Origin: a virus
Taxonomy: Duplodnaviria; Heunggongvirae; Uroviricota; Caudoviricetes
DNA: 46,969 bases
Direction: 5' to 3' (one strand)
Virus record (IMG/VR): IMGVR_UViG_3300045988_152627
The number at the start of each line of letters is the position of its first letter. Within the stretch, counting starts at the first letter, position 1. The position numbers were made by a program, and so were the translations under genes. The notes below the pieces were generated by a model. That model was not told the DNA's origin, ran no database searches, and worked only from the letters and a program-made list of their open reading frames with translations. This document shows, piece by piece, positions 1-46,969 of the stretch.

Positions 1-119
1 AGTATTTCGAATCCAGGCAAGGATTGAGTCATTTTCAAAAGTAAGCCCACCGGACAAGGTATCGCCATTTTTTTGCACGGCGTTACCAGCCCTGTTTACC
101 GTTTCCTGCAAACCGAGGT
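1..119. repeat. Left arm of a perfect 119-bp inverted repeat (reverse complement of 46851..46969)
   Basis: Direct comparison of the first 119 bases with the reverse complement of the last 119 bases: identical, then diverging at 120. Confidence 0.9.
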
Positions 120-1476
120 ATTCGATAACGGCGGCAACGGTCGATTTCGCAAGAATATCCCGCCCGACTTTTGTCAGAGTTGCCAGGCTGGCGACATCAT
201 TCCCCGTAAAATACGGAAACCTGTCTGCCGCAGTAGCAAGCCCGGCCAGCGCCGTCAGGGTGGCATCTTTCGGTTGCTTACCCGCAAGCGCGTTAGTCAT
301 GGTGGTCGCAAAATTCGGGTCGTTGCCCAACGCCGCAGCCAGCTCGTTCAGCGTATTCAGTGCGTCAGGCGACGAGTCCACGAGGGCAGCGATCGCAGCC
401 ATAACGAAAGCCGTGCTTGCGATCTGAGTATTGTTAGTACCTTTTGGCGCAGTTGGTGTTGTTGGTGTTCCGGTCAGCGCCGGACTGTTCAGGGGCGCTT
501 TCTTGTTCGTTTCATCCATTACCACCTTTACAGCTTTCGATGTCGCGGCCAGTGTTTCAGACGTGCTGTTGGTGGCACTACTGAGCTGAGTTATTCCCCT
601 TACAGTCAGTGAAGCTACAGGCACATTTGTTATCTGCTCCCACGAATGCGTGTGATTGGACGGAGCCTTTCCGGCCGCAAGATCATACGCTGCCTTAACA
701 GCCTTTGGTGTTGCTGCTAGCGTTTCAGACGTGCTGTTGGTGGCACTACTGAGCTGAACAATCCCTTTTCGCGCTGTAGTAGCGTCCTGTGCGGTGTATT
801 TGCCATTAGCCAGGTCATATGCTGCCTTAACAGCCTTAGGCGTCGCAGCAAGCGTTTCAGACGTGCTATTGGTGGCGCTGCTAAGTTGAACAAAGCCTTT
901 TGAGGTTAAAGTTGCATCGGGATGATTACGTGATTGCTCATGTTTCACAATGGCTTGCTTAAGCCGCTTTGCTGAAACAGCAAGGGAATCATCTGTACCT
1001 GCATCAATTTCTTGTTCATTGGCAAATCTTGCTACCCCAACAACAGTTTCGGTTGCGGGAGGATTAATAAACTCAATATCACCAAATGTAATATTTTTAG
1101 TATCAAGAGTCTTGATTGCTATGTCACTTGATATTAAAGCAATAGTAGATGATGCTTTATTTATTATTGCTTGTTCTTGCGAGTATACAGCAAACAACGT
1201 TCCCTTATTTGTATACAATCCTATTGTATGGACAACATACTCATCTTTACTATCATCCTTCGCCGTTACATGAATTGTATCAGGGGAAACAACTTTGCCA
1301 CCTATTGTGGTAAGTCGTTTTATTTCGTCTGTTATATTTGTTTGTGAGGTTGACGTGACATAATATCTACTACCTAAACCAACAGAAACAATCTCAACTT
1401 TATTTGTTCCTGTTTTGTTGGCATTAACCAACTCCTGACGCCCGGCGTCAGTCATCGTAAATAATAATTTACTCAC
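1..1476 (-). CDS. Tail fibre protein, N-terminal constant part; 3' end runs off the window start (partial)
   Basis: Open minus-strand frame from GTG 1476 (RBS AAGGAA) or ATG 1455 to the window edge; three QLSSATNSTSETLAATPKAVK repeats, TPTTPTAPKGTNNTQIASTAFV and KQPKDATLTALAGL motifs typical of P2 H / Stf-type fibres. Confidence 0.85.
   Translation of the reverse strand, partial: MSKLLFTMTDAGRQELVNANKTGTNKVEIVSVGLGSRYYVTSTSQTNITDEIKRLTTIGGKVVSPDTIHVTAKDDSKDEYVVHTIGLYTNKGTLFAVYSQEQAIINKASSTIALISSDIAIKTLDTKNITFGDIEFINPPATETVVGVARFANEQEIDAGTDDSLAVSAKRLKQAIVKHEQSRNHPDATLTSKGFVQLSSATNSTSETLAATPKAVKAAYDLANGKYTAQDATTARKGIVQLSSATNSTSETLAATPKAVKAAYDLAAGKAPSNHTHSWEQITNVPVASLTVRGITQLSSATNSTSETLAATSKAVKVVMDETNKKAPLNSPALTGTPTTPTAPKGTNNTQIASTAFVMAAIAALVDSSPDALNTLNELAAALGNDPNFATTMTNALAGKQPKDATLTALAGLATAADRFPYFTGNDVASLATLTKVGRDILAKSTVAAVIEYLGLQETVNRAGNAVQKNGDTLSGGLTFENDSILAWIRNT
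103..128. other. gix/cix-like invertase crossover site, left copy
   Basis: TTCCTGCAAACC-GA-GGTATTCGATAA: two inverted 12-bp half-sites around a 2-bp core, resembling Gin/Cin/Hin sites; the homology boundary with the right copy falls just past the core. Confidence 0.6.
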
Positions 1477-1506
1477 GCTTAATTCCTTGAATTAACAAAT
1501 TGCGAA

Positions 1507-2088
1507 TTAGCACTCGCCAATTAATCGTACATAGGACACAGGCTGACAAGCACCAACAATACCAACACCACCAGAAACATTGGCAGCTTGCGAAAATGTA
1601 AATAATGTTCTTGCCGACTTTGCGCTCTTGATACTTCTTAACGTATCTTCCAACATCTCTTTCGAAGGAACGGCACCATCAAAAGAGTTAATCGAAGCAA
1701 CAATTGAGGCTGTATATGGTTCGCCAGGTGGTGATGTTTCAAACCATTCTGTTATATTTACCTCTCCACCCAAGCTATTTACTACATCTTCAACCGCTGC
1801 CCTTGTACCCTTTATTCGCTTTGTTCGTATTATTGATTTAAAAACAGAACGCTTTAACGATACAGGCCAACTATCCCTCCATGTATCAGCATTCCATTGC
1901 CAAGCTAAATGATCGAGAACAACTGAGTCCAGGTTATCAACAACACTATATATTTCTGTCTTATATATTAAATTGTTAATTGCTTGTAGTTCATCATCGA
2001 TAGCTTTCGACATAGCTATCACGTTGGGATCTCTAGCTAAGTTAGGAGGTAAAACATCCAACAAGCTAACATTAAAGATATCAGCCAT
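1507..2088 (-). CDS. Baseplate/tail protein, P2 gpI-like (Mu gp48-like)
   Basis: 193 aa, immediately upstream of the tail fibre and downstream of the J-like gene, the conserved P2/Mu order. Confidence 0.55.
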   Translation of the reverse strand: MADIFNVSLLDVLPPNLARDPNVIAMSKAIDDELQAINNLIYKTEIYSVVDNLDSVVLDHLAWQWNADTWRDSWPVSLKRSVFKSIIRTKRIKGTRAAVEDVVNSLGGEVNITEWFETSPPGEPYTASIVASINSFDGAVPSKEMLEDTLRSIKSAKSARTLFTFSQAANVSGGVGIVGACQPVSYVRLIGEC

Positions 2089-3205
2089 CCTCTAACCCCG
2101 CATACTGGCAATTTATATTTCTCTCTCTGGCGACCTGCGTCTCTCCAACCACAGTAAATACAGGACTTGATATTTCTAATCTTTTAGCCCCAGCATTTTT
2201 TAAACGTTGAATAATTTCATCTGGATTTATATCTCTTCCCATAACCGAACGTTGCCATTGTTTATACTCATCAATAGCTTTCTCAACCTCACTTTGAATT
2301 AAAGTTGTTCTGTTTTTGTCCGATGAGTTAATCCAGTATTTAATTATTATATCGTATTCAATGCTCTCTGGTTTCTTAACAAGAACTTTATCTGTGAATG
2401 GTCGAATATTAGTTGCAGAGAGAACGCTATTTATCTGCTCTAATAGTTCATCAGAAGGTATATCTCCGTTCTCTAACAAAGAACGGATTTCTACAGTTCC
2501 GGGCGATGGTGTATATACATTCACATCTTTTATATTCTGATTGGCTGTTCTTGTCCAATATTTATAAGAATCCTCCGGCCCTGCTGTAGACAGTTTTTCC
2601 GGCGACAGTTTTATTCTTTCAGCATAATTATCATCTGACTCTGTATCAGCACCAGAATTAGATGTTGTTAGATTCCTTACGCTGGAAACATACGGCAACG
2701 GAGTCACCAACTCGTTTATTTGCCCAGGTAAAAAGCCATTCCCCGATAAGCCAGGTATAACAGCATATCCTGAGACTGTACCAACTGTTTTCCCAGCTGG
2801 TATTTCCAACAAAACATCTGTTTGGAAAATAACACTATTTCCAGTTGAAATTTGAGTGCCAGCAGGTATTGTATATATCCCCGATAATTTTGTTGACAGC
2901 TTAAACTCAAATGTAGTCAAGGCAGATTGAGCTTCCAGCCTAGGCGTATCCGTCAGATAGCCTATATGGTCGAGATATTCACCCCCACCATATGTAAGAA
3001 GGTTTTGTTTTGCAGAAAAATCGATAGCTTTTCTTTGCTGTATAATAATCTCACACAATGACAAGATGAATAATCTACGTGGATCAGCAGGTGCTAATGT
3101 TTCACCTGTTATACTCTCAAAAGCCCTGATTGAACGAGTTGTTATATCAGTCGGGTTAGAATCTGCGAAAGTAATATCTGGCAAACCACCGCGCGGCAAC
3201 GTCAT
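2081..3205 (-). CDS. Baseplate J-like protein
   Basis: 374 aa; size and position between the W-like and I-like genes; start overlaps the upstream gene. Confidence 0.65.
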   Translation of the reverse strand: MTLPRGGLPDITFADSNPTDITTRSIRAFESITGETLAPADPRRLFILSLCEIIIQQRKAIDFSAKQNLLTYGGGEYLDHIGYLTDTPRLEAQSALTTFEFKLSTKLSGIYTIPAGTQISTGNSVIFQTDVLLEIPAGKTVGTVSGYAVIPGLSGNGFLPGQINELVTPLPYVSSVRNLTTSNSGADTESDDNYAERIKLSPEKLSTAGPEDSYKYWTRTANQNIKDVNVYTPSPGTVEIRSLLENGDIPSDELLEQINSVLSATNIRPFTDKVLVKKPESIEYDIIIKYWINSSDKNRTTLIQSEVEKAIDEYKQWQRSVMGRDINPDEIIQRLKNAGAKRLEISSPVFTVVGETQVARERNINCQYAGLEDG

Positions 3206-3522
3206 TCTCTAACTCCTATCACAAGTTTTGGCCTAATAAAACCATCAGAAACGTCCGTTCTTTCAAAAGTAACAGAATGGATAATCGCTCTAGGCTCAAA
3301 CTCACTAATTTTTTGAATTATTTCTCGTGTTGCTGTAGCAATAAAAATTGGGCTGGGGCTATCAACAAGACTTGAATTAACTCCTAATTTTCTGGCATAT
3401 GGTACAGTGCCAATCTGAGTATTAATAATAGTAGAGACATTTTGCAAAACTTCTTCTACAACTGTTTTGGGCGACCAATCAATCGAGTAAGAAGGTGATG
3501 ATATGGTAAACGTATTATTCAT
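3202..3522 (-). CDS. Baseplate protein gpW/gp25-like
   Basis: 106 aa, translationally coupled to the J-like gene; conserved position. Confidence 0.55.
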   Translation of the reverse strand: MNNTFTISSPSYSIDWSPKTVVEEVLQNVSTIINTQIGTVPYARKLGVNSSLVDSPSPIFIATATREIIQKISEFEPRAIIHSVTFERTDVSDGFIRPKLVIGVRE

Positions 3523-3986
3523 AATAATTTACCTAACGCACTTCTAGTTTTTGACTCTATATTGCCAGCAATATCAACTAATGCTTCTTTCAGAGAGGTC
3601 TGCCCGACTTCCTGTAATTTAATGCCGACGATAATCACTCGTGGATTTCCAGTTGGACCGAAATAAGTCCATGACTCCTCTATATCTGTAATTATAAAAT
3701 TACCAAAATACTGAATACCAATTACAACAGGATTTACTTCCTGAATTGATTGCATTGTCCTAAGTAATGAAAGCGCAGCCAATGGAACAATGCCAAGTGT
3801 TGTATCCAACCGCATATTAAAACTAACTTCATCCAGATCTGGACCTATATCCTCCAGAACAGGTTTAAGCCCAATAACATCATGGCGCGCTACACGACGC
3901 TTTGACGTCCTTTTAAAATTGTTGAACGTATTCACCACTATTGATGAGGCAACAAAAGGCATTGTACCAAGCATACCCACAATCAT
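3519..3986 (-). CDS. Tail protein, possibly gpU-like
   Basis: 155 aa between the spike and W-like genes; weak resemblance to the P2 U family. Confidence 0.4.
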   Translation of the reverse strand: MIVGMLGTMPFVASSIVVNTFNNFKRTSKRRVARHDVIGLKPVLEDIGPDLDEVSFNMRLDTTLGIVPLAALSLLRTMQSIQEVNPVVIGIQYFGNFIITDIEESWTYFGPTGNPRVIIVGIKLQEVGQTSLKEALVDIAGNIESKTRSALGKLL

Positions 3987-4603
3987 GCCTGAGCCTCCGT
4001 TGTCGGAGCGTATTCCCCCTGAGCTGTGTGATGGTGGCCTTTAGATTTAATCCCATCAACATCTATATCACCACCAACAACCTTAACATCCCCAGAAATT
4101 GTAGCTGCAACACCTCCAGCAGAAGATCCTTTCATTCCACCTTTGAAGGTTAGTAATCCTTCAACTGTAGCATTTCCGGTAATGATGGTTTCTGGAGCAT
4201 CAATAGTTACGGTTCCTGTAGCCTTAACGGTTACATCTCCGACAGCATCAACAAGGAGTAAATTAGATTCTCTGTCTACCTCAATACGAGTTCCGTTATT
4301 AAATCTAATGACGCGTTTATTAACCGTATTAGATGGCGGCTTCTGTGTTTCATCATAAAAACTACCAAGAATAAAACCTTGTTGCGGCCCTGCGGGATGA
4401 AAGATACACAAAACTTGCTCACCAATATCTGGCATCCAGTAATCAGCATTCTTATCCGTATTTTTCACAATAACTGATAACTTTGCCGAAGTGACGTTAT
4501 CCTGATCATCGAAAGTAACTCTTGCTGTAACATCACCATCATCAATATCAGAAACAACGCCAACTCTTATAGTCTGACGTAATAATGTTTCTAAATCATT
4601 CAT
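3983..4603 (-). CDS. Baseplate spike protein, gpV-like
   Basis: 206 aa; OB-fold-like N-terminus and Gly-rich C-terminus ending in GHHHTAQGEY; conserved position. Confidence 0.6.
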   Translation of the reverse strand: MNDLETLLRQTIRVGVVSDIDDGDVTARVTFDDQDNVTSAKLSVIVKNTDKNADYWMPDIGEQVLCIFHPAGPQQGFILGSFYDETQKPPSNTVNKRVIRFNNGTRIEVDRESNLLLVDAVGDVTVKATGTVTIDAPETIITGNATVEGLLTFKGGMKGSSAGGVAATISGDVKVVGGDIDVDGIKSKGHHHTAQGEYAPTTEAQA

Positions 4604-4605
4604 AA

Positions 4606-5607
4606 TTAATACCCATTAATTACTCTTCGGACATCAATCGAGGTGGTATAACCACTAGCCCCAATTGAATGCACAGCTTTCGATATAAGATATTTTCCAG
4701 AAAATGAACCGAATCCGTCCAGATTTATAGTTACACCAGCTACCAATCTGGTGTCTCCAACCAATACTAAAGCCCCTGTATTTTGATATCTATTTTTAAG
4801 CCGCAAAGCAGCCTTTGCCTTACGTTTTGCTTCATCTAAATTAGCTACCAGTTTTCTTATCTTAAGATTCGACCCTTCTTCTACGGATGGATCTACCCAA
4901 GTATACGAAAGCGACTTTCTTTTTTTAGGTACGCGATATTTGCACGTGCAACTTTTATACAAATCTGTAGATTGTGTGCTAAAGCTATATCTGATTATCT
5001 CATCAATACCTAACGTAAGCGTAGCGATAGGATCTTTTTGCTCAAACATCTCTTGAGCAAATATTATTAATTGGCTATCAGTGACCTTTAACGACAACCC
5101 TTCATCCTGGCAAAGTCGATGGAGAAATTTTAAATCGCTTTCCTCCATTTGATCTTCACGCGCATAATATGGATTACTATCACCATCAATAAGAAACAAC
5201 AGTTCAAGGTTAGCTAATTTAGCTATAGAAGTTGCTATATCTTTAAGAGTTGTTTTTTCCCATGCATTACTTTTTAAATCACGTCTAATGCCTGATGAAA
5301 CAGGAACAGAAACAGCAGTTACCTCAACAACAGAAGGTGGTCCAGAGCAAGTTATGCCATCTACCTGGAATTTCCCGCACTCAAGGACGATTTGATTTAT
5401 AGGCTTAAAGCTCAAATCAATAAAATCACCCTTTTTAGGTGTCCAGTCTCCAGACCATTTCCCATCATCATTTTTTAATATAATAGAAATATCATCGACC
5501 TGACCATCTTCATTATCTGTATAAGACATTGACAAAACATCAGGTGACATATGAGCGGTAATATTTACATTCTGATATATAACATCAAAAAGCGTTTTAC
5601 GTAACAC
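4606..5607 (-). CDS. Tail protein gpD-like (late control D family)
   Basis: 333 aa, immediately downstream of the X-like and tape measure genes. Confidence 0.55.
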   Translation of the reverse strand: MLRKTLFDVIYQNVNITAHMSPDVLSMSYTDNEDGQVDDISIILKNDDGKWSGDWTPKKGDFIDLSFKPINQIVLECGKFQVDGITCSGPPSVVEVTAVSVPVSSGIRRDLKSNAWEKTTLKDIATSIAKLANLELLFLIDGDSNPYYAREDQMEESDLKFLHRLCQDEGLSLKVTDSQLIIFAQEMFEQKDPIATLTLGIDEIIRYSFSTQSTDLYKSCTCKYRVPKKRKSLSYTWVDPSVEEGSNLKIRKLVANLDEAKRKAKAALRLKNRYQNTGALVLVGDTRLVAGVTINLDGFGSFSGKYLISKAVHSIGASGYTTSIDVRRVINGY

Positions 5608-5815
5608 TGTTGCGTCTCCACGGAGGCAAATTGTTTACTGATATTGGCATAACCGGAGCATCAGGAACTTTAAGAATAATTCCCGCAGAAAAAAGCACCG
5701 TAAAGCGGTGCTCAGTATTAGCATCAATAAGAAGATAAGACAGGTACTCATTACCATACAACTTTAACGCGATACTATCCCATGAGTCCCCTTGAACCGT
5801 TCTATAATCATCCAA
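5597..5815 (-). CDS. Tail protein X-like (LysM-like)
   Basis: 72 aa with a LysM-like pattern (YRTVQGDSWDSIALKLYG); sits between tape measure and gpD-like. Confidence 0.55.
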   Translation of the reverse strand: MDDYRTVQGDSWDSIALKLYGNEYLSYLLIDANTEHRFTVLFSAGIILKVPDAPVMPISVNNLPPWRRNSVT

Positions 5816-8600
5816 AACTTAATCTCCGTTGTTGGAACATATGAGCACTCAATTTCTTCTCAAAATCAGAATATCCCGCATCTAATGCTCTTTTAGCTGC
5901 CGCCTCAGTTTCCTTTGGTGAACCAGCCGGAAGATTGATTACAGGTGAATAGGTTATTCCACCAGTCACAGCGTTAACGTTCTGGCGAGTTCCAGAAGTC
6001 CCGGCGGCAGATATCCCGTGAGGTGATAAATTTGATTGCCCGAACTTGGTTGCTATTGCATTCTGTAAGCTGTTATTCCTGCTAACACCTGATGCCAGAG
6101 TAGTCATTATTGCCCCCCCTGACTTTGTTAGCTGTGTGAATGGACCTTTTTTCGCGTCAGAGAACGGTAAATACTCACGTACAGAAGAAAAAACGCCTTT
6201 CACTTCATTAATTAAAGCATTTGCTTTTGATTTTATCCCAGTGATTAACGTCTCAATTATTTTTGCACCTGACTCACTCCAGTTTATTCCAGATAAATAA
6301 GCCGTTACAGATTGGAATGCTCTTATAAAGAGTCCAACTGGTGAAAAACGCATAAAAACAGACACCAGTGTATCTATGATTTTCTTTCCTGTTTCACTCC
6401 AGTTAATGCCAGAAAGGTAATTTGTTGTAAGTTTAAATGCTTTAATTAAGAACGGAAGCGGAGACATCCATTTAAAAGCACTAATTAATGTACTGTAAAT
6501 TCTTACTCCTGCCGAACTCCAGTTTATGTTGGAAAGATAATCCCATGCTTTACCAAACATAGATATAATCCATCCATTGAGATCAAAGTTTAAGATAAAG
6601 TTTTTTATAGCTTCAAACGATTTAACTGTATATTCCTTAACAGAAGGCCAAACTCTGACAGCATAATCTCTGATCTTATCCCAGTTCTGATAGAGCAATA
6701 TTCCTGCGGCAACCAGCGCAGATATAGCCATCTGAATCCACCCGAAGGGTGTTAGCTTTGTCGCTACAGATAAAGCCAGCATAGCTACCCTACACGCTAT
6801 AACCACACTTTTCATGGTTAGAAACGCACCTGCCGCCATCACAATCTGAGACACAAAATTGGGGTTGTTAGCTACAAATTCACTAATTTTTGTAATCAGC
6901 GGAACCAAAACACTAAGCGCGGCATTCAAAGCAGGTTGCAAGGCCTGACCAAAACTTAATGATGCATTGCTAGCCTGAATACGTAATTGTTTCAATCGCT
7001 CCGCATTGTCTTTCGTTATGTTGGTAAAATCGCGGTCAATAACAGCACTTCCAGCACCAAGAGATGTTGCTTTGATTCTCTGGTATTCCTTCCAGTTTTG
7101 AATCATCGGACGAACAAAGTTCTGAACCTGCATATCGCCAAATAGCTCACCAAGTAACTTCTGATCTCCGTTCTTAGTCATTTTCATGACAGAATGCATT
7201 GCAGCTTCGAATGGATTCTTCCCTTTTTTCTGCGCTGTTGTGACAATTTTATATAAATCTACACCGAAATTTTTCTTTGCTTTTTTTAGTGTTTCAGGGG
7301 AAAGTATTTTCGCCAAAAAGTTGTTCATGTTATTAGCAGCCTCATCCGAAGTTGCAGCACCTTTGCGAGCTATCTGCAAAGCTGCCCCCATCGTCGCGGC
7401 GGCTTCTTTACCTCCCATTTTTAATGCCTGGAACTGGGCACCAAGCACAGGAAGATTTTTGGCCATATCTTTAAATTCAAAGTTTCCCTCTTTCCCTGCC
7501 TGAACCAGAATCCCCATTGCAGACTTCATTTGAGATGGATCAATCTTCAATGAGTCACTTAATGTAAATGATGCTTTCGAGACATCGAGGATATCAGAGC
7601 CAGTAGCTGTAGCTGTTCGCCCAATAGTTAGTAGATTCGCCTGAGCCTCTTTATAATCCTGCCCAGCAGCGACAAGAAAACCCTGAGCGGCCTGAATATC
7701 AGATGCAAACTGGTTGGTGGCCGTTCCGGTAACAAGCATCGCCTGCCCCATCGCCTGAACTTCTTCCGGCTTCATATCTGCCGTAAGACCAATCATTTTG
7801 TTTTCACGATTGAAATTTGCTGCATTGTTAGCAGCAGCAAATGCACCAGCCGCTACAGCACCAGTTTGTAATCCTGACCTTACAAGTTGACTCTTTGCCT
7901 CACCAAGATGCTCTCGCTTCAATTCACGCTGCCTTTCCAACGCGCGGTTTAACTCCTCCTGAGCACGTTTTACTGCAAGAACATTTTTCCGTGCTTCAGC
8001 CAACGCATTTTTATAGCTGTTAATTTTATCAATACGTTGTTTTTCTAATGCCCGGTTAAGTTCCTCCTGCTGTTTTTTCACTTGCTGAACATTTGCTCTG
8101 GCTAAAGCCAAAGCCGTTCTGTAGCGGTTAACCTGCTCAACGCTACGGGCCTGAGCCTCACGATTACGATCAATGCTTGCTTTAAGCTCTTTCTCTCTTG
8201 AGGCTAAAGCTCTGGCAGATGTATCAGCTCCCTGATACGCAGACTTTAAAGCGGCCAGTTCTTCACGCTGAGAACGTAGTGATGCTCGTAAATTTGATGA
8301 ATGTGTTTTTGCCTTCTCAAAGTCACGAAGCATCGCTCTGGTTGGATTGGCCGTGTTTTTTATTTGCTTCTGTAACTCTTCAACGCGAGCAGCAGCTTTA
8401 TGATATTCGAGGGCAGTCTGTCCAACCTTTACTTTTACAGATTGTAGCTTTTGAATTTCCCCATGTTCTTTCGTTAATCCAGCAAGCTCTGCATTTAATT
8501 TAGCAACAGCCTGATTAGCTGTAGTAAAACTTTTGGGGAGAGAGGCGGCAACTTTGCCGCCAATTTCAAAAGCCAGCTTAAAGTTCTTATTGCTGGCCAT
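5808..8600 (-). CDS. Tail tape measure protein
   Basis: 930 aa; N-terminal coiled-coil repeats, central hydrophobic segment; follows the frameshifted chaperone pair. Confidence 0.85.
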   Translation of the reverse strand: MASNKNFKLAFEIGGKVAASLPKSFTTANQAVAKLNAELAGLTKEHGEIQKLQSVKVKVGQTALEYHKAAARVEELQKQIKNTANPTRAMLRDFEKAKTHSSNLRASLRSQREELAALKSAYQGADTSARALASREKELKASIDRNREAQARSVEQVNRYRTALALARANVQQVKKQQEELNRALEKQRIDKINSYKNALAEARKNVLAVKRAQEELNRALERQRELKREHLGEAKSQLVRSGLQTGAVAAGAFAAANNAANFNRENKMIGLTADMKPEEVQAMGQAMLVTGTATNQFASDIQAAQGFLVAAGQDYKEAQANLLTIGRTATATGSDILDVSKASFTLSDSLKIDPSQMKSAMGILVQAGKEGNFEFKDMAKNLPVLGAQFQALKMGGKEAAATMGAALQIARKGAATSDEAANNMNNFLAKILSPETLKKAKKNFGVDLYKIVTTAQKKGKNPFEAAMHSVMKMTKNGDQKLLGELFGDMQVQNFVRPMIQNWKEYQRIKATSLGAGSAVIDRDFTNITKDNAERLKQLRIQASNASLSFGQALQPALNAALSVLVPLITKISEFVANNPNFVSQIVMAAGAFLTMKSVVIACRVAMLALSVATKLTPFGWIQMAISALVAAGILLYQNWDKIRDYAVRVWPSVKEYTVKSFEAIKNFILNFDLNGWIISMFGKAWDYLSNINWSSAGVRIYSTLISAFKWMSPLPFLIKAFKLTTNYLSGINWSETGKKIIDTLVSVFMRFSPVGLFIRAFQSVTAYLSGINWSESGAKIIETLITGIKSKANALINEVKGVFSSVREYLPFSDAKKGPFTQLTKSGGAIMTTLASGVSRNNSLQNAIATKFGQSNLSPHGISAAGTSGTRQNVNAVTGGITYSPVINLPAGSPKETEAAAKRALDAGYSDFEKKLSAHMFQQRRLSFG

Positions 8601-8605
8601 TAGTA

Positions 8606-9036
8606 TTAATCCTCATTAAACACGTCAATCCATGCGACGATTCGCCTCAACCGAAGCGAAAGCCAGTAGGATATAGGTGTTGATTGAGATGATTGAGATA
8701 GAGAACTCGCGGCCCTCATTATTTGCTTATCAATAGATTTTTGCTCATCAAAACCTACGAGAGCAAAAAATTCTGTACCTTTTGACAAACTTTAACAAAG
8801 TCTTTCGCTGGTAATCCATTCAGATACTCTATTGGACGACCAATACAGCGAGCAGCCAAGGCTGCATGGACTTTATTATCAAGTGATGTTTGAACTGAAA
8901 CATGCCCTTGAGATTGCAGTAAGTCCGACACCTCTAAAATATCACTGCCTTTTAGGTTGTCTAAATCAAGGTTGAGTTCAGTCACCGGCTCAAAGTCTTC
9001 AAAACGATATTCTTTACTTAATTTAACGGTTTCCAT
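8606..9036 (-). CDS. Tail assembly chaperone E+E' (-1 frameshift product)
   Basis: Slippery T_TTT_TTG on the minus strand (plus 8764..8770); the -1 frame continues exactly into the 60-aa ORF 8606..8788 (FFALVGFDEQ...). Confidence 0.6.
8755..9036 (-). CDS. Tail assembly chaperone, gpE-like (0-frame product)
   Basis: 93 aa between tube and tape measure; ends in AAT TTT TTG carrying a slippery heptamer. Confidence 0.7.
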   Translation of the reverse strand: METVKLSKEYRFEDFEPVTELNLDLDNLKGSDILEVSDLLQSQGHVSVQTSLDNKVHAALAARCIGRPIEYLNGLPAKDFVKVCQKVQNFLLS

Positions 9037-9045
9037 TTTGTCACC

Positions 9046-9567
9046 TTATAAACCTAAATCATCACGAACGCTTTTTAATATATCTTCACCATCAAAGATA
9101 CAAATAAAGTTCAACTTATCAATTTCCAGGACTTCTTTTCCATCAATAAATAATTTGATATAGAGAACTTCAAATTCATTCTCTGAATCAGTAGCCTTTG
9201 CCACCTGTAGCGAACCTAAATCCAGTTTTTTAGGGTTTAGCTTCATTGAAGCCCGAATAGGAACCGTTTTATATTTTCCTGTTCCTGCATCATAAACCTG
9301 CTGGCTACCGCGAAAATCTACCTGATGCGATGAGGATAGAAATAATTTTGTACCAGCAGAGGTCAGAGTTCGCCATTTAAGAGAGACAGTCATTGGTTTG
9401 AAATGCCCCAGCGTTCCGCTCTCAAGCTCTCCAGCGATACCTGCACCACTAACAGTTTCTGTCATCATCTCAATTGATGGCAGCTTTGCGTCAGCAACAC
9501 CGATAATACGGTTTCCCTCACCGTATACTGTAAAGTTAATAAGTCTCTCAGGAATTTGATTGCTCAA
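9046..9567 (-). CDS. Tail tube protein (FII-like)
   Basis: 173 aa immediately downstream of the sheath gene. Confidence 0.7.
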   Translation of the reverse strand: MSNQIPERLINFTVYGEGNRIIGVADAKLPSIEMMTETVSGAGIAGELESGTLGHFKPMTVSLKWRTLTSAGTKLFLSSSHQVDFRGSQQVYDAGTGKYKTVPIRASMKLNPKKLDLGSLQVAKATDSENEFEVLYIKLFIDGKEVLEIDKLNFICIFDGEDILKSVRDDLGL

Positions 9568-9583
9568 AGCAACCTCCTATTAT

Positions 9584-11047
9584 TTATTCAGAAAACAAGT
9601 TCAGCAGATAATCAGGATTATACTCCATGACGAACTCAATATCTCTGGCAGGTGAGAATGGTGTCATTTTTACATGGAATTTAACAATCCCGTCCATTAA
9701 TGACGTAATCGTGTTTTCAGACTGATCAAAGGTAACAACACCACCTGCAATATCCTGATTACCTGTGAGGCCGTTAAGCCAAATATTCGCACTTGTAACA
9801 ATCGATTCAATTAATCGACGGTTTGCAGGATTGTCTATTTTTGACCAATGCGAAAGAATTAACGTATTACCCACCCAGTTAAACATACGTCGGCAAACAC
9901 GAAATGCGTCTTTGGGGTCTGTAGATGTTGGATAAATAGCATTACGGTTTCCCCATGATTTCCAACCATCAAAATTAAGGCTTGTTACAATCCCCTGTCC
10001 ATTTAAGTAGTTTGCCTGGCTAATGTTAAGCCATACTTCACTGCCATCTTTACGTACAGCACCGTCCATCTGTAGTTTTATATTTGACGGAGAACGTGAT
10101 GGAATATCACCATACTGACTATCCAGCAAGCATGTTGCGGCCGCTAAATGGGTTGAGTGATGGTAAATATTGTCACCAAGTTTCACCATCGGCCAGCACA
10201 CTGTCTGGTTAGCGGCCATGTGATTATTGTTCTGTTTCCATTCAGGAACAGCCGAGTAATCACTGATAGTAGATTTATCGGTCGGCGCATCCGTTATAGC
10301 TTCTGCTTTGAACAATTCACTAATCAGCGCGGCTTTAGCCGCCATTAGCTGACCAACTTCACTATCAGAACTAAATCCAGGTGCAATCACTTGTCCAGGA
10401 ACTAACTTGAAGCGGGGATACACATCTGACAGTAACTCAAGCCCTGTATTGGCTTTAGTGTTGGAATCCACACCACCGATAATGTCATTTTTAGTTACGG
10501 CACCGGGATCAAGATGCGTATAACTAACCTTAAGAGTAGCGTCTTTTTCGGTAATTTTTCCTCCGCTAATAGCTGTAATGACCGTATAGCCATTATCATC
10601 CAGCGCCAGCACATAATCGGTATCAACCGTTAACCCAGGCGAATCACCATCTGCTTTTTTCACAACAACAGATTTATATAAGACACCATCGTTAGAGAGC
10701 GTACCTTTCCCGCCAGAAAGTTTTACTAACTCATCAGTAACGTCTTTCTTATGCTTTGCTGGATCAAGCACATTGATAAATACAACTGGCGCAACACCAT
10801 ATATTCCAAATGCGACTTTAATTACTTCGCTTAAAGTATATTTCTCGAAGTTTGTGCTATATCCTATTTTAGATACGGCCTCTGCGTATGTATAAGCAAT
10901 GATAGGTTTATTTACCGCTGAGGCTGGATCTTCTAACTGATTAACAGGAGCCGTACCAAATGCGACAATCAACCCAGCACTAACTTGCACTGGAGGAGTT
11001 ATAGATGTAGCCAGTTCAGATATATAAATACCGTGGCGATATCCCAT
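9584..11047 (-). CDS. Contractile tail sheath protein (FI-like)
   Basis: 487 aa, first gene of the sheath-tube-chaperone-tape measure block. Confidence 0.75.
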   Translation of the reverse strand: MGYRHGIYISELATSITPPVQVSAGLIVAFGTAPVNQLEDPASAVNKPIIAYTYAEAVSKIGYSTNFEKYTLSEVIKVAFGIYGVAPVVFINVLDPAKHKKDVTDELVKLSGGKGTLSNDGVLYKSVVVKKADGDSPGLTVDTDYVLALDDNGYTVITAISGGKITEKDATLKVSYTHLDPGAVTKNDIIGGVDSNTKANTGLELLSDVYPRFKLVPGQVIAPGFSSDSEVGQLMAAKAALISELFKAEAITDAPTDKSTISDYSAVPEWKQNNNHMAANQTVCWPMVKLGDNIYHHSTHLAAATCLLDSQYGDIPSRSPSNIKLQMDGAVRKDGSEVWLNISQANYLNGQGIVTSLNFDGWKSWGNRNAIYPTSTDPKDAFRVCRRMFNWVGNTLILSHWSKIDNPANRRLIESIVTSANIWLNGLTGNQDIAGGVVTFDQSENTITSLMDGIVKFHVKMTPFSPARDIEFVMEYNPDYLLNLFSE

Positions 11048-11337
11048 TATTTAATCTCCATGATAGAAGAAGAAACTCTAGAGTACATTACATACTCGAC
11101 ACTGGTTTTATCAGAAAGTCTTTTCTCTGCATCTGCAAAATCACTGGTTGCCACAAACAAACACTTTGCACCAGGAATATGTGATATTAATTTTTTACAC
11201 TCTGGAGATAAGCCATTCTTAAATAGTTTATGCTTCAAAATTGAGAGTTGAGGGATTGTTGGTCCTATATATACAAATGTTTGAGCAACATCTTCCTTCT
11301 TTTCTATATCTTCTTTACTACTTTTCTTATTAGCCAT
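11047..11337 (-). CDS. Hypothetical virion-associated protein
   Basis: 96 aa ORF coupled into the structural operon between head and tail modules. Confidence 0.35.
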   Translation of the reverse strand: MANKKSSKEDIEKKEDVAQTFVYIGPTIPQLSILKHKLFKNGLSPECKKLISHIPGAKCLFVATSDFADAEKRLSDKTSVEYVMYSRVSSSIMEIK

Positions 11338-11823
11338 TTAGATAAACTCCTGAGACTGAATATTCTGAGGCTTTAATACTAGCCACGTTCCAGTTGCTTC
11401 CGTTATCCAATATGGATACGGTTGATCATCAAACATTCGCCATCTGATATCGCCCTGAAAGAGAAATTTCTCTTCAAGTAAAGGCTTCTCCTGAAAATGA
11501 AACATCATCCTTTCAAGAAGAGCCATTACCCATTCATATCCAGTATGGTCCTCACAAAAACCACCTAGAAGAAACTTAACCTTAACTTCATCCGTTTCAG
11601 GCTGCATTCCTCCTTCCGTGGGCCTGATAATCACATGAGGAAATTCTGGCGGTTTATCTGGAGATGGTTGTGATTTAGGAGGCAAGTACCCTTTAAATAT
11701 TGTTGGAACAAACAATTTAATATCGCTGTCTGTTTCATCATAAGGAGGCCCCTGCACTAATAAATCATGGAAAACCTCATGTTCCAACCGATTTTTTATT
11801 GCATCTATCAAAAGATTAATCAA
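11338..11823 (-). CDS. Hypothetical protein, possibly tail completion / head-tail joining
   Basis: 161 aa ORF in the head-tail junction block; no recognisable motif. Confidence 0.4.
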   Translation of the reverse strand: MINLLIDAIKNRLEHEVFHDLLVQGPPYDETDSDIKLFVPTIFKGYLPPKSQPSPDKPPEFPHVIIRPTEGGMQPETDEVKVKFLLGGFCEDHTGYEWVMALLERMMFHFQEKPLLEEKFLFQGDIRWRMFDDQPYPYWITEATGTWLVLKPQNIQSQEFI

Positions 11824-12164
11824 ATCGGCATTCCTCTGTTAGTATTAACAGTGAGAGTTATTTCCAATACACCAACATTATCTGATACTTCATCAACAAT
11901 ATAATTTTTACCGTTGATTTTCATTGACTGGTCTTTGACAGGGAGAACAGGAAAATCTTTTCTTGAAACAAATAATATTATTTGCCCCTGATTTATTCCC
12001 TCTGCAAACTCAGCATATGAGCGTTTATTCCGCTCATGAATAAGGTCTGTATCAATAACGGCAAGGATATCCTTGCCGTCTATGTTATATGTATCGGCAA
12101 ACTCTTTTTCATTGAGGAATATTGCAGAAATATCTTGCGCTATAACCTCTTTGAAGGAGTTCAT
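11820..12164 (-). CDS. Hypothetical protein, possibly head completion / adaptor
   Basis: 114 aa, overlapping starts and stops with neighbours. Confidence 0.4.
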   Translation of the reverse strand: MNSFKEVIAQDISAIFLNEKEFADTYNIDGKDILAVIDTDLIHERNKRSYAEFAEGINQGQIILFVSRKDFPVLPVKDQSMKINGKNYIVDEVSDNVGVLEITLTVNTNRGMPI

Positions 12165-12556
12165 TACTTCTTATTACCTTTTTTTTGCGTTGATTTTTTC
12201 GCATTACTGGTATCAGAAGTAGCTACAGATTCAGATGAATCATCAGCAACCGTTTCCTCATTGCCGCCATCATCCTCAAACTCAACCTCGAATACACAGC
12301 TACCCGCCTCCGTTCGCGTAATCAACCCCGCGTCCACAGCATCATTAACAGCAGATGCGTATCCATGCTCAAAAGCTAACTTAGCAGCATCATAGCCCCC
12401 GGCCGATGCCAAATCACCATCCTCTTCGGTGGCAATAGCATGTCCTGACGCAATCAGTTCGGCAATTCTGGAGTTATCCATTAGCCCATTAAGCAAACGG
12501 CCCGCTTTTAGCGAGCCGTGGCTTATCGTATCAATGTTTTTAATCAGTCTGGCCAT
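12164..12556 (-). CDS. Hypothetical protein, possibly head completion (acidic C-terminus)
   Basis: 130 aa directly downstream of the major capsid gene. Confidence 0.4.
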   Translation of the reverse strand: MARLIKNIDTISHGSLKAGRLLNGLMDNSRIAELIASGHAIATEEDGDLASAGGYDAAKLAFEHGYASAVNDAVDAGLITRTEAGSCVFEVEFEDDGGNEETVADDSSESVATSDTSNAKKSTQKKGNKK

Positions 12557-13600
12557 TTAAACCACCTTAGCCACCAGATAGGCATCAGCCACACCAGGAT
12601 TAGGCAGTGGAGATGACTTCATGGCAACATAACGGCCAGCCGGCTTACGAGTTACCCAGGTGTCTGGAACTCGTGGTGACTCAACAATCGTTAGAGTCTT
12701 TTCGGCGTCATCTACAAGCTCTACAGCACCATACAGCATCGTTCCTCGACCAGGAGAGCCAAAGAGGATCTTATCTTCCGGTACTAATGGTTCTGGTTTT
12801 CCTGTTTTATCATTGCGAATAAGTTCGTCGTAACCATAAAAATCGACACCTTCAAGATTGCCATAATGAGTTACGCCTTCTTCTAACTCCTTAGGCTCAA
12901 TATACCCAAGCTCTTTTCGGCGATTATCAAGATATTTAGTTACTGCTTCATTTTTAACGAAAGCATCAACAACTTTTGCGCCCATTACGGCAACACGAGG
13001 TGTAAAACCTGAAGTTAGTGATACCCGACGTTTCCAGTTGCGAACATTGACCAACGGATCTGATTTTGCTGCACTCCATAAATCATCACCTGTCAGTTCA
13101 AGATATGGTTTATCTCCTTCCTCTTCAGGCCAAAAATAAACTGTGTCATCCACACCTTCACCAACAATATCAACCTGCCCCGTAAACAAGACTTGTGCAC
13201 ACATCCATTCTTCACGGCGGTTAACCATTTCATCAAGCTCAAGCAAATCTTTACCTAATTGCTCGGCGGCTCGTTCTGCTGGCGATTTTGCGTTGTAAAT
13301 ATTCTCACCCGGAAGCCTGTTTAAAAGCAGCTCTGCTGTTGTTACCAAATCAGGTGCAACAAGTGGTGGCTCCAGAGTTCTCGTTACAAAGCCGCGTCGC
13401 TCAACGGTTTTTGAGCCAAAACCTTTACCAACAAACGGAGCCATAGTACGGCCACCGCGAACAAAATCCAGATCAACTTTCTTTGTATTAAAGGTCTGAA
13501 CACCAGGAAAAAAGGTACGAAGAAGAAAACGACGAGCCTTGAAATTCTGAATAACAGGCTCAAGCATTGTACGTCGTTCAAAAATATCAATATTCGGCAT
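12557..13600 (-). CDS. Major capsid protein, lambda gpE-like
   Basis: 347 aa; C-terminal PDTWVTRKPAGRY...SSPLP resembles the lambda E NWVTTGDPAR...SAPLM region; follows the decoration and protease genes. Confidence 0.8.
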   Translation of the reverse strand: MPNIDIFERRTMLEPVIQNFKARRFLLRTFFPGVQTFNTKKVDLDFVRGGRTMAPFVGKGFGSKTVERRGFVTRTLEPPLVAPDLVTTAELLLNRLPGENIYNAKSPAERAAEQLGKDLLELDEMVNRREEWMCAQVLFTGQVDIVGEGVDDTVYFWPEEEGDKPYLELTGDDLWSAAKSDPLVNVRNWKRRVSLTSGFTPRVAVMGAKVVDAFVKNEAVTKYLDNRRKELGYIEPKELEEGVTHYGNLEGVDFYGYDELIRNDKTGKPEPLVPEDKILFGSPGRGTMLYGAVELVDDAEKTLTIVESPRVPDTWVTRKPAGRYVAMKSSPLPNPGVADAYLVAKVV

Positions 13601-13620
13601 AAAAATACGACCTCTTTATA

Positions 13621-14004
13621 TTATGCAGATGGATTTTGTTGTGCGGTGTTAAGGAATATCCCAACCTTCCGGCAAGCCAGATATACATCGGCAATCTTTG
13701 CTGATTCAGGAAGGATAACCGCATGTGCATTGAACATTCCGGTCAGCCATGCTGTTCCAACTTGCGCTGAATCAGTCGCATCAATACTGTGTTGAGCGAT
13801 ACAATACGGTTCTTTTGCCACCCCCTCACCAGAGAGATTTATTGGTGCTACAGTGACAACATTTGTTGTCTGATCAATACTGACAAAAGCAAGCAACTCA
13901 CCTCGATTTACTTTACCGCTGGCAAGTTTAATACTTGTTGTAATTGCTGGCATACCACCAGAAATAATCAGATTATCTGGTTCAAATGAAAAAGACTCTC
14001 GCAT
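13621..14004 (-). CDS. Head decoration protein, lambda gpD-like
   Basis: 127 aa between protease and capsid genes, the lambda C-D-E order. Confidence 0.55.
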   Translation of the reverse strand: MRESFSFEPDNLIISGGMPAITTSIKLASGKVNRGELLAFVSIDQTTNVVTVAPINLSGEGVAKEPYCIAQHSIDATDSAQVGTAWLTGMFNAHAVILPESAKIADVYLACRKVGIFLNTAQQNPSA

Positions 14005-14013
14005 AAACTCACC

Positions 14014-15102
14014 TTAATTTTTATCGCGGTTTTTAAATACTGACCCAATAACATTTTTTACTACTTCAGCTTGTTTATCGCCGTTGTTTTCTGGTTGATT
14101 AACATCAACTGAATCATTCACCTCATTTGCGTCTTCTTGCCGTTGATTAAGAAAGTTTTTGTTACGCGCTCGCTCTGCATTCATAATTTCCAAAGCAAGT
14201 TCAGCCGCAGAAACTCCCGTTTTGAATTTTGCATTCTTAACCAGGTCGTCATGACCTGGAATCACGCTATTCTCGATTGTTTCAATGCGCTCGCGTTCTG
14301 ATTTAACGCCCTCGTCTTTACCAGCATTAAAAACCTGATTGTATAATTCTGGATGTTTATTTTTTAATTCATCAAGAGTCACAACATCGTCCTCGGTTTG
14401 TTCATTTAATTCAGTAGATAATTCATTTTTATTTTGTGGCAACTTTGCGAGCGAATCAGGTAATTTTGAAAACCTTGATGCTTCAAAAGTTATTCCATTG
14501 AGCGAAAGCATCCCTTCCTTTATAGAAGCGGATAAACGCATTGGTTTTTCAACTTCGTCAGCAAACCCAAGCTCAACAGCTTCTTCTGCATTTAGCCAAG
14601 TTTCCTGATCCATTAGTTCAATTAACTTATCTTCAGAAAGTCCTGTCTTCTCCTTATATGCAGATAAAATACTATTTCGTATCTTATCCATCATCTCAGC
14701 AATATCACGCAATTCATCCGCATCCCCCATTGCCCATGTCCACGGATTATGGATCATCATCATAGCATTAGATGGGATAACAACTTTATCACCTGCCATT
14801 GCAATAATGGTTGCAGCCGATGCAGCAATACCATCAATATAAACTGTAATATTAGCCTTATGACGTTTTAATGAAGAAAGAATAGCTTGAGCTGTAAAAA
14901 CAGAACCACCATAACTATTAATTTTTACGTTGATAGCATTTGATGAAATATCCTTTAATTTATTAACTATGTCAGAAGAAGAAACCTCATCAAATTCACC
15001 AATATACCCGTATATTAAAAGCTCAGCCGGAGTGTCATCTTCACCCGTGCTATTTTTTATTTCCCACCAATTAGGCATCATCAGTCTCCATATTTTGTTC
15101 AT
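14014..15102 (-). CDS. Head maturation protease / scaffold, S49 (ClpP/SppA-like), lambda gpC-like
   Basis: 362 aa with INSYGGSVFTAQAI...GIAASAATIIAMAGDKVV...MMIHNPWT, characteristic of S49 peptidases. Confidence 0.8.
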   Translation of the reverse strand: MNKIWRLMMPNWWEIKNSTGEDDTPAELLIYGYIGEFDEVSSSDIVNKLKDISSNAINVKINSYGGSVFTAQAILSSLKRHKANITVYIDGIAASAATIIAMAGDKVVIPSNAMMMIHNPWTWAMGDADELRDIAEMMDKIRNSILSAYKEKTGLSEDKLIELMDQETWLNAEEAVELGFADEVEKPMRLSASIKEGMLSLNGITFEASRFSKLPDSLAKLPQNKNELSTELNEQTEDDVVTLDELKNKHPELYNQVFNAGKDEGVKSERERIETIENSVIPGHDDLVKNAKFKTGVSAAELALEIMNAERARNKNFLNQRQEDANEVNDSVDVNQPENNGDKQAEVVKNVIGSVFKNRDKN

Positions 15103-16645
15103 TTACCTCAGAAACAGGAGGATTAATAAGCCCCAACTCACGGCGAGCATTCTCTTCTCTGCCACAAATTTGTGCGGTTTCTTCCCAGTTAAGACCTGAC
15201 ATTTCAGCCGCTTCCTTTTCACGGGTAGAGAATGTTTCCTCAACACGCAGTTTTGCAGCTTTGACTTCTTTAAGGGGATCTAATTGGCCTTGTGATGGGC
15301 CATACCATTGAGCGCCACTCCATGCAGCGCGATATTCAGGCCCATAAAAAAAACCAGGGGCAATAACACGACCTTTAGCAACGGCTTCGGCCAACCATTC
15401 CTCATAGATCGGTTGGCAAAATGACTGAACCATCCAGTCACGTCGCATACGGAACATTTTCCAGGCTTCAAGTAATGCGGCCCTGCTTGCGCTATAACTT
15501 GCTGTAAAATGCTTTACCAAGAGTTCGTAAGGGAGTTCTAAAGCAGCCCCAATTTGACGGCATATGGCGACAACAAAACCATCAAATGCCGTATTTGGTC
15601 GCCCGGGATTTGCTGTATCTATCGACTCACCTTCACCCAAACTTACTATGGAGCCATTCCCCATTTCTTGGGTGTTATCATCATGGTTATCGATCTGCTC
15701 GTACTGAGGGATACCCGATTCACCGACTGGTCCATCAGGTGCGTCTGTTTTAATAAAGACAGTAAACATCCCTGACACAACCGCAGCAACCAATTCAGCA
15801 TCGGTGTATCGTCCTAACTGCTTCAATGCTTCAATTACAGGAGCAAGGACAGGAACGCCACGGCGTTGCCCAGGCCTTTCAAAATCCTGCATGACATGCA
15901 GAATATTTCTTCTTCCTGTTTTACTCCCATATGCGGGAATACGTTCCCACTTGCGGGTTACAAAACCAGAAGTCCCGGCTGGGTGATGTTTTGCAACCCA
16001 GTACGCCACAGGCTCGCTAAATTCACCAACCTCTACGCCACCGTAAAGATTTGGTATAAAACGATCCTCTGGATTGCAAACACGATCACCTTCAATTAAA
16101 TAGACGCACAAATCATATATAACCCCCTTACGCTTAATAACTGGTAGCGCAGCAAATATATCGCCAGATGTTAACGCAGATATTTGGACCAATGATTGCA
16201 ATTGTCCAAAAGTACACATTCTTGATGCATCACAATTTGGAGAATCAGCCCATAATCTAAACTCACGCTCAACATGCTTTTCCCATGCTCGCGCTTCTTC
16301 CTGCGTCATCCCCAAGAAATCGGCATCAATGTTCGCATTTAGTTTTAAACCGGAACCAACAACGTTTGTCCTGATAGTTTTTATTGCGCCAACCGATAGC
16401 GGGTTTCCCATGAAGAGATCACGAGAACGCTCACGCAATTTATCTATATTTTTAACAATATCATCATCAGGAGAACCAGCTTTACTAAACCAACCCCTTA
16501 ATGATTTTTTATGAGTGCTTGCACCATGACGTGAATATCCAAGGTTATTAATACCTTCAAGTGCTTCTAACCGTTTTCTTGCCAAAGCTCGATTTAATGC
16601 CCTCTGAGGTGAAAACGGCGCAATAACTCGATCAAGAATATTCAT
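15071..16645 (-). CDS. Portal protein, lambda gpB-like
   Basis: 524 aa between the gpW-like and protease genes. Confidence 0.8.
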   Translation of the reverse strand: MNILDRVIAPFSPQRALNRALARKRLEALEGINNLGYSRHGASTHKKSLRGWFSKAGSPDDDIVKNIDKLRERSRDLFMGNPLSVGAIKTIRTNVVGSGLKLNANIDADFLGMTQEEARAWEKHVEREFRLWADSPNCDASRMCTFGQLQSLVQISALTSGDIFAALPVIKRKGVIYDLCVYLIEGDRVCNPEDRFIPNLYGGVEVGEFSEPVAYWVAKHHPAGTSGFVTRKWERIPAYGSKTGRRNILHVMQDFERPGQRRGVPVLAPVIEALKQLGRYTDAELVAAVVSGMFTVFIKTDAPDGPVGESGIPQYEQIDNHDDNTQEMGNGSIVSLGEGESIDTANPGRPNTAFDGFVVAICRQIGAALELPYELLVKHFTASYSASRAALLEAWKMFRMRRDWMVQSFCQPIYEEWLAEAVAKGRVIAPGFFYGPEYRAAWSGAQWYGPSQGQLDPLKEVKAAKLRVEETFSTREKEAAEMSGLNWEETAQICGREENARRELGLINPPVSEVNEQNMETDDA

Positions 16646-16881
16646 AAATCTCTTATCACCACTCGTTTAATTCGTGGGCCTCGGCGTATACCTGCTGATA
16701 ATCTTTCTACTTCATTACGCCAGTAATCCATCTCTTTTCTGACTTCTGATAAATCCGCACGAGTTAACTGCCGCGTACCAAATTTATATGACTGACCGCC
16801 AATAGCAATAGCGCGATATGCTTCCCGCCAGACAGATAACATCTCTCTGGCTTCAGTCAGAGAAAATGCTTCATTGTTCAT
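16642..16881 (-). CDS. Head-tail joining protein, gpW-like
   Basis: 79 aa between terminase large subunit and portal, the lambda A-W-B order. Confidence 0.55.
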   Translation of the reverse strand: MNNEAFSLTEAREMLSVWREAYRAIAIGGQSYKFGTRQLTRADLSEVRKEMDYWRNEVERLSAGIRRGPRIKRVVIRDL

Positions 16882-16892
16882 TTATATTTCCT

Positions 16893-18749
16893 CTATATGG
16901 TTACGCCTTTACTTATAACTCTACGGCGTCTTCTACGTATACCTGACGAGTTCTGCACATACACATTACCTCGCATTTCCTGTTCGGCAAGCCAGTTAAA
17001 ATTAGGGTTCAGAATTTCCATCGCGGCAGTTGCATAGTTACGGCAATCAAGAGGCTCGTTACGCTCGTAGACTTTCACCCACTTTTCTTTTGTCTGCCCA
17101 TTTTTATATTCAAATATTTTTTTCTCTGATAATAATCCTTTAAAGTATTCGGTATCATATCCTCTGTCAGAATCTAATGGGAAATGCATATAACCAGGAC
17201 CAGGATCATGTAGTTTAATTCTTGCCATGATGGTCCCTTTACCATCATCAACCCCCAAATTAAACAACATAGCACCCACACGGTTATTATTACTTGGCTT
17301 TCCTATAAATGGTAAACCTACCCCACCACGCCCCCTGATAGAGTATATTCGCCTTGATTCTCTCGGCTTAGTAAAGCGATATACCTCTGTCGTAAAATGC
17401 CCACCAGAGTCAATACAAACGGAAGAAATCTGTAATTTTCGACCGTCACGGAATGACCAGCTACGGAGTAAGTATTCATCAAGTTGTTTCCAGACAACAT
17501 CTTGTGCGGGATCACCTGGGAATATTTTATATTCTATCCCCCATGACTCCTTACCTTTTCCCCAACCGACCAATTCACAAACTAAATACGTGTCCTGTAC
17601 GTCAACACCAGCACTTAACAATAAAACATCATCTGGCAAAAACTCTTCAAACCTTATTCTGCGTTGCAACAAGTATTCAGGATCGATATCGTCTTTAGCA
17701 TCCTCTTTCCATGGCTCACCCAGCTTAAGGTTAATAAACTCCATTAATCCATTTTTATCGCGGTTTCTGGTTGCTTCCGTAAATTCTTCAACCAGCTCTG
17801 ACAATGCAACCCACGGGGAGTAAAGACTGTTAATATGAAAACCAACAATACCTTTAACTCCAGTATGTTCAGCTATCCATACCCCCTTCGCCAACCAATC
17901 AACGTCTGGTTTACCAGATCCGCGCATAATCCCGCCGCACTCACAGCACTCATATCTGGCCGTTTCCGGTAACGCCTCACCTGAATCGCTCTTATCCCAT
18001 CTGACTTGCGACCATTTCATCACCTGCATGGTGCCACAACATGGGCAAGGAACATGGTAGTAACGCTGATCGGAGAGCTTAAACCACTTGTGGATTTTGC
18101 TCGTTTCCTCCAAAACAGGAGTAGAAACAAAAACTTTCTTACGATTATGAAAGTTGGTAGTACGCTGAATACCTAGTTTTAGTGGGTCGCCCTCCTGCGT
18201 CACACCGTAACGATCAATCTCATCAGCTAACAGTATTCGAATTGGCCTGGATGCAAGACCTGCTGGGGAATTAGCACCAACAAGTGCTATATATCCACCA
18301 GCGTAATGCTTCATACGTATAGTCGTGCTGGACTTTTTGGCTGCACCGCGCCCCTCTTTCCCTTCATGCAGCTTGTGTTTCAAACCAGGGGAATATTTGA
18401 ACGTCGGATCAATACGCTCTTTTGAAAAAGCCTCAGCCGCCTCTACCGTTGGATAAATCATCAACTGAGGAGATGGCTCCTGATCTGCAAAGTAACCCAT
18501 AACATTTAGCTGTAATTCGGATTTACCAATTTGCGAGCTACATTGCATCACTACTGTTTCTGTATCAGCGTCACCAATAACATCCATTGGTTCACGCAAA
18601 TATGGCACTCGGCTTGTACGCCACGGCCCTGGCTCTGGAGACGTTCCCGGCGCTACATGACGATACTTATCAGCCCATTCGGAAACAGTTAGCCGTGATT
18701 TAGGGCGAAGCGCACGGAAAAAAGCGGTGCTCCATACTGTTTCGCCCAT
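16893..18749 (-). CDS. Terminase large subunit, lambda gpA-like
   Basis: 618 aa; Cys-rich zinc-ribbon-like CPCCGT...CCECGG segment; size and position. Confidence 0.85.
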   Translation of the reverse strand: MGETVWSTAFFRALRPKSRLTVSEWADKYRHVAPGTSPEPGPWRTSRVPYLREPMDVIGDADTETVVMQCSSQIGKSELQLNVMGYFADQEPSPQLMIYPTVEAAEAFSKERIDPTFKYSPGLKHKLHEGKEGRGAAKKSSTTIRMKHYAGGYIALVGANSPAGLASRPIRILLADEIDRYGVTQEGDPLKLGIQRTTNFHNRKKVFVSTPVLEETSKIHKWFKLSDQRYYHVPCPCCGTMQVMKWSQVRWDKSDSGEALPETARYECCECGGIMRGSGKPDVDWLAKGVWIAEHTGVKGIVGFHINSLYSPWVALSELVEEFTEATRNRDKNGLMEFINLKLGEPWKEDAKDDIDPEYLLQRRIRFEEFLPDDVLLLSAGVDVQDTYLVCELVGWGKGKESWGIEYKIFPGDPAQDVVWKQLDEYLLRSWSFRDGRKLQISSVCIDSGGHFTTEVYRFTKPRESRRIYSIRGRGGVGLPFIGKPSNNNRVGAMLFNLGVDDGKGTIMARIKLHDPGPGYMHFPLDSDRGYDTEYFKGLLSEKKIFEYKNGQTKEKWVKVYERNEPLDCRNYATAAMEILNPNFNWLAEQEMRGNVYVQNSSGIRRRRRRVISKGVTI

Positions 18750-18754
18750 GAGGT

Positions 18755-19315
18755 TTATTCTTCCTGCTTAATAAATCGGGATTCCTGGAGCGCCTGAAGC
18801 GCAAAATTAATCTCGTCTTCAATAATGCGTTCGATCTCCCTGGCTGTTTTGCCTTCACAACGGGGAGCTGCTCTTGGAGCAATACTAAATAAGCGGCTAC
18901 GCAATTCATTAGCTGCCAGAAATGCATCATCCCTGACCGCATCTTTAGCGATGAGAGAGCCTTCCTTTTCTTCAAATTCAAGGCGTTTCAGCTTTGCCTG
19001 ATAAATTTTTTCTGCGGTCTTAGCCTTGTTGAATTGCACCGCAACACCGGAAGTACCACCAGCTAATCCGGCATCATCAGCGGGTAACTCTGGTTGTTCC
19101 GAAGATATCCCATGCCCTCTTTTTCCATTTTCAGCAGATACCTCACGACCAACCTGTCGGCTCGCTTCATAAGCCGCACTAGCTTTATCAAAATCCAGCT
19201 TGCCGCTTTTCAGCACTGGAATGCGACCGGAACGACAGAGCTTCGTAACCATTGCCGGAGAAATACCTTTCCGGCGGGCAAACTCTGACTTACTGACGAT
19301 GGCCATTACTTGCAA
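18755..19315 (-). CDS. Terminase small subunit, Nu1-like
   Basis: 186 aa with an N-terminal winged-HTH-like segment, immediately upstream of the large subunit. Confidence 0.6.
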   Translation of the reverse strand: MQVMAIVSKSEFARRKGISPAMVTKLCRSGRIPVLKSGKLDFDKASAAYEASRQVGREVSAENGKRGHGISSEQPELPADDAGLAGGTSGVAVQFNKAKTAEKIYQAKLKRLEFEEKEGSLIAKDAVRDDAFLAANELRSRLFSIAPRAAPRCEGKTAREIERIIEDEINFALQALQESRFIKQEE

Positions 19316-19896
19316 CCATTAGCAAGATACTGAACAAATCCCTCATGCGTTTCATGCGCGTCGTGGTACTGACGATAAACATCCAGCAACAATGCAATTT
19401 CCATATCCGTCGCGGGAATACGTTCTTTATCAATAGCCAGGTACTTAATTTGAACAACAGGGGAAGAATTATCGTCTTCTTCCTGCGGCTGTTCATCGCT
19501 TAACATTTCGTCAAGCTCTGCATCATTAAACCCAAGCAGATCAATATCAAAATCATCATCCATTAACTCTTTGACTTCTTCGGCCAGAAGCTGCATATCC
19601 CAGCCAGCATTTAAGGCCAGCTTGTTATCTGCAATCCTGTAAGCCTTCTTCTGTTTTTCAGAAAGGTTACTCAACCGAATCGCTGGAACTTTATCCATTT
19701 CCAGAATTTCGGCTGCTGCAAGCCGCCCATGCCCCGCAATCAGTTCATTCTTTTCATCGATCAGCACAGGATTAGTGAAACCGAACTCACGGATACTGTT
19801 CACCAACTGTTCAACCTGCTCATCTGAATGAGTCCGTGAATTTTTGGCGTATCTGAGCAGCTTACCGACTGGTAAATATTCGATTTTTAGAGCCAT
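19306..19896 (-). CDS. ParB/Srx-like nuclease-domain protein
   Basis: 196 aa; N-terminal ParB-box-like IDEKNELIAGHGRLAAAEIL. Confidence 0.75.
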   Translation of the reverse strand: MALKIEYLPVGKLLRYAKNSRTHSDEQVEQLVNSIREFGFTNPVLIDEKNELIAGHGRLAAAEILEMDKVPAIRLSNLSEKQKKAYRIADNKLALNAGWDMQLLAEEVKELMDDDFDIDLLGFNDAELDEMLSDEQPQEEDDNSSPVVQIKYLAIDKERIPATDMEIALLLDVYRQYHDAHETHEGFVQYLANGCK

Positions 19897-20452
19897 TTTT
19901 TAACCGCCATAACACAACAGGTTAAAGAAAACTGTTTAACTTATTGATACTAAAAGAGAAAAATGACGATCTTTTTACTCATAAAAATCACAAAAACCAG
20001 GATAATTATCTGATTTTATTAAGTTTTTATAAGTGAAAAGGATCTTGCGATGGTGTTTTGGTTAAAAGATTGGATGTATTTGCATGATTTATAACGATTT
20101 TTATCAGAACAACATCACATTGGTTAAAGATCTGCGCGTATCTTGATGATCTAAAAGAAAATTTTCTACTTTCTTTTTACCAGCACAAATACAGCAAAAA
20201 ATCACGTTTTCCCGATATTTTTCAATAAGATGAGTAAATTTCTTTTACCGCAACTTTTAACCTAACTTTTTTCACGTTTAGCTAGCCGAACATCGGGGTT
20301 CGAATGACCCGCATCCAACGCTTTTGGCCAGAAGGACCCAATTCTGCCGGACGATGAAACGATGCTCGTGCTCCCCCACAGACAGCCAGCGAGCGACGCT
20401 ACAGAACACAGTGAATACACTCTGCATAACAACACCATCAACCACACGATGA

Positions 20453-21172
20453 TTAACGAGAGAAAGTCTTAGAAAGAATGTCATCAATAGCCTTTGTGAC
20501 TTCATCAGCAAACGCATCCTCACCAGCACGCAGCGCCACGCCATGCCAATCAAGACGCTGCGAATAGTTAGGTTGCTGGATAAACGTAAGGATCAACGTA
20601 GGACGCCGCCCAACGCGCTGCCAGACGCCTGGTTGAAGCGGGTTACTTGTACCAGGTCGAACAACAAAAAACTCCGTAGGCTTGCCCTGACGGCGATTTT
20701 GATGCGCATCTCGCTGAACTCTTAGGCCAGATAAGACCTGCTGTAATTGCCCCCGCGAAATATTCCCATATTTGTCCAGCTTTGCGCCGGGACCAGGAGC
20801 AAGCTGCCAGCCGTTAGGCAAATATCCACCAGCCCTTAGCGCCCCTTCTGAGCGTTTGTACTGTCGTTGTCCACCTTCGATTTGCGGAGTCAACGTTACA
20901 GGGGCTGGCGTTCCTCCCCATTCACGAGCATACACAATGGCTGTAGGATCACTCTTCTTTGCGGCCAAAACGTAAGTAGAGTTCTGAATCCACGGCGTGG
21001 GCCTGTCAAATACCCGATTAATTTCATTCTTAATCGCAGCCTGAGAAGCCTTTGCCGTTCTGGTTGCCGCAAGCGCCATTGCGAACGGCAATTCGCGTTC
21101 TTCAAGGCGCTGGAGTTGTCGTTGAATATCCTGAGAAGAAAAATCCATCTTTATCTCAATTCTGTCAGCCAC
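20453..21172 (-). CDS. Hypothetical protein
   Basis: 239 aa ORF coupled to the ParB-MTase gene; no recognisable motif. Confidence 0.4.
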   Translation of the reverse strand: MADRIEIKMDFSSQDIQRQLQRLEERELPFAMALAATRTAKASQAAIKNEINRVFDRPTPWIQNSTYVLAAKKSDPTAIVYAREWGGTPAPVTLTPQIEGGQRQYKRSEGALRAGGYLPNGWQLAPGPGAKLDKYGNISRGQLQQVLSGLRVQRDAHQNRRQGKPTEFFVVRPGTSNPLQPGVWQRVGRRPTLILTFIQQPNYSQRLDWHGVALRAGEDAFADEVTKAIDDILSKTFSR

Positions 21173-21188
21173 CAGCGCCTCCTACACA

Positions 21189-22568
21189 CTACTTAATCAA
21201 CGGCCGGAAAGCCGCCAGCACATCATCAGATCGTCCGATTGTTGAACCACCAGGCAACGGCAACTCAAACTCAAAACGAACAGCTTTCTCCAGACTCGCC
21301 CAACTAAGGGAATCATCGTTAATGACGTGCAAATACCAGCTCTTACAGTTGAATATTGACCGCTTAATCCTGAAACCATGTACACGACACAACTGCTTCA
21401 CTTCATCATCAGAGTGAAACTTCTGGTAAAACCAGTGCCCCTTCCGGTACAACGCGGTAAAACCGTTATGATCAATAAAATAAAGCCGGCTTTTGGAACT
21501 CGCCGCTTGTGTTTGCTTCAGGACTGTTTCCAGCTCTCCACGGCTACGACCAGAAAAGAATATTGACCCACCAGCTTTACACAGGCCTTTCAGAACCGTC
21601 AGAACGGACCATTCAGCCTCGACACTATCGACCGAGTTCAAAACGCTATCGCAAATCACGTAGTCGTAACGCCCTCGCGTTTTTAAGTCGTCCACCAGCG
21701 TATCAATCATCCAGTTTGTTGCGGCCCTATCCAGAGTGTTTCCAGCGCCCTTACGGCGGAAAAGCTCGAGATCATGCAGGTTATATCCCTTTGCCCTGAG
21801 CATTCGCGCGTAGTCTCCCTGCCCCGAACCAAAATCAATTCCTCTTGGCGTCTTGGCAATGATCGGGAGGATCAACGACTCATACAGGTTTGATTTCAGG
21901 CTGCCACCATTACGCAACCGCATAAGCTGCGCATACGTCTGGATGTATGTTGTTTTCTCCAGATGAGAATACTCAAATACACCATAAGTTTTATTCAGAT
22001 AACTTTGGTATTTTTCCTTCTCAACATCAGGGATCACAAACACCGTTAGCGGTGTGCGCGTCATCTTCGCTGCTAATGCATACTGAGCACAGTGAATAAC
22101 CTCGCCAGACTGAGTAGCAACACACCCCCCCCACGGACCATACTTGATAACCAGTTCCGCTATGTTCTTTCGAACATATGCCATTTTCGCGCGCATATTG
22201 CCTGAGATCTGGCTTGCCGATACCTGAACAAAACCATGCTTATCTTCCAGACCGGACACCCTGCAACGCTCATCTCCGCTATCAAAATCCGTTCCGTTAT
22301 GCAGTTGGTTAAACCGTACTTCGTCGTATACCGTCGTTTCACAGGGCAACACATACACCGCAGCACGCGTTATTCCCAACTTACGTAGCGCCTTCGTCCT
22401 TTGGTGTCCCGCCACCAGCAAATCGCCGCGCACTATCAATGGCTTCACAAGCCCTAGCTCCCTGACGCTTTCCGCCAGCCTCGCAAGATCATCCTCACCG
22501 ATAAAACGCGGGTTATATTCCGCACCGCGTAGGTGCGTTATGTCGTAATTGAGGTGAAGCATCAGCAC
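21189..22568 (-). CDS. ParB/Srx-like domain fused to a class I SAM-dependent methyltransferase
   Basis: 459 aa; N-terminal LIVRGDLLVAGHQRTKALRKLG (ParB-like); C-terminal IDFGSGQGDYARML (motif I) and DYVICDSVLNSV; no DPPY/NPPY motif seen. Confidence 0.7.
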   Translation of the reverse strand: MLMLHLNYDITHLRGAEYNPRFIGEDDLARLAESVRELGLVKPLIVRGDLLVAGHQRTKALRKLGITRAAVYVLPCETTVYDEVRFNQLHNGTDFDSGDERCRVSGLEDKHGFVQVSASQISGNMRAKMAYVRKNIAELVIKYGPWGGCVATQSGEVIHCAQYALAAKMTRTPLTVFVIPDVEKEKYQSYLNKTYGVFEYSHLEKTTYIQTYAQLMRLRNGGSLKSNLYESLILPIIAKTPRGIDFGSGQGDYARMLRAKGYNLHDLELFRRKGAGNTLDRAATNWMIDTLVDDLKTRGRYDYVICDSVLNSVDSVEAEWSVLTVLKGLCKAGGSIFFSGRSRGELETVLKQTQAASSKSRLYFIDHNGFTALYRKGHWFYQKFHSDDEVKQLCRVHGFRIKRSIFNCKSWYLHVINDDSLSWASLEKAVRFEFELPLPGGSTIGRSDDVLAAFRPLIK

Positions 22569-23185
22569 ACCTCCCCAGCCAGCAATGCGGATACAAATCC
22601 GATATAGCTGCCATTATCATCAACATAACGAGACACCGCGCAGTCAAAACGATCCGCTTCCTCATCCGTTGCCGGGATTTTATGACCTCCAAATGACAGG
22701 TACTGAACTTTTACGCCTGATTTGGCCTCATCCTTCTCAAATGGGATATCCATACCCTCTGTGTCATCGTAGACCGCCGCACTCAATAAGTTATCCAGTT
22801 CGCGCTGAGTAAAACCAATTGAGTCCAGAGCAAAATCATCGGCCGCAAGATCTGCAAGCTCCGCGCTTAACAACTCTTCATCCCAACCAGCATTCAGCGG
22901 AATACGGTTGTCGGCCAGACGATATGCCTTCTTCTGATTCTCCGTTAGCCCTTCCAGAACAATGCAGGGAACATCATCCATCCCCAACTGAGTGGCCGCA
23001 GCAATTCGACCATGACCAGCAATTACAACGTTGTTCTCGTCTATCAGGATCGGATTAGTCCATCCGTACTCCTGTATGCTGGCAACAATCTGATCTACCT
23101 GCTCCACGGAGTGTGTGCGAGCGTTCTTTTCATAACCAATCAACACAGAAAGTGGTAAAGAAACCACATTAAGATGTTTTGTCAT
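22562..23185 (-). CDS. ParB/Srx-like nuclease-domain protein (paralogue of 19306..19896)
   Basis: 207 aa; LIDENNVVIAGHGRIAAATQLG and overall collinear similarity to the 196-aa ParB-like protein. Confidence 0.75.
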   Translation of the reverse strand: MTKHLNVVSLPLSVLIGYEKNARTHSVEQVDQIVASIQEYGWTNPILIDENNVVIAGHGRIAAATQLGMDDVPCIVLEGLTENQKKAYRLADNRIPLNAGWDEELLSAELADLAADDFALDSIGFTQRELDNLLSAAVYDDTEGMDIPFEKDEAKSGVKVQYLSFGGHKIPATDEEADRFDCAVSRYVDDNGSYIGFVSALLAGEVC

Positions 23186-23420
23186 GCCGTTTATCCGCTA
23201 AAATCCCCTCGCTTGTGCAAGCAAGTGGGCCTCGGTTTGTATCCACGGCACCCTGTGGGTATGAATGACTGTCGTCAGGTCGCAACTGACGGCGGTCGCC
23301 CACCTTCCAGTAATAAAAAAGCCACCAGCATTAACTCCACAGCGAGCTGGAGTTAATGAGGCAGCTTTGGTTTGCGCATTATCGCAGTCCCTGGTAAGCA
23401 CAAGAGCTGCTGTAATGCTA

Positions 23421-23450
23421 AAAAAACAAAACCACCCGCAGGTGGTTTTA
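23421..23450. terminator. Bidirectional rho-independent terminator
   Basis: Hairpin AACCACC-CGCA-GGTGGTT flanked by an A-run upstream and a T-run downstream; ends the minus-strand operon 25081->23478. Confidence 0.6.
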
Positions 23451-23477
23451 TAAATAAATAGCAAACAGGTATCTGCA

Positions 23478-23921
23478 CTAATCAGATAAACCAAACTTCT
23501 TCTTTGCCAATGACTTGAGAAGTTCTACACCAACATCCTTCATAACAGCCAATGGCTCATTGCTAATTTCTTTTAGTCTAGCGAAAACATCTTTGCTCTC
23601 TAGTGCACAGGCAAAATCCTGTCCCTCTGTAGTCAATCTAATATCTACATCAACAGTCCTCATTCCTGCAAAGGAATTAACATAGCCAAGACGCAGAGGA
23701 TCACGCGTTTCCATCTTCATATTGCTGATAAAACCTTGCTCAATCAATTGCATATAATGAAACATGCCCTTTTCTGAGGCTATATCAAACCCCGCATCTC
23801 TTAGTTGATTTACTGTTATGAACGTGCTTTCTGAATCCAAAAACACAGTCAGCATCTTTTTTAGATAATCTAGATCGGTGCGCATTTTACCCTCCTTAAA
23901 TGGAACGCAAATGTTACACAA
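23478..23921 (-). CDS. Hypothetical protein
   Basis: 147 aa (possibly starting at the internal Met); last gene of the four-gene accessory operon. Confidence 0.4.
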   Translation of the reverse strand: MCNICVPFKEGKMRTDLDYLKKMLTVFLDSESTFITVNQLRDAGFDIASEKGMFHYMQLIEQGFISNMKMETRDPLRLGYVNSFAGMRTVDVDIRLTTEGQDFACALESKDVFARLKEISNEPLAVMKDVGVELLKSLAKKKFGLSD

Positions 23922-24120
23922 CCTTTAAAAAAGACACATTGTTTTATTTATGCCTCATTTTAATCGACCAATTACTGCCTAAATTTATCAATCAATAATT
24001 GCTCCCGCTTACGCCGAAAAGCTCTCTGCGCCACTAAGATGCGCCACAGAACACCAGCGATAACCACCAGCGAGATACAAAAACACACGGCCACAACCAT
24101 CAGAAAAATGCCAACACCAT

Positions 24121-24327
24121 TCATGAAACTATCCATTCTTCAATGAATATCTCCAGTAATGTCAAGAGATACGCCATCCCCAGCGCGGTTCCTACCGATA
24201 TAGCTAAGACAAACCTCAAAGATAACGAGGTGTCTTTCGCTTTTCTCCAGACGTAAGCGCCAGCCAGAAATACCAACAAATCTCTTATTGGAAGCGGAAA
24301 CCAGAACAAATCACTCGGCAAGTCCAC
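24121..24327 (-). CDS. Small membrane protein
   Basis: 68 aa with two hydrophobic helices. Confidence 0.35.
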   Translation of the reverse strand: MDLPSDLFWFPLPIRDLLVFLAGAYVWRKAKDTSLSLRFVLAISVGTALGMAYLLTLLEIFIEEWIVS

Positions 24328-24329
24328 GG

Positions 24330-24785
24330 TTATATCCTTCCATTCATTTTTATCGGATGACCAGATAGCCTTACGCAGTTGAGCTGTAAAGCTCCGGTAT
24401 CAACTAACTGATCAACTAACATGATTAGAGCTTCATATTCAGACTGATAGCTAACCTGACGCATTCGACCGCCGTTGTTCTCCAGAATGTCGGCCACCTT
24501 TGCAGCCAACTCGCTTAGACAGGAGAACTTATTCCCATATATCGTTTTATACTCGCGCTTCTGGCATTCTTCGGCTTGCGGCTGGTTATCGAGAGCTATC
24601 AGCGACCGATGGCTATCAAGGAAGTCCACAATCTCATTCAGGCACTCTTTGGCTGCCTCATCGTGACTTTTTCCGTATGCTTCATGGAGGACTTTCATCC
24701 TCATCATTGCTCCGTCACACATAATCGAAAGCGCGTAAAGCACATCACTAATCGCCATTTCTTTTTTGGTGCTTGTCGAAGGCAT
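24330..24785 (-). CDS. Hypothetical protein
   Basis: 151 aa ORF with RBS; no recognisable motif. Confidence 0.4.
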   Translation of the reverse strand: MPSTSTKKEMAISDVLYALSIMCDGAMMRMKVLHEAYGKSHDEAAKECLNEIVDFLDSHRSLIALDNQPQAEECQKREYKTIYGNKFSCLSELAAKVADILENNGGRMRQVSYQSEYEALIMLVDQLVDTGALQLNCVRLSGHPIKMNGRI

Positions 24786-24810
24786 CCCATGTTCTCCTTT
24801 GTCTGGATGT

Positions 24811-24836
24811 AAAAAAGCCCCGGCAATTGCCGAGGC
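24811..24836 (-). terminator. Candidate intra-operon terminator or attenuator
   Basis: Minus-strand hairpin GCCTCGGC-AATT-GCCGGGGC followed by TTTTTT, between the 73-aa and 151-aa genes. Confidence 0.45.
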
Positions 24837-24859
24837 TCGTTGTTCGTTATCGTTACGGT

Positions 24860-25081
24860 TTAATGCTCGCGTCGTCCGGCGACAACTTCGGATTTGTATT
24901 TCAGGTCGCCCAGCAAGAATTGCAGCTTAAGCATCTTTGCCGCCGTGTAGTTCCCTGATTCCACAACCTCTTTCATGAGGTCATAAACGGCCGCTACATC
25001 ATCAGCCAGGAACTCTTTGCGTTGCTGATCAGTCGCACGTTTGAAGGAAATACGCATTACTTTACGGTCTTGTTCTTTCAT
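24860..25081 (-). CDS. Hypothetical small protein
   Basis: 73 aa; start codon sits exactly at the end of promoter-leader cassette copy 1. Confidence 0.4.
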   Translation of the reverse strand: MKEQDRKVMRISFKRATDQQRKEFLADDVAAVYDLMKEVVESGNYTAAKMLKLQFLLGDLKYKSEVVAGRREH

Positions 25082-25200
25082 CGGGTTATCTCCGGTTTAA
25101 CCAGGGCGGGTATCGCTCGGTTTCGGGTATAACATTAGGAAATTTTTTCCCACCTGTAAAGTACTTTTTATATAATTATATAATTATATAATTCTATGAC
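25082..25200 (-). promoter_or_regulatory. Promoter-leader cassette copy 1 (TTTACA-N17-TAATGT, about 50-nt leader, RBS GGAGAT)
   Basis: Minus-strand -35 at 25155..25160 and -10 at 25132..25137; near-identical to 32154..32275 and 42784..42900; (TATATAAT)x3 upstream of the -35. Confidence 0.6.
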
Positions 25201-25781
25201 ACTTGCCAGAGAGCATCATGCAACTGGATACCTCCATTGCACTGGTTGCCCCAGCCATGCCAGCCATCAGGTAAATCACCGCGAGCAAACAACTCAATAC
25301 GAGGAACATCGCCTAACAGCTTTACCAGCTTGTCACGGACCACATCAGGCTTCCGAGAATGCTCCAGACGAGGCGATGTAAACGACTGAATAATCCCCGC
25401 ATCAAGGCGGGTTGGCAGTTTGCCTTTTACCGCAAACAAGCAATCTTCACTGTTTGCACGAGTCATATGCCCCATCCCCATCACCAGCTTATCTGGTTGT
25501 CGGCTACCACATTTGTTCCATGTGAAGCCCTTCATGGTCATAAGCCTGAATCCCCATGCTTTCACCACCAGCAACGCTTCTTCTGGCTGAGTCGGAACCC
25601 ACCACATGGCCAACAAACACGATTCAGGATTAGCAAGCTGCCAGACAGGAATACGAGCAATCTCCTCAGCTTTCATCGTTGGATACTTAAAACCAGCGCC
25701 ACGATTCCCATCCTTACACTTGTCTTTGTATTCCCAGGGGGGATCTGCATAAATCAGATTAAACAATGCAATTGCCTCCAT
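25194..25781 (-). CDS. DNA N6-adenine methyltransferase, MT-A70 family
   Basis: 195 aa with the N-terminal DPPW motif (LIYADPPWEY). Confidence 0.75.
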   Translation of the reverse strand: MEAIALFNLIYADPPWEYKDKCKDGNRGAGFKYPTMKAEEIARIPVWQLANPESCLLAMWWVPTQPEEALLVVKAWGFRLMTMKGFTWNKCGSRQPDKLVMGMGHMTRANSEDCLFAVKGKLPTRLDAGIIQSFTSPRLEHSRKPDVVRDKLVKLLGDVPRIELFARGDLPDGWHGWGNQCNGGIQLHDALWQVS

Positions 25782-26083
25782 GTTAGTTATGTCTCCGCCG
25801 CTCAGGCAGTCATAACGCTGGCCAGCTCTACAGCAGACACAACGAAAAGGGCACTAACCAGACTGATTAATGCCCTTGCCTGTTGTGTGCCGGATATCGC
25901 CCGACAACGCTGTTTTGGTAACACGGCTACAGTTCCGTGCCGCTCCAGCTTTTACCCCTTTGCGGATAACAGGCCCTGCCTGTAACTTAGCCCCACGTTC
26001 GCCCGAAATGCGCACCAGGCACGCATAAAGATGAGCACGAAGGAAGTAACTCCACCGCGCTTATCTTTATGTGTGAGAGTGAA

Positions 26084-26159
26084 TTGGTGGCCCCTACCGG
26101 ATTTGAACCGATGACCGTGCGATTATGAGTCGCCTGCTCTAACCACTGAGCTAAGGGGC
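26084..26159 (-). tRNA. tRNA with CAU anticodon, most similar to tRNA-Ile2 (ileX-type); elongator Met not excluded
   Basis: 76-nt cloverleaf GGCCCCTTAGCTCAGTGGTTAGAGCAGGCGACTCATAATCGCACGGTCATCGGTTCAAATCCGGTAGGGGCCACCA: 7-bp acceptor stem, D and T arms, CTCATAA anticodon loop, encoded CCA. Confidence 0.85.
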
Positions 26160-26329
26160 CATATTTGATCTGTTTGTCTGGTGTGGCGCCGCGCACGAAA
26201 ATCCCAGCCAATAAATTCAGGATTTTTGGGCGCGGCGGCATATCAGACAAACATGGTTGATGCGTGCGCCCATGAGAAAAGCGCATAGAATGTTGTAACT
26301 ATATATTTATATAATTATAGAAATATATA

Positions 26330-26539
26330 TTACTTTCGGCAGTTGATTTCCCATGCCCTGTTATGAGCCAGAATATCTTTCTTTGTCTGGCGGTCCATAA
26401 CATCGATGTCGTGATCAGTCAGGTAGATGGGCTTTACCCAATCACAGGCGGTATCAACCACCACCGGGACGCTTCCACGACTCCCGCAGCTCGCGATCAA
26501 CATCGTCATCAGCCATATGGTTAACACTCTGCTGTACAT
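26330..26539 (-). CDS. o-spanin (Rz1-like lipoprotein)
   Basis: 69 aa with signal peptide and lipobox LIASC; partly nested in the 3' end of the Rz-like gene in another frame. Confidence 0.55.
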   Translation of the reverse strand: MYSRVLTIWLMTMLIASCGSRGSVPVVVDTACDWVKPIYLTDHDIDVMDRQTKKDILAHNRAWEINCRK

Positions 26540-26732
26540 TCCCCACCTCTTTTGTCACTTCTATACGCCGCTCCGCAGTGGCTTTTACGGCGGCTGCATT
26601 CTCATTAATGCGCTGCTTTTCAGCTTCATCTTCGGCCTTTTCTCGCCCCTTCATACGACCAAAACCAAATGCGCCGAATGCAACCAATATAATGGTGCCG
26701 ATAAATGACAAAACGGCTTTCAAACCAGTCAT
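26454..26732 (-). CDS. i-spanin (Rz-like)
   Basis: 92 aa; N-terminal TM helix then charged coiled-coil region; directly downstream of the endolysin. Confidence 0.6.
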   Translation of the reverse strand: MTGLKAVLSFIGTIILVAFGAFGFGRMKGREKAEDEAEKQRINENAAAVKATAERRIEVTKEVGNVQQSVNHMADDDVDRELRESWKRPGGG

Positions 26733-27271
26733 ACCACCACTCGCTCTTTCATCCAGCCATAGACAAACGACTCATTTGCTTCGCGTTTCTCCGCCAGGTC
26801 CAGATAACGGTCGCCCTGCGTACAGTTCAGGGCCGTCAGCATTACCCGTTCGCCGTCTTTTCCCCGATTCCCAAGATAAGCACGTAATGCCGCAATGGTG
26901 CGCGGGCCGATTCGCCCATCCACATCCATATCTGGATACAACTTCCCGCCACGGTTGAAAACATTCAACCAACGTTGAAGCATCTTCGTCGCCACAGTCG
27001 GCCCCATGTTGACGCCCGTATCACACATCTCCGCCGCAATATCAGGGGAAAATTGCGCCACTTGGTCAAAACGAGGTCCATACCAATAATCACCTTCAAG
27101 AATCATCAGTGCCTGTTCGCGGGTTAAATCGCGCATATCGCCACGGTATCCATGAGCACGGGCAGTGTTCTGAGTAATGCCCCACATTGTTGGGCCTCCC
27201 TTGTCGTCAGGGTGATCCACATAGCCGCCCTCTTTTCCAAGAATGCTGTTAAAAATCTCATCTTTGGTCAT
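26729..27271 (-). CDS. Endolysin, GH108-like N-terminus with peptidoglycan-binding C-terminus
   Basis: 180 aa starting MTKDEIFNSILGKEGGYVDHPDDKGGPTMWGIT, typical of GH108 phage lysins; sits between holin and spanins. Confidence 0.7.
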   Translation of the reverse strand: MTKDEIFNSILGKEGGYVDHPDDKGGPTMWGITQNTARAHGYRGDMRDLTREQALMILEGDYWYGPRFDQVAQFSPDIAAEMCDTGVNMGPTVATKMLQRWLNVFNRGGKLYPDMDVDGRIGPRTIAALRAYLGNRGKDGERVMLTALNCTQGDRYLDLAEKREANESFVYGWMKERVVV

Positions 27272-27590
27272 GATTAAACCCTAATGCGTCAACTATCCGC
27301 GCCAGATTGCCCCTGAAATACAGAACAACGATGCAGATAATCAGATTTCCAATAACCACCAGCCAGTGGGATTCTTGATAAAGACCGAACACATAACGGA
27401 AGGGAACATTGGCGTATACAATGACGTAGATATAAGCCAGCAAGGAAACAAATGGACGATGCCTGGAGTCTTTCCGTCGATAAAGCATCAGCGCCATTAC
27501 TATTACTGTGCAAAGCACCGCATTAATCAGTGCTGACGGGTCACTGCTTACCATTTGAACCCCCTCCACGTAAGCGGGAAAGCATTCCAA
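27258..27590 (-). CDS. Membrane protein, possible second holin or antiholin
   Basis: 110 aa with three hydrophobic helices; overlaps both neighbours. Confidence 0.4.
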   Translation of the reverse strand: MECFPAYVEGVQMVSSDPSALINAVLCTVIVMALMLYRRKDSRHRPFVSLLAYIYVIVYANVPFRYVFGLYQESHWLVVIGNLIICIVVLYFRGNLARIVDALGFNHDQR

Positions 27591-27936
27591 AGATGCTACC
27601 GAGATCCTGGCTGTTTACGAACGTGAGGATTTTAATTGTCAATGCAGCCACAATAACCGCACCAAGCGCATCAAGAGGACGATCGTTGTAGCTGGTCCAT
27701 TTGGCAAGAAATGAGCCAACTAACGGCGCTCCAATCACTCCAACAATGAACGATGTAAAGAAATAGCCAATCAGCTTGAGACGGCTAATATTCACCGCTG
27801 TAGCAACATAGAAAACAGCGCCAGCAAATGCCCCGAATACAACGCCGTAATCAATACCAGTTGCAATACCAAAAACGCTGGCACCCATCAGGCCACCAGC
27901 AGCAACGGCCGTACCGGAAATTGGTTCTGCTGACAT
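27541..27936 (-). CDS. Putative holin
   Basis: 131 aa with multiple Gly/Ala-rich TM helices; first gene after the terminator at 27950..27980. Confidence 0.5.
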   Translation of the reverse strand: MSAEPISGTAVAAGGLMGASVFGIATGIDYGVVFGAFAGAVFYVATAVNISRLKLIGYFFTSFIVGVIGAPLVGSFLAKWTSYNDRPLDALGAVIVAALTIKILTFVNSQDLGSIFGMLSRLRGGGSNGKQ

Positions 27937-27949
27937 TGAAATCCTCGTT

Positions 27950-27980
27950 AAAAAAAAAGCCCCGCCGAAAAAGGCAGGGC
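27950..27980 (-). terminator. Rho-independent terminator just upstream of the holin start (tR'-like position)
   Basis: Minus-strand hairpin GCCCTGCC-TTTTTC-GGCGGGGC followed by a 9-T run, then RBS GAGGA and the holin ATG. Confidence 0.6.
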
Positions 27981-28126
27981 TTTACAAAGCAACAAATTAC
28001 GCGGTAATCGCTTAACGCAGTTTTACTACGTTAAATGAAACGTTACACCCAGTTACCACCTAAAACAAGGCTTTTCCATAAAAAAACCTTCACATCGTGG
28101 TTAATCGATCAATAAAAAAGCAATGT

Positions 28127-28318
28127 TCAACTTTTCACCAACCGAACATCCCGACCAGGACTTCCATAATATTTGCCGATATGCCACAGCTTAAGTTGAG
28201 TAATCTTCTCCAACTTAACTCCCACAGAATCCAATTTCTGCCATGTTTTCGGTTGTATGTGCCTCATTACCCGCTCTGAATATCTAAATACTGCTCGTAG
28301 CCTCGCTAAATTGCTCAC
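28127..28318 (-). CDS. Hypothetical small protein
   Basis: 63 aa ORF coupled to the upstream 300-aa gene. Confidence 0.3.
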   Translation of the reverse strand: MSNLARLRAVFRYSERVMRHIQPKTWQKLDSVGVKLEKITQLKLWHIGKYYGSPGRDVRLVKS

Positions 28319-29217
28319 TTGTCGCCTCCTTTACGAATCTGCTCCGCCCACTCTTCAAGGGATTTCTCCGCATATTCACCAGACAGGCCATCAATCGGAT
28401 GCGGTTCATTAGCCAATTCTTCTTTCGCTGACAAAATCATGCGTGTAACGTCGAAAACTTCACGCAAAGACTTATTGATAAATCCGTGATTGAACGCAGC
28501 AGCAAGACGGCTGGCGGTATAGTTAATCCCCTCGTTGCGTGCTTCCGCACGTACTTCAGCAAGGAAAGCATCGGTGGCTGGGGTTTCGACATTAGGTCGA
28601 AGCTCATAATCACAAACTCTTTCAATCCATGGTGATACTCTGTCGCATTTCCTCTTCTTGCGTTCACCGACCTTGGTTGCCTGCTGAATAATTACCCCCC
28701 AGCAAATGCTTTCGACCTCTTCGCTCCATCCATCGCAAGCATCGCCTCTATAGTCGTCAATTGCAGCCTCAGCAGCAGCGATAGCCTCCTCAGCAGTTTT
28801 GTGACACTCGAAACTAAATTCAGAGCCATATGAGAAATACATAGCCCCGGCCTTCAGTCTTGCATTCTCCGCCGCCAGAGCCGCGCAACTGGCCTCCAGC
28901 TCTGCAATGCGTTTGCTTTGTGCCTCCCGTTCATTCAGCAACGCCTGCACTACTTCTGGGTTGAAAGCTGCGATATAACGAGCGTTGTTCTCTGCGTTTT
29001 TCTGTCCGTCAAAGCCGGTCCATTTGATAACGTCTTCACATCGTTCATCACCGGGCGTGTGCACCGCATACGTACCTGTACCCGTCGAAATAAACGCGAC
29101 CCATTCGCCCTGTGTTGCATGTTTTGCTATCTCACGTAGTGCCTGATAGTTAATTGCTGTGCTGTTAGTCATTCCAGGCCTCCAGCTCGTTCTGAATCTC
29201 CTCGTCAACCTCGTCAT
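28315..29217 (-). CDS. Hypothetical protein with central coiled coil (possibly ead/Ea22-like)
   Basis: 300 aa; ALLNEREAQSKRIAELEASCAALAAENARLKAG coiled-coil segment. Confidence 0.4.
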   Translation of the reverse strand: MTRLTRRFRTSWRPGMTNSTAINYQALREIAKHATQGEWVAFISTGTGTYAVHTPGDERCEDVIKWTGFDGQKNAENNARYIAAFNPEVVQALLNEREAQSKRIAELEASCAALAAENARLKAGAMYFSYGSEFSFECHKTAEEAIAAAEAAIDDYRGDACDGWSEEVESICWGVIIQQATKVGERKKRKCDRVSPWIERVCDYELRPNVETPATDAFLAEVRAEARNEGINYTASRLAAAFNHGFINKSLREVFDVTRMILSAKEELANEPHPIDGLSGEYAEKSLEEWAEQIRKGGDK

Positions 29218-29509
29218 TGGTGGCGTCTTCGTTCAGATGGTCGCGCGCCTCTTTGAGATACTGTTCACGGCGTTCGTGGTACCAGGCAGAGAACTCCGGC
29301 GACCATCCTCGATTAGCCCCCTGAAAATCTACCATCGCATTATCCTCGGCCATACGCTCGACCATGCAATCCGCGGTGTTCAGTGCAACCTCACGGATGT
29401 ACCCCCGCAGGTCGCGCTTACGCCAATACGGGCTATATTTTGAGTCGCAGCGGCCTTTAAATTCGACGGTCCAGCGACGGATGCAGCGTGCGTTAAGTGA
29501 TTTGCTCAT
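29165..29509 (-). CDS. Hypothetical protein
   Basis: 114 aa ORF overlapping its neighbours in the same operon. Confidence 0.35.
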   Translation of the reverse strand: MSKSLNARCIRRWTVEFKGRCDSKYSPYWRKRDLRGYIREVALNTADCMVERMAEDNAMVDFQGANRGWSPEFSAWYHERREQYLKEARDHLNEDATNDEVDEEIQNELEAWND

Positions 29510-29511
29510 AG

Positions 29512-30135
29512 TTATGCTTCCTGAATAAGCTTAAACTCAATTACCCATACCCACGGGTTAGATAGCCAGCTCTCTTGCCCGTAAATACCGCGCCAGATAT
29601 CACCAAAGCCAACGCGATAAACAGCTTCCGGCGGTGTAATCTTGTACGTCGCCGGAGATGCGCCTTCCGCTTTAGCATCTGCCTCGCTCATGTCATGCAG
29701 CCGTTCCACACGCACGTCGGTTATTTCCAACAGAATACGGCTGGCCCAACGTGGCATGTGAATTGATGGGGTCCAACCCTCAGCTGGCTTGCTACTATCT
29801 GAGTAATCAGCCTTGTAATCACACAGTTCAGAAGCCAGAGAGACACCATCTTTGATTTCCTGAATGACATCGTTATCCAGCCAAAAAGCGTTGAATGTTT
29901 CACGTACCCATATGCGATCACCAACGTTACCGAACGGACATAAACCATGTTTCGGTGCATCCATAACATGGGTACAGACACCATTGCGTTTCTTTGTCGG
30001 TTTACTGATAACCAGGCAGTTATCCGCCCCGACATTTTTTACAGGTCGGCGAGTCTGCGTTTTCCTTCCTTCGAGGATGGCCCGGACCATCTCATCGTTA
30101 AAAATCATGCCGCGCTCTTTCACTCTCCCTCCCAC
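29512..30135 (-). CDS. Hypothetical protein (ASCH-like / phage Gp49-66-like?)
   Basis: 207 aa with MIFNDEMVRAILEGRKTQTRR N-terminus, a motif recurrent in enterobacterial prophage proteins; identity by recall only. Confidence 0.4.
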   Translation of the reverse strand: MGGRVKERGMIFNDEMVRAILEGRKTQTRRPVKNVGADNCLVISKPTKKRNGVCTHVMDAPKHGLCPFGNVGDRIWVRETFNAFWLDNDVIQEIKDGVSLASELCDYKADYSDSSKPAEGWTPSIHMPRWASRILLEITDVRVERLHDMSEADAKAEGASPATYKITPPEAVYRVGFGDIWRGIYGQESWLSNPWVWVIEFKLIQEA

Positions 30136-30364
30136 GTTTTCAGACTTTCACCACAAAACGGGCAAAATGAGACTCGAATAGGTGATTTAGAAAACTCACC
30201 GGAACGCAACATCACCAAATCAGGTCCACGGGTTAAACTCTCATTCCAGATTTTGTATAGCAGTAAGCCTTTTCTTACTGAGCATTCAGCATCGTGCTCA
30301 AGAGACTTTGCCAATGCAGCACACGGCTCTATTCGATTGCCATTAATTCGACAATTTGATCCAC

Positions 30365-30730
30365 TCACTTCAACTCCTCCCGACGACGTTCCTGAAGCTC
30401 TAGCATTGCGGCTCGGAAATCCTGCCACCATTCCTCATCTGCAACGGGGGTGTTCCGCTCCAGCACCTTGTCCGCATCGGCGATCAGGTTTGCCAGACTC
30501 TTGTCTGAAATCTTCGTTACCGGAGTCGTTGGTTGCTCAACCTGCCCGATAGGTTTTATCGTGCTCAAAAGGAGGCGACGGCTGGAAAGTGGCGACCCAC
30601 AACGGCGCCCATCTTCCTTGCGATATGTTTCTTTCGGACCAACACACCAGGTTGTCGGCGTTTCGCGTAACTTCACTTTTTTCTCACCATCAATGGTGAT
30701 GATTATTCCGGTATGGGTTTTGATGCTCAT
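30365..30730 (-). CDS. Hypothetical protein
   Basis: 121 aa ORF with coupled stop/start to the upstream gene. Confidence 0.35.
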   Translation of the reverse strand: MSIKTHTGIIITIDGEKKVKLRETPTTWCVGPKETYRKEDGRRCGSPLSSRRLLLSTIKPIGQVEQPTTPVTKISDKSLANLIADADKVLERNTPVADEEWWQDFRAAMLELQERRREELK

Positions 30731-31029
30731 GCCACAGCCCCTCTCAACGGCTTAACTTTGGCTAATAAGGTGTTAAACAACATGGAGTTAGGATTCATGC
30801 CAAATGGCAATTCCGGTTTAGCGGAGTAGTACAGGCAACCATTTATTTTCCTGGTTGTTATCTGTCCTTCGGCAACCATGCTTCTCAGTCTGCAACGCAT
30901 AGAGTTCTGCGACACACCAATGTGCTCCGCGATTACGTCCACTTTTGAACATGGGTGATCGGTCAGGAAATTAATCACATCTTGGGGGTTAATAATTTTG
31001 CGTTTCATTGTCGAGGCGTCCTTATACAT
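30727..31029 (-). CDS. Hypothetical DNA-binding protein (winged-helix-like)
   Basis: 100 aa; central segment IAEHIGVSQNSMRCRLRSMVAEGQI resembles a winged HTH. Confidence 0.4.
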   Translation of the reverse strand: MYKDASTMKRKIINPQDVINFLTDHPCSKVDVIAEHIGVSQNSMRCRLRSMVAEGQITTRKINGCLYYSAKPELPFGMNPNSMLFNTLLAKVKPLRGAVA

Positions 31030-31085
31030 TTATATAAATATATAATTCTATATACGGCGGGAGACATCCCGCCGTAGGCTTACTG

Positions 31086-32153
31086 TCAGGCTTTCAATAG
31101 CGATTCTTTCAGATATCGGGCATCAGCCAGGGCGTTTGGAGTAATCTTGCGAACCCATGCATTACGGGTTGGACTCCACTTAAAGGCGCGTGATTTAAGC
31201 AGCGAACGAATGTTTGCCTCTGGTTTGCCAGGGAAATAAAACAGGATGCGGTTATCCTCTGGATCTATCTCCATAGAAAAGCCGTCGTATTCTTCGCGCT
31301 GTGCTCCTGTTACAGACTTGACCGATTCAAGCTCCTTAATACGGCTCTGTAGTCGTTTGATTTCGGCGTTATTGTTGCTCAGTGCGTATGAAGGGAATCC
31401 GATGCGCCCACAGAAATCTCCGGCCAGTAACTCTTTGGCTTCGCTTTCTGTAAACCTGAGATCGATTAATGCAGAAAGCTGCTGTAATTGGTCTTTTTTG
31501 TATTTGCGAATGGCCTTATTTGCGGCCTTCATTTTGACGTGTGACTTCATGCAGCCTTGCAGCTTACGAAGCAACTTAAATAGCGCATCAGGATCATCAG
31601 ACGAAATTCCATTACGACCAACACCTGCGGCTTTGCTCTCGTAGTGTGATGCTTTACTTTCGCATTCAACAAACGTTTTTCTGAATAACGCATCAGCTTT
31701 AGACAAACGGCGGCGATGGCCTTTCGCGCTATAATGGTCAACTAAAATCGGCTGGCCTAACGGGATCACATCCAACAGGTCATGCGCTCGCTTATGCGCT
31801 ACCGCACCTTCTTTTCTGGCTTTTTCTGCACGAGCAATATATCGGGCAAGACGCGCGTTCTGGCGTTCCTGATAGGTGTTTACGTAATCATCTCCGCGCT
31901 GCTGCTGTTCAAGCCATGCTTTGCGCAGATCTTCTGTTACGTCCACCAGCTCCGCAGGGATACAACCAGTTTGGGCTTCATAAGAGTAACCATCCTCATA
32001 GATACGCCCATCGTCTTCAACAAAGAAAAAGGTTTCGTGCTCATCGCTTTTGACCATACGACCATTAACATGGCGTAATAGGTAGCCAGTATCAGTGCTT
32101 AACAGGCTGTTAGGGTTGTTGATCCAGTCAGAAATAATTACTTGTTTATTCAT
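31086..32153 (-). CDS. Hypothetical protein (DUF3560-like?)
   Basis: 355 aa; first gene after promoter-leader cassette copy 2; family assignment by recall only. Confidence 0.4.
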   Translation of the reverse strand: MNKQVIISDWINNPNSLLSTDTGYLLRHVNGRMVKSDEHETFFFVEDDGRIYEDGYSYEAQTGCIPAELVDVTEDLRKAWLEQQQRGDDYVNTYQERQNARLARYIARAEKARKEGAVAHKRAHDLLDVIPLGQPILVDHYSAKGHRRRLSKADALFRKTFVECESKASHYESKAAGVGRNGISSDDPDALFKLLRKLQGCMKSHVKMKAANKAIRKYKKDQLQQLSALIDLRFTESEAKELLAGDFCGRIGFPSYALSNNNAEIKRLQSRIKELESVKSVTGAQREEYDGFSMEIDPEDNRILFYFPGKPEANIRSLLKSRAFKWSPTRNAWVRKITPNALADARYLKESLLKA

Positions 32154-32275
32154 CAGATTTCTCCGGTTTAACCAGGGCGGGTATCGCTCGGTTTCGGTTA
32201 TAACCTTAGGAAATTTTTTCCCACCTGTAAAGCACTTTTTATATAAATCTATAATTATATATTTATAGATTTTCG
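32154..32275 (-). promoter_or_regulatory. Promoter-leader cassette copy 2, directly downstream of the Q-like gene
   Basis: Same sequence as copies 1 and 3 with a few substitutions (TAAGGT at the -10 position); TATAAATCTATAATTATATA motif upstream. Confidence 0.55.
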
Positions 32276-32322
32276 ATGTTCCCGATATCTACACACCATC
32301 AAAACAGCTCAAAATGACACTT

Positions 32323-32700
32323 TTACTCTCTTCGCTTTTTCAAATAATCGACAACATACGCCCTGGCTTTTGCCAGCTTCCGGCGATACTGTCTGAGACT
32401 AAGAGAAAGGGCGTGGGCTTTATCAATATGCGGTGCATTTATGTCGAGGCCCCGAATCTCCCACGCCCCGTATTCAATTCGGACAACCAGCGCCGCAGTC
32501 TCATCAACTACCGTGAGGGCCGTCACCGCTCCCTCGATACTGGTTTCCAGTGAGTCATTTGGTGCGCCGCCCCCTCCGGTAAACTGGCAACGCGTAACCA
32601 TCATCATTTCTAACATCGACGCGAAACCGCTACGGGCGTTGCAGCCATTGCGCACCCACAGCGCCCATAGCTCAAACAAGCTATCCAGATCGCGTCTCAC
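32323..32700 (-). CDS. Putative late antiterminator, Q-like
   Basis: 125 aa; LFELWALWVRNG...VDETAALVVRIEYG...RRKLAKARAYVVDYL pattern recalled from small Q-type antiterminators; lies between nin-like genes and a strong promoter. Confidence 0.45.
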   Translation of the reverse strand: MRRDLDSLFELWALWVRNGCNARSGFASMLEMMMVTRCQFTGGGGAPNDSLETSIEGAVTALTVVDETAALVVRIEYGAWEIRGLDINAPHIDKAHALSLSLRQYRRKLAKARAYVVDYLKKRRE

Positions 32701-32703
32701 TGT

Positions 32704-33036
32704 TCAGATCTCCCGTATCGTGACGGGATAAAGCGCCTCTACCTGCTTTTTCTTCATGATGTAGACGTCTGTTCGCACACCTTTAGTGTCGACACAATCA
32801 ATCGTCCCATCGTCATAAAACACCATGAAATCAAGTTTATAAACGACACCACCTGGCAGATGAAAAGGCACCTGCATAAGAAACGTCACAACGCGGCCAG
32901 CTTTTCTCAGTAGCTTCAGTTCGCAGTAGTAATCAGCCTCTTTTTTGCTATCAAAAGCGATATCATCGACAACCGTTTTTTTATTGCCGTATTTGCTTTT
33001 CCTGGTCGCTGGTTTGCGAAAGCCGGTATATCTCAT
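32704..33036 (-). CDS. DUF1064-like phage protein
   Basis: 110 aa with MRYTGFRKPATRKSKYGNKKT N-terminus, typical of nin-region proteins of lambdoid phages. Confidence 0.5.
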   Translation of the reverse strand: MRYTGFRKPATRKSKYGNKKTVVDDIAFDSKKEADYYCELKLLRKAGRVVTFLMQVPFHLPGGVVYKLDFMVFYDDGTIDCVDTKGVRTDVYIMKKKQVEALYPVTIREI

Positions 33037-33437
33037 TTGGTATCCCCTGGTACTTCACCAAGACTAAGATCAAACCCAATTTCGTCTTTAACTGACTGCG
33101 GCAACAGCTCCCACGTCTGCGCACACAAAAATTCATCGGTGCCATAACGCTCAACAAAGCGAGCACAATTACTCAGGGGAGGGTGACGAACGGCAATATG
33201 CGGAGGCACGCGCCCACCACCAGGCACAACACCGCGATGATGTGGTGCGCACAACCCAAAGCTATGGAAGTGGCAATTCTCATCAACGCTGCCGTAATCA
33301 GGATCGTGATGTAGCTCCGTCCACAGCTCTGGATTCTCAATTTCACGGCCATCAATAATGCAAGCTATGCAACCCACGTGAGTGAGCACCGCTTGTATAT
33401 AAAGTTTCTCTTTCTTCGTTGGCGTACGTCCGTTCAT
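33033..33437 (-). CDS. Hypothetical Cys/His-rich protein (possible metal-binding nuclease)
   Basis: 134 aa with clustered Cys/His (HVGCIACI, HHDPDYGSVDENCHFHSFGLCAPHH). Confidence 0.35.
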   Translation of the reverse strand: MNGRTPTKKEKLYIQAVLTHVGCIACIIDGREIENPELWTELHHDPDYGSVDENCHFHSFGLCAPHHRGVVPGGGRVPPHIAVRHPPLSNCARFVERYGTDEFLCAQTWELLPQSVKDEIGFDLSLGEVPGDTK

Positions 33438-33670
33438 CAGCGCCCCTTACCATTGATAAAGAGGTTGAACTCGTTGATTAACTGGACATACATGCTTCTG
33501 GCCGCATAGTTCTTTGCCAGCTCTTTACGGGATGAGATCCCGCAAAACTCACGCAGAATCACAGAGGCCTCAGAACTGTTTGAAACGTTCTTCCCTGTTT
33601 TACTGGTCAGAAAGCGCCAGAATTGGGGATTCTGGCAATGCATCGCAGCACCGCGAACATAACTACTCAT
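33437..33670 (-). CDS. Hypothetical protein
   Basis: 77 aa ORF, translationally coupled. Confidence 0.3.
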   Translation of the reverse strand: MSSYVRGAAMHCQNPQFWRFLTSKTGKNVSNSSEASVILREFCGISSRKELAKNYAARSMYVQLINEFNLFINGKGR

Positions 33671-34182
33671 TGATGGCCCCCGTCATTTCTGGTGCTTTTC
33701 ACCGTGCGGCTTCTTAAAAACCTGCCATCACGAACAACAGACACTTCTCGTTTACCCAACCTCATTTCACGGCGGTAACATTCAGAAAATGCCTCGTCCG
33801 GCATCATATAAATGCGACGCTTCGCCTCCGTATCCAGAAGGGAACGGCTTGGGGTTACATATAAAAACGACTCATCAATAGGGACAAAACCACGAGCAAG
33901 AATTGCTGGCAGAATGCCAGGAAGAACGCAGAAAACAGCTCCACGATGCAGCAACATCTGGTACTCCATGACCTCCGTTATCCCCGTGACGACTGTTACG
34001 GTGTCACGTCTGTTACGGCTGGCAACCAGTCGCTGCACACGTCCAATTTTCTGATCTACAGATAGATGTTTGCTATCGTTATCAATATGATCGATAACAA
34101 ATCCTTTAATCGTTTGATCAAGGTAGTGCACCACCTGCGATTGAATCTGGTGATTATCACCAAAGAAGGCCAGAATCATCAT
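33667..34182 (-). CDS. Hypothetical protein
   Basis: 171 aa ORF in the early operon; no recognisable motif. Confidence 0.35.
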   Translation of the reverse strand: MMILAFFGDNHQIQSQVVHYLDQTIKGFVIDHIDNDSKHLSVDQKIGRVQRLVASRNRRDTVTVVTGITEVMEYQMLLHRGAVFCVLPGILPAILARGFVPIDESFLYVTPSRSLLDTEAKRRIYMMPDEAFSECYRREMRLGKREVSVVRDGRFLRSRTVKSTRNDGGHQ

Positions 34183-34673
34183 TCCTCAAGCCTCCCAAGT
34201 GCTGAACGCCGGGCGTTGCTAATCTCCTTATGAATCAGCTCGATATCGCTGGAATCTTTATTCTTAAGCTCCAGCACGGCAATCGCATCACGAACCTCTG
34301 AAACGGTTACGTGTGAGTGTTTCCAGCGAGCAATGAATCGCGGACCGCGTAGATTGCAACGCTCCGCAGGCATCCCCAGCTCAGAGAAAACCGCTTTCAG
34401 CCTTGATAAGCAGTTAACAGGGAGATTCCCTTTGATCTTGTTCTGCCGAACCGATGTGCCATCGCTACGCTGGCGCTGACGTTCGGCAAAATCTGCCGCC
34501 CATTGCTGGACGTTAATCCGGCCTTCCGAATACGCCACCAGCCGCGTCAGGTTATCCGCACGAGGGAATCTCTCGAAGCGATACCAGGCACCAATCAGTG
34601 ATGACGTAAAGCCAAACTTTCTGGCAACACCAATTTGGCCTCCATTTTCGTCAACCCACTCCTGAAAGGTCAT
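34179..34673 (-). CDS. Cro/YdaS-like early regulator with C-terminal extension
   Basis: 164 aa; N-terminal 60 aa resemble Cro/DicC-type HTH; first gene of the minus-strand early operon, divergent from the repressor. Confidence 0.5.
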   Translation of the reverse strand: MTFQEWVDENGGQIGVARKFGFTSSLIGAWYRFERFPRADNLTRLVAYSEGRINVQQWAADFAERQRQRSDGTSVRQNKIKGNLPVNCLSRLKAVFSELGMPAERCNLRGPRFIARWKHSHVTVSEVRDAIAVLELKNKDSSDIELIHKEISNARRSALGRLEE

Positions 34674-34847
34674 TTAACGAACTCCAATTAAAACCACGAT
34701 ATGTGGTATTAAAACCACATATCGTGAGTTTTTCAATGGGCGAAACAAAAAATAACCTTCTAATTGTGGTCCACCTCTCGTCTTACCATGTGAAAACCAC
34801 TAAATGTGGTAATGTATAAATAACCCACCATTCACGATTGATGAGAC
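34674..34847. promoter_or_regulatory. Immunity-region operator/promoter block with three CCAC-N5-GTGG-type operators
   Basis: ACCACGATATGTGGT (34693..34707), ACCACATATCGTGAG (34713..34727), ACCACTAAATGTGGT (34796..34810) between divergent repressor and Cro-like genes. Confidence 0.6.
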
Positions 34848-35504
34848 ATGAAAAGCAACGACGAGAACATCAAGAAAGAAATAGGTCTGCGCATTCAGAC
34901 TCTACGGAAACAATCCGGCATGACTGCCGGAGATCTCCAGCAAGTCACTGGAATAGGCTTAAGCACCTTGCAGAACTATGAGGCCGGATTAAGACAACCA
35001 TCTATACCTGCCATCAAGAAAATCGCGCACGCCCTGAAAGCATCAGCGCCTTATATCGCGTGCTTAACAGATAACCCGTTCCCACCCCAGAATACTAACG
35101 CTCCTGTTATTCCTGGGCTTGTAGCTATAAAAAATGACATAGCATCGCACGCCGGAGAAAAGCCAGTGCTGGCGATAGAACAGGAGATTCTACGAAGCAA
35201 GAACATCAACCCATCGTCTCTGTCAGTTCTCCAGAGCAACGATGAGTTAATGTCACCAACAATATCCCCAGGCTCCCAAGTCCTGATTAATACAGACGAT
35301 ACAGAGATTCATGAGGGGATCTATGCCCTTGAAGACAGAAATGGCCTGGTTGTTTTGAGGCACTGTAGAGTCATACCGGGTGACAATGCTGTTATGCTGT
35401 CAACCGAAAGGGATGCTGAAATGAACACTAATCATCTGAATAACGAGGAATTTAAGCGTTATAAAGTTCTTGGCCGCGTAGTTAGTGTTGTCAACTGGTT
35501 ATGA
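34848..35504 (+). CDS. CI-like repressor (XRE HTH + S24/LexA-like C-terminal domain)
   Basis: 218 aa; HTH TAGDLQQVTGIGLSTLQNYEAG; C-terminal LexA/UmuD-like layout ending KVLGRVVSVVNWL. Confidence 0.8.
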   Translation: MKSNDENIKKEIGLRIQTLRKQSGMTAGDLQQVTGIGLSTLQNYEAGLRQPSIPAIKKIAHALKASAPYIACLTDNPFPPQNTNAPVIPGLVAIKNDIASHAGEKPVLAIEQEILRSKNINPSSLSVLQSNDELMSPTISPGSQVLINTDDTEIHEGIYALEDRNGLVVLRHCRVIPGDNAVMLSTERDAEMNTNHLNNEEFKRYKVLGRVVSVVNWL

Positions 35505-35545
35505 TACACAGCACGGCGAAAGCCGTGCATTTCTACGCTCAAAAA

Positions 35546-35560
35546 AACCACGCTTTGTGG
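35546..35560. promoter_or_regulatory. Operator-like palindrome ACCACGCTTTGTGGT overlapping a promoter for 35597..35971
   Basis: Same CCAC-N5-GTGG pattern as the immunity-region operators; followed by TTGACA and TATAAA elements and RBS AAGAGG. Confidence 0.45.
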
Positions 35561-35596
35561 TTTTGACAACATGTGAAAGTATAAAAGAGGCTACGC

Positions 35597-35971
35597 ATGG
35601 AATTACATACAGCCAATAAAAACGAAACTCTGATCACTGCTGGAATCGAAATCCAAGCGTTGAACATAGCGATTGAGTGTATGTTATGCCAAATCATTGA
35701 TAATGAGAAAGATATCGACTGGATAGAATCTATCCTTCATCTGGCATCAGAACAAAAAGTCTGCCTCAAAACGGCCTTACAATACGATGTGCCAGCGGTA
35801 TCGAAGCTGTGCCAGCCATTGATGGCATATAACAGGGCTATTACTTCTGTATGCCTCATGATTCTTGATGAAAACACCCCTCTTAGTGACCGCTCAGAAG
35901 CTGCTCTAACCCTCTCACGTAAACAGCGACAGCTAGCAAATCAACTGATATCAACGATAGCTGACCTCTGA
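35597..35971 (+). CDS. Hypothetical protein in the rex-equivalent position downstream of the repressor
   Basis: 124 aa ORF with strong RBS, followed by terminator hairpin 35976..35999. Confidence 0.45.
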   Translation: MELHTANKNETLITAGIEIQALNIAIECMLCQIIDNEKDIDWIESILHLASEQKVCLKTALQYDVPAVSKLCQPLMAYNRAITSVCLMILDENTPLSDRSEAALTLSRKQRQLANQLISTIADL

Positions 35972-36106
35972 CTGAAAGCGGGCTAACGCCCGCTTATATG
36001 ATTATAGATTTATATAATTATATAAAACGCTTTTCATCCGCCAAAAAGTTGGTTATGCTTACCTCGTTCTATAAATATAGATTTATAGAATTATATAACC
36101 AAACAC

Positions 36107-36775
36107 ATGGAGTCTCGACAAATGACTATCTCTGTAGGTATTTTCAACGGAAAAGGCGGCGTAACCAAATCAACAATTGCCCGTGCTTTAGCAGTTGCTT
36201 ATGCAAAGGCCGGCTGGAATGTATGCCTGATCGATATGGATGTGCTTAACGGAACGGTAACGCGTTGGGTACAACGCAGAATGGCCAACAATATCGAACC
36301 TGCAATCGCGGCGCAGCCGTGCGGCACGCCATCACAAGTCCAGAAAATCATCGAATCAGAAGTATACGACCTGGTTATCGTTGATGGCGGTGCCTACGCA
36401 TCTGAATCAGTACCGAAGCTCTCTGAATTTCTGGATATGGTTATTTTGCCAACCAGATTCTCTACCGATGACCTAGAAACCACCGTTAACACAGCTCACG
36501 GCATCGTTAAAAAGGGTGTACCAATCAAGAAAATTTGCATGGTGTTTTCCGGCGCGGCTGAAAACGAAGCTGACTATATTGAAGCCCAAGAGTACCTGGC
36601 TAATACGCCATACTTTGTTGTCGATAAGTACATTCCCCACAAGCCAGCTCTGAGCAAAGCTCAGGATAAGGGCTTAAGCCTCATTGAGTGCTCATACGTT
36701 GCGCCACGCAAAAAGGCAGACGACGTTATTCAGGGGATTATCAACCAGCTTGAGGCTCTGACTACTGCCGCGTAA
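36107..36775 (+). CDS. parA: ParA-family partition ATPase (small, type Ib)
   Basis: 222 aa with deviant Walker A NGKGGVTKST and later VIVDGGA motif. Confidence 0.85.
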   Translation: MESRQMTISVGIFNGKGGVTKSTIARALAVAYAKAGWNVCLIDMDVLNGTVTRWVQRRMANNIEPAIAAQPCGTPSQVQKIIESEVYDLVIVDGGAYASESVPKLSEFLDMVILPTRFSTDDLETTVNTAHGIVKKGVPIKKICMVFSGAAENEADYIEAQEYLANTPYFVVDKYIPHKPALSKAQDKGLSLIECSYVAPRKKADDVIQGIINQLEALTTAA

Positions 36776-36818
36776 TATATAATTATAGTTTTATAGATTT
36801 ATATAAGATGGGATACAC

Positions 36819-37067
36819 ATGGCCGCACCATCAAAACCACCAAAGAAGAACAGCAAAGGCGTACCGCCATCGATCGAACAACCGCAGGTTTTCGACCCGA
36901 CTGAAACGCCAACCAGAACCAAATCAGGTGGGGCACAAATGGCGTTTAACGTCGACCCTGAATTTAAACGCGAGTACAAAACGTTCGCCAGCTCAATGGA
37001 TATGTCATTGAAAGAAGTGCTGACAAAATCTTTTGAGTTACTCAAGGCTCAATACAACCAGAAGTAA
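36819..37067 (+). CDS. ParG-like ribbon-helix-helix centromere-binding protein
   Basis: 82 aa; Pro/Lys-rich tail then RHH-like MAFNVDPEFKREYKTFASSMDMSLKEVL; directly downstream of parA. Confidence 0.6.
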   Translation: MAAPSKPPKKNSKGVPPSIEQPQVFDPTETPTRTKSGGAQMAFNVDPEFKREYKTFASSMDMSLKEVLTKSFELLKAQYNQK

Positions 37068-37096
37068 GAGAAGGTGACGGCCTCCAGCGCCAACTG

Positions 37097-37279
37097 TTGG
37101 CCGTCGCGACACAACAAGGGGAATTTGTTATGTCCGAGCAACAATATACACGGTTACTAAAAACTCGTCTAATAGACCTCAAACGGCTGCAAGCTGGCCG
37201 CTTATTTGCCCTGCTATCCACCAGGCCAGAATGGGTACGTGAAGCAGTTCTGAAAGGCTTAATGCGCTCCAGCGTTTAA
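37097..37279 (+). CDS. Hypothetical small protein
   Basis: 60 aa ORF followed by terminator hairpin 37296..37311. Confidence 0.3.
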   Translation: MAVATQQGEFVMSEQQYTRLLKTRLIDLKRLQAGRLFALLSTRPEWVREAVLKGLMRSSV

Positions 37280-37295
37280 ATTCAACCATAAAAAA

Positions 37296-37311
37296 GGCCC
37301 CCGAAGGGGCC
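37296..37311. terminator. Bidirectional terminator hairpin GGCCCCCGAAGGGGCC
   Basis: Perfect GC-rich hairpin flanked by an A-run upstream and T-rich sequence on the opposite strand. Confidence 0.55.
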
Positions 37312-37877
37312 TAATCGCTACTTGCTGCTAATGTTTATCGTCACATTCAGAGCGTTATCAGTAATCTTCCAACCCTCCCCATGTGGCGTAAACAAAGCCC
37401 CAGTAACAACGATAAAAATACACATACAGTATTTTTTCATTGTATGGCCCTTACAGGCCGTTTCACGGCATCCCCACCGACGAAAACAACGCGAGAGCAA
37501 GCACGGCTGCTTGTGCTTGCATGTACGGCAACAGGAAATCCTCCCCTAAAGTCGGTGCCCGGGTGCGAATCGGCGGGAAGGTCCACAGGTATTTTACGAT
37601 TATTTTAAGATTAGTAATAGGAAATAAATTAAACGAAAAAACCAGTTTATTTTCACAAAATCAGTAACCTACCCACAATCTGTGAGTTTGCAGACACAAC
37701 AAGAACCACAATTTTTTGAAGCATAATAGTGGACTATTATTACCTTTTGGGTAAAATCAACTTGCTGCTTGTGCTTGCGTGGTTGTTTATACAACAACGT
37801 AATGCTGAAAGGACCGCGAATCCGATCAGCACGAAAGAACCGTCCTCAATAGGGCGGTTTTTTTGTTTCTTCACTCA

Positions 37878-38417
37878 TTAAAACAGTCCAAGACCTGTTA
37901 ATGGCTTCTGATAATCTCGATTATTCATATCAGCGCCGTTATCGACCCAATTTCTATATGCTTCATCGCAACAATACATTACAGCAGTTGGAGTATCTGG
38001 GATGCCGCCCCCAAATGAGAATCCCATTGAGCTAATGCTAACTCTTTCTAATGGCCTATTTCTCAATGCTTCAAACCCCTTGCTATTAAAGTAACGCAGC
38101 ATCAGAGGTAAAAGGTTATCCTCGTCCTGACTGATTGTTCCAGGGAAAAAGTAGTAACCATAACGGTTAAATTCGGGAATAAGATTTTCTACCAATGACA
38201 TGAAATTCACTGGAGTAATATTAAGGGCTGTGAAAGCACCAAAAAGGGCGTCAACTGTTAATACAGACTGCCCGTTCTCTATCTTTGTCCATGCGTTTGG
38301 TGTTTTTCCAGCAGCTTGAGCCAGTACTCCTTGATGCACACCTCTTTCTAGCCTAAGTTCTTTTATGATCATTAGGTGAATTGTTGAAAAACATGAGTTT
38401 TTTGACTGTTCAATCAT
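37878..38417 (-). CDS. XRE-type HTH domain fused to an uncharacterised C-terminal domain
   Basis: 179 aa; N-terminal HTH LAQAAGKTPNAWTKIENGQSVLTVDALF; low-GC gene flanked by AT-rich non-coding DNA. Confidence 0.5.
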   Translation of the reverse strand: MIEQSKNSCFSTIHLMIIKELRLERGVHQGVLAQAAGKTPNAWTKIENGQSVLTVDALFGAFTALNITPVNFMSLVENLIPEFNRYGYYFFPGTISQDEDNLLPLMLRYFNSKGFEALRNRPLERVSISSMGFSFGGGIPDTPTAVMYCCDEAYRNWVDNGADMNNRDYQKPLTGLGLF

Positions 38418-38554
38418 TTTTTATCCCCATATTGAATTTTTTCTTTGTTCCCAACTTTAACAAAACACCACAACTTAGGAATGTATAGTTCCTTAAATGA
38501 ATCATACATTCCCACCTTCGGTATATCAAGAAAATTAAAAGCTCGGCATTCAAA

Positions 38555-38569
38555 CCCACACTATGTGGT
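38555..38569. promoter_or_regulatory. Operator-like palindrome CCCACACTATGTGGT upstream of the antirepressor operon
   Basis: CCAC-N5-GTGG pattern 25 bp upstream of a TTGACA element at 38593..38598. Confidence 0.45.
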
Positions 38570-38864
38570 TGTCTCTGTTAAAATCCCGCCGTATTGACAT
38601 GAATGCGCCATTGGTGGACACTTTCCGAGCCGTAGCAAAATCTACGGTCGGGATTAGCCTCCTGAATAACACGATGGCGCATACCGCGTTAGCGGTTTTT
38701 TTATGCGTAGAGCACTGTTACGCCCAAATTATGGTGGGTCGTACAGGGGCGGAGAAATCCGCGCCGGTTCGTCATTGTGTCCGGTAAGGCTAACCCTGTA
38801 CGGCTCACCACCATTTGATTAGCCTCGAATGGCGGTGATAGTTCCATATATTGGAGATATCACA

Positions 38865-39056
38865 ATGACAAACTTACCCCATGACTATTACGTCAACCTC
38901 GTAAAGATCCTTCTCAAGAAAGCCTCATACGCCGATAAATTCCGCCTGGCTGAAATAATCGAGCGCGAAGCTATGCGCATCGCCAGCAACGATAACGCTG
39001 TTTCTGACGCAAAAATCTCCCTCGTAACCAAAGTAGTTATGGGAGGTGCAAAATGA
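38865..39056 (+). CDS. Hypothetical small protein, coupled to the antirepressor
   Basis: 63 aa from ATG 38865 (RBS GGAGAT); stop overlaps the antirepressor start. Confidence 0.35.
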   Translation: MTNLPHDYYVNLVKILLKKASYADKFRLAEIIEREAMRIASNDNAVSDAKISLVTKVVMGGAK

Positions 39057-40195
39057 AAACGCTTCCGACCGTTAACACCCTACAGCCTATCCTGCATAAC
39101 CAGATCCCCGTTATCACCACGGAGCTGCTTGCCAAACTATATGGCTGTAGCGTCGAATGTCTTCACAGAAATCACCACCGTAATAAGTCCCGGTTTACAG
39201 AAGGAAAACATTTCATAGTTGTAAAAGGTACAGATCTCCAAAGTTTGAAAATCTCTTTAAGAGATTTTCAAACCATCGCGAATAACGTTAGAAAGCTCAT
39301 CCTCTGGACCGAACGCGGGGCTGCACGTCACGCTAAAATGCTCGAAACCGATCAGGCATGGGATGTATTCGAACGGCTGGAAGACTGCTACTTCAACCAG
39401 AACGCGCAAACGGCCGCGACCGTAACCGTCTCACCAAACAATGCTCGTGAGGTTGTCGATACGCTCAACGCTAAACCAATGTATTACGTTAAGGTGTGCA
39501 ACAACGAGCCACTCACAACCTCAGCCGATGTTGCCCAAGCATTCAGCACCACAAACAATTCCATCGTTATGGCCATCGATGCGTTACGTATTCCTCGCAC
39601 AGCTGCGGCGCGTCACTTCTTTAAAGAACAACGACCGCTGGAAGGAAGCGACCGCGAAATAACAATCTATCGCATGACAAAAGACGGATTTACCTTGCTC
39701 ATGGAAAGTATCGACGGTCCAGGCGTGAAGGATATCAAGCTGGCCTACATTGAAGCCTTTAACGCTATCAGCAGCGTGTTAAAGGCAGAATACGAGCGAA
39801 TGCTATACAACCGACTGTATCAGGAAACAAAGATTATCCGAACGGCAACAGAACATCATCGGCTATTAACGGAACCAAACTACCGCAAGACACTAATCAA
39901 AGAATTTGACAAGGCGACGGAGAAAACTAAAGCGGCACTAAATCTACCAACAATGACTAAAGATGATGTGATATCAGCCTTACTTCTTGATCTGCTCAGA
40001 AACGCCAGAGCACTTATCAGTTTTGACGAAAACCTGAATCCTCAGCTCAAGCTACTACCACCGACAGGCAAAGTAGTCGACCAAGCAGATCACAACAGCA
40101 TACTCAGCGTACTGGATGCAAACCTGCCAGCCAGGACACTACAGGAGCTGATAAAAATATCTGCGGATAAACTGGCCGCAGGTGCAAAACCATAA
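39053..40195 (+). CDS. Phage antirepressor (KilA-N/ORF6N-like N-terminus plus Rha-like domain)
   Basis: 380 aa; N-terminal ITTELLAKLYGCS...KHFIVVKGTDL and central TSADVAQAFSTTNNSIVMAIDAL resembling the Rha motif. Confidence 0.65.
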   Translation: MKTLPTVNTLQPILHNQIPVITTELLAKLYGCSVECLHRNHHRNKSRFTEGKHFIVVKGTDLQSLKISLRDFQTIANNVRKLILWTERGAARHAKMLETDQAWDVFERLEDCYFNQNAQTAATVTVSPNNAREVVDTLNAKPMYYVKVCNNEPLTTSADVAQAFSTTNNSIVMAIDALRIPRTAAARHFFKEQRPLEGSDREITIYRMTKDGFTLLMESIDGPGVKDIKLAYIEAFNAISSVLKAEYERMLYNRLYQETKIIRTATEHHRLLTEPNYRKTLIKEFDKATEKTKAALNLPTMTKDDVISALLLDLLRNARALISFDENLNPQLKLLPPTGKVVDQADHNSILSVLDANLPARTLQELIKISADKLAAGAKP

Positions 40196-40200
40196 AACAA

Positions 40201-40219
40201 AGCGCCCGATTTGGGCGCT
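40201..40219. terminator. Bidirectional terminator between convergent genes
   Basis: Hairpin AGCGCCC-GATTT-GGGCGCT between 39053..40195 (+) and 40230..40865 (-). Confidence 0.5.
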
Positions 40220-40229
40220 TCTTCAATTC

Positions 40230-40865
40230 TTAATATTTCGGTGTAATCAGTAGCGATACATGCCCTGATTTGTCACGAGAAACGTAATACTCGCCTCTCT
40301 TAGTCTTGAACTCAGCTTTCTGCATATCTGATTTAACAATCTGCTCTAACTGCGCAATCACGGTGTCTCTTTCACTTGACGCATCCAAGACTTCAACTGC
40401 TACGGCCATAGAAAGCAAGGAATCAGAGTTAGGCTTGGATACTCGCCATAATAACTCAGAAATCTTCCCATCCTTATCAACTCTAGCCCGACCGTTAACA
40501 GATGAGTTGATGGCAAATTCAACGGTGTTGTTACCTTGTTTAACAGACTTAATTCTTATAGTGGAGGTGGCTTTTCCTGATGTAGCGATGCCTTCAAGGT
40601 CATCATTATATAACTGCTTAAACTTATCTACGGTCACACCATCAAAAGCAGCTCCGGTAGTAGCCGCAGTGTTGGAGTCTTCTGGGATCAAGGTCACAGC
40701 CGCAAGAGTATTAACAACTACAAAAGTAGCAATCCCGAGAAAGCCACTCACTAAAACAGCTTTGAACTTACCACCAGAAGACGAGGCACATTGTTTCCGA
40801 TATGCGCCACGAACTACGAAGAAACACAAAATCAGGCTAATAATAAACGCCACCAGCATCCCCAT
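40230..40865 (-). CDS. Membrane-anchored protein of unknown function
   Basis: 211 aa; two N-terminal TM helices followed by a soluble Ser/Thr-rich domain. Confidence 0.45.
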   Translation of the reverse strand: MGMLVAFIISLILCFFVVRGAYRKQCASSSGGKFKAVLVSGFLGIATFVVVNTLAAVTLIPEDSNTAATTGAAFDGVTVDKFKQLYNDDLEGIATSGKATSTIRIKSVKQGNNTVEFAINSSVNGRARVDKDGKISELLWRVSKPNSDSLLSMAVAVEVLDASSERDTVIAQLEQIVKSDMQKAEFKTKRGEYYVSRDKSGHVSLLITPKY

Positions 40866-41500
40866 AGAAATCTCCTTTTAGATATAAGGGTAAAGCAATA
40901 TCGTATTAGATCTTCCTTAAGACACAACCCCCCCTCCCCCCATACAGGGTGCCCTTTACCGGAGTTCCGGCCCCTTCTCAAAAGCATCAAAAAAAGCTCG
41001 AGATCGAGTACCGGAACTCATGCCACCAGATAGCTCCACATCGTTTCCAATGCTTCGCCGCCGTGTGCGCCCTGTGGCCCACAATCATGCCATTGGTCGT
41101 CTGATATACCTTCTTCTGCTCATTGAGCACAGGCGAGTTGTCGCACTCCTGCCTTTCTCAGACTCGACTTAGTTTAGATCGCTGTTCCTGGCTTGCGTCA
41201 GCACACTTTCCCCTTGTACGCATACCCGCGCGCCACTTCGCCCAAAAACACCGAACCCAACGAAGTAGCAAAGACAACGACGCGAGCGTGAGTCTGAAAC
41301 GTGCACCAGTAAAAAAGGGGTTGCAGGCGCAAAAAGATTTGATTATCTTTAGACGCAAGAAAGCCGCCCCAATCAAGAGGTGTCTTTTTAAATCCAGCCT
41401 ACCAAGCAAGATTTAAATTTCAGACTGAAAACCGCCCGGCAAGGCGGTTTTTGTCTTTCTGGCGCTTACATTACACCACCAGAAAACGATCCGTAAAGGA

Positions 41501-41773
41501 TCATTTGATCCCTTGTTCCAATTCTGCCGACACTTTAACCTTTTCCCATACAAGGGTTTGCAGCCTTAACAGAATCGCATCTTTATCAAGGTGTGAAAGA
41601 TCCTTAACCATATCGTCAAACGACAGAACGCGAATGGCCATCTCAATGACCCTCGGCGGCTCCCCCTTCTCATATCGCTTATATGTAGCCAACGATATCC
41701 CAAACTCTTCGGCTGCTCGCTCCTGCGTCCAGTTCATCCCACGACGCCATAATTTCAATTCGTAACCCGTCAT
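41501..41773 (-). CDS. XRE-family HTH regulator
   Basis: 90 aa; HTH WTQERAAEEFGISLATYKRYEKG; divergent from 41875..42300. Confidence 0.6.
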   Translation of the reverse strand: MTGYELKLWRRGMNWTQERAAEEFGISLATYKRYEKGEPPRVIEMAIRVLSFDDMVKDLSHLDKDAILLRLQTLVWEKVKVSAELEQGIK

Positions 41774-41874
41774 TACATCCTCTACCTTTCCCTAGATATT
41801 CAATAAATTAGACATAGCCACTCACGACAAAATAAGATGTATTAACAATCCAATCTTTAGGCTTTAGGTAAAAA

Positions 41875-42300
41875 ATGAGTTCATCTGCTTTTGTCACCGT
41901 GGTCACTGGTGTAAGTGTTTTTGTTCTAGGCCAACTCATCGTCAAAGGAGCTATTGAGCCTTACATTTCATTCAGGGAACAACTAGGGAAAATATCCAAT
42001 CTGTTATTATGTAACCAAGCAAAAATAGTGAATCCTGGCTCGAACTTAAAGCCAGAAATCATTCATGATCTAAAAGATTCCGCAGCACAGTTAATGGCAA
42101 AATATTCCACTTTACCTTTCTATATCAAAAAGTTACATATCGGCTTTCGTCTTGTTCCATCAGCCACCGAGATTCTTGGGGCAGCTCGAAATTTGAACTA
42201 TATAGCGTCAATACATGAAGGTAAGACTGGGGAGAATCCATCTAAGCATCTCGAAGAGATTGGCCATATGCTCAAAATACCAACTACCTATTCAAGCTAA
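41875..42300 (+). CDS. Hypothetical protein with N-terminal TM helix
   Basis: 141 aa; N-terminal hydrophobic helix SAFVTVVTGVSVFVLGQLIV; low-GC gene. Confidence 0.4.
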   Translation: MSSSAFVTVVTGVSVFVLGQLIVKGAIEPYISFREQLGKISNLLLCNQAKIVNPGSNLKPEIIHDLKDSAAQLMAKYSTLPFYIKKLHIGFRLVPSATEILGAARNLNYIASIHEGKTGENPSKHLEEIGHMLKIPTTYSS

Positions 42301-42366
42301 CCCAATGTAAGTTATCGGCTTGCCCCACAATAAGTTATCTATCTTCAAACGCCCCTATATTAACAC

Positions 42367-42393
42367 TCGCAAAGTGTCAAAATGACACTTTGC
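42367..42393. terminator. Bidirectional terminator, 11-bp perfect stem
   Basis: GCAAAGTGTCA-AAA-TGACACTTTGC between convergent genes 41875..42300 and 42403..42783. Confidence 0.55.
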
Positions 42394-42402
42394 GCATTGT
42401 GT

Positions 42403-42783
42403 TTACTTAACGAGGAATAAAAATGGTTTATCGTTCGGCGGTGTACTCGGGGCTGGCTCGCTTTTGCTCATACGATCAGTGTACCAGGCCAGCTCCTTGT
42501 CAAAGTAAGCCTGATTAAAATAGGCCATGAATGTGGTTTCAAATCCATAACGACCGCTAATACGCAGCATCTGATTGCCGTTCTCTGTTTCCAGATATAC
42601 CTGGGCACGTTCCTGATTCTCCTTCAGCCAAGTTAAAGCCTCGTCGCACGAGGACACACGATACTCATCATCGTAGCCGTCATCGATGCGGCTTGAAGGA
42701 GAACGGCAAATCACGCCAACAGAACCAGCCAGGATAGTTTGAATTTTAAGGAAAGCGTTTTTGCGGATTTTAATCATGCTCAT
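42403..42783 (-). CDS. Hypothetical protein
   Basis: 126 aa; start codon sits exactly at the end of promoter-leader cassette copy 3. Confidence 0.4.
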   Translation of the reverse strand: MSMIKIRKNAFLKIQTILAGSVGVICRSPSSRIDDGYDDEYRVSSCDEALTWLKENQERAQVYLETENGNQMLRISGRYGFETTFMAYFNQAYFDKELAWYTDRMSKSEPAPSTPPNDKPFLFLVK

Positions 42784-42900
42784 CGGGTTATCTCCGGTTT
42801 AACCAGGGCGGGTATCGCTCGGTTTCGGGTATAACATTAGGAAATTTTTTCCCACCTGTAAAGCACTTTTATATAAATCTATAATTATATAATTCTATGA
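42784..42900 (-). promoter_or_regulatory. Promoter-leader cassette copy 3 (TTTACA-N17-TAATGT)
   Basis: Minus-strand -35 at 42857..42862 and -10 at 42834..42839; about 88 bp identical to copy 1 from the ATG up to the -35. Confidence 0.6.
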
Positions 42901-42945
42901 GCACAAAAAAGCCCCTTTGCAACAGGGGCTTATCATTCGTTCTGA

Positions 42946-43245
42946 TCAGATGTTAAACGCTATTCGTTTTCCTGTGGGAAGCTCAACATCCAGGCTTAAT
43001 TTGCCTCCCATAGCTTCAACGTAACGCTTTAATGTCGCCAGCTTTAAATCATTTCCGCGCTGCTCCAGCTTTGTTACTGCTGGCTGACTAATACCCATCG
43101 CCTCAGCAACCTGTTTTTGTGATAACTGGAGTTCTTCACGCATCATCTGCAAGCCGACCTCAAGAATCATCTCATCTGCCATTTCTTTAATTCGCGCCTG
43201 GCTTTCAGGTGAACGGCTGGCAATCACCTCATCTAATGTTCTCAT
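42946..43245 (-). CDS. higA: HigA-type HTH antitoxin
   Basis: 99 aa; HTH LSQKQVAEAMGISQPAVTKLEQ; downstream of and overlapping the toxin gene. Confidence 0.75.
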   Translation of the reverse strand: MRTLDEVIASRSPESQARIKEMADEMILEVGLQMMREELQLSQKQVAEAMGISQPAVTKLEQRGNDLKLATLKRYVEAMGGKLSLDVELPTGKRIAFNI

Positions 43246-43598
43246 TACTTGCTCTCCAGTGTGTTCAGATGTGCTGCAAACTCATCCTCAGCTATACGCA
43301 CCAGTTTTTCATAAAACCGTTTATCGTTACTTTTGTCTCCTGCACAAAGAACGATGGCCCGGCGAATCGGATCGAACGCATAAAAGGCTCTTATCGGACG
43401 GCCAGAAAACTGAACGCGAAGCTCTTTCATATTTTTGTACCGAGAACCTTTTACGGTATCGGCATATGGCCTGGGTAACTCAGGTCCGTAAACCTGTAGC
43501 TTTTTCAAATCAGCCAAAACCTTTTCCTGAAGAGCGTCTTCTTGCTCATTTAGCCAGTCGTCAAATCGCTGGCTAAAAAGTACCGTCCACATGCTCAA
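43245..43598 (-). CDS. higB: RelE/ParE-superfamily toxin (HigB / Gp49-like)
   Basis: 117 aa; toxin-first order with a 1-bp overlap to the antitoxin; sequence pattern typical of HigB-like toxins. Confidence 0.75.
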   Translation of the reverse strand: MSMWTVLFSQRFDDWLNEQEDALQEKVLADLKKLQVYGPELPRPYADTVKGSRYKNMKELRVQFSGRPIRAFYAFDPIRRAIVLCAGDKSNDKRFYEKLVRIAEDEFAAHLNTLESK

Positions 43599-43836
43599 TC
43601 CTATAACCTGTAGTTTATATTACTAACTATATAACCTGTGGGTTATAATTTCAAGAAAAACGGGGCTATTTAACATAATGGACGTTATCGGCACCACCGG
43701 ATCACCGTTCATTGTCGGATCTAAAAAATCCGCTCAAAAGATCATGTTTTCCTGGGCGTTTTCCACCGTTTTTTATGTTGCTTATTTGTTAATGAAATCT
43801 CGTTTTCAGTTTCGCCTCATTTTCGACGCGAAAGCC

Positions 43837-44127
43837 CTATTTTTGTGACTTTACTCCTGGCATATGGACTTCCCAGCGACGAATCCCCATAGCTGCGCAA
43901 AAATCAGCCACATAATTCAATCCCGCCCATTCGCGGATACCACCACGGGCTTTTTCAATGAAAACGGCAATCCCTTTTTTATTGAGAGCAAAAAGCCGCC
44001 AGCTTTTTGTCACTTCGTCCTGGGTAGCCACAACACAAGTGAAAGCGCCCATGCGATACAGGTCCAAGAACTCTTTGCGTGTTTTACGTACAAGTTCCAT
44101 AACAAACCTCATATTTGCATGTTTCAA
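43837..44127 (-). CDS. Hypothetical protein
   Basis: 96 aa ORF overlapping the upstream gene by 4 bp. Confidence 0.35.
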   Translation of the reverse strand: MKHANMRFVMELVRKTRKEFLDLYRMGAFTCVVATQDEVTKSWRLFALNKKGIAVFIEKARGGIREWAGLNYVADFCAAMGIRRWEVHMPGVKSQK

Positions 44128-44423
44128 ACATCTGTTTTGTCATCAATGAAGATTAACCCTAACCCAGCGAAGTAACACAGCAGCGCCCAGGCTGCATACG
44201 GAATGCTGGATCTGGATGTGGACTCCTTTAACATCTGCCAATTGCGAACATTGCGACTATCTTTTAGGCCAAGTTTTTTGGCCAACTGCGAGCCGCTCAT
44301 TCCGGTCAGGCCAATGACTGCCCGAACTTCTCCACATGTAGGAGATTCCCATTCATCCGCTTTTTTTAAACAAGCCGGATTCAACATTTTTAAAACAGTA
44401 TCTTTATCCATAACCATCTCCAT
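44124..44423 (-). CDS. Hypothetical HTH-like protein with C-terminal hydrophobic helix
   Basis: 99 aa; HTH-like MSGSQLAKKLGLKDSRNVRNW and C-terminal AAWALLCYFAGLGLIFI. Confidence 0.35.
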   Translation of the reverse strand: MEMVMDKDTVLKMLNPACLKKADEWESPTCGEVRAVIGLTGMSGSQLAKKLGLKDSRNVRNWQMLKESTSRSSIPYAAWALLCYFAGLGLIFIDDKTDV

Positions 44424-44469
44424 TTATTATATCTACGATGGTAGGAAATCTTTTCCTATGTGGCAATAG

Positions 44470-45054
44470 AAATTTACTACATTGCGTATAAGACAAGTTT
44501 TCTATGTCTAATAGGAAATGATGTTTCTTATGTTTTATCGCGTTCTGATGGCTACTGTGTGCGTATTTATCGACGTTTATTGATAAGGCTCACCCCTTCC
44601 TCCTGCAAAGCCCGGCCGTAGGCCTTATTTCGGCCTTATATAAATTGATTTTGTATAGTTCGAAACGCGCCGTTTCGAAAAGGATGATCAGGCTGCACCA
44701 TGCCTCCGGCAAGTGCCGGAGGAGGTATATTTGAGCGTAGCGACTCGAACCGGCGCGAGCTTTAGCTCGCTGCAAGGGCGAACATATTCACAGGCAAAGC
44801 CTGTGTAAGTTAAATAAAGAAAGTCTTAATAAAAGAAAGTGATTTTGCATTTATTTGTTTAGTGCATCTATTATAAAAAACCATTTGCATATACATATCA
44901 AAACTGTGGATAACTTGATTAGCTGATGCCTGTAAAGGCGATATTTACGCTGTGTTCAAGTTTAGAAAAAATCAATTCAGCCTGTTTTTTGAACAGATAT
45001 TTTATTGCGACGTAGATAATCCTCCGGTAAAACCGGATTCATCATTCAGGTGGG
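44470..45054. promoter_or_regulatory. Candidate plasmid replication origin (oriR-like) downstream of repA
   Basis: Non-coding region with an AT-rich stretch (44800..44900) next to a consensus DnaA box; position relative to repA as in IncFII replicons. Confidence 0.5.
44905..44913 (-). promoter_or_regulatory. DnaA box (TTATCCACA on the minus strand)
   Basis: Plus-strand TGTGGATAA, exact match to the DnaA box consensus. Confidence 0.6.
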
Positions 45055-45903
45055 TTAATGCTGGAGTGATTTCCAGGTCTTTCTTAGCCTGTTATAACGC
45101 TGCTCAACGAGGGATCGTAAATATGCAAGGTCAGCTCCAGGATACATGCCATCAGCAAATTCCTGGCTAACCTCTCTAGTGATTTGATGACGAAGTTCGG
45201 CCTCTCCCTTTTCCCGAACAAGACGCGCAGCTCTCTCCGCTGCTTTCTGTTTTGCCTTTATCTCTCTAGCCGTCTTCCTCTGACGCCATACATTCTCCAT
45301 CTGCTCCTGAATAACAATACGCTTATAATCAGCCTCCGTTATCGCTTTTTTAAGCCGTTCGCTATTCTTCGCATTGAAGTAATTAAGTTTCTGGCTAACC
45401 GCACGTCTCCATGCTTGTTCAGTAATACCAACGGTTTCCAGAAGTTGATCACGAATCTCTATTTTCGCTGGCCAATACTGTTTATTCACCCGATCCCAGC
45501 GACGTTCATAATCAATAAAACCTAACGCTTTCAGTTGCGACAACGCCCTTGTACAGCGCGTTATAGACTTGTTCCCAGCTTCGGATACGGTAGACAGGCC
45601 GCAAAAATCAGCCAACGCCTCAGCACTGGCCAGAACCCGCTTAGAAATGATGTTTACATGGTGCAAAATCGCAGCAATCACAGCATTAATCGCCCGACGA
45701 CGATGCTCGTTTATCCGGCGTTTCCGCTCTGACGGTTGATTAACGTAGAACGCAACCTCACACGTAAGATCACGACCATTAATGCGCTGTAAAGCATCAG
45801 ATAACACCAGCGGCAGCTTGTGCGTATGGTGCTTTGGAGGCTGGAACTCCGGCGACAAATTACAAACGTAAGCTGAACGTAGAGACTGCATTGGTCTATC
45901 CAT
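45055..45903 (-). CDS. repA: Plasmid replication initiator RepA, IncFII RepA1 family
   Basis: Segment RRAINAVIAAILHH...GNKSITRCTRALSQLKALGFIDYE parallels RepA1 RRAIDALLQGL...GKLSITRATRALTFLSELGLITYQ; start taken at the internal ATG 45903 (about 282 aa); the longer ORF to 46041 overlaps the antisense RNA. Confidence 0.8.
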   Translation of the reverse strand: MDRPMQSLRSAYVCNLSPEFQPPKHHTHKLPLVLSDALQRINGRDLTCEVAFYVNQPSERKRRINEHRRRAINAVIAAILHHVNIISKRVLASAEALADFCGLSTVSEAGNKSITRCTRALSQLKALGFIDYERRWDRVNKQYWPAKIEIRDQLLETVGITEQAWRRAVSQKLNYFNAKNSERLKKAITEADYKRIVIQEQMENVWRQRKTAREIKAKQKAAERAARLVREKGEAELRHQITREVSQEFADGMYPGADLAYLRSLVEQRYNRLRKTWKSLQH

Positions 45904-45947
45904 ATGTTCGCTCTTGCGTCCACGGAAAACCAACGTATAATGGGAGT

Positions 45948-46036
45948 TGTCGAGGCGCCCATGGATTGTTGTTGGTTTTTGTTTCTTTCCGTGGATGTCG
46001 CAAGAAGCCCGCAGATTTATCTGCGGGCTTTTTGTT
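45948..46036 (+). ncRNA. CopA-like antisense RNA candidate (countertranscript to the repA leader)
   Basis: Plus-strand promoter TTGCGT-N16-TATAAT (45914..45941), stem-loop AAAACCAAC/GTTGGTTTT, and terminator hairpin AGCCCGCAGA-TTTA-TCTGCGGGCT plus T-run (46006..46036). Confidence 0.5.
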
Positions 46037-46077
46037 TCCATATCTGGTCACTTTCCAACCAGACACCCACAATCATA

Positions 46078-46092
46078 ACCACGTTACGTGGT
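46078..46092. promoter_or_regulatory. Operator-like palindrome ACCACGTTACGTGGT upstream of the repA leader
   Basis: Same CCAC-N5-GTGG pattern as the repressor operators, between the invertase stop and the repA control region. Confidence 0.4.
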
Positions 46093-46222
46093 TTTAAGAG
46101 AACTCTACCACAACACTTTCGGTCATGCACGAAGTCTCTCACTGATCGAACGATAATCCACCAGTAAAAGGATCTAAATTGGATCTCGTTTTGCGAGCAT
46201 CATACTACTGGCCTAACTCCAG

Positions 46223-46777
46223 TCAATGATTCCCAGCCGGAAACCTGCGGTAAAGCGTGGATAAGGTAACATCGAAGATAATCGCTATCCGCTTACGTGA
46301 AACACCATTCGCAATAAGCCTTCCGATCTGTTCCCATTGCTCTGGTGCCAGTTTTGAGCGACGTCCTCCTATCCTGCCGTTAGCCCTTGCCACCGCCAAT
46401 CCTGCACGCGTTCTTTCAATCATATTTTCCCGCTCCATCTCTGCGACTGCACTCAGCATCGTGTAGGCAAAGCGGCCAATTGAAGTGCTGATTTTTATCC
46501 CTTCCGTAATTGAAATAAACTCAATGTCGTTTGATAAAAAATGGTTAAGTAAATCAACAAGATGAATCAGAGAACGCCCCATTCGGTCCAGCTTCCAGAC
46601 AATAACCGTATCGCCCGGTCGTAACACCTTCAGTAGCTTATCAAGTCCTGGTCGTTTTGATTTAGCACCGGATATTTTATCTTCAAAAATCCGGTCACAT
46701 CCTGAACTCCTGAGCGCCTCCAGTTGTAATTCCAAATTCTGGTCAAAAGTTGACACCCTCGCATAACCATATTGCAT
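46223..46777 (-). CDS. Serine-recombinase DNA invertase, Gin/Cin/Pin/Hin family
   Basis: 184 aa starting MQYGYARVSTFDQNLELQ (catalytic Ser motif); C-terminal HTH GGRRSKLAPEQWEQIGRLIANGVSRKRIAIIFDVTLSTLYRR closely parallels Gin. Confidence 0.9.
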   Translation of the reverse strand: MQYGYARVSTFDQNLELQLEALRSSGCDRIFEDKISGAKSKRPGLDKLLKVLRPGDTVIVWKLDRMGRSLIHLVDLLNHFLSNDIEFISITEGIKISTSIGRFAYTMLSAVAEMERENMIERTRAGLAVARANGRIGGRRSKLAPEQWEQIGRLIANGVSRKRIAIIFDVTLSTLYRRFPAGNH

Positions 46778-46841
46778 ACTTTCTAAACCGCGATTGTTGC
46801 TAAAAGCGGGAAAAAATATCGTTCAGACGACACAGAGGCAA

Positions 46842-46867
46842 TTCGCAAAAACCTCGGTTTGCAGGAA
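46842..46867. other. gix/cix-like invertase crossover site, right copy
   Basis: TTCGCAAAAACC-TC-GGTTTGCAGGAA; inverted relative to 103..128, sharing one half-site and core; 65 bp upstream of the invertase start. Confidence 0.6.
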
Positions 46868-46969
46868 ACGGTAAACAGGGCTGGTAACGCCGTGCAAAAA
46901 AATGGCGATACCTTGTCCGGTGGGCTTACTTTTGAAAATGACTCAATCCTTGCCTGGATTCGAAATACT
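46851..46969 (+). CDS. Start-codon-less alternative tail-fibre C-terminal segment (partial, runs off window end); also the right arm of the inverted repeat
   Basis: Plus-strand frame encodes LGLQETVNRAGNAVQKNGDTLSGGLTFENDSILAWIRNT, identical to the minus-strand tail-fibre frame at 1..119; no start codon or RBS. Confidence 0.65.

Follow-up and report, generated by a model that had tools for sequence, protein, structure and literature searches.

The systems closest to the locus described here are the G segment of phage Mu with its invertase Gin and the C segment of phage P1 with Cin; Hin of Salmonella, Pin of e14 and Min of p15B are further relatives. Small serine recombinases of the invertase subfamily are about 185-195 residues long and combine an N-terminal catalytic domain with a C-terminal HTH. 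The asymmetric GA core of their crossover sites means that matched ends result only from inversion. The inverted repeat of Mu has a textbook length of 34 bp, and P1 has inverted repeats of about 0.6 kb inside its segment, with the crossover sites at the outer ends. Hin flips a promoter and not a coding end, and Min of p15B uses six sites. Phage P2 has one fixed fibre end and is not known to carry an invertase or gix sites. A Fis-bound enhancer and subunit rotation are the established mechanism for Hin and Gin (PMC3798978, PMC3575834). Fis-bound enhancers, established for Hin, promote formation of the synaptic tetramer (PMC3798978), and the Fis-dependent enhancer of Mu is placed within the 5' part of the invertase gene (Kahmann et al. 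1985, cited in PMC3798978). Programmed inversions of tail-fibre genes have been systematically catalogued (PMC9881135).

Here we analyse a Caudoviricetes sequence of 46,969 nucleotides (IMG/VR record IMGVR_UViG_3300045988_152627), the whole of which we call the window. We conclude, with a probability of roughly 0.92, that the window is a nearly complete circle of about 49 kb belonging to a temperate myovirus of enteric bacteria kept as a plasmid (IncFII-type RepA, ParA, P2-like tail), and that its assembly was broken at a tail-fibre inversion switch of the Mu G/P1 C type. The features on which this reading draws are the following.

1..119, minus strand: near inverted-repeat arm, made up of the 39 codons that open a variable tail-fibre part, inside the invertible segment and truncated at the contig end; exact reverse complement of 46851..46969, its frame continuous with the constant part
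103..128, plus strand: 26-bp gix-like crossover site on the fibre side, matching Mu gix at 23/26 positions, with the GA core (115-116) between an inner (103-114) and an outer (117-128) half-site
120..1476, minus strand: tail-fibre gene, constant N-terminal part of about 453 codons; it includes three Phage_fiber_2 repeats (Pfam PF03406, E 3e-59), and its start agrees with the one annotated in relatives
1507-2088, minus strand: P2 gpI-like gene upstream of the fibre gene (Pfam Tail_P2_I, E 4e-27)
2081-3205, minus strand: baseplate J-like gene upstream of the fibre gene, from the annotation of relatives
45055..46041, minus strand: IncFII-type RepA replication initiator adjoining the invertase, outside the switch (Pfam PF02387, E 1e-43; annotated repA in relatives)
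46223..46777, minus strand: DNA invertase gene, a 184-aa serine recombinase of the Gin/Cin/Hin/Pin subfamily (Pfam Resolvase E 4e-44, HTH_7 E 3e-13), starting 64 bp from the far site
46842..46867, minus strand: invertase-side 26-bp gix-like crossover site (core 46854-46855), 22/26 identical to Mu gix
46851..46969, plus strand: far inverted-repeat arm, where the alternative, silent variable part of the fibre begins, with the same 39 aa in frame and truncated at the contig end

A sequence-only reading of this DNA had claimed a perfect 119-bp inverted repeat common to both ends, and we confirm that 46851..46969 is the exact reverse complement of 1..119. A repeat of this length and perfection cannot have arisen by chance. 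With one mismatch allowed, the end-to-end inverted match grows to 122 nt. The identity stops 3 bp beyond the GA core, inside a 26-bp site at each end. The gix-like site that had been proposed at 103..128, with its core at 115..116, is also borne out by direct comparison with Mu. Both Mu gix sites, taken from the annotated G-segment boundaries in NC_000929, read TTCCTGTAAACCGAGGTTTTGGATAA; the near site of the window is TTCCTGCAAACC-GA-GGTATTCGATAA and the far site, on the minus strand, is TTCCTGCAAACC-GA-GGTTTTTGCGAA, and the GA core is common to all of them. A degenerate pattern that covers both sites, searched with up to three mismatches, picks out these two places alone in the window, and 100 shuffles gave no match. 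The window thus holds two inverted 26-bp sites, each made of 12-bp half-sites around a 2-bp core, as in switches of the Gin/Cin/Pin/Hin type, and an invertase-subfamily enzyme with catalytic serine and HTH adjoins the segment, also as in that type. With two sites in the window, the locus does not show the more than two crossover sites of multi-site systems such as Min of p15B or a shufflon. The relatives that we scanned likewise have two sites per locus in all but one case, CP098182.1, in which the invertase-side site alone was detected.

The fibre-side site splits the tail-fibre gene into a constant and a variable part. On the minus strand, 492 codons from 1476 to 1 run on without a stop, and the GA core falls in codon 454. 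The site is thus in frame at the split between the two parts, and joins to both cassettes of a metagenome segment described below (QZLY01006765.1) stay in frame, in keeping with the earlier expectation that the repeat lies in the tail-fibre frame and that the constant N-terminal part can be joined to either C-terminus. Window positions 1-591 show 90.7% identity to a stretch of the tail-fibre gene annotated in P2, and the near arm shows 95.9% identity to gene S of Mu where that gene meets the G-segment boundary. At the other end of the window, residues 2-181 of the invertase align with the Gin structures 3UJ3 and 4M6F (E 1e-61), with Ser9 aligned in an RVST motif. The protein shares 55% amino acid identity with Mu Gin, and the exact window protein is very widespread, occurring in 820 collection blocks. 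The presence of RepA beside the invertase marks the element as a phage-plasmid.

The sequence that would lie between the two ends can be read from relatives. A megablast search returned Yersinia phages vB_YpM_41, 44 and 39 at 98-99% identity to the window, together with many circular E. coli plasmids of about 48 kb, among them the 48,488-bp plasmid of ATCC 25922. Phages plated on Yersinia pestis and plasmids of E. coli, E. fergusonii, E. albertii and Klebsiella aerogenes have near-identical genomes. The Yersinia phages and E. coli plasmids are whole circular genomes of 48-49 kb, collinear with the window, and the E. coli plasmids carry an IncFII-type RepA. The alignment of the window to the circular 49,128-bp record OR545054.1 runs across the record origin and takes in the whole record except positions 20311-23273, and the window is therefore a complete plasmid-prophage genome minus a segment of about 3 kb. 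The missing piece falls exactly between the two window ends, which is where, on a circle, the sequence-only reading had placed it (between 46969 and 1). We examined the layout of this segment in ten contigs with an identical invertase protein, in three phage records and in eight records of E. coli plasmids, of which six are the 48,488-bp ATCC 25922-type plasmid. In order, the segment holds the rest of the fibre gene, Tfa, an opposed Tfa and an opposed silent fibre C-terminus that ends at the invertase-side site, beyond which lie the invertase and RepA. Nine of the ten identical-invertase contigs have this layout intact; in the tenth, CP098182.1, a Tn3-family transposon sits in the silent cassette and the fibre-side site is disrupted, from which it follows that decay occurs in the family. 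Apart from this disrupted cassette, the circularising sequence of the relatives therefore contains the two opposed C-termini and two chaperone genes that had been predicted for the segment. By the same token, the segment of the window genome itself probably has the architecture seen in its relatives.

The window genome itself was found in no second record by the searches that we made. An exact 40-mer search of viral_contigs returned five other contigs, none of them the window, and an exact look-up of its 930-aa tape-measure protein gave no match on record. A literature search for a description of the RepA phage-plasmid family of about 48-49 kb, or of its switch, found no paper. Two candidates for described members were rejected, vB_YpM_HQ103 being a different, 32-kb phage and the ETEC phage-plasmids being of P1 or SSU5 type. 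We also note that pTZ20_1P occurs in a paper on P1 phage-like elements, and that CP009073 is cited in the literature as a reference genome only.

Direct evidence that the segment inverts comes from the ATCC 25922 plasmid. Over a 12.9-kb stretch around the switch, the sole difference between two assemblies of this plasmid, CP158444.1 and CP009073.1 (both 48,488 bp), is a 3,048-bp block that is exactly reverse-complemented. Both orientations thus exist in nature for one plasmid type, as the two-orientation model had anticipated; there are six public assemblies of the ATCC 25922-type plasmid of 48,488 bp, and the other four share the block orientation of CP009073.1. The inversion breakpoints lie inside the 26-bp sites, and on the fibre side the breakpoint maps within the counterpart of the window site 103..128. 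The inner half-site has a C/T polymorphism at its seventh base that is carried along when the segment flips, and the sequence from AAACC-GA-GG outward stays put. The perfect repeat in this plasmid is only about 10 bp, and the inversion is therefore site-specific and not homologous.

The invertases of the window and of this plasmid are identical at 182 of 184 residues, and the invertase-side sites are the same except for the C/T base that travels with the segment. In a 103-nt stretch compared between them, 99 of 103 positions are identical, including the whole of the site-to-gene spacer and the outer half-site, and all four differences fall between the core and the segment. Taken together, the inversion in the ATCC 25922 plasmid, the near-identical invertase and the identical spacer and outer half-site show that the switch is active in this phage-plasmid family. 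By extension, the copy in the window is probably active as well.

A segment of the kind missing from the window is available from a metagenome. An exact search of metagenome_contigs with 112 nt of the arm found two contigs, neither of them the window; the same 112-mer gave no exact match in genome_contigs. One of the two, QZLY01006765.1 (3,059 nt), has the arm at both ends in inverted orientation, each copy identical to that of the window at 119/119 positions, and its inverted repeat is perfect over 255 bp. It encodes two Caudo_TAP chaperones and a pair of opposed C-termini which, counted from the site, have 289 and 344 aa and agree in their first 85 residues. In-frame joins of these C-termini to the constant part of the window make fibres 744 and 799 aa long. 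Identity to Mu S is 71% for the 344-aa part; for the chaperones, identity to Mu U and U' is 91% and 85%. Within the segment there are no internal crossover sites at up to three mismatches, and each of its cassette types is found singly in relatives. QZLY01006765.1 ends at ...CCGAGGT, the point where two possible outward continuations part, and so does JANALK010000030.1. The assignment of QZLY01006765.1 to the window genome, as a sibling contig, was rejected: its 44-nt flank matches the window at 100%, but most relatives share this flank, and an N15-like element has it too, so that the conservation extends across the family and beyond. Another record that seemed to end in the arm, NZ_CP148365.1, was rejected as well, since it is a protelomerase plasmid of the N15-like kind, unrelated to the window, and the arm merely coincides with its record origin.

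Repeat length is the point on which the window departs from its assembled relatives. Counted inward from the boundary, the repeat stays perfect for 10-73 bp in 14 relatives with full assemblies, which is consistent with their assembling through the switch, against at least 119 bp here; this difference explains why the assembly of the window genome broke at the switch. No complete family record holds the 119-nt arm twice, complete plasmids having it once per record, and the long repeat therefore rests on the window ends and on one metagenome contig. The value 119 is a k-mer size of common assemblers (it is in the k list of MEGAHIT and is k-1 of 120), and the length probably reflects this setting, that is, software and not biology. 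It had also been claimed that the alternative C-termini share their first 39 aa. The same 39 residues do occur in both frames, but as a measure of sharing the figure is a lower bound, because the contig probably ends k bases into a longer repeat on both sides; in QZLY01006765.1 the shared part is 85 aa.

The same observations on repeat length could be taken to mean that the switch is real but that its 119-bp perfect repeat is an assembly product laid over a short true repeat, both ends having been extended k bases into the same cassette from a mixture of orientations or strains. The short repeats of the complete relatives, the single-copy arm in complete family plasmids and the probably software-set length would all fit this account. 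A unitig, however, stops at the first branch, so that a short repeat with mixed orientations would give about 10-70 shared nt and not 119, and extension into the same cassette needs the junctions A-V1 and B-V1 to be kept while A-V2 and B-V2 are dropped, which coverage-ratio pruning does not do. Moreover, a perfect repeat of 255 bp that includes both arms occurs naturally, in QZLY01006765.1, and this is precisely the situation that would make a contig end k bases into the repeat on each side. We consider this account very unlikely. A perfect inverted repeat located exactly at both sequence ends is also the usual signature of linear replicons and transposons, and it might be read as the genuine terminal repeat of a protein-primed or telomere-bearing phage or as transposon ends. 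Genes are complete within such elements, but the fibre frame here runs off the window end without a stop; the inner boundary of the repeat is a gix site beside an invertase gene; the relatives, at 98-99% identity, are circular with about 3 kb more at exactly this point, and their annotation includes neither a protelomerase nor a protein-primed polymerase. Together these findings effectively refute the terminal-repeat account.

There is also the question of which machinery flips the segment. The switch might be a fossil, or might flip mainly by RecA-dependent homologous recombination between long repeats and not by the invertase: a repeat of at least 119 bp (255 bp in QZLY01006765.1) is, by general knowledge, long enough for homologous recombination, and the transposon in the silent cassette of CP098182.1 shows decay in the family. 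Against this, the window has an undamaged invertase ORF in which the catalytic serine is present, its protein recurs unchanged in the 820 blocks noted above, both gix sites are intact and match those of the ATCC 25922 plasmid, which inverted with its breakpoints in the sites, and the roughly 10 bp of perfect repeat in that plasmid are too short for RecA. We judge the fossil or RecA-driven alternative improbable, if anything slightly more so than an assembly-made repeat. A combined scheme, which we hold to be doubtful but less so than either of these, is that the lineage acquired a cassette pair sharing 255 bp (compared with 10-73 bp in relatives) and flips by both the invertase and host homologous recombination, toggling the element between host genera and giving a single plasmid cross-genus reach.

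Returning to the favoured reading of a plasmid-prophage circle broken at an invertase-driven switch, the mechanism would run as follows. A segment of about 3 kb would be flanked by the gix-like 26-bp sites in inverted orientation, of which one follows codon ~453 of the tail-fibre gene and the other is 64 bp upstream of the gene for the Gin-type serine invertase. Two invertase dimers would bind the inverted sites and pair them, a Fis-bound enhancer promoting the synaptic tetramer, and the enzyme would cut both sites at the central GA and rejoin them after a 180-degree rotation, leaving the segment flipped. The flip would fuse either C-terminal receptor-binding part, with its own chaperone gene, in frame to the constant N-terminal part, placing the fused copy behind the late promoter and keeping the other silent. 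Since either C-terminus could be fused in this way, the phage population would carry two host specificities, and the two fibres are likely to differ in host range or receptor specificity. The two alternative parts in the window genome would begin with at least 119 identical bases, and the contig would stop 119 bases into the repeat at both ends, with the segment missing, because a short-read graph assembler cannot resolve so long a repeat. The window's switch may depend on Fis. A Fis scan gave one strict consensus match at +71 in both the window invertase gene and Mu gin, with a consensus too weak to decide the matter; a scan with the same weak consensus gave no convincing second site 48 bp from the +71 match, and a promoter scan between the far site and the invertase start gave nothing above chance.

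These results offer a worked example of how an inversion switch appears in short-read assemblies, as a contig with a perfect inverted repeat at its two ends, the repeat breaking off at a recombination site. A search for this signature could help to locate such switches, and to mark viral contigs that are called complete and yet have no receptor-binding module. For host prediction, it means that the fibre end of the window genome is unreadable from the contig. The results also show that an active host-range switch of the Gin type is present in a common Enterobacterales plasmid-prophage family of about 48 kb, to which the plasmid of reference strain ATCC 25922 belongs, with cassettes shuffled with Mu, P2, P1-like, N15-like and lambdoid phages. 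The mechanism of the switch is textbook, switches of this kind have long been known and the records of the relatives are public. The known mechanism stays as it was.

Among known systems, the locus resembles the G segment/Gin system of Mu (S/U, S'/U', gixL/gixR) in having a constant part, an in-frame 26-bp site, an invertase just outside the second site and, as seen in the relatives, opposed C-termini with chaperones. Unlike Mu, the carrier here is a 49-kb RepA plasmid-prophage with P2-like baseplate genes and not a transposing phage, the invertase is just 55% identical to Gin, and the repeat is at least 119 bp, that of Mu being perfect over 25 bp in direct comparison. With the C segment/Cin system of P1 (also of P7 and SJ46) it shares its setting, a plasmid prophage with a tail-fibre inversion switch, and the invertase region has 89% DNA identity to that of the P1-like phage SJ46. 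The geometry also agrees with that of P1, in that the identity runs inward from the site and the repeat lies inside the segment; unlike P1, the genome is half the size, most genes are unrelated and the repeat is shorter. The tail-fibre gene is like gene H of phage P2 over the 591 positions compared above, with I/J-like genes upstream as in that phage. Hin/hix of Salmonella, Pin of e14 and Min of p15B have an invertase of the same subfamily and the same 26-bp site design, and the locus differs from Min in having two sites in the window and none internal to QZLY01006765.1.

Public assemblies of the E. coli ATCC 25922-type 48,488-bp plasmid (CP009073.1, CP158444.1 and others) differ in the orientation of the tail-fibre segment, a 3,048-bp block that is exactly inverted in one of the six. 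Two contigs also end at the crossover site. The right end of a 3,059-nt metagenome contig that carries a segment of this kind (QZLY01006765.1) and the start of JANALK010000030.1 both stop exactly at ...CCGAGGT, the base at which the two outward continuations diverge. The latter contig is 51,666 nt long (51.7 kb), which is about the genome plus one additional segment and suggests that the assembler included the segment twice.

The same type of inversion switch is found in NZ_CP148365.1, a plasmid-prophage of the N15-like protelomerase type that has a lambda-like tail and is unrelated to the window:

40971-45924 and 74-628 of NZ_CP148365.1, inversion switch

The inverted-repeat arm of this switch is 94.9% identical to that of the window and the 44-nt flank on the invertase side is identical, which together with the N15-like background shows that the switch module transfers between very different phage backbones. 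In the metagenome contig SKES01003805.1, the stretch of repA, invertase, site and arm matches that of the window at 98%, and a weak match of 72% to the invertase gene lies past the segment (5117-5213), hinting at a second invertase-like gene on its far side. The 52-kb relative CP098182.1, which encodes the identical invertase, has an insertion within the silent fibre cassette:

1983-5580 of CP098182.1, Tn3-family transposase and resolvase gene

The invertase-side gix site is the only one detected in this relative, and its switch is probably disabled.

The invertase itself is widespread:

46223-46777 of the window, minus strand, 184-aa invertase

Of the blocks that make up the assembly collection, 820 contain the exact protein, and the element carrying it is therefore very common. 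The longest contigs of these blocks have a bimodal length distribution: in 320 blocks they measure 2-5 kb, and in 311 they measure 20-50 kb.

Elsewhere, the element encodes ParA, ParB-like and MT-A70 methyltransferase genes, along with the following features of the window:

26085-26160, minus strand, tRNA gene with a CAT anticodon
42946-43598, minus strand, RelE/HigB-type toxin (Gp49 family) and HTH antitoxin pair, from synteny with annotated relatives
25089-25196, first copy of a ~108-nt repeat
32160-32267 and 42791-42898, two further copies of this repeat

Because the homologous tRNA gene of relatives is annotated as tRNA-Met in one record and as tRNA-Ile in another, the window's tRNA may be a lysidine-type tRNA-Ile. 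All three repeats contain an AT-rich TATATAATTATATAA-like motif, of which 12 copies fall between 25161 and 42905. Relative to the first repeat, identity is 94% for the second and 80% for the third, and at least two of the three stop no more than about 10 nt upstream of the start of a minus-strand ORF. The repeats resemble a set of promoter/operator modules that would serve a phage-plasmid regulator, and they recall the dispersed repressor operators of P1.

Follow-up and report, generated by a model that had tools for sequence, protein, structure and literature searches.

The window analysed here is a 46,969 bp stretch of viral DNA, of which positions 1-19315 carry a single unbroken array of intact, tightly packed open reading frames running from 19315 down to 1, as seen in the ORF listing and its translations. 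All 24 virion genes proposed in a sequence-only reading are recovered in this interval by ORF listing and family scans, and all are on the minus strand, to which every coordinate below refers. The array begins with the terminase small subunit gene (TerS, 18755..19315; phrog_57, 7e-42), for which the probable start is the ATG at 19306, giving a 183 aa product that matches the annotation in relatives. The protein is 42% identical to the TerS proteins of X29 and vB_VpaM_XM1, and neither a Pfam Nu1 match nor a BLASTP match to lambda Nu1 is found; its identity as TerS thus stands, whereas the lambda-type character previously given to it does not.

The lambda families proposed for the large terminase, portal and capsid are confirmed by both family scans and BLASTP. 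The large subunit (TerL, 16893..18749) has the gpA family domains GpA_ATPase (7e-76) and GpA_nuclease (1e-84) and is 28% identical to lambda A (5e-61), the gpB-type portal (15071..16645; Phage_portal_2, 7e-101) is 27% identical to lambda B (6e-44), and the gpE-type major capsid protein (12557..13600; Phage_cap_E, 1.5e-55) is 25% identical to lambda E (3.5e-19), as well as 47% and 40% identical to its counterparts in X29 and Lily. Two other labels require revision. The 79 aa protein encoded between TerL and the portal (16642..16881), at the gpW position, is a DUF6148 adaptor (9e-16; phrog_118 'head-tail adaptor', 1e-28) with 45-52% identity to same-position proteins in Lily, X29 and vB_VpaM_XM1; it does not resemble lambda W in sequence, and hhalign against W is not significant, such that position and the PHROG label are the basis for regarding it as a putative gpW equivalent. 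The supposed S49 protease (14014..15102) is ClpP-related (CLP_protease, 6e-32), scoring 220 bits on NCBIfam Clp_rel_HeadMat (cut-off 120; 1.5e-65) but below the cut-off for Peptidase_S49, and has no BLASTP match to lambda gpC; its C-terminal half (residues about 200-362) is presumably a scaffold domain. The head decoration protein (13621..14004) is assigned through phrog_49 (1e-24), and its score on Pfam HDPD (18.7 bits, 0.002) is under the cut-off of 29.1.

Four small ORFs, which we refer to as J1 to J4, occupy the junction between the capsid and sheath genes (11047-12556). They had been described as lacking recognisable motifs, and this remains so for J1 and J4 but not for J2 and J3. J2 (114 aa, 11820..12164) is probably a lambda FII-type head-closure (stopper) protein, the case being made through its family: it matches phrog_82 ('head closure Hc1', 3.6e-5), its own Pfam Phage_attach score (0.021) is below threshold, and its family of 739 representatives includes 38 matches to Phage_attach among 136 members (best 9.5e-7), with five matching Gifsy-2; alignment to lambda FII by hhalign gives E 7e-4 across equivalent columns (58-99 and 58-98). 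Structure prediction, which had been suggested as a check, gives a tail-terminator fold for J3 (161 aa, 11338..11823), a putative Tc1 protein by this predicted fold, for which model confidence is moderate; in sequence J3 resembles neither gpU nor gpR. J2 (Hc1) and J3 (terminator) would be standard parts of a Type-1 neck, as defined previously (PMC4362835). J1 (130 aa, 12164..12556; phrog_5541, unknown function, 2e-78) occupies the slot of lambda FI and combines an acidic central part with a Lys-rich tail; it has no match in Pfam, NCBIfam or PDB and no detected relation to lambda FI or Ne1, and the proteins in this slot in Lily and HFM1 align with it only over the N-terminal ~45 aa. J4 (96 aa, 11047..11337), directly upstream of the sheath gene, is a conserved small protein whose family is without a known fold. 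We take J1 and J4 to be accessory proteins specific to the lineage, and our best guess is that they act as assembly or neck-associated factors. The four-gene junction is kept in relatives down to 46% identity, which argues for selection.

The tail genes that follow confirm the proposed P2-type contractile tail, with the FI, FII, E, T, X, D, V, U, W, J and I families identified by family scans and BLASTP. The contractile sheath protein (9584..11047; phrog_23, 8e-96) matches P2 FI (BLASTP, 9e-12) and shares 44-54% identity with the proteins annotated as sheaths in X29, HFM1, Lily and Epona, and the tube protein (9046..9567; Phage_tube, 3.5e-44) is 28% identical to P2 FII (BLASTP, 7e-13). The tail assembly chaperone pair of the E/E+E' type (8606..9036; Phage_TAC_7, 1.5e-5; phrog_3140, 9e-43) has a first ORF at 8755-9036 by family scan, within which T TTT TTG forms a slippery heptamer at 8770-8764, five codons ahead of the stop; the -1 frame is open to 8606, and these two features support the frameshift that had been proposed. 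X29 is annotated with the same two-part gene, and the P2 annotation gives E+E' a -1 shift. Next are a 930 aa tape measure (5808..8600; PhageMin_Tail, 1e-20; P2 T, BLASTP 6e-8), tail protein X (5597..5815; Phage_tail_X, 2e-4; phrog_46, 2e-17), a gpD-like baseplate hub (4606..5607; Phage_GPD, 3e-9; phrog_52, 1e-109) that is 28% identical to P2 D, a gpV-like spike (3983..4603; Phage_base_V, 3e-7; Phage_spike, 4e-7) that is 26% identical to P2 V (2e-16), a gpU-like tail protein (3519..3986; Phage_P2_GpU, 2e-22), a gpW/gp25-like wedge or sheath initiator (3202..3522; GPW_gp25, 7e-5; phrog_43, 4e-20), and baseplate proteins J (2081..3205; Baseplate_J, 7e-55) and I (1507..2088; Tail_P2_I, 4e-27).

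The tail fibre gene (1..1455; Phage_fiber_2 repeats, 3e-59) exits the window at its left end, and just the N-terminal 485 aa are encoded here. Over residues 169-485 the protein shares 74% identity with P2 H, bases 1-906 have 90-92% nucleotide identity to P2-like phages, and GC content, at 0.32-0.36 above position 900, reaches 0.51-0.58 below it. These sequence comparisons place the sole recent mosaic joint inside the fibre gene, at about 900-1050.

Comparison with named phages provides a context for the head-tail combination. The genes from TerS to baseplate I come in the identical order in the Vibrio phages X29/phi 2 and vB_VpaM_XM1/PVP-XSN/R19R, in Acinetobacter phage HFM1 and in the Firmicute phage Lily (Lilyvirus; Paenibacillus), and X29, vB_VpaM_XM1, HFM1 and Lily share the 24-gene order as a whole. 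By tblastn the two Vibrio phages match 21 of the 24 proteins (24-66% identity), HFM1 19 and Lily 18. The adaptor, FII-like protein and terminator are shared with all four, and the J4 family with X29 and Lily; their fibres differ, and vB_VpaM_XM1 has an integrase in place of the plasmid functions of this element. The HFM1 record includes proteomic detection of the portal, decoration, capsid, sheath, tube, tape measure and J proteins. Relative to lambda (Nu1-A-W-B-C-D-E-FI-FII-Z-U), TerS, W, the protease and FI are without detectable similarity, an S49 protease is replaced by a ClpP-like one, Z is missing, and the tail is contractile as judged by its genes. Relative to P2, eleven tail families (FI, FII, E/E', T, U, D, X, V, W, J and I) are all present, in addition to the H-like part of the fibre, but in a contiguous block of Mu-like order (sheath, tube, tape measure, baseplate, fibre) rather than in separate operons; the P2 head genes (Q, P, O, N, M and L) and a gpS homologue are absent, and this is not a member of the Peduoviridae.

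The region had been interpreted as a mosaic, and this is correct in so far as lambda-type head families adjoin P2-type tail families, but not as regards a join made in this element. A recent event in or near the element, in which a siphovirus lambda-like head was joined to a P2/Mu-like tail with the junction genes newly recruited as adaptors, would account for this pairing of families, and both the fibre joint and a true head swap in the wider lineage speak for it. The latter is seen in Faecalibacterium phage Epona (Eponavirus), in which homology extends over the neck and tail (J2 41%, J3 24%, sheath 44%, J 40%) and the genes in the same neck slots are annotated Hc1, Ne1 and Tc1, but the prohead protease is different, the 530 aa capsid protein has no match and the portal is just 24% identical; the neck genes therefore segregate with the tail. 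In the Virfam classification the relatives from Faecalibacterium fall into Myoviridae Type 1, cluster 6 (PMC5883640). However, the head proteins are 25-28% identical to lambda and the tail proteins 26-31% identical to P2, and are thus equally remote from both; the capsid and sheath share one set of nearest phages; J2 and J3 are members of universal Type-1 neck families; and GC content is uniform (0.36-0.47 over 1000-19000) without a step at the junction. Head and tail divergence is also balanced among the four collinear phages, which are from three phyla or classes, with identities to Lily of 55% (portal), 40% (capsid), 44% (sheath), 46% (tube) and 44% (J). The recent joining is already largely refuted and we regard it as very improbable. 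Whole-block collinearity together with similar head and tail divergence instead argues that the lambda-type head and P2-type tail are, with high probability, an old and widely inherited design, anciently co-inherited, and local recombination is rejected.

The neck presents one oddity. A gpZ/Ne1 tail-completion homologue was not found in the window or its enterobacterial clade, whereas all five of the relatives examined have one; in the Vibrio phages, HFM1 and Lily, a gpZ/Ne1-like gene of ~185 aa sits between the FII-like and terminator genes, showing that the lambda order runs on through FII-Z-U before the sheath and tube genes. The neck model is incomplete without this homologue. It is possible, albeit doubtful, that J1 or J4 has diverged from Ne1/gpZ beyond detection or is a non-homologous stand-in, leaving the neck functionally complete. 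Ne1 proteins diverge extremely and vary in length between 56 and 231 aa (PMC4362835), and the J1-slot protein of the Z-less clade is 130-151 aa, compared with 49 aa in Lily and 54 aa in HFM1, with a clade-specific conserved middle. Nonetheless, hhalign finds nothing between the J1 or J4 profiles and a six-member Ne1/gpZ profile, X29 and Lily carry J4 and Ne1 together, and X29 and vB_VpaM_XM1 have J1-slot proteins of 104-120 aa besides Ne1.

A plausible scenario for assembly is that the gpA-type terminase packages DNA through the lambda-type portal into the gpE-type capsid, which would be matured by the ClpP-like protease and stabilised by the decoration protein. By analogy with the lambda and SPP1 pathways, the filled head may be closed by the 79 aa adaptor and then by a ring of the FII-like J2. 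The tail would be built on its own, with a P2-type baseplate (D, V, U, X, W, J and I) nucleating the tube and sheath around the 930 aa tape measure, assisted by the chaperone pair from the predicted -1 frameshift at the T TTT TTG heptamer, and the putative J3 terminator would cap tube and sheath and present a docking surface for J2. We read the region as the inherited design of an old myovirus lineage (X29-like, Lily-like and HFM1-like) with a Type-1 neck, having the lambda order from TerS to FII-(Z)-U, after which sheath and tube replace gpV.

We note that close relatives of the entire element have been sequenced previously. The Yersinia phages vB_YpM_39/41/44 (OR545053-5) and plasmid pATCC25922_1 (NZ_CP158444.1) are 99% identical across the whole region and nearly the whole window, with the same gene content and order; the minor differences are in accessory regions outside the virion block, and the initial ~90 bases of the fibre portion diverge. 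This ~99% nucleotide identity to deposited phages, and likewise to E. coli plasmids of 47-52 kb, one of them resident in ATCC 25922, identifies the window as a known E. coli/Yersinia phage-plasmid, to which the virion block belongs. The window also encodes an IncFII RepA, ParA and a toxin-antitoxin pair. Our overall interpretation, held with a probability of about 85%, is that positions 1-19315 make up the complete, intact late (virion) operon of a temperate myovirus, and that this phage persists in Escherichia and its relatives as a plasmid of ~49 kb. The myovirus morphology of this element is suggested by the names that the depositors gave to the three Yersinia phages, which are those of myoviruses.

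The lack of the otherwise near-universal Ne1/gpZ gene could alternatively reflect a decaying prophage-plasmid, a defective or tailocin-like remnant that no longer makes infectious particles, and lambda Z and P2 S mutants do yield poorly infectious or unjoined particles (PMC4362835). We consider this most unlikely, given that every ORF is intact and tightly packed, lysis genes are present in the window, the junction is conserved as described above, and the vB_YpM trio, 99% identical to the window, entered the database as phages whose stated host is Yersinia pestis EV76-CN. In the vB_YpM records each of these virion genes is annotated as 'hypothetical'. Among 5426 complete E. coli genomes, 72 carry the block, and all but one of its 82 placements (81) are on 47-52 kb plasmids, and 59 further plasmids in PLSDB carry it.

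The virion genes form a tightly packed array on a single strand (minus), running from 19315 to 1 in the open reading frame listing and its translations, and every gene named in a sequence-only reading of this DNA was recovered in the proposed order and position, with family-scan E-values far beyond chance. Protein searches of the structural genes also bore out the family reading, with a head of the lambda type and a tail of the P2 type. The large terminase subunit belongs to the gpA family (Pfam GpA_ATPase, 7e-76; GpA_nuclease, 1e-84; 28% identity with lambda A), the portal to the lambda gpB family (Phage_portal_2, 7e-101; 27% identity with lambda B) and the major capsid protein to the gpE family (Phage_cap_E, 1.5e-55; 25% identity with lambda E), and the order of small and large terminase subunits, adaptor, portal, protease, decoration protein and capsid matches the lambda annotation. 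The small terminase subunit, adaptor, decoration protein and sheath were identified through PHROGs, the first two labels coming from phrog_57 and phrog_118. No Pfam Nu1 match and no BLASTP match to lambda Nu1 was found for the small terminase; the decoration protein scores 18.7 bits with Pfam HDPD, where the cut-off is 29.1, and has no BLASTP match to lambda D, and is assigned by phrog_49 ('head decoration', 1e-24).

Three of the head labels need revision, among them the small terminase, which is not Nu1-like. The protease, previously called S49, has CLP_protease as its best family (6e-32) and reaches 220 bits with NCBIfam Clp_rel_HeadMat ('head maturation protease, ClpP-related'; cut-off 120), whereas its match to Peptidase_S49 is 23.9 bits, under the 24.9 cut-off, and BLASTP against lambda gpC gives an E-value of 0.23; it is best classed as ClpP-related and S14-like. 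The 79-residue protein labeled gpW is a DUF6148 member of PHROG 118 ('head-tail adaptor') occupying the gpW position upstream of the portal, with no Pfam gpW match, no BLASTP match, and an hhalign profile comparison with lambda W that is not significant (E = 0.22); it is a candidate Ad1 adaptor of a Type-1 neck, or a gpW-like substitute for one. Homology shows a gpA-type terminase, a lambda-type portal, and a gpE-type shell with a decoration protein and a ClpP-like maturation protease.

The tail proteins named here belong to P2 families. Sheath and tube are P2 homologues (BLASTP to FI, 9e-12, and FII, 7e-13; phrog_23; tube to Pfam Phage_tube, 3.5e-44), and for the sheath, tube, tape measure, X, D, V, U, W, J and I proteins P2 gives the best BLASTP match (26-31% identity), with Mu weaker. 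Pfam matches were found for all seven members of the baseplate set X, D, U, V, W, J and I (Baseplate_J, 7e-55; Tail_P2_I, 4e-27; Phage_P2_GpU, 2e-22), X and W lying under the Pfam cut-offs and being strong in PHROGs; further family matches cover D, V, X, W/gp25, the chaperone, the tape measure and the fibre repeats. The 487-residue sheath protein (9584-11047) has no Pfam match even at E-values up to 10, and the sheath of the lineage that includes Vibrio phage X29 and Paenibacillus phage Lily is a gap in Pfam coverage. A slippery heptamer, T TTT TTG, is present in the chaperone gene at 8770-8764, five codons ahead of the stop; read in the -1 frame, the sequence stays open as far as 8606, ending six bases before the tape measure gene starts. 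In P2 E+E' a -1 shift is annotated at the corresponding point. Homology shows that sheath, tube, baseplate and fibre are of the P2 type, and the slippery site points to a chaperone pair probably expressed by -1 frameshifting immediately ahead of the tape measure gene. None of the P2 head genes Q, P, O, N, M and L has a protein with a BLASTP match here, and P2 has its own operon layout, whereas the tail genes in this element are one contiguous block, which does not fit the Peduoviridae.

The virion module had been described as a mosaic, with lambda-like head genes joined to a P2/Mu-like tail, and at the level of protein families that description stands; as a junction made in this element it is overstated. 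The low and even identities (25-28% to lambda, 26-31% to P2) give no sign of a join made here, and tblastn searches with capsid and sheath against 50,697 phage records find the same nearest relatives for both: the Vibrio phages X29 and phi 2 (capsid 47%, sheath 54%), followed by vB_VpaM_XM1 and R19R (45% and 50%), the Paenibacillus phages Lily and phiERICV (capsid 40% and 35%, sheath 44% in both), and then Faecalibacterium and Fusobacterium phages. A common order is seen in four annotated records (those of X29, vB_VpaM_XM1 and Lily, and of Acinetobacter phage HFM1), in which small and large terminase subunits, small adaptor, portal, Clp protease, decoration protein, capsid and small junction genes precede the sheath, tube, chaperone(s), tape measure, X, D, V, U, W, J, I and fibre genes. 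From the small terminase to baseplate I, tblastn, BLASTP and the annotations show a collinear homologous block, with tblastn identities to X29 of 63% (large terminase), 66% (portal), 47% (capsid), 54% (sheath), 58% (tube), 42% (D) and 45% (J), and to Lily of 41, 55, 40, 44, 46, 37 and 44%, respectively. Head and tail have diverged in step, and the shared gene order and matched divergence argue that the pairing of a lambda head with a P2 tail has been inherited as a design in an old, stable lineage that spans Proteobacteria and Firmicutes. Genuine module exchange occurs further out in the lineage. Faecalibacterium phage Epona, whose relatives are placed in Virfam Myoviridae Type 1, cluster 6 (PMC5883640), keeps a homologous neck and tail (41% and 24% identity for the second and third of four junction proteins, 44% for the sheath, 40% for J) but has an unrelated protease and capsid; the junction genes therefore segregate with the tail, and stay with it when heads are exchanged. 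We also considered whether vB_VpaM_XM1 (L007, PP580404.1) is the 'XM1' of the cryo-EM structures 7KH1, 7KJK, 7KLN and 7KMX, and rejected this, as the PDB contains none of its neck proteins and the two differ in tape measure length.

The one recent joint is that inside the fibre gene, which starts at 1455 and is truncated by the window edge. GC content rises from 0.32-0.36 to 0.51-0.58 below about 900-1050, and bases 1-906 share 90-92% nucleotide identity with P2-like phages; in the fibre protein, residues 169-485 share 74% identity with P2 gpH, and some stretches reach 83-91% identity with Mu S and lambda Stf. The higher GC content and the roughly 90% identity below about 900 point to a recent swap of the fibre cassette, an ordinary host-range cassette exchange. 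Alignment to the near-identical Yersinia phage vB_YpM_39 shows the window to be a circular replicon opened within the invertible fibre segment, lacking about 3 kb of that phage's sequence, which holds the remainder of the fibre, two genes for tail-fibre assembly and an alternative fibre tip. Both window ends (1-1050 and 46223-46969) lie in or beside this invertible segment, which is controlled by a Hin-like invertase (46223-46777).

Four small proteins occupy the interval between capsid and sheath: J1 (12164-12556, 130 residues), J2 (11820-12164, 114), J3 (11338-11823, 161) and J4 (11047-11337, 96). They had been presented as lacking recognizable motifs; J1 and J4 indeed match no family of assigned role, but J2 is similar to FII and J3 has a predicted terminator fold. 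J2 matches phrog_82 ('head closure Hc1', 3.6e-5) and has a weak match to Pfam Phage_attach (0.021). An exhaustive search yields a J2 family of 739 representatives, and among 136 aligned members 38 match Phage_attach independently (best 9.5e-7) and five match the related Gifsy-2 family; a profile of the family aligns with lambda FII over equivalent columns (hhalign, E = 7e-4), and a PDB profile search gives a weak match to Gifsy-2 2pp6. These similarities identify J2 as a predicted head-closure protein of the lambda FII type, supplying the head-closure (Hc1) class of a Type-1 neck, which also includes SPP1 gp16. In several public records, including those of E. coli, the FII-like gene (11820-12164; 14617-14961 in L002) carries the annotation 'ATP-binding sugar transporter' or 'sugar transporter', a misnomer propagated from the Pfam Gifsy-2 family name.

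J3 has no sequence-level signal with lambda gpU or P2 gpR by hhalign and a weak profile match to the Pvc16 and Algo1 caps. Its AlphaFold model (11 homologues; pLDDT 74.6, pTM 0.73) favors a tail-terminator fold of the SPP1 gp17/lambda gpU type, on which we count J3 as the putative tail terminator (Tc1). Searches with J1, J3 and J4 against Pfam and NCBIfam at permissive thresholds returned nothing. The J4 family holds the slot directly ahead of the sheath gene (33% identity in X29, 25% in Lily), and a profile search gathers 34 clusters, in which an IY[IV]GP-like motif is invariant; J4 does not match its positional counterpart Mu gp38, and a PDB profile search gave no useful match. J1 is acidic, with a lysine-rich tail; it resembles its slot counterparts in Lily and HFM1 in its first ~45 residues only, and shows no relation to lambda FI. 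The sequence-only reading placed the problem of head-tail compatibility in these four proteins, but the interface of putative adaptor, FII-like ring and terminator is made of standard Type-1 neck families, as defined in PMC4362835, and not of special adaptors. The terminator is the protein that serves both worlds and must cap the sheath as well as the tube.

A less expected feature is the absence of a gene for a tail-completion protein. In each of the five relatives compared (X29, vB_VpaM_XM1, Lily, HFM1 and Epona) a gene of ~185 codons lies between the FII-like and terminator genes, and a profile built from the five proteins finds lambda gpZ at 5.5e-13, such that the lineage has lambda's order up to the terminator, E-[slot]-FII-Z-U-like; past the terminator, J4, sheath and tube replace lambda gpV, and the J4 family sits between terminator and sheath throughout the X29/Lily-like lineage. 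A Ne1-type tail-completion protein (SPP1 gp16.1, lambda gpZ, P2 gpS) is reported to be nearly universal in Type-1 necks. The gpZ/Ne1 profile has a best E-value of 0.57 against all open reading frames of at least 40 residues in the window and the complete vB_YpM_39 genome, and shows no similarity to J1 or J4. Completion of the P2 type fares no better, J3 being unlike gpR in sequence and no gpS/gpZ-type protein being encoded in the window or in vB_YpM_39. The more distant enterobacterial relatives L012 and L013 (J3 identity 67% and 46%) have exactly four junction genes each and, with the null profile search, this suggests that the whole enterobacterial clade is without a recognizable Ne1. A possible but rather doubtful scenario is that this phage-plasmid clade makes infectious contractile-tailed particles without a Ne1/gpZ/gpS-type protein, or that the job has passed to the clade-specific J1 or the structurally unclassified J4. 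The absent Ne1 gene and the fold-less, unclassified J4 family are small, testable leads on the minimal requirements of a myovirus neck, and are the sole points that might repay experiment.

By analogy with the assembly pathways of lambda, SPP1, P2 and T4, the filled head would be sealed by the adaptor and then by a J2 hexamer, and the tail would be built independently around the tape measure, on a D/V/U/X hub and W/J/I wedges. J3 would terminate tube and sheath and dock to J2, and the fibre tips may be switched by Hin-mediated inversion.

The whole region is 99% identical to vB_YpM_39/41/44, circular records of ~49 kb that give Y. pestis EV76-CN as host. Of their 24 genes under the match, 23 are annotated as hypothetical and the protease is labeled clpP; the searches reported here provide defensible names for 22 of the 24. 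Two E. coli 'prophage' records match the region as well, and the block is present in 72 of 5426 complete E. coli genomes, 81 of its 82 places being on plasmids (47-52 kb), pATCC25922_1 among them; a further set of 59 such plasmids, from Escherichia spp. and Klebsiella and all non-mobilizable, is in PLSDB. Plasmid maintenance genes occupy part of the remaining window (19900-46969). The window encodes an IncFII-family RepA (45055-46041, minus strand; IncFII_repA, 1e-43), ParA (36107-36775, plus), a Gp49/HigB-like toxin (43245-43598, minus) with an HTH antitoxin (42946-43245, minus), and also a Hin-like invertase and a GH108 endolysin; pATCC25922_1, which is nearly identical, has no annotated integrase. 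The maintenance genes and the near-exclusive plasmid location in E. coli show the element to be a phage-plasmid, one that is already in the databases and common as an E. coli plasmid, the reference strain ATCC 25922 included; both element and architecture are already known. Membership of the pSLy3 phage-plasmid group was considered and rejected, as that group belongs to the SSU5 supergroup, and no named phage-plasmid group for this element was found in the literature searched.

Among other features, we note that 28300-30130 and 37580-40900 align poorly or not at all to vB_YpM_39 and pATCC25922_1 (90-93% identity or gaps), and these are variable accessory regions of the phage-plasmid. A tRNA at 26085-26160 (minus strand; anticodon CAT) is called tRNA-Met by ARAGORN and in the Yersinia phage record, and tRNA-Ile in the RefSeq annotation of pATCC25922_1. 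There are three proteins with ParB_N domains (19306-19896, 21189-22568 and 22562-23185), one of them fused to a methyltransferase domain; one lies directly upstream of the small terminase, a position kept in X29 and vB_VpaM_XM1. Upstream of the ParB-like and terminase genes is a 556 bp non-coding gap (19897-20452), and the vB_YpM_39 record starts at the equivalent of 20309/20310. HFM1 has an 11-nucleotide 5' cohesive end just upstream of its small terminase gene, and the 19897-20452 gap is a plausible candidate for the cos region.

Follow-up and report, generated by a model that had tools for sequence, protein, structure and literature searches.

A small ParB protein and a ParB-methyltransferase fusion ahead of the packaging genes of an Escherichia coli phage-plasmid: a candidate for DNA modification before packaging

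The window analysed here, meaning the whole 46,969-nt stretch of a Caudoviricetes record (IMGVR_UViG_3300045988_152627), belongs to an E. coli phage-plasmid in which a module of ParB-like and methyltransferase genes lies just ahead of the DNA-packaging genes. The element replicates as a plasmid, as its matches in E. coli have a plasmid location in 78 of 81 cases. The region 19306-23185 holds four minus-strand open reading frames, directly upstream of the terminase genes as first described. The features are as follows.

16893-18749, minus strand: large terminase, lambda GpA-type
18755-19306, minus strand: small terminase, TerS (phrog_57)
19306-19896, minus strand: ParB-A, 196 aa (PF02195, 33.7 bits; 48% identity to ParB-B)
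19897-20452: AT-rich non-coding gap of 556 nt containing the probable cosN
20298-20309: probable cosN, 12-nt cohesive end (from breaks in Yersinia phage records)
20453-21172, minus strand: p239, 239 aa (phrog_1924)
21189-22562, minus strand: ParB-methyltransferase fusion, 457 aa (phrog_5475 over its full length)
21369-21872, minus strand: class I SAM methyltransferase domain of the fusion, residues 233-400 (PF13489)
21816-21839, minus strand: motif I IDFGSGQG, fusion residues 244-251
21873-22274, minus strand: middle domain of the fusion, residues 99-232 (secondary structure of an AF2 model)
22275-22562, minus strand: N-terminal ParB domain (NTP-binding fold) of the fusion, residues ~3-98 (PF02195 and profile comparison with PDB)
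22562-23185, minus strand: ParB-B, 207 aa (phrog_620)
23426-23451, minus strand: strong intrinsic-terminator-like hairpin, 11-bp stem and T run

The hairpin just upstream of ParB-B is the upstream boundary of the unit formed by ParB-B, the fusion and p239. Elsewhere the plasmid encodes a ParA of its own, followed by a small partner gene, and an MT-A70 DNA methyltransferase is a second methylase already present in the phage. The sequence-only reading had treated the four genes as a single cluster. This does not hold: the arrangement is composite, with a probable cos inside it, and only ParB-B and the fusion form a conserved unit, from which p239 and ParB-A are separate.

The 239-aa protein, earlier called unrecognised, matches phrog_1924 end to end (E 2.5e-97) and is a neck (head-tail joining) protein of the HK97 gp10 type; a Pfam search returned no match. 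Its length is over twice that of the HK97 gp10 family, it carries insertions and its terminal helices are long, and its gene stands before cos at the right-hand extreme of the genome, not among the head-tail genes. Its GTG start follows an AGGAGG by 5 nt and lies 16 nt downstream of the fusion stop. Homologues of p239 also precede cos and terminase in phages that have neither ParB nor methyltransferase, and the protein associates with lambda-type cos/terminase regions rather than with the ParB module.

Two Yersinia phage records (OR545053 and OR545055), 99% identical, are broken at window positions 20309/20310 and 20297/20298, exactly 12 nt apart. Read from these record ends, 20298-20309 is probably cosN with a 12-nt cohesive end, and the putative end reads GGTCATTCGAAC on the minus strand. 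The surrounding gap probably also holds cosB-type sites. Its repeats are only short (9 nt), the similarity between its two halves does not exceed what AT-richness would produce, and no Rfam family matched it. The candidate cos probably splits the cluster, leaving ParB-A on the other side from p239, the fusion and ParB-B. ParB-A is then the first gene after the probable cos, and its stop overlaps the ATG of the small terminase (TAATG), a translational coupling of the two. It occupies this post-cos position only in one close group of phage-plasmids (L014-L019), and it is a lineage-specific duplicate of the small ParB, whose role may be the same as that of ParB-B or related to packaging.

The claim of three ParB/Srx-fold genes is borne out by the profile searches that had been proposed alongside it, which gave both ParB and Methyltransf_23 matches. 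Against the Pfam cut-off of 26.3 bits for PF02195, ParB-A scores above, and ParB-B (24.8 bits) and the fusion (24.3 bits) just below; phrog_620 matches both small ParBs at E 1e-74 to 1e-75 (ParB-B 2.9e-74), and a profile of the fusion family matches Spo0J. The paralogy of ParB-A and ParB-B is likewise upheld, their identity extending over the full length (E 1e-61). The small ParBs share the motifs N..R, GH.R and DN and a C-terminal signature, T..E...L......Y....G...GF; in ParB-B, Box II is GHGR and is accompanied by a conserved C-terminal domain of ~45 aa. NTP binding by ParB-B is probable. In the small ParBs, residues 1-150 show homology with the module at the N-terminus of the ParB-fused N6/N4 DNA methyltransferases (E 1e-38 to 1e-52), those of ParB-B matching that of the ParB-fused type II enzymes (PADLOC PDLC03229, 6.4e-38; phrog_498, 1e-50). 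A helix-turn-helix domain and a ParA-binding motif are both missing from ParB-B, and Pfam searches found no recognisable DNA-binding domain in either ParB-B or the fusion. The stop of ParB-B overlaps the ATG of the fusion as TGATG, which couples the two genes translationally.

All four reading frames first listed exist; for the fusion, however, the start is most likely the ATG at 22562, which gives 457 aa, and not the GTG at 22568 (459 aa) chosen by the ORF lister, since the overlap with the ParB-B stop, the RefSeq annotation and the N-termini of homologues agree on it. The protein matches phrog_5475 ("unknown function") end to end (E 5.8e-265) and has more than 700 homologues of uniform length, the family comprising 309 clusters (50% identity, E<=1e-30). 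Its AF2 model is very confident both locally and overall. The family profile matches the Spo0J/ParB N-terminal domain 6sdk at 1.6e-8, along with other ParB/Noc structures. Within the ParB domain, YNPR (Box I-like), AGHQR (Box II) and E..FNQLHNGTD (Box III-like) are invariant, and its relationship to ParB-B is distant (28% identity over 74 residues). The middle domain, conserved at GPWGG, H159, QY, YG.F.Y and T..Q..AQ..R, has no Pfam match even at E<=10. In the AF2 model the order of its secondary structure elements repeats that of the ParB domain, and hhalign places the two in register at a non-significant E of 0.087.

That one ParB is fused to a class I SAM methyltransferase is confirmed by PF13489 Methyltransf_23 (31.9 bits against a cut-off of 27) and by motif I, which, like E268, is invariant across the family. 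The missing amino-methyltransferase motif IV is confirmed as well: the segment after beta4 is CDSVLNSVD, not DPPY, and [DNS]PP[YFWH], PCQ and ENV motifs are absent from the fusion, from 50 aligned homologues and from 83 viral-locus homologues. The nearest structures are those of enzymes acting on small molecules, tRNA and the mRNA cap, with an identity of only 10-20%, and the domain resembles these methyltransferases and not the DNA amino- or C5-methylases.

The coupling of ParB-B to the fusion is widespread. In 46 of 51 non-redundant viral groups, and at 36 of 43 loci in species-representative genomes of about nine phyla, the gene immediately before the fusion encodes a small ParB, and the two genes usually overlap by 1-8 nt. 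Two metagenomic proteins, P0365 (658 aa) and P0367 (659 aa), join a complete small ParB, including its C-terminal domain, and the fusion in one chain. The pair usually lies less than 4 kb upstream of a large terminase gene, of at least four families: an ORF of at least 380 aa was present within 4 kb downstream of the module at 46 of 50 loci, with GpA (16), Terminase_6 (17), Terminase_3 (5), TerL_ATPase (3) and a T7-type RNaseH-like domain (2), counts which may overlap. In Bacteroides phage BS-TP3 the order is gp51-gp52-TerS-TerL. Prophages integrated into the chromosomes of Serratia, Bradyrhizobium and Pantoea also carry the pair. In the genomes of Chloroflexales and in Brochothrix phage BtpYZU02, the fusion has no terminase next to it. 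Most lineages have a conserved ORFan, rich in Cys and His, after the fusion.

The architecture of the fusion is already catalogued. A survey of ParB folds (PNAS 2025, PMC12704722) lists ParB-CTPase + Methyltransf_23 fusions of the same architecture, enriched in phages and prophages, and reports that some ParB-SAM-methyltransferase fusions bind ATP; PHROG 5475 is the same family, matched end to end. Both catalogue the architecture only and report no function, partner gene, synteny or substrate, so the fusion falls into a catalogued but uncharacterised family and not into a well-characterised methyltransferase family. The closest comparison is with the ParB-fused N6/N4 DNA methyltransferases (PF02195 + PF01555; phrog_498; PADLOC MTase_II PDLC03229), which likewise place a ParB module, homologous over its first ~150 residues to the small ParBs of the window, before a SAM methyltransferase, and which are prophage-enriched and often located beside terminase genes. 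The prophage-encoded ParB-methyltransferase of B. cereus ATCC 10987, next to a terminase, has nicking activity (PMC3592412). The fusion of the window differs from these enzymes in its Methyltransf_23-type class I fold without DPPY, in an only distantly related ParB domain, in an extra middle domain of ~130 aa and in the nearly constant presence of a separate small ParB partner.

In arrangement, the pair is similar to 5mYOX176/ParB176, where a stand-alone ParB (nucleotide-binding and C-terminal domains) also lies beside a DNA-modifying enzyme (PNAS 2026, PMC13229309). Such phage ParBs, without a DNA-binding domain, activate the cognate DNA T-dioxygenase on dsDNA and are required for its activity there, the cognate partner being preferred (PMC13229309). 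The 5mYOX enzyme, however, is an Fe/2OG dioxygenase without its own ParB domain, whereas that of the window is a ParB-fused methyltransferase, and the window has no 5mYOX, kinase or transferase genes. The Type IV restriction system GmrS1/GmrSD2 pairs a ParB_N-only protein with a ParB_N-effector protein (Nat Commun 2025, PMC12373910); this two-gene logic matches ParB-B and the fusion, but its ParB_N belongs to the DUF262 branch, its effector is an HNH nuclease and it serves host defence instead of being a phage gene. The ParBs of the window have the same N-terminal fold as the CTPase clamps Spo0J, Noc and KorB, and the arginine of Box II is common to both (PDB profile matches of the fusion family: 6sdk, 7bnk, 6t1f and 7ng0, 1e-8 to 1e-4), yet they lack the HTH, the ParB-type dimerisation domain and a ParA partner, and their Box II is GH(G/Q)R rather than GERR.

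We tentatively favour the interpretation that the module is expressed late and works, assisted by ParB, as a modification enzyme on phage DNA that is yet to be packaged. ParB-B and the fusion would be made from the late transcript running into the packaging genes and would form a complex, in which ParB-B is the obligate partner or activator. Their ParB folds would load the proteins onto replicated phage DNA, and the fusion would methylate it before or during packaging, so that the DNA is protected or marked for the next host. The chemistry is probably not that of N6-A, N4-C or C5-C methylation, and the methyl group might instead go to a ring nitrogen, to an oxygen or phosphate, or to a base that already carries a modification. 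A modification enzyme is favoured over recognition of pac or cos because the module precedes at least four unrelated terminase families. The lack of a DNA-methyltransferase signature and the non-DNA structural neighbours mean that the case for a DNA substrate comes from context, not from the catalytic domain. The site ahead of the terminase is a hot-spot for accessory genes in general, so that a role in packaging or on DNA cannot be proved by synteny alone. The non-terminase loci of Chloroflexales and BtpYZU02 and the phage's own MT-A70 methylase count against modification of DNA, and a literature search turned up neither methylome nor biochemical data on the fusion family.

An anti-defence or host-reprogramming role is possible but unlikely, in which the enzyme would methylate a small molecule, RNA (e.g., tRNA) or protein and the ParB folds would either bind a nucleotide, or a signal derived from one, or dock the module onto a factor of the host. 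It agrees with the best neighbours of the catalytic domain in structure and sequence, all of them methyltransferases for small molecules, tRNA, cap or protein (UbiG, Trm9, METTL6, METTL9, toxoflavin or glycine N-methyltransferases), and the Cys/His-rich ORFan could supply a third component, either catalytic or for handling the substrate. Enzymes that do not act on DNA, such as sulfiredoxin and serine kinase, also have the ParB/Srx fold, which binds ATP, CTP or GTP, and an anti-defence role has been suggested for phage ParB fusions (PMC12704722). However, a late-operon site before the terminase across many phyla is odd for an early-acting factor, the partner ParB is homologous to the ParB module associated with DNA methyltransferases, and no candidate small-molecule pathway genes consistently co-occur with the module among the viral loci compared.

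HNH proteins aid HK97-type terminases in packaging, and by comparison the ParBs might be packaging accessories, i.e., NTP-regulated nickases or DNA clamps aiding the terminase in recognising or cutting concatemers, with the methyltransferase regulatory or secondary. The tight synteny with the terminase and the place of ParB-A between the probable cosN and TerS, with its translational coupling, are consistent with this, as is the nicking or DNase activity of the ParB domains of Osa (PMC5512222) and of the B. cereus ParB-methyltransferase (PMC3592412). We nevertheless consider it improbable: cos and headful strategies alike are found among the unrelated TerL families (at least four) that the module precedes, GpA has its own endonuclease domain, most lambda-type phages with the p239/TerS/GpA arrangement manage without any ParB, and the post-cos ParB-A is limited to one narrow lineage. 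The residues that bind SAM and those of the catalytic pocket are, moreover, strictly conserved, which argues that methyl transfer is the selected activity.

It is more doubtful still that the ParBs regulate the late genes, as transcription factors or as DNA clamps, in the way that KorB, BisD or DndB do, with the methyltransferase a minor appended effector. The genes head the late operon right after a terminator, DndB is a ParB-like regulator, and other mobile elements have ParB-like CTP clamps that control transcription (10.1101/2024.09.16.613209); but an HTH or other sequence-specific DNA-binding domain is lacking, and the occurrence of the module before unrelated late operons in many phyla misfits a cognate promoter/operator system. 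That the small ParBs are partition (centromere-binding) proteins of a plasmid prophage, as the plasmid replication of the element and database labels such as "chromosome (plasmid) partitioning protein ParB" would have it, is scarcely credible and is largely refuted by the TIGR00180 scores of the three ParBs (40.1, 31.0 and 16.4 bits against a cut-off of 58.45), the absence of an HTH domain from all three, the separate ParA with its partner and the presence of the ParB and fusion pair in chromosomal prophages.

All four open reading frames that the sequence-only reading had reported for the ParB cluster were found, on the minus strand. The cluster and the terminase genes beside it are arranged as follows:

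16893-19306, minus strand: small and large terminase genes (TerS and TerL)
19306-19896, minus strand: ParB-A, a small ParB-like protein of 196 aa
19897-20452: gap between ParB-A and p239 (the cos gap)
20453-21172, minus strand: p239, a protein of 239 aa
21189-22562, minus strand: the fusion, a ParB-methyltransferase protein (459-aa ORF if read from a GTG at 22568)
22562-23185, minus strand: ParB-B, a small ParB-like protein of 207 aa

The ParB-B stop codon and the ATG of the fusion overlap in TGATG, and from this start at 22562 the fusion is 457 aa long; the two genes are tightly coupled. ParB-A overlaps the start of the small terminase gene (TAATG), and p239 starts 16 nt past the fusion stop with AGGAGG ahead of its start. 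A strong terminator-like hairpin is located just 5' of ParB-B. Directly upstream of this terminator and ParB-B lies a DUF2513-like gene of 147 aa (phrog_585; 23478-23921, minus strand), which is variable among plasmids that are otherwise 99% identical, those of the ATCC 25922 type diverging from the window at about 23418.

The four genes had been read as one cluster. Neighbour analysis retains ParB-B and the fusion as a conserved unit and shows the cluster to be composite, with p239 and ParB-A separate from that unit. The analysis covered 77 viral-contig loci and 43 species-representative genome loci encoding a relative of the fusion, and the viral loci were de-replicated at 85% identity into 51 groups. 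A small ParB is positioned directly upstream of the fusion in 46 of these 51 groups, usually with an overlap of 1-8 nt, and likewise in 36 of the 43 genome loci, where five of the seven exceptions have less than 700 nt of upstream sequence. The order in Bacteroides phage BS-TP3 is ParB (gp51), fusion (gp52), TerS (gp53) and TerL (gp54), and a Serratia lambdoid prophage carries the same ParB and fusion pair behind Q and the lysis genes. Brochothrix phage BtpYZU02 is an exception, as its fusion is part of the replication module and lacks a small ParB. A p239 gene followed by a second ParB was found only in close relatives of the window (L014-L019; fusion 69-99% identical).

A profile search run exhaustively over 1.84 billion representative proteins assigned 309 clusters at 50% identity to the fusion family (E<=1e-30), nearly all of them 450-490 aa long with full-length matches. 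The module is known from about nine bacterial phyla. Two outsize members of 658 and 659 aa possess an additional N-terminal stretch of about 200 residues; this stretch aligns with a small ParB over its entire length, C-terminal domain included, and the fusion protein comes after it. Where two separately encoded proteins are naturally joined in one chain, this is classic evidence that they act as one unit. We interpret the single-chain proteins accordingly as a sign of joint action by ParB-B and the fusion, a pair for which adjacency, coupling and single-chain fusions are all seen. In Chloroflexales (L108, L110, L113-L115, L130) the fusion gene is found amid several ParB-domain ORFs, some of 450-600 aa, with no terminase near, and in two Bacteroidaceae loci (L128, L129) three small ParBs are placed in tandem upstream. 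These arrays and triplets imply that multiplication of ParB paralogues around the enzyme recurs independently.

In most other lineages a Cys/His-rich ORFan of about 145 aa (C2) directly follows the fusion, at 57 of the 83 viral and 17 of the 43 genome loci (e.g., L008 at 2210-2644, L024, L027, L034 and L036). Its gene often overlaps that of the fusion and is sometimes convergent, and its invariant residues comprise W, K, HC, Y.CGV, N.H and CRN. C2 has no match in Pfam, PHROG or PDB, a profile search of the latter giving chance ubiquitin matches only, and a six-frame search of the window with a C2 HMM found no copy. In most lineages the module probably includes C2 as its third component. Downstream of the ParB, fusion and ORFan trio in a Bradyrhizobium barranii prophage region (L006, 10054-15404), genes on the opposite strand encode GGACT/AIG2-like, Amidoligase_2 and small N6_Mtase/MTS-like proteins.

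The fusion ORF (459 aa) matches phrog_5475, a family of "unknown function", from end to end (E 5.8e-265). Pfam recognises ParB_N weakly and Methyltransf_23 above threshold, and a family profile built from 50 homologues matches among solved structures the N-terminal domain of Spo0J/ParB (6sdk; 1.6e-8) and UbiG-type methyltransferases (7e-7). The AlphaFold model is confident (pLDDT 93.5, pTM 0.90) and the protein is divided as follows:

Domains of the fusion protein
Residues 1-98: ParB fold, with invariant YNPR, AGHQR and E..FNQLHNGTD
Residues 99-232: middle domain, strongly conserved, no detectable family
Residues 233-400: class I methyltransferase

Box II of the ParB fold, AGHQR, is invariant in the 50 homologues. 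The middle domain gives no Pfam match at E<=10, and there is a hint of likeness to the ParB fold. A tandem ParB duplication was considered, as the order of secondary structures in residues 112-191 repeats that of 4-92, and was rejected because hhalign of the two halves is non-significant (E 0.087).

The C-terminal domain is a class I SAM methyltransferase by its Rossmann-type fold, glycine-rich motif I (IDFGSGQG, as reported before) and acidic residue after beta2. The reported lack of DPPY/NPPY extends to the whole family: neither the fusion nor any of the 50 aligned sequences or 83 viral-locus homologues has (D/N/S)PP(Y/F/W), while the same search recovered DPPW in the phage's own MT-A70 enzyme, our positive control. 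The PCQ and ENV signs of C5-cytosine methyltransferases are likewise absent from the fusion and 133 relatives, and the fusion has no match to PF00145. As judged from these motifs, the catalytic domain is outside every known DNA-methyltransferase class. The view that the substrate is unclear is therefore upheld and sharpened, in that the fusion is not a canonical DNA methyltransferase.

The best-supported model, which we favour tentatively, is that of a ParB-assisted modification enzyme acting on phage DNA. What the sequences and loci show is the domain content, the motif conservation, the coupling of the genes, their natural joining into single chains and the synteny; NTP binding, a complex, DNA as the substrate and an advantage for the phage are inferences. 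By analogy with the published precedents, ParB-B would pair with the ParB domain of the fusion, perhaps via NTP-dependent engagement of their N-domains, and the pair would deliver the methyltransferase to phage DNA late in the infection. A target other than DNA, i.e. a small molecule, RNA or protein, has a smaller but appreciable probability. It is what the catalytic domain alone would suggest: the structural neighbours of this domain are O-, N-, C- and S-methyltransferases with small molecules, tRNA, cap and protein among their substrates. If DNA is the target, both the modification chemistry and the mode of restriction evasion would be new; action on another target would provide a new case of a ParB fold controlling a non-DNA enzyme.

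An extended form of the DNA-directed model is rather doubtful. According to it, ParB-B and the fusion, together with C2 elsewhere, would constitute a widespread, unrecognised DNA-modification system in which a heteromeric NTP-gated ParB clamp carries a small-molecule-type class I methyltransferase along replicated DNA shortly before packaging. The non-canonical mark left behind (N7-G, N1-A, N3-C, phosphate or O-methyl) would be missed by methylome pipelines and by DNA-methyltransferase annotation.

The position of the module (ParB-B and the fusion) beside the packaging genes raises the question of a packaging-accessory role. In 46 of the 50 non-redundant viral loci, the 4 kb downstream of the fusion contain a same-strand ORF of 380 aa or more, typically at a distance of about 1 kb. 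By Pfam, and with counts that may overlap, these downstream ORFs comprise GpA (16), Terminase_6 (17), Terminase_3 (5), TerL_ATPase/nuclease (3), a T7-type RNaseH-like domain (2) and DUF4055 (1). Because the terminase families downstream differ, sequence-specific recognition of pac or cos by the module is unlikely, and we regard a packaging-accessory role as improbable, with a lower probability than either modification of DNA or a non-DNA target. What these loci have in common is when and where the module is produced: alongside the packaging machinery, at a time at which its substrate would be replicated concatemeric DNA.

The cos site of the phage-plasmid group can probably be located. Two Yersinia phage records of 99% identity break at window positions 20309/20310 and 20297/20298, exactly 12 nt apart (GGTCATTCGAAC), a spacing that probably represents the cohesive end of a lambda-type terminase. 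This candidate cos is inside the AT-rich gap of 556 nt, with p239 on one side and ParB-A on the other, and its position implies that virion DNA begins with ParB-A, TerS and TerL and ends with ParB-B, the fusion and p239. An apparent duplication of about 110 bp in the cos gap (9-mers spaced 201-214 nt) was rejected, as its two copies align no more closely than AT-rich sequence would by chance.

The p239 protein, which had been reported as unrecognised, is a neck protein with an HK97 gp10 fold, as a fold search gave a single clear match, and its annotation as "hypothetical protein" is corrected here. No Pfam family, HK97-gp10_like included, matches it at E<=0.1, and PHROG labels its family "minor tail protein". 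Among its 106 homologous proteins, those of three unrelated phage contigs immediately precede a Nu1-like TerS and a GpA TerL after an intergenic gap of 160-180 nt, and no ParB or methyltransferase is present in these three contigs. We conclude that p239 is a morphogenetic protein tied to lambda-type cos regions and is outside the ParB system, because its homologues precede TerS and TerL in the absence of ParB or methyltransferase genes; a part in the ParB system was ruled out on the same ground. An analogy to C2 was ruled out by an empty profile-profile comparison, and an endolysin function, considered since one homologue overlaps a holin gene, was set aside in favour of the neck-protein match.

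The two small ParBs are paralogous, as had been proposed, with 48% identity over their full length and common membership in phrog_620 (E about 1e-75). Against the PF02195 cut-off of 26.3 bits, ParB-A scores above (33.7) and ParB-B (24.8) and the fusion (24.3) just below, and the ParB fold of all three is backed by PHROG ParB families. Box II, with the G-x-x-R arginine of the nucleotide pocket, reads AGHGR in both small ParBs, and 90% or more of 41 family members keep GH.R. Across these members the ParB-fold positions N..R, GH.R and DN are conserved, as is the C-terminal signature T..E...L......Y....G...GF. The specificity of the ParB fold for CTP, ATP or GTP is unpredictable from sequence (PMC12704722). 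That the ParB proteins act as a regulatory clamp has a slight probability, again below those of DNA modification and of a non-DNA target.

The least probable reading is that of plasmid partition, the role that database labels assign to these proteins as partition ParB. No HTH domain was found in the small ParBs, all three ParB proteins score far below the TIGR00180 partition model (40.1, 31.0 and 16.4 bits against a cut-off of 58.45, with only the N-terminal 75 or so residues matching), and small ParBs are also present in integrated prophages; for these reasons a partition role appears very unlikely from sequence and distribution. None of the three has the full partition architecture of N-terminal, HTH and dimerisation domains with a cognate ParA, and the plasmid's ParA is about 13 kb off the ParB genes with a small partner gene of its own. 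The labels "partition ParB" and "nuclease" on these genes are unfounded and, with the 239-aa protein and the probable cos site, are annotation points corrected by the analysis.

Clear homology links residues 1-150 of the small ParBs to the N-terminal module of those N6/N4 DNA methyltransferases that are fused to a ParB (phrog_498, E about 1e-51; PADLOC PDLC03229, E about 1e-39). The proteins nevertheless differ from that family, which has a PF01555 catalytic domain in the same chain: the small ParBs match profile positions of about 7-180 only, ending before the catalytic domain, and the fusion matches only the first 70 or so residues. In the PADLOC defence library only this ParB module of type II methyltransferases was matched, and in NCBIfam only sub-threshold ParB/Noc.

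To our knowledge, the thymine dioxygenase is the sole pairing in which regulation of a phage DNA-modifying enzyme by a ParB fold has been shown experimentally. Phage ParB-fold proteins are emerging as such regulators, and the module would be a second, much wider pairing. That dioxygenase is activated on dsDNA by a cognate stand-alone ParB without a DNA-binding domain (PMC13229309). A Type IV restriction system combines a ParB_N-only GmrS1 with a ParB_N-nuclease GmrSD2 (PMC12373910), and a ParB-methyltransferase of a B. cereus prophage has nicking activity and adjoins the terminase (PMC3592412). ATP binding is known for some ParB-SAM-methyltransferase fusions, and phages and prophages are enriched in the ParB and Methyltransf_23 architecture, for which no function is known (PMC12704722). 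The literature was searched for any characterised member of the family, for methylomes and for accounts of the Yersinia or E. coli phage-plasmid, and no functional data on the family came up. The system is neither categorically new nor well characterised: family and architecture are known from databases and a 2025 survey, where function, partner and context are undescribed. New with respect to known ParB-associated phage modification enzymes are a small ParB as the proposed obligate partner, a third gene that varies between lineages and the catalytic domain outside all DNA-methyltransferase classes.

The window corresponds to nearly the entire E. coli phage-plasmid of about 48 kb, which encodes RepA and ParA, packaging genes of the lambda type and a contractile tail like that of P2. 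An identity of 99% links the window to plasmids of E. coli ATCC 25922, a standard laboratory strain in which the module is carried on a 48-kb plasmid prophage, and pP136-7, and to phages vB_EcoM-613R2 and vB_YpM_39, 41 and 44, the latter three from Yersinia. Among 5,426 complete E. coli genomes, 74 (1.4%) carry the region of the ParB and fusion genes, via one phage-plasmid lineage, and 78 of its 81 places are plasmid-borne. The large terminase of the same lineage is present in 72 genomes, compared with 74 for the module, a comparison uninformative as to core or accessory status as the lineage is at least 99% identical.

A separate gene for an MT-A70 family DNA adenine methyltransferase (25194-25781, minus strand; DPPW, PF05063 E 2.9e-23, phrog_359) indicates that one DNA methyltransferase of conventional type is present in the phage already. 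A tRNA gene (anticodon CAT) lies at 26085-26160 (minus strand); near-identical genes are annotated as tRNA-Ile in RefSeq pP136-7 and as tRNA-Met in a Yersinia phage record, i.e. Met versus lysidine-dependent Ile. In the plasmid-maintenance and immunity part, the ryfA RNA family is matched over its full length (37290-37586, minus strand; 143 bits, gathering score 80). Gathering-level Rfam matches to isrK (38629-38702, plus strand; 65.7 bits) and to the C4 antisense RNA of P1/P7 (38727-38815, plus strand; 70.8 bits) suggest a putative P1-type immI antisense-RNA immunity element in an otherwise non-P1 phage-plasmid, and comparison with pP136-7 places an ORF6N-domain gene in the 38629-38815 part of the plasmid. 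At 40950-43631 of pP136-7 (L001), and in the corresponding part of the window, a serine recombinase stands beside a tail-fibre gene and oppositely oriented tail-fibre assembly genes, a segment which looks like a Gin/Cin-type invertible host-range segment.

What the first reader, a model, noticed from the sequence alone, without database searches (positions are those of the whole stretch)
23421..25200. Four-gene accessory operon with its own promoter copy, internal attenuator and terminator
Promoter cassette copy 1 drives genes for 73-aa, 151-aa, 68-aa (two TM helices) and 147-aa proteins, none of which I recognise. A hairpin plus T-run after the first gene (24811..24836) and a strong terminator at the end (23421..23450) make this a self-contained moron between the methylase and ParB genes. 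A small membrane protein with cytosolic partners fits the look of a defence, anti-defence or exclusion module.
Basis: inference. Interest (0 to 1): 0.55.

Follow-up and report, generated by a model that had tools for sequence, protein, structure and literature searches.

The report
Mosaic accessory operon of a phage-plasmid
Five (not four) small genes of unknown function, with their own promoter and several terminators, sit between the lysis and DNA-packaging genes of a ~48-kb E. coli phage-plasmid; the stretch is a fast-evolving, patchwork accessory region of a familiar kind, not a recognisable defence system.

Summary
The features are real, but the gene list needs correcting. There are five genes on the minus strand:
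- orfA, 73 aa, an in-frame deletion-fusion.
- orfB, 151 aa.
- orfC, 68 aa.
- orfD, 135 aa rather than 147.

The promoter cassette, the hairpin after orfA and the end terminator are all there. A second terminator follows at 23310-23368.

The window is a ~48-kb phage-plasmid found in 72 of 5,426 complete E. coli genomes. The locus is syntenic across the family but is not one unit.
- orfA-orfC2 are backbone genes that diverge much faster than their flanks (34-49% versus 75-93% aa identity). They suffer frequent deletions, including in plaque-forming phages.
- orfD is a separately acquired, low-GC, winged-helix gene. Its homologues usually sit alone between the lysis and terminase genes of unrelated lambdoid prophages.
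- orfD replaces an SH3-like gene that most family members carry.

No protein matches any known defence, lysis or structural family.

The promoter carries an 8-bp tandem-repeat operator shared with the parA promoter and six other sites. My best guess is a non-essential host-interaction module acting at the membrane (exclusion type). Function is unproven. It is a new member of a known kind, of moderate-low interest.

The parts
25167..25198 (-). Four tandem 8-bp repeats (TATAKAWW) ending 8 nt upstream of the -35. Operator-like. The methylase stop codon lies inside the first repeat.
   Evidence: 29 matches to the 22-nt repeat pattern in the window against 0 expected, in 8 clusters. The same repeats flank the parA promoter.
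25089..25196 (-). Promoter+leader cassette, copy 1. -35 TTTACA at 25160-25155, 17-nt spacer, -10 TAATGT at 25137-25132, conserved ~50-nt 5' leader, SD GGAG at 25093-25090, ATG at 25081.
   Evidence: The leader folds at -13 kcal/mol, z -3.4. In distant relative L016 the layout is TTTACA-17-TATGGT. Three copies per element in about 65 plasmids.
24860..25081 (-). orfA, 73 aa. An in-frame fusion of the first 8 codons of an 89-aa gene to the conserved 66-aa 'A-core' gene (PHROG 6621). Predicted to be a small soluble helical protein.
   Evidence: A-core pN/pS is 0.09 among close alleles. It is 41% identical in L016.
24809..24838 (-). Intrinsic terminator/attenuator between orfA and orfB (10-bp stem, 7 GC, U6). 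It is followed directly by the orfB SD.
   Evidence: Nearly invariant in L007 and L016 although the flanking genes are diverged.
24330..24785 (-). orfB, 151 aa, all-helical and cytosolic (PHROG 14707). It has an N-domain (residues 1-63) plus a C-core, but lacks the C-terminal tail found in longer family members.
   Evidence: Homologues occur almost only in this phage-plasmid family and range from 81 to 323 aa. The one detected exception is a C-core-only protein, P0044, in a lambdoid-type contig. The AF2 model is poor, pLDDT 51. pN/pS is 0.68.
24121..24327 (-). orfC, 68 aa, a small membrane protein with a GTG start 2 nt after the orfB stop. It has one clear TM helix plus a short hydrophobic segment. 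Not annotated in RefSeq relatives.
   Evidence: A 67-aa homologue at 42% identity is present in L015. Absent from L016 and L025.
23972..24136 (-). orfC2, 54 aa (50 aa from the RefSeq start), with an N-terminal TM helix and a basic cytoplasmic tail. It overlaps orfC by 16 nt.
   Evidence: It is 34-44% identical in L015 and L016. Only weak sub-threshold similarity to CcmD.
23926..23963 (-). Weak hairpin plus U-run in the 86-nt AT-rich spacer (31% GC) between orfC2 and orfD. This spacer is the mosaic junction.
   Evidence: (-7.7 kcal/mol, z -1.7). L016 has a strong terminator at the equivalent place.
23478..23885 (-). orfD, 135 aa. A winged-helix domain plus a conserved C-terminal amphipathic helix (PHROG 585; DUF2513 below threshold). 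A separately acquired moron.
23419..23451 (-). Intrinsic terminator 1 (11-bp stem plus T7), belonging to the orfD cassette.
   Evidence: Absent from L016, which lacks orfD. orfD homologues elsewhere each carry their own terminator.
23310..23368 (-). Terminator 2, the family-wide end of the locus (long hairpin plus T6). It is followed by about 120 nt of conserved non-coding DNA before the ParB-like gene.
   Evidence: Also matched in phage vB_EcoM-613R2.
32160..32267 (-). Promoter+leader cassette, copy 2. It heads the DUF3560 operon, which ends at a strong terminator (27983-27956) just before the holin gene.
42791..42898 (-). Promoter+leader cassette, copy 3. It heads a 126-aa gene plus a 90-aa HTH gene and is preceded by a terminator (42931-42909).

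Best explanation
SHOWN (about 0.8 confidence): the locus is a string of small accessory-gene cassettes at the lysis-to-packaging junction of a ~48-kb temperate myovirus that is maintained as a plasmid. It consists of three units.
1. A sigma-70-type promoter with a tandem 8-bp-repeat operator and a conserved leader (one of three copies) drives orfA.
2. A strong intrinsic terminator then throttles transcription into orfB-orfC-orfC2. These three genes are translationally coupled and encode a cytosolic helical protein plus two tiny inner-membrane proteins.
3. A separately imported winged-helix gene, orfD, has its own ribosome-binding site and terminator.
A second terminator insulates the ParB/terminase genes. 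Units 1 and 2 are family backbone but evolve several times faster than their flanks and tolerate deletions. Unit 3 is a swap for an SH3-like gene.

INFERRED (about 0.3): orfB-orfC-orfC2 form a membrane-anchored complex that changes how the carrier cell deals with incoming phage or related phage-plasmids. This would be superinfection exclusion or entry blocking, in the manner of T4 Imm/Sp or HK97 gp15. The complex would be made at a low level by read-through of the attenuator in the plasmid state, and at a high level when late transcription reads through. orfA, made in excess, would be a soluble partner or regulator. orfD would be an independent nucleic-acid-binding accessory protein.
For: Architecture:
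- ORFs, SDs, the 2-nt and 16-nt gene junctions, and the hairpins.
- The cassette is triplicated, and this is conserved in about 65 plasmids.
- The operator repeats are shared with the parA promoter, which has the same repeat/-35/17 nt/-10 layout. This argues for activity in the plasmid state.
- The operon ends in two terminators before the packaging genes, and the cassette-2 operon ends in a terminator directly before the holin ATG. This fits transcription at a time when late genes must stay off.

Three units:
- Allele mosaics differ at each slot.
- L007 is recombinant at the conserved hairpin.
- orfD differs in GC and in its contexts elsewhere.

Fast evolution:
- Window versus L016/L015: MT-A70 75%, ParB 81%, ParB-methyltransferase 91% and TerL 93%, but orfA 41%, orfB 48-49% (C-half only), orfC 42% and orfC2 34-44%.
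- orfB length ranges from 81 to 323 aa.
- pN/pS is 0.68 for orfB and 0.57 for orfC, against 0.08 for the methylase.

Dispensability:
- The plaque-forming Yersinia phages vB_YpM_39, 41 and 44 carry different alleles. vB_YpM_39 has the 99-aa orfB that lacks the C-core.
- orfC is absent from L016 and L025, and orfC2 is deleted in L020.

Membrane location: hydropathy of orfC and orfC2.
Against: - No protein has detectable similarity to any known exclusion, defence, anti-defence, holin or spanin family, so the functional part rests on analogy only.
- pN/pS near 0.6-0.7, truncated orfB forms and frequent deletions fit relaxed constraint or decay as well as they fit an arms race.
- The strong terminator after orfA (two in L007 and L016, four in the L016 locus) means orfB-orfC2 may be hardly expressed from the cassette promoter. 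They may be expressed mainly late in lytic growth, which would not suit a lysogen-protecting role.
- Promoter activity, operator function and terminator efficiency are all predictions from consensus.
- The orfB model is low-confidence, so no structural support exists for a complex.
Confidence: 0.4

Rival explanations
1. Entry-burst (establishment or anti-defence) genes. The three promoter cassettes would be repressed by a plasmid-encoded repeat-binding protein (an omega/ParG/KorB-like partition protein). They would therefore fire strongly only just after the DNA enters a naive cell, before the repressor accumulates. orfA and orfB, and the DUF3560 operon under cassette 2, would counter host defences or help establishment.
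For: - The same 8-bp repeats lie at the parA promoter, between parA and an 82-aa ORF with an RHH-like C-half, and upstream of all three cassettes.
- Cassette 2 drives a DUF3560 gene. From my own knowledge, DUF3560 genes are common in plasmid leading regions.
- orfB shows rapid divergence and length plasticity.
- orfA lies upstream of the attenuator, so it would be the dominant product.
Against: - The repeat-binding protein is not identified. The 82-aa ORF has no Pfam, NCBIfam or PDB match.
- The two membrane proteins are not typical of anti-defence proteins.
- No similarity to any known anti-defence family was seen, although no dedicated anti-defence library was available.
Confidence: 0.2
2. 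Late lytic accessory genes. The locus would be transcribed mainly as part of the late transcript that starts upstream of the holin gene and reads through all terminators. orfB, orfC and orfC2 would tune lysis timing (antiholin-like) or assist packaging.
For: - The locus lies inside the late gene block, between the lysis cassette and the ParB/terminase genes.
- The holin ATG is directly preceded by a strong terminator, which suggests that late expression needs antitermination able to read through the locus's own terminators.
- An orfB C-core homologue and the SH3-like gene sit between the lysis genes and the terminase genes in an unrelated lambdoid-type contig. In phiP27 the SH3-like gene sits alone, just before HNH, cos and terS.
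- Small membrane proteins next to holins are often lysis regulators (own knowledge).
Against: - No holin, antiholin or spanin family was matched, and a complete lysis cassette already exists upstream.
- No antiterminator was recognised.
- The locus has its own promoter, shared with plasmid-maintenance genes.
- Parts are missing in viable phages.
Confidence: 0.15
3. RexAB-like abortive infection or another new defence system. orfB would sense an infecting phage, and orfC/orfC2 would depolarise the membrane.
For: - A cytosolic protein is translationally coupled to small membrane proteins.
- The element is a prophage.
- The locus evolves fast.
Against: - PADLOC found nothing above noise. The best hit was PtuB, E 0.014, 12.8 bits.
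- The family is confined to one phage-plasmid lineage rather than spread among defence islands.
- orfC and orfB C-core loss is common.
Confidence: 0.1
4. Largely decaying, near-neutral filler. These would be remnants of once longer genes that persist because they sit between recombination-prone conserved linkers (cassette, hairpin, terminators).
For: - orfA is a deletion fusion.
- The window's orfB lacks the family's C-terminal tail, and the common 99-aa allele lacks the C-core.
- pN/pS is 0.57-0.68 for orfB and orfC.
- There are many indel variants.
Against: - The reading frames stay open, and the order and coupling are kept down to about 35-45% identity across genera.
- A-core is under strong purifying selection, pN/pS 0.09.
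- SDs are intact.
Confidence: 0.1

Closest known systems
Lambdoid-phage 'morons': accessory genes with their own promoter and terminator embedded in late operons (e.g. lambda bor/lom, HK97 gp15). Concept cited from my own knowledge of Juhala/Hendrix.
   Same: - The locus is embedded in the late region between lysis and packaging.
- It has a promoter-like element upstream and terminators downstream.
- Its content differs between near-identical genomes.
- orfD has deviant GC, and its homologues usually sit alone at the same junction in unrelated lambdoid prophages.
   Different: - orfA-orfC2 are not insertions present in only some genomes. They are syntenic in all family members.
- The promoter is one of three copies of a family-wide cassette.
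- Several internal terminators subdivide the locus.
Small membrane superinfection-exclusion proteins (T4 Imm and Sp, HK97 gp15); own knowledge.
   Same: - orfC and orfC2 are tiny (50-70 aa) proteins with one or two TM segments.
- They are encoded by a temperate phage, are non-essential, and evolve fast.
   Different: - No sequence or profile similarity.
- They are coupled to a cytosolic partner, orfB.
- No phenotype is known.
Global regulons run by plasmid partition or repressor proteins that bind tandem short repeats (omega of pSM19035, ParG of TP228, KorB of RK2); own knowledge.
   Same: - Tandem short repeats lie directly upstream of the -35 of several dispersed promoters, including the parA promoter.
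- A small ORF after parA has a disordered basic N-tail and an RHH-like C-half.
   Different: - The repeat unit is 8 bp (TATAKAWW), not the 7-bp heptads of omega.
- The binding protein is unidentified.
- The host element is a phage.
DUF2513 (PF10711) / PHROG 585 winged-helix proteins
   Same: - orfD matches PHROG 585 at E 9e-26 over its full length.
- RefSeq names its 99%-identical relative DUF2513.
- The winged-helix fold is confirmed by a confident model.
   Different: - The Pfam score of 19.4 bits is below the gathering score of 29.6.
- This subfamily has an extra, highly conserved C-terminal helix, 'KDVGVELLKSYAKKKFGL'.
- The function of the family is itself unknown. The only paper found in the library merely mentions it.
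phiP27 L33 / PHROG 1935 (SH3-like small protein)
   Same: It occupies the last slot of this locus in most family members, and the same lysis-to-terminase junction in Stx2e phage phiP27.
   Different: - It is absent from this window, where orfD replaces it.
- Its function is unknown.

Membership tests
Moron (accessory transcription unit within a phage late operon) | The gene is present in some, and absent from other, closely related genomes at the same position. | tested here: met
   - orfD is present in about 6-7 of 60-72 family members, and the others carry an SH3-like gene there.
- The 89-aa first gene is present in, or deleted from, different members.
- The feature is NOT met for A-core, the orfB N-domain and orfC2, which are near-universal.
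Moron (accessory transcription unit within a phage late operon) | Its own promoter upstream and its own terminator downstream. | tested here: met
   - Consensus-level only. The cassette promoter is TTTACA-17-TAATGT, or TATGGT in L016.
- The terminators are at 23451-23426 and 23368-23310.
- orfD has its own SD and terminator but no convincing promoter of its own.
Moron (accessory transcription unit within a phage late operon) | Base composition differs from that of the neighbours. | tested here: met
   - Met for orfD: 39% GC (GC3 37%) against 48-50% in the flanking genes.
- Not met for orfA-orfC2: 44-48% GC, GC3 50-53%.
Moron (accessory transcription unit within a phage late operon) | Expressed from the repressed prophage. 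| not testable with these tools
   This needs transcript data from a lysogen. E. coli ATCC 25922 carries a family member, NZ_CP009073.1.
Known anti-phage defence systems (PADLOC-DB v2) | A significant match of at least one protein to a defence-system model. | tested here: not met
   Four proteins had no hit. orfB had only PtuB at E 0.014, 12.8 bits.
DUF2513 (Pfam PF10711) | A score at or above the Pfam gathering threshold. | tested here: not met
   - orfD scores 19.4 bits against a cut-off of 29.6 (E 0.0014), although the match covers profile positions 3-96 of 100.
- The fold is winged helix.
- It is probably a divergent relative.
PHROG 585 / 6621 / 14707 (phage protein families of unknown function) | A full-length, significant profile match. 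| tested here: met
   orfD matches 585 at 9e-26, orfA matches 6621 at 2e-48, and orfB matches 14707 at 2e-103. orfC matched no family, and orfC2 only a weak one (phrog_14698, E 0.023).
Holin / antiholin / spanin lysis proteins | A match to a holin or spanin family, or a lipobox / characteristic topology next to the endolysin. | tested here: not met
   - No Pfam, PHROG or NCBIfam lysis family was hit for orfC or orfC2.
- Holins, the endolysin and a downstream small ORF (i-spanin position) are annotated upstream; a lipoprotein-like o-spanin-type ORF (26330-26539) was read there only.
Winged-helix DNA-binding proteins (MarR/PadR/TubR/F93-like fold) | A three-helix bundle plus a beta-hairpin wing. 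| tested here: met
   - The orfD model has pLDDT 94.
- This shows the fold only. DNA binding was not tested.

The most novel reading that the evidence does not exclude
The three promoter cassettes and the parA promoter would form one regulon, controlled by a partition-linked repeat-binding protein. That would be an omega/KorB-style global regulator in a tailed phage. Under its control, orfB-orfC-orfC2 would be a previously undescribed membrane-anchored exclusion or abortive-infection system, with orfA as its regulator.
Probability: 0.12. Interest if true: 0.6.

Novelty: new member of a known kind. Interest (0 to 1): 0.3.

Why it matters
This phage-plasmid family is common. It occurs in 72 of 5,426 complete E. 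coli genomes, including the reference strain ATCC 25922, and also in E. albertii, E. fergusonii, Salmonella, Citrobacter and Klebsiella. Members have been isolated as plaque-forming Yersinia phages.

The lysis-to-packaging junction is the family's most plastic spot, which makes it a natural place to look for genes that mediate phage-phage or phage-host conflict. If the membrane module excludes related elements, it would help explain incompatibility and turnover among these plasmids.

The shared repeat operator would link plasmid partition to expression of accessory genes. As it stands, though, the locus is one more set of unknown-function phage accessory genes, with no evidence for a new mechanism.

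Tried and rejected
1. Known-family searches of all five proteins gave only unknown-function PHROGs and sub-threshold noise. I searched Pfam, PADLOC, PHROGs and NCBIfam. The PDB sequence search covered orfB and orfD only.
2. An exhaustive HMMER search of orfB against 1.8 billion representatives, and a profile search with distant members, found almost only the same phage-plasmid family. The exception was one C-core-only homologue in a lambdoid-type contig; one further hit, P0043, looked spurious (a repetitive protein).
3. The AF2 model of orfB has pLDDT 51, so it was not used for fold search.
4. I suspected that the orfB C-core is a winged helix related to orfD, because of the 'LIDxLVDAGxL' versus 'LIEQGFIS' motifs. 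hhalign gave probability 0.2%, and a PDB profile search found nothing, so I dropped the idea.
5. Fold search of orfD against viral models returned only generic or uncharacterised hits. The afdb50 library was unavailable.
6. I tested whether the C4, isrK or ryfA RNAs of the element pair with the conserved cassette leader. Duplex energies were within, or only marginally beyond, those of shuffles, so this is not convincing.
7. Rfam scans of the locus, and of the 260-bp insert in relatives, gave only sub-threshold terminator-like hits.
8. There are no paralogues of the five proteins elsewhere in the window.
9. An A-core profile scan of IMG/VR found only the same family.
10. I checked whether the element belongs to the pSLy3 or SSU5 phage-plasmid groups, or is related to phage HQ103. 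It does not and is not.
11. No Q-type antiterminator was recognised among the cassette-2 operon proteins.
12. The 82-aa post-parA ORF has no PDB match.
Full report
**What the window is.** The 2-kb query matches about 60 non-mobilizable plasmids of 46-52 kb from Escherichia (plus Salmonella and Klebsiella). It also matches three plaque-forming Yersinia phages, vB_YpM_39, 41 and 44. A search of complete E. coli genomes finds the element in 72 of 5,426, almost always on a plasmid and including strain ATCC 25922. The best relative, pZ0117EC0148-4, is 99.7% identical. Its annotation shows RepA, ParA, a RelE/ParE toxin-antitoxin pair, an invertase with tail-fibre genes, a contractile tail, a lambda-type terminase/portal/protease head module, and a lysis cassette. 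Rfam finds a P1-type C4 antisense RNA, isrK, ryfA and a tRNA-Met. The window is therefore a temperate myovirus maintained as a plasmid. The finding lies on the minus strand, between an MT-A70 methylase (25194-25781) and the first of three ParB-like genes (22562-23185) that precede the terminase.

**Checking the observation.**
- The 73-, 151- and 68-aa ORFs, the hairpin plus T-run after the first gene, and the terminal terminator are all present. The hairpins fold far better than shuffled sequence: -19.4 kcal/mol (z -3.6) and -23.1 kcal/mol (z -5.1).
- The 'promoter cassette' is a 108-nt direct repeat with three copies. It runs from tandem TATA-type repeats through TTTACA-17 nt-TAATGT and a conserved leader to GGAG and the ATG. 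Homology stops just after the start codon.
- A fifth gene, orfC2 (23972-24136), overlaps orfC by 16 nt and encodes a strongly hydrophobic helix plus a basic tail. RefSeq annotates it in the relative, while it does not annotate orfC.
- The last gene starts at the ATG behind AGGAGG and is 135 aa, like nearly all its full-length homologues.
- The 73-aa gene is a precise 245-bp in-frame deletion that joins codon 8 of an 89-aa gene to a 66-aa gene, which I call A-core.
- A second strong terminator-like hairpin follows at 23368-23310.

**The locus is syntenic across the family but is not one unit.** I compared seven close relatives, seven IMG/VR contigs and two distant relatives: L015, and L016 from a 45-kb contig. 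The common plan is:

methylase | cassette | variable first gene (86-97 aa, or deleted) | A-core (64-66 aa) | conserved hairpin | orfB (81-323 aa) | orfC (sometimes absent) | orfC2 | last gene | terminator | ParB

.
- In most members the last gene is an SH3-like protein (PHROG 1935). Only about 6-7 records carry orfD instead.
- Each slot varies independently. L007, for example, combines an L016-type A-core with a window-type orfB, and the junction falls at the hairpin.
- That hairpin is conserved almost base for base, although the neighbouring genes are only 35-50% identical.
- The conserved non-coding pieces (cassette, hairpin, terminators) thus behave as linkers between exchangeable modules.

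**orfA to orfC2: backbone genes that evolve fast.**
- Between the window and L016/L015, the flanking proteins are 75% (methylase), 81% (ParB), 91% (ParB-methyltransferase) and 93% (TerL) identical.
- By contrast orfA is 41%, orfB 48-49% over its C-half only, orfC 42% and orfC2 34-44%.
- Among close alleles, pN/pS is 0.09 for A-core and 0.08 for the methylase, but 0.68 for orfB and 0.57 for orfC. The counts are small.
- orfB has almost no homologues outside this phage-plasmid family, even in an exhaustive HMMER scan of 1.8 billion representatives. The one exception is a C-core-only protein in a lambdoid-type contig, described below.
- The family protein is modular: an N-terminal helical hairpin, optional middle modules, a C-core ('YKTPYGHKFS...LIDMLVDAGVL') and a tail ('AITVNSPAITV...'). 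The window's allele lacks the tail, and the common 99-aa allele lacks the C-core.
- Its AF2 model is poor (pLDDT 51), so I did not use it.
- orfB, orfC and orfC2 are translationally coupled, with a 2-nt gap and then a 16-nt overlap.
- Natural variants show that much of the locus is dispensable. The plaque-forming phage vB_YpM_39 has the 99-aa orfB. L016 and L025 lack orfC. L020 has lost orfC2.

**orfD: a separately acquired winged-helix moron.**
- orfD has 39% GC (GC3 37%), against 44-50% around it.
- Its homologues (49-81% identity, nearly all 135 aa) occur in Citrobacter, Edwardsiella, Pantoea, Pectobacterium, Serratia, Hafnia and E. coli chromosomes.
- In four of the five proteins I looked up, the gene sits alone, about 50-125 nt after the Rz/spanin gene and before the terminase genes of lambdoid prophages. 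The fifth lies in a prophage accessory region near an Abi_2 gene.
- DNA homology is confined to the coding region, and each copy has its own terminator. This explains why the window has two terminators while L016 has one.
- The most conserved part is an extra C-terminal helix.
- Pfam DUF2513 is matched only below threshold, while PHROG 585 is matched at 9e-26. The library of papers holds nothing functional on DUF2513.

**Links to other phages.**
- A C-core-only homologue of orfB, P0044 (94 aa), lies in a lambdoid-type contig between the lysis genes and the terminase. It is immediately followed by a homologue of the SH3-like gene.
- The SH3-like gene alone is L33 of the Stx2e phage phiP27, between the lysis genes and HNH/cos/terS.
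- The lysis-to-packaging junction of enterobacterial temperate phages therefore exchanges a shared pool of small genes.

**Regulation (inference from sequence).**
- The cassette's TATA-type repeats are 3-4 tandem 8-bp units (TATAKAWW). A 22-nt pattern has 29 matches in the window against 0 expected, in eight clusters.
- Three clusters sit just upstream of the -35 of the three cassettes. Two flank the parA promoter, which has the same repeat/-35/17 nt/-10 layout. One lies between parA and an 82-aa ORF with a disordered basic N-tail and an RHH-like C-half. One lies upstream of the tRNA-Met, and one lies after the DUF3560 gene.
- This resembles regulons run by partition or repressor proteins such as omega, ParG or KorB (own knowledge). 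The binding protein is not identified.
- The cassette-2 operon ends at a strong terminator that directly abuts the holin ATG, and the studied locus ends in two terminators before the packaging genes.
- I infer two things. The cassette operons are transcribed when late genes must be silent. Late transcription needs antitermination, which would also read through this locus. No antiterminator was recognised.
- Because of the strong terminator after orfA, the cassette promoter alone probably yields much orfA and little orfB-orfC2. There are two such terminators in L007 and L016, and four in the L016 locus.

**What it most likely does.**
- None of the five proteins matches a known defence, anti-defence, lysis, structural or metabolic family.
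- The combination of features is the usual signature of phage genes that act on other phages or on the host envelope: a late-region position, its own promoter and terminators, tiny membrane proteins coupled to a cytosolic partner, divergence several-fold faster than the flanks, and dispensability for plaque formation.
- I therefore favour, at about 0.3, a membrane-level exclusion role for orfB-orfC-orfC2, with orfA as a soluble partner or regulator and orfD as an unrelated nucleic-acid-binding accessory protein.
- The rivals are entry-burst establishment or anti-defence genes (0.2), late lysis or packaging accessories (0.15), a Rex-like abortive system (0.1) and near-neutral decay (0.1).
- Only the architecture is shown. 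Every functional statement is inference.

**Verdict.**
- It is a new member of a known kind, the accessory cassettes at the lysis-packaging junction of temperate phages.
- Interest is moderate-low. The shared 8-bp-repeat operator linking parA to three accessory operons is the most interesting by-product.

Noticed in passing
window 25167-25198, 26296-26331, 31019-31056, 32238-32269, 35991-36026, 36068-36099, 36772-36807, 42868-42899: Eight clusters of 3-4 tandem 8-bp repeats (TATAKAWW); 29 pattern matches against 0 expected. Three sit just upstream of the three promoter cassettes, two flank the parA promoter, and one lies between parA and an 82-aa ORF. This looks like one regulon, or a set of centromere-like sites, bound by a single repeat-binding protein in the omega/ParG/KorB style.
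   Followed up: partly
window 36819-37067 (+): An 82-aa ORF just after parA has a disordered basic N-terminal half and an RHH-like C-half ('QMAFNVDPEFKREYKTFASSMDMSLKEVLTKSFELLK'). It is a candidate type-Ib centromere-binding protein or repressor. It matches only PHROG 6024, with no Pfam, NCBIfam or PDB match.
   Followed up: partly
window 27956-27983 (-) and holin start 27936: A strong intrinsic terminator (11-bp stem, T9) ends about 20 nt before the holin ATG, like lambda tR'. This suggests that late genes need antitermination. No Q-like protein was recognised among the upstream genes.
   Followed up: partly
L007 (NZ_CP103765.1) and L016 (GCA_048236455.1, locus 5664-5948); absent from the window at about 24840-24860: A non-coding insert of about 260 bp lies between A-core and the conserved hairpin. 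It has its own terminator plus about 230 nt. It is nearly identical in two relatives whose flanking genes are only 35-50% identical. It may be an sRNA or a regulatory element. Rfam found nothing significant.
   Followed up: partly
window 23186-23309 (-): About 120 nt of non-coding sequence between the second terminator and the ParB-like gene is well conserved even in the distant relative L016, and in phage vB_EcoM-613R2. It contains an imperfect palindrome (CTTGCTTGCACAAGCGAG) and no sigma-70 consensus. It may be a late-promoter or activator site.
   Followed up: no
window 38629-38815 (+), 39053-40195 (+), 37290-37586 (-): A P1-type immunity I arrangement (isrK-like RNA, C4 antisense RNA, then an ORF6N/KilAC antirepressor-like gene), plus a ryfA-like RNA. 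This sits alongside a separate lambda-type cI-like repressor (HTH_3 plus an S24-like domain, 34848-35504) that is divergent from the lytic genes.
   Followed up: no
L026 (Logan ERR13998665 contig) 7001-7708; phiP27 NC_003356.1 20985-21332: The SH3-like gene (PHROG 1935, = phiP27 L33) and an orfB C-core-only gene occur as a pair between the lysis genes and the terminase in an unrelated lambdoid-type phage. In phiP27, L33 sits alone just before HNH/cos/terS. They look like a recurrent gene pair of unknown function at the packaging junction.
   Followed up: partly
window 31086-32153 (-): Promoter cassette copy 2 drives a DUF3560 protein (355 aa), followed by about nine small genes (Ead/Ea22-like and ASCH-like among them). 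This may be an establishment or anti-defence style operon.
   Followed up: no
NZ_CP098182.1 5077-9649 (L008): The nearest relative carries a Tn5403-family Tn3-like transposon next to the tail-fibre invertase region. This accounts for its larger size (52 kb). The insertion is not present in the window.
   Followed up: no

Follow-up and report, generated by a model that had tools for sequence, protein, structure and literature searches.

A ~47-kb phage-plasmid of E. coli type, analysed here as one window (the whole stretch of DNA, 46,969 nucleotides), carries short AT-rich tracts dispersed along its genome, which raises the question of what protein reads them and what they do for the element. 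A sequence-only reading had described them as palindromic motifs at eight or more intergenic sites, and had proposed that one DNA-binding protein, either the RHH partition protein or a nucleoid protein such as IHF or H-NS, links partition with promoter control, or that the sites act as UP elements. All eight sites are present where that reading placed them and the motif family is real, but its defining feature had been missed, as the sites share one regular structure rather than a loose resemblance. Each is a 30-bp array built of four hexamers, T[A/C]TA[T/G]A, which A/T spacers of 2 bp set at a period of 8 bp. The window holds exactly eight such arrays of four units apiece, spread over 25.2-42.9 kb (Table 1). 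They are effectively intergenic, as had been claimed; array 1 overlaps the final 5 nt, stop codon included, of an MT-A70 methylase ORF, and array 3 touches the next gene only if translation begins at an alternative ATG further upstream, the start annotated in relatives corresponding to 31008.

When the window was scanned with a three-unit pattern allowing up to two mismatches, 16 matches were found, two per site and none outside the eight sites, compared to 0.03 expected from dinucleotide shuffles. A plain scan for AT-richness returned the same eight tracts together with three unrelated ones. Shuffling the array sequences themselves regained the pattern in 0 of 20,000 cases, a first-order Markov model fitted to the arrays produced it in 0.64% of 40-mers, and identity within the arrays is 0.79 at both lag 8 and lag 16. 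Given these Markov and shuffle controls, strict four-unit phasing at 8 bp is not expected from composition alone.

This phasing bears on the possibility that the arrays are AT-rich promoter furniture, that is, UP elements, -10-like TATAAT boxes, AU-rich translational enhancers or targets of host H-NS, IHF or Fis. Their A+T content exceeds 90%, TATAAT occurs within them, a consensus promoter scan flags hexamers inside them, they stand in the UP-element position at four promoters, and in three cases a ribosome-binding site lies just downstream. H-NS favours AT-rich DNA of this kind, and incidental H-NS binding to the arrays may occur. In addition to phasing beyond what composition provides, this explanation must accommodate arrays 2 and 7, which lie away from promoters, and the IHF core WATCAANNNNTTR, sought by reading the eight arrays, is in none of them.

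Table 1. Positions of the arrays and of the promoters, genes and terminators around them, counted from the first nucleotide of the window.
Feature	Coordinates	Strand	Sequence	Context
73-aa gene	24860-25081			driven by P1
P1	25132..25160	-	TTTACA-17-TAATGT	
Array 1	25169..25198	.	TATATAatTATATAatTATATAatTCTATG	8 nt upstream of the P1 -35
tRNA-Met	26085-26160	-		
Array 2	26300..26329	.	TATATAttTATATAatTATAGAaaTATATA	between end of lysis cassette and tRNA-Met
Gene adjoining array 3	30727-31008	-		its ribosome-binding site adjoins array 3
Array 3	31023..31052	.	TATACAttTATATAaaTATATAatTCTATA	between DUF3560 terminator hairpin and ribosome-binding site of next gene
DUF3560 terminator hairpin	31056-31076			
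DUF3560 gene	31086-32153			driven by P2
P2	32203..32231	-	TTTACA-17-TAAGGT	
Array 4	32240..32269	.	TATATAaaTCTATAatTATATAttTATAGA	8 nt upstream of the P2 -35
125-aa ORF	32323-32700			
124-aa ORF (orf124)	35597-35971			
Array 5	35995..36024	.	TATATGatTATAGAttTATATAatTATATA	ends 6 nt upstream of the -35 of the putative par promoter
par promoter (putative)	36031..36059	+	TTTTCA-17-TATGCT	read from sequence
Array 6	36068..36097	.	TCTATAaaTATAGAttTATAGAatTATATA	starts at about +2 of the putative par transcript; stops 9 nt short of the start codon of parA (36107)
parA	36107..36775	+		222-aa short Walker-type ParA; type Ib format
Array 7	36776..36805	.	TATATAatTATAGTttTATAGAttTATATA	occupies gap between parA and RHH gene
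82-aa ORF	36819..37067	+		ParG-like protein; putative centromere-binding protein and proposed array binder
126-aa gene	42403-42783			driven by P3
P3	42834..42862	-	TTTACA-17-TAATGT	
Array 8	42870..42899	.	TATATAaaTCTATAatTATATAatTCTATG	7 nt upstream of the P3 -35; directly downstream of higA terminator
higA terminator	42931-42909			

A promoter/leader of ~108 nt with a TTTACA -35 occurs three times, with array 1, 4 or 8 at each copy. This triplicated promoter is carried by 62 complete plasmids (PLSDB), and the P1 copy holds an inverted repeat, GGAAA-N3-TTTCC, in its spacer. Arrays 5, 6 and 7 surround parA, and arrays 2 and 3 are at neither location, so that the earlier placement of the sites at the triplicated promoter or par holds for the first two groups and not for the last pair. 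The arrays at P1-P3 and the one upstream of the putative par promoter all end 6-8 nt upstream of a -35, and arrays 2, 3 and 7 adjoin no obvious promoter.

The par locus has the layout of a type Ib partition system, with arrays 5 and 6 flanking the putative promoter, array 7 following parA, and a small gene with an RHH-modelled product immediately 3' of parA, its ORF starting 44 nt past the parA end. Type Ib operators and centromeres usually lie where these arrays do, at the par promoter and in the space separating parA from the RHH gene. ParA lacks an N-terminal DNA-binding domain and matches CbiA, ParA and MipZ in Pfam; its match to the NCBIfam family ParA_partition covers residues 10-211 at 78.5 bits, under the 180-bit cut-off.

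The 82-aa protein itself has no Pfam or NCBIfam match, and 16 of 45 distant homologues match Pfam RHH_10. In its AF2 model, residues 41-80 have pLDDT above 90 and form one strand and two helices, the RHH arrangement, with QMAFNVD as the predicted beta-strand, and residues 1-40 form a basic N-terminal tail of low pLDDT that is predicted to be disordered. When the model was compared with the PDB using Foldseek, the best matches were nearly all RHH proteins (StnY, CdbA, ParG 1p94, CopG, ParD, AmrZ and Arc), with target-normalised TM scores of ~0.5-0.9 and E-values of 0.4-2, which are weak because the RHH domain is tiny. No match to the protein was obtained among PDB sequences by phmmer or profile search, where 1p94 was absent at E up to 10, and ParG emerges as a structural match only, at 12% identity.

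Relatives of the element bear on the identity of the binder. All eight arrays are found at syntenic sites in a Yersinia phage, the E. coli ATCC 25922 plasmid, a K. aerogenes plasmid and two Salmonella plasmids, even though in the Salmonella plasmids the promoter adjoining the arrays is just 83-85% identical; the sequence-only reading, which staked itself on conservation as well as enrichment, is borne out on both. Among these conserved arrays, units swap between T[A/C]TA[T/G]A forms, and frame and unit number stay constant with the exception of two Salmonella arrays that have three units.

Homologous parA and small-protein modules, at 40-50% identity, are also present in Serratia and Vibrio phage-plasmids with different virion gene sets, where the arrangement of arrays around par is the same and the motif changes. 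Serratia elements L006, L007 and L021 retain the cI-orf-parA-RHH module, with an RHH protein 40-50% identical to that of the window, and the repeated promoter cassette; their arrays, par-flanking and dispersed alike, are of a TTAAAKA/TMTTTAA type, and the spacing from array to -35 is unchanged despite the switch. The window par promoter appears homologous to the Serratia one, TTTACA-17-TAAGCT, as judged by comparing the two sequences. Vibrio elements L010, L022 and L023 carry arrays of the GCACGAAA type at par and, in addition, at as many as six sites elsewhere, some of them co-oriented in gaps of the late operon immediately before ribosome-binding sites. Cross-scanning the three lineages with the three motif types gave 4-8 clusters of a lineage's own type, near 0 in shuffles, and no clusters of either other lineage's type. 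As the par-proximal and dispersed arrays switch together, they should have a common binder evolving with the element. The predicted DNA-facing residues of the RHH beta-strand track the motif, being Q-A/S-N with TATATA, x-N-N with TTTAAA and P-N-K with GCACGAAA.

The case that this covariation makes for the RHH protein is indirect, built on adjacency and on elimination. No proteins other than ParA, the RHH protein, DUF1064 and a 125-aa protein are common to the window and the Vibrio element, and the RHH protein is the sole DNA-binding candidate common to all three lineages. Should another protein that coevolves with the backbone bind the arrays, leaving the RHH protein with a different target, the candidates would be orf124, which directly precedes array 5 and could be assigned to no family, and the 125-aa ORF and DUF1064, which are common to the window, Serratia and Vibrio. 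We regard this as improbable. No orf124 homologue was detected in the Vibrio element, though the array system is present there; DUF1064 and the 125-aa ORF belong to the early operon, distant from par, and among lineages with wholly different motifs DUF1064 remains 62-65% identical. In type Ib systems, moreover, arrays bracketing the par promoter are as a rule read by the small RHH protein encoded downstream. Three further candidates were rejected: CI, which has distinct operators of its own (ACCAC-N5-GTGGT), RepA, with no arrays in its origin region, and ParB/Srx, absent from the L006, L007 and L010 annotations; neither CI nor ParB/Srx is common to the window and the Vibrio element.

Motif switching also makes the promoter-furniture explanation very improbable, since the Serratia arrays have a different AT motif, the Vibrio ones contain GC and are not AT-rich, and each type matches its own par operator. 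With GC in the dispersed Vibrio arrays, neither composition nor UP-like character is conserved, and the proposal of UP elements is not supported. The single DNA-binding protein proposed earlier survives in one of its two forms: a nucleoid protein such as IHF or H-NS does not fit a motif type that switches with the par module, nor the missing IHF core, whereas the RHH partition protein is strongly supported by the three-way covariation of par-proximal arrays, dispersed arrays and ParG-like protein, and by its RHH model.

We therefore propose, with a probability of about 0.7, that the eight arrays are sites for the 82-aa RHH protein, acting as the centromere-binding partner (the ParB/ParG role) of a type Ib system. 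The RHH fold is a prediction from the model, and we infer array binding, centromere activity and the direction of the transcriptional effect. Each 8-bp unit would take one RHH dimer, and four contiguous units would build a cooperative complex, the occupied arrays becoming partition sites that recruit ParA, whose ATPase the flexible basic N-terminal tail may stimulate. The centromere would thereby be divided into eight small modules across ~18 kb. The same complexes could double as operators. At the par promoter, an array ending 6 nt before the -35 and another from about +2 would allow autoregulation; at the sigma-70 promoters P1-P3, the array would span about -43 to -72, over a likely proximal UP-like A-tract, and the RHH protein would most likely damp transcription of the three single-gene units to a degree that follows how much of the protein is present. 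Operator function cannot hold for every array, because arrays 2 and 3 and the Vibrio intra-operon arrays have no recognisable promoters.

By analogy with known systems, the best reading is that the arrays are parS/operator sites like those of omega of pSM19035 and ParG of TP228, dispersed as in N15. In the Streptococcus plasmid pSM19035, as in the window, a small RHH centromere-binding protein (omega) is paired with a short Walker ParA (delta), and separate arrays of short contiguous direct and inverted repeats at several promoters serve there as both parS and operator. Six pSM19035 parS arrays overlap three promoters, and ParA activation requires at least four contiguous repeats (PMC9499535), the number present in every window array. 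The pSM19035 unit is 7 bp, WATCACW, at 7-10 per array, unlike the four 8-bp units with a TATA-type core seen here; omega targets copy-number, par and toxin-antitoxin promoters, compared with par and three single-gene cassettes in the window. The pSM19035 host is Gram-positive and sequence similarity to the window system is undetectable, with omega not among the sequence or structural matches listed for the 82-aa protein.

ParG of the ParG/ParF system of plasmid TP228 is like the 82-aa protein in architecture only, with ~80 aa, a flexible tail at the N-terminus and an RHH at the C-terminus; by sequence, the 82-aa protein does not belong to Pfam ParG. Operator and centromere of ParG consist of 4-bp boxes in both orientations, one dimer per box, with AT-rich 4-bp spacers, giving the same 8-bp period, and the operator doubles as centromere (PMC3130281), as proposed for the window arrays. 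The box reads ACTC, unlike the TATA-type hexamer of the window, and the 20 TP228 boxes are clustered at a single parH-OF locus upstream of parFG, unlike the dispersed arrays.

These systems also inform a narrower alternative, in which the RHH protein binds the arrays and the dispersed ones serve a single function, either as extra centromere or, with the par-proximal arrays as centromere, as regulon operators. Compact phage genomes offer only short intergenic gaps, and the Vibrio arrays in late-operon gaps fit placement by free space; conversely, a constant 6-8 nt to the -35 at four promoters fits a regulatory design. Four TP228 boxes alone give about half of centromere activity (PMC3130281), but the pSM19035 arrays serve both roles (PMC9499535). 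A centromere-only role has difficulty explaining why spacing to the -35 was kept through the Serratia motif switch without a promoter-related role, and a regulation-only role has difficulty with arrays 2, 3 and 7. We consider a single function possible but on the whole unlikely.

For the dispersal itself, the linear phage-plasmid N15 offers a parallel, its centromere being split over several genome sites (IR1-4) rather than one tandem block (PMC7205306). As in the window, the Sop sites are scattered through a phage-plasmid genome; N15 is nevertheless type Ia, with a large HTH ParB (SopB) that is capable of spreading and whose sites are single 16-bp palindromes, in contrast to the type Ib, RHH-based, phased arrays here. 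Ravin and Lane in 1999 and Ravin et al. in 2008 reportedly placed the N15 sites in regions tied to phage gene expression, and in the latter work Sop is said to aid late gene expression instead of repressing it. One protein acting at many dispersed operators is also a feature of KorB (ParB) of IncP RK2, of the P1 C1 operators and of the stoperators of cluster A mycobacteriophages. KorB, like the proposed RHH protein, doubles as operator-binding and partition protein, whereas C1 and gp71 are immunity repressors and not partition proteins, and all three systems employ HTH folds, with sites that are either single palindromes or asymmetric, in place of phased arrays. The co-oriented intra-operon arrays of Vibrio resemble stoperators in placement.

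A broader extension, which we regard as speculative and rather doubtful, is that the RHH partition protein is a genome-wide organiser. Its centromere would be deliberately split into minimal four-unit modules, and variable cargo genes would come under its control through a portable unit made up of array, promoter, spacer operator, leader and translation start. If true, one RHH protein would couple segregation, copy-number sensing and lysogeny-phase or lytic gene expression, the co-oriented Vibrio arrays would be stoperator-like roadblocks, and the RHH ParB would be a second immunity or dosage regulator in a widespread group of phage-plasmids whose virion modules are interchangeable.

Accessory genes of Enterobacteria are commonly carried by phage-plasmids, and little is known, P1 and N15 apart, about the coordination of plasmid maintenance with the expression of phage genes in such elements. 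One widespread family of them seems to pair an RHH partition protein of type Ib with some eight minimal arrays scattered over the genome, so that one small partition protein would most likely act as both segregation handle and multi-promoter regulator, a dual design that is known from few plasmids and is unreported for this phage-plasmid family. The three natural specificity classes, with matched changes in protein and site, offer a system for studying DNA reading by the RHH beta-strand, and could show the minimum number of contiguous units for a working centromere and reveal whether partition complexes control neighbouring promoters. The arrays also provide a simple sequence signature for recognising such elements and their incompatibility or specificity groups.

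Each of the eight intergenic sites at which a sequence-only reading had placed a dispersed family of AT-rich palindromic motifs is present in the window, and the sites share a regular architecture that this reading had left unstated. Each array consists of four T[A/C]TA[T/G]A hexamers with 2-bp A/T spacers, giving four 8-bp units over a total of 30 bp, and array self-identity is 0.79 at lags 8 and 16 compared with 0.18-0.61 at other lags. The comparison with shuffled sequence that the same reading had called for bears out the enrichment, as a three-unit pattern allowing up to two mismatches matched 16 times, twice in every array and nowhere else in the window, against 0.03 matches expected from dinucleotide shuffles. 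Shuffling the arrays themselves regained the pattern in 0 of 20,000 trials, and a first-order Markov model trained on the arrays produced it in 0.64% of 40-mers. An AT-richness scan of the window returned the eight array tracts together with three unrelated tracts. Extreme AT content does not account for the pattern.

Coordinates of the arrays and associated features (window positions unless a relative is named)
Feature	Position (nt)	Description
Array 1	25169 (start)	
Array 2	26300 (start)	between lysis cassette and tRNA-Met
Array 3	31023 (start)	between DUF3560 terminator hairpin and ribosome-binding site of gene 30727-31008
Array 4	32240 (start)	
Array 5	35995 (start)	
Array 6	36068 (start)	
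Array 7	36776 (start)	in the gap between parA stop and next gene
Array 8	42870 (start)	
Repeated cassette copies	24815-25198, 31056-32269, 42368-42899	array, promoter, leader, start region AACCGGAGATAACCCGATG
Cassette-driven genes	24860-25081; 31086-32153; 42403-42783	73-aa gene; DUF3560 gene; 126-aa gene
Array + ctcgacaATG start regions	31005-31052, 36090-36110	
Same, Serratia relative L006	38064-38110	
Same, Serratia relative L007	27671-27730	
parA	36107-36775	222-aa short Walker ParA
RHH candidate gene	36819-37067	82 aa, next ORF after parA
ACCAC-N5-GTGGT	34693-34707, 34796-34810, 35547-35561, 46078-46092	
GGAAA-N3-TTTCC	25138-25150, 32209-32221, 42840-42852, 44444-44456	
ParB/Srx N-terminal-domain proteins	19306-19896, 21189-22568, 22562-23185 (-)	synteny with ATCC 25922 plasmid annotation
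ryfA	37290-37586 (-)	Rfam, above gathering score
isrK	38629-38702 (+)	Rfam, above gathering score
C4 antisense RNA	38727-38815 (+)	Rfam, above gathering score
Vibrio relative L010 (PQ189289.1), dispersed arrays	5210, 19251, 20694, 26387, 29738, 36537	
L025 (NZ_CP019191.1), sites	22101, 22995-23034, 23065-23100, 23749-23787	

Arrays 1, 4 and 8 lie 8, 8 and 7 nt, respectively, upstream of the -35 of three near-identical minus-strand copies of a promoter (TTTACA-17-TAATGT, with TAAGGT in copy 2), each with a conserved leader (roughly 45 nt) and then a start region after it. Behind each copy stands one gene and then a hairpin or terminator, and in Serratia relatives unrelated small genes stand behind the same cassette, which has the appearance of a portable unit for expressing variable cargo. 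Judged against its Serratia counterpart (TTTACA-17-TAAGCT), the par promoter of the window would be TTTTCA (36031-36036)-17-TATGCT (36054-36059); array 5 would then end 6 nt upstream of its -35 and array 6 would start at about +2. A translation start region, ctcgacaATG, is found directly 3' of an array at both parA and the gene after array 3, and likewise in Serratia relatives; this common region suggests an ancient duplication of an array-plus-start module.

The 46,969-bp window is related to circular E. coli plasmids of ~48 kb, such as the ATCC 25922 plasmid NZ_CP009073 (about 97% identity over two-thirds of the plasmid/early region of the window), and is comparably near to E. albertii, E. 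fergusonii and K. aerogenes plasmids and to the Yersinia phages vB_YpM_39, 41 and 44. Because the records of these relatives join myovirus structural and lysis genes with a CI-like repressor, an antirepressor, RepA, HigBA and ParA, the window is a phage-plasmid. The promoter cassette was found in 62 PLSDB plasmids, at 187 places in all and three times in nearly every record. Conservation in related elements, which the sequence-only reading had named as a test of its sites, was found throughout, with all eight arrays syntenic in five of five fully examined relatives (a Yersinia phage, the ATCC 25922 plasmid, a K. aerogenes plasmid and two Salmonella plasmids). Units swap among TATATA, TCTATA, TATAGA and TGTATA in these relatives with the 8-bp frame retained; the Salmonella plasmids, in which the promoter is only 83-85% identical, have two arrays with three clear units. 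A literature search of open-access papers found no published description of the arrays or of the partition system of this phage-plasmid family, an absence that is not proof; the Yersinia HQ103 paper was set aside, as the phage there is unrelated and 32 kb in size.

The decisive evidence from sequence comparison is a change of motif in step with the par module. The Serratia phage-plasmids CP083756 (myovirus-type) and NZ_CP074139 (siphovirus-type) have the cI-orf-parA-RHH-antirepressor-RepA module and the repeated promoter cassette as in the window, with 53-55% identity in ParA and 40-50% in the ribbon-helix-helix (RHH) protein. Their parA-flanking arrays are built of TTAAA[G/T]A / T[C/A]TTTAA units instead of TATATA, and arrays of this type also lie ~9 nt upstream of the repeated promoter -35 and in front of the array-3 gene homologue. 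Vibrio phage 10N.237.312.C11_PE002A, whose ParA shows 43% identity and whose RHH protein shows 43% in its C-terminal part, carries two inverted arrays that flank the par promoter, each made of four 8-bp units, TTTCGTGC / GCACGAAA, and six further such arrays occupy intergenic gaps across the genome (17 matches versus 0.44 expected). Both patterns are seen again in related IMG/VR contigs, which were retrieved with a ParA alignment. In a 3x3 cross-scan, the TATATA type gave 8 clusters each in the window, the ATCC 25922 plasmid and the two Salmonella plasmids but none in Serratia or Vibrio, the TTAAAKA type gave 4-6 clusters in Serratia-type loci and 0 elsewhere, and the GAAA type gave 4-6 clusters in Vibrio-type loci and 0 elsewhere, with about 0 in shuffles. 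Serratia arrays were counted by scanning for clusters of 7-mers; a pattern that required strict hexamers in an 8-bp frame was discarded, as it detected too few arrays there because the inverted units are offset.

As the par-side and dispersed arrays switch alike with the par module, they would share one binder, whose specificity appears to evolve with that module. Neither the phased structure nor the lineage-specific switch of motif, including to a GC-containing unit, can be accounted for by host nucleoid proteins, UP elements, -10 boxes or AU-rich translation enhancers. Of the readings suggested from sequence alone, the RHH partition protein is favored by the covariation of motif and par, and IHF, H-NS and UP elements are disfavored by the phasing and the switch. 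Another co-evolving protein of the element may be the binder, but no candidate for this lies next to the arrays and also occurs in every lineage; ParA, the RHH protein, DUF1064 and a 125-aa protein are all that the window has in common with the Vibrio element.

The product of the next ORF after parA matched nothing in Pfam, NCBIfam or PDB-sequence searches, and a k-mer-based homologue search returned only relatives of at least 79% identity. An exhaustive HMMER search reached a wider family of about 80-aa proteins with roughly 30-50% identity (62 representatives at E up to 1e-3). Its alignment shows conservation of a basic N-terminal tail (KPPKK..KG.PP) and, in the C-terminal part, a strand-helix-helix pattern; 16 of 45 members match Pfam RHH_10 and 9 of 45 match Antitox_RHH. 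With this alignment, AlphaFold2 modeled residues 41-80 at pLDDT >90, with helices at 47-59 and 64-80 preceded by an extended segment and a low-confidence tail. The best Foldseek matches in the PDB were nearly all ribbon-helix-helix proteins (StnY, CdbA, ParG 1p94, CopG, ParD, AmrZ and Arc), at an RMSD of 1-2 Å over about 42 residues; the small size of the domain keeps the E-values weak (0.4-2). By sequence the protein falls outside the ParG family; its predicted architecture is that of TP228 ParG. In the RHH beta-strand, the residues predicted to face DNA vary with motif class, the strand reading QM(A/S)FNVD with TATATA, xMNFN(V/M)D with TTTAAA and PLNFK(V/R)(D/S) with GCACGAAA.

Several other elements were considered. 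RepA iterons were ruled out, as the repA/ori region is without arrays, and so were the ParB/Srx-domain proteins near the terminase as binder, which are missing from the Serratia and Vibrio element annotations. In the window, three proteins with this N-terminal domain adjoin the terminase region, apart from the parA module. A reading of the arrays as CI operators was likewise rejected, as the CI-type palindromes ACCAC-N5-GTGGT form a separate set (5 matches versus 0.15 expected), with sites in the interval that separates the CI-like repressor gene from the divergent early operon, upstream of a 124-aa ORF and just upstream of repA; the fifth match (23431), inside a coding region, is probably due to chance. 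These palindromes are likely CI operators, which suggests that CI would also control replication. A GGAAA-N3-TTTCC inverted repeat (4 matches versus 0.52 expected) falls within the 17-bp spacer of all three repeated-promoter copies and in a fourth promoter, that of a 99-aa gene (44124-44423) lying downstream; it has a Serratia counterpart, TAGGA-N7-TCCTA, and is probably the operator of another regulator. Separately, isrK and C4 lie directly upstream of an ORF6N/Rha antirepressor gene (39053-40195), an arrangement resembling the immI antisense control of the antirepressor in P1 and P7.

The reading with the best support is a type Ib partition system in which an RHH centromere-binding protein reads arrays of four 8-bp units. 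In TP228, a ParG dimer occupies each 4-bp box, whichever way the box is oriented, with 4-bp spacers between boxes, and the ParG operator also functions as a centromere (PMC3130281). The omega protein of pSM19035 binds six separate arrays overlapping the copS, delta and omega promoters and activates the ParA ATPase only where four or more repeats are contiguous (PMC9499535), a minimum that matches the four units of the arrays here, although the omega heptad differs from the repeat unit of the window. N15 offers a precedent for a split centromere in a phage-plasmid, with four IR sites (PMC7205306), although its Sop system is type Ia. Given these precedents and the type Ib reading, we propose that the eight arrays would act as dispersed minimal parS modules, those at the par promoter and the three promoter copies doubling as operators. 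Transcription would more likely be damped than activated, because the protein has to be there while the element is a plasmid, and the arrays, at about -43 to -72, overlie the UP-proximal A-tract. Centromeres only, operators only, or both all fit the evidence.

In L010, a Vibrio relative, all six dispersed GCACGAAA-type arrays follow gene orientation and occupy short gaps immediately ahead of ribosome-binding sites, also within the late structural operon, a placement that recalls mycobacteriophage stoperators. Inspection of Erwinia pETR006-a and Y. pestis pTP33, where the RHH match extends over 36 aa at only about 50% similarity, revealed no clear phased arrays in front of parA. L025, a 28.6-kb plasmid that carries type IV secretion genes, encodes a ParA of 46% identity and a 77-aa protein of the same RHH family; its par region has TATA-type 8-bp arrays, a further array lies about 1 kb off and other TATAA palindromes occur elsewhere; dispersed sites therefore may not be confined to phage-plasmids. 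The logic of the proposed system combines known ones (ParG-, omega- and N15-like), and its value lies in three natural specificity classes and in a modular array-promoter cassette that drives different cargo genes by lineage.
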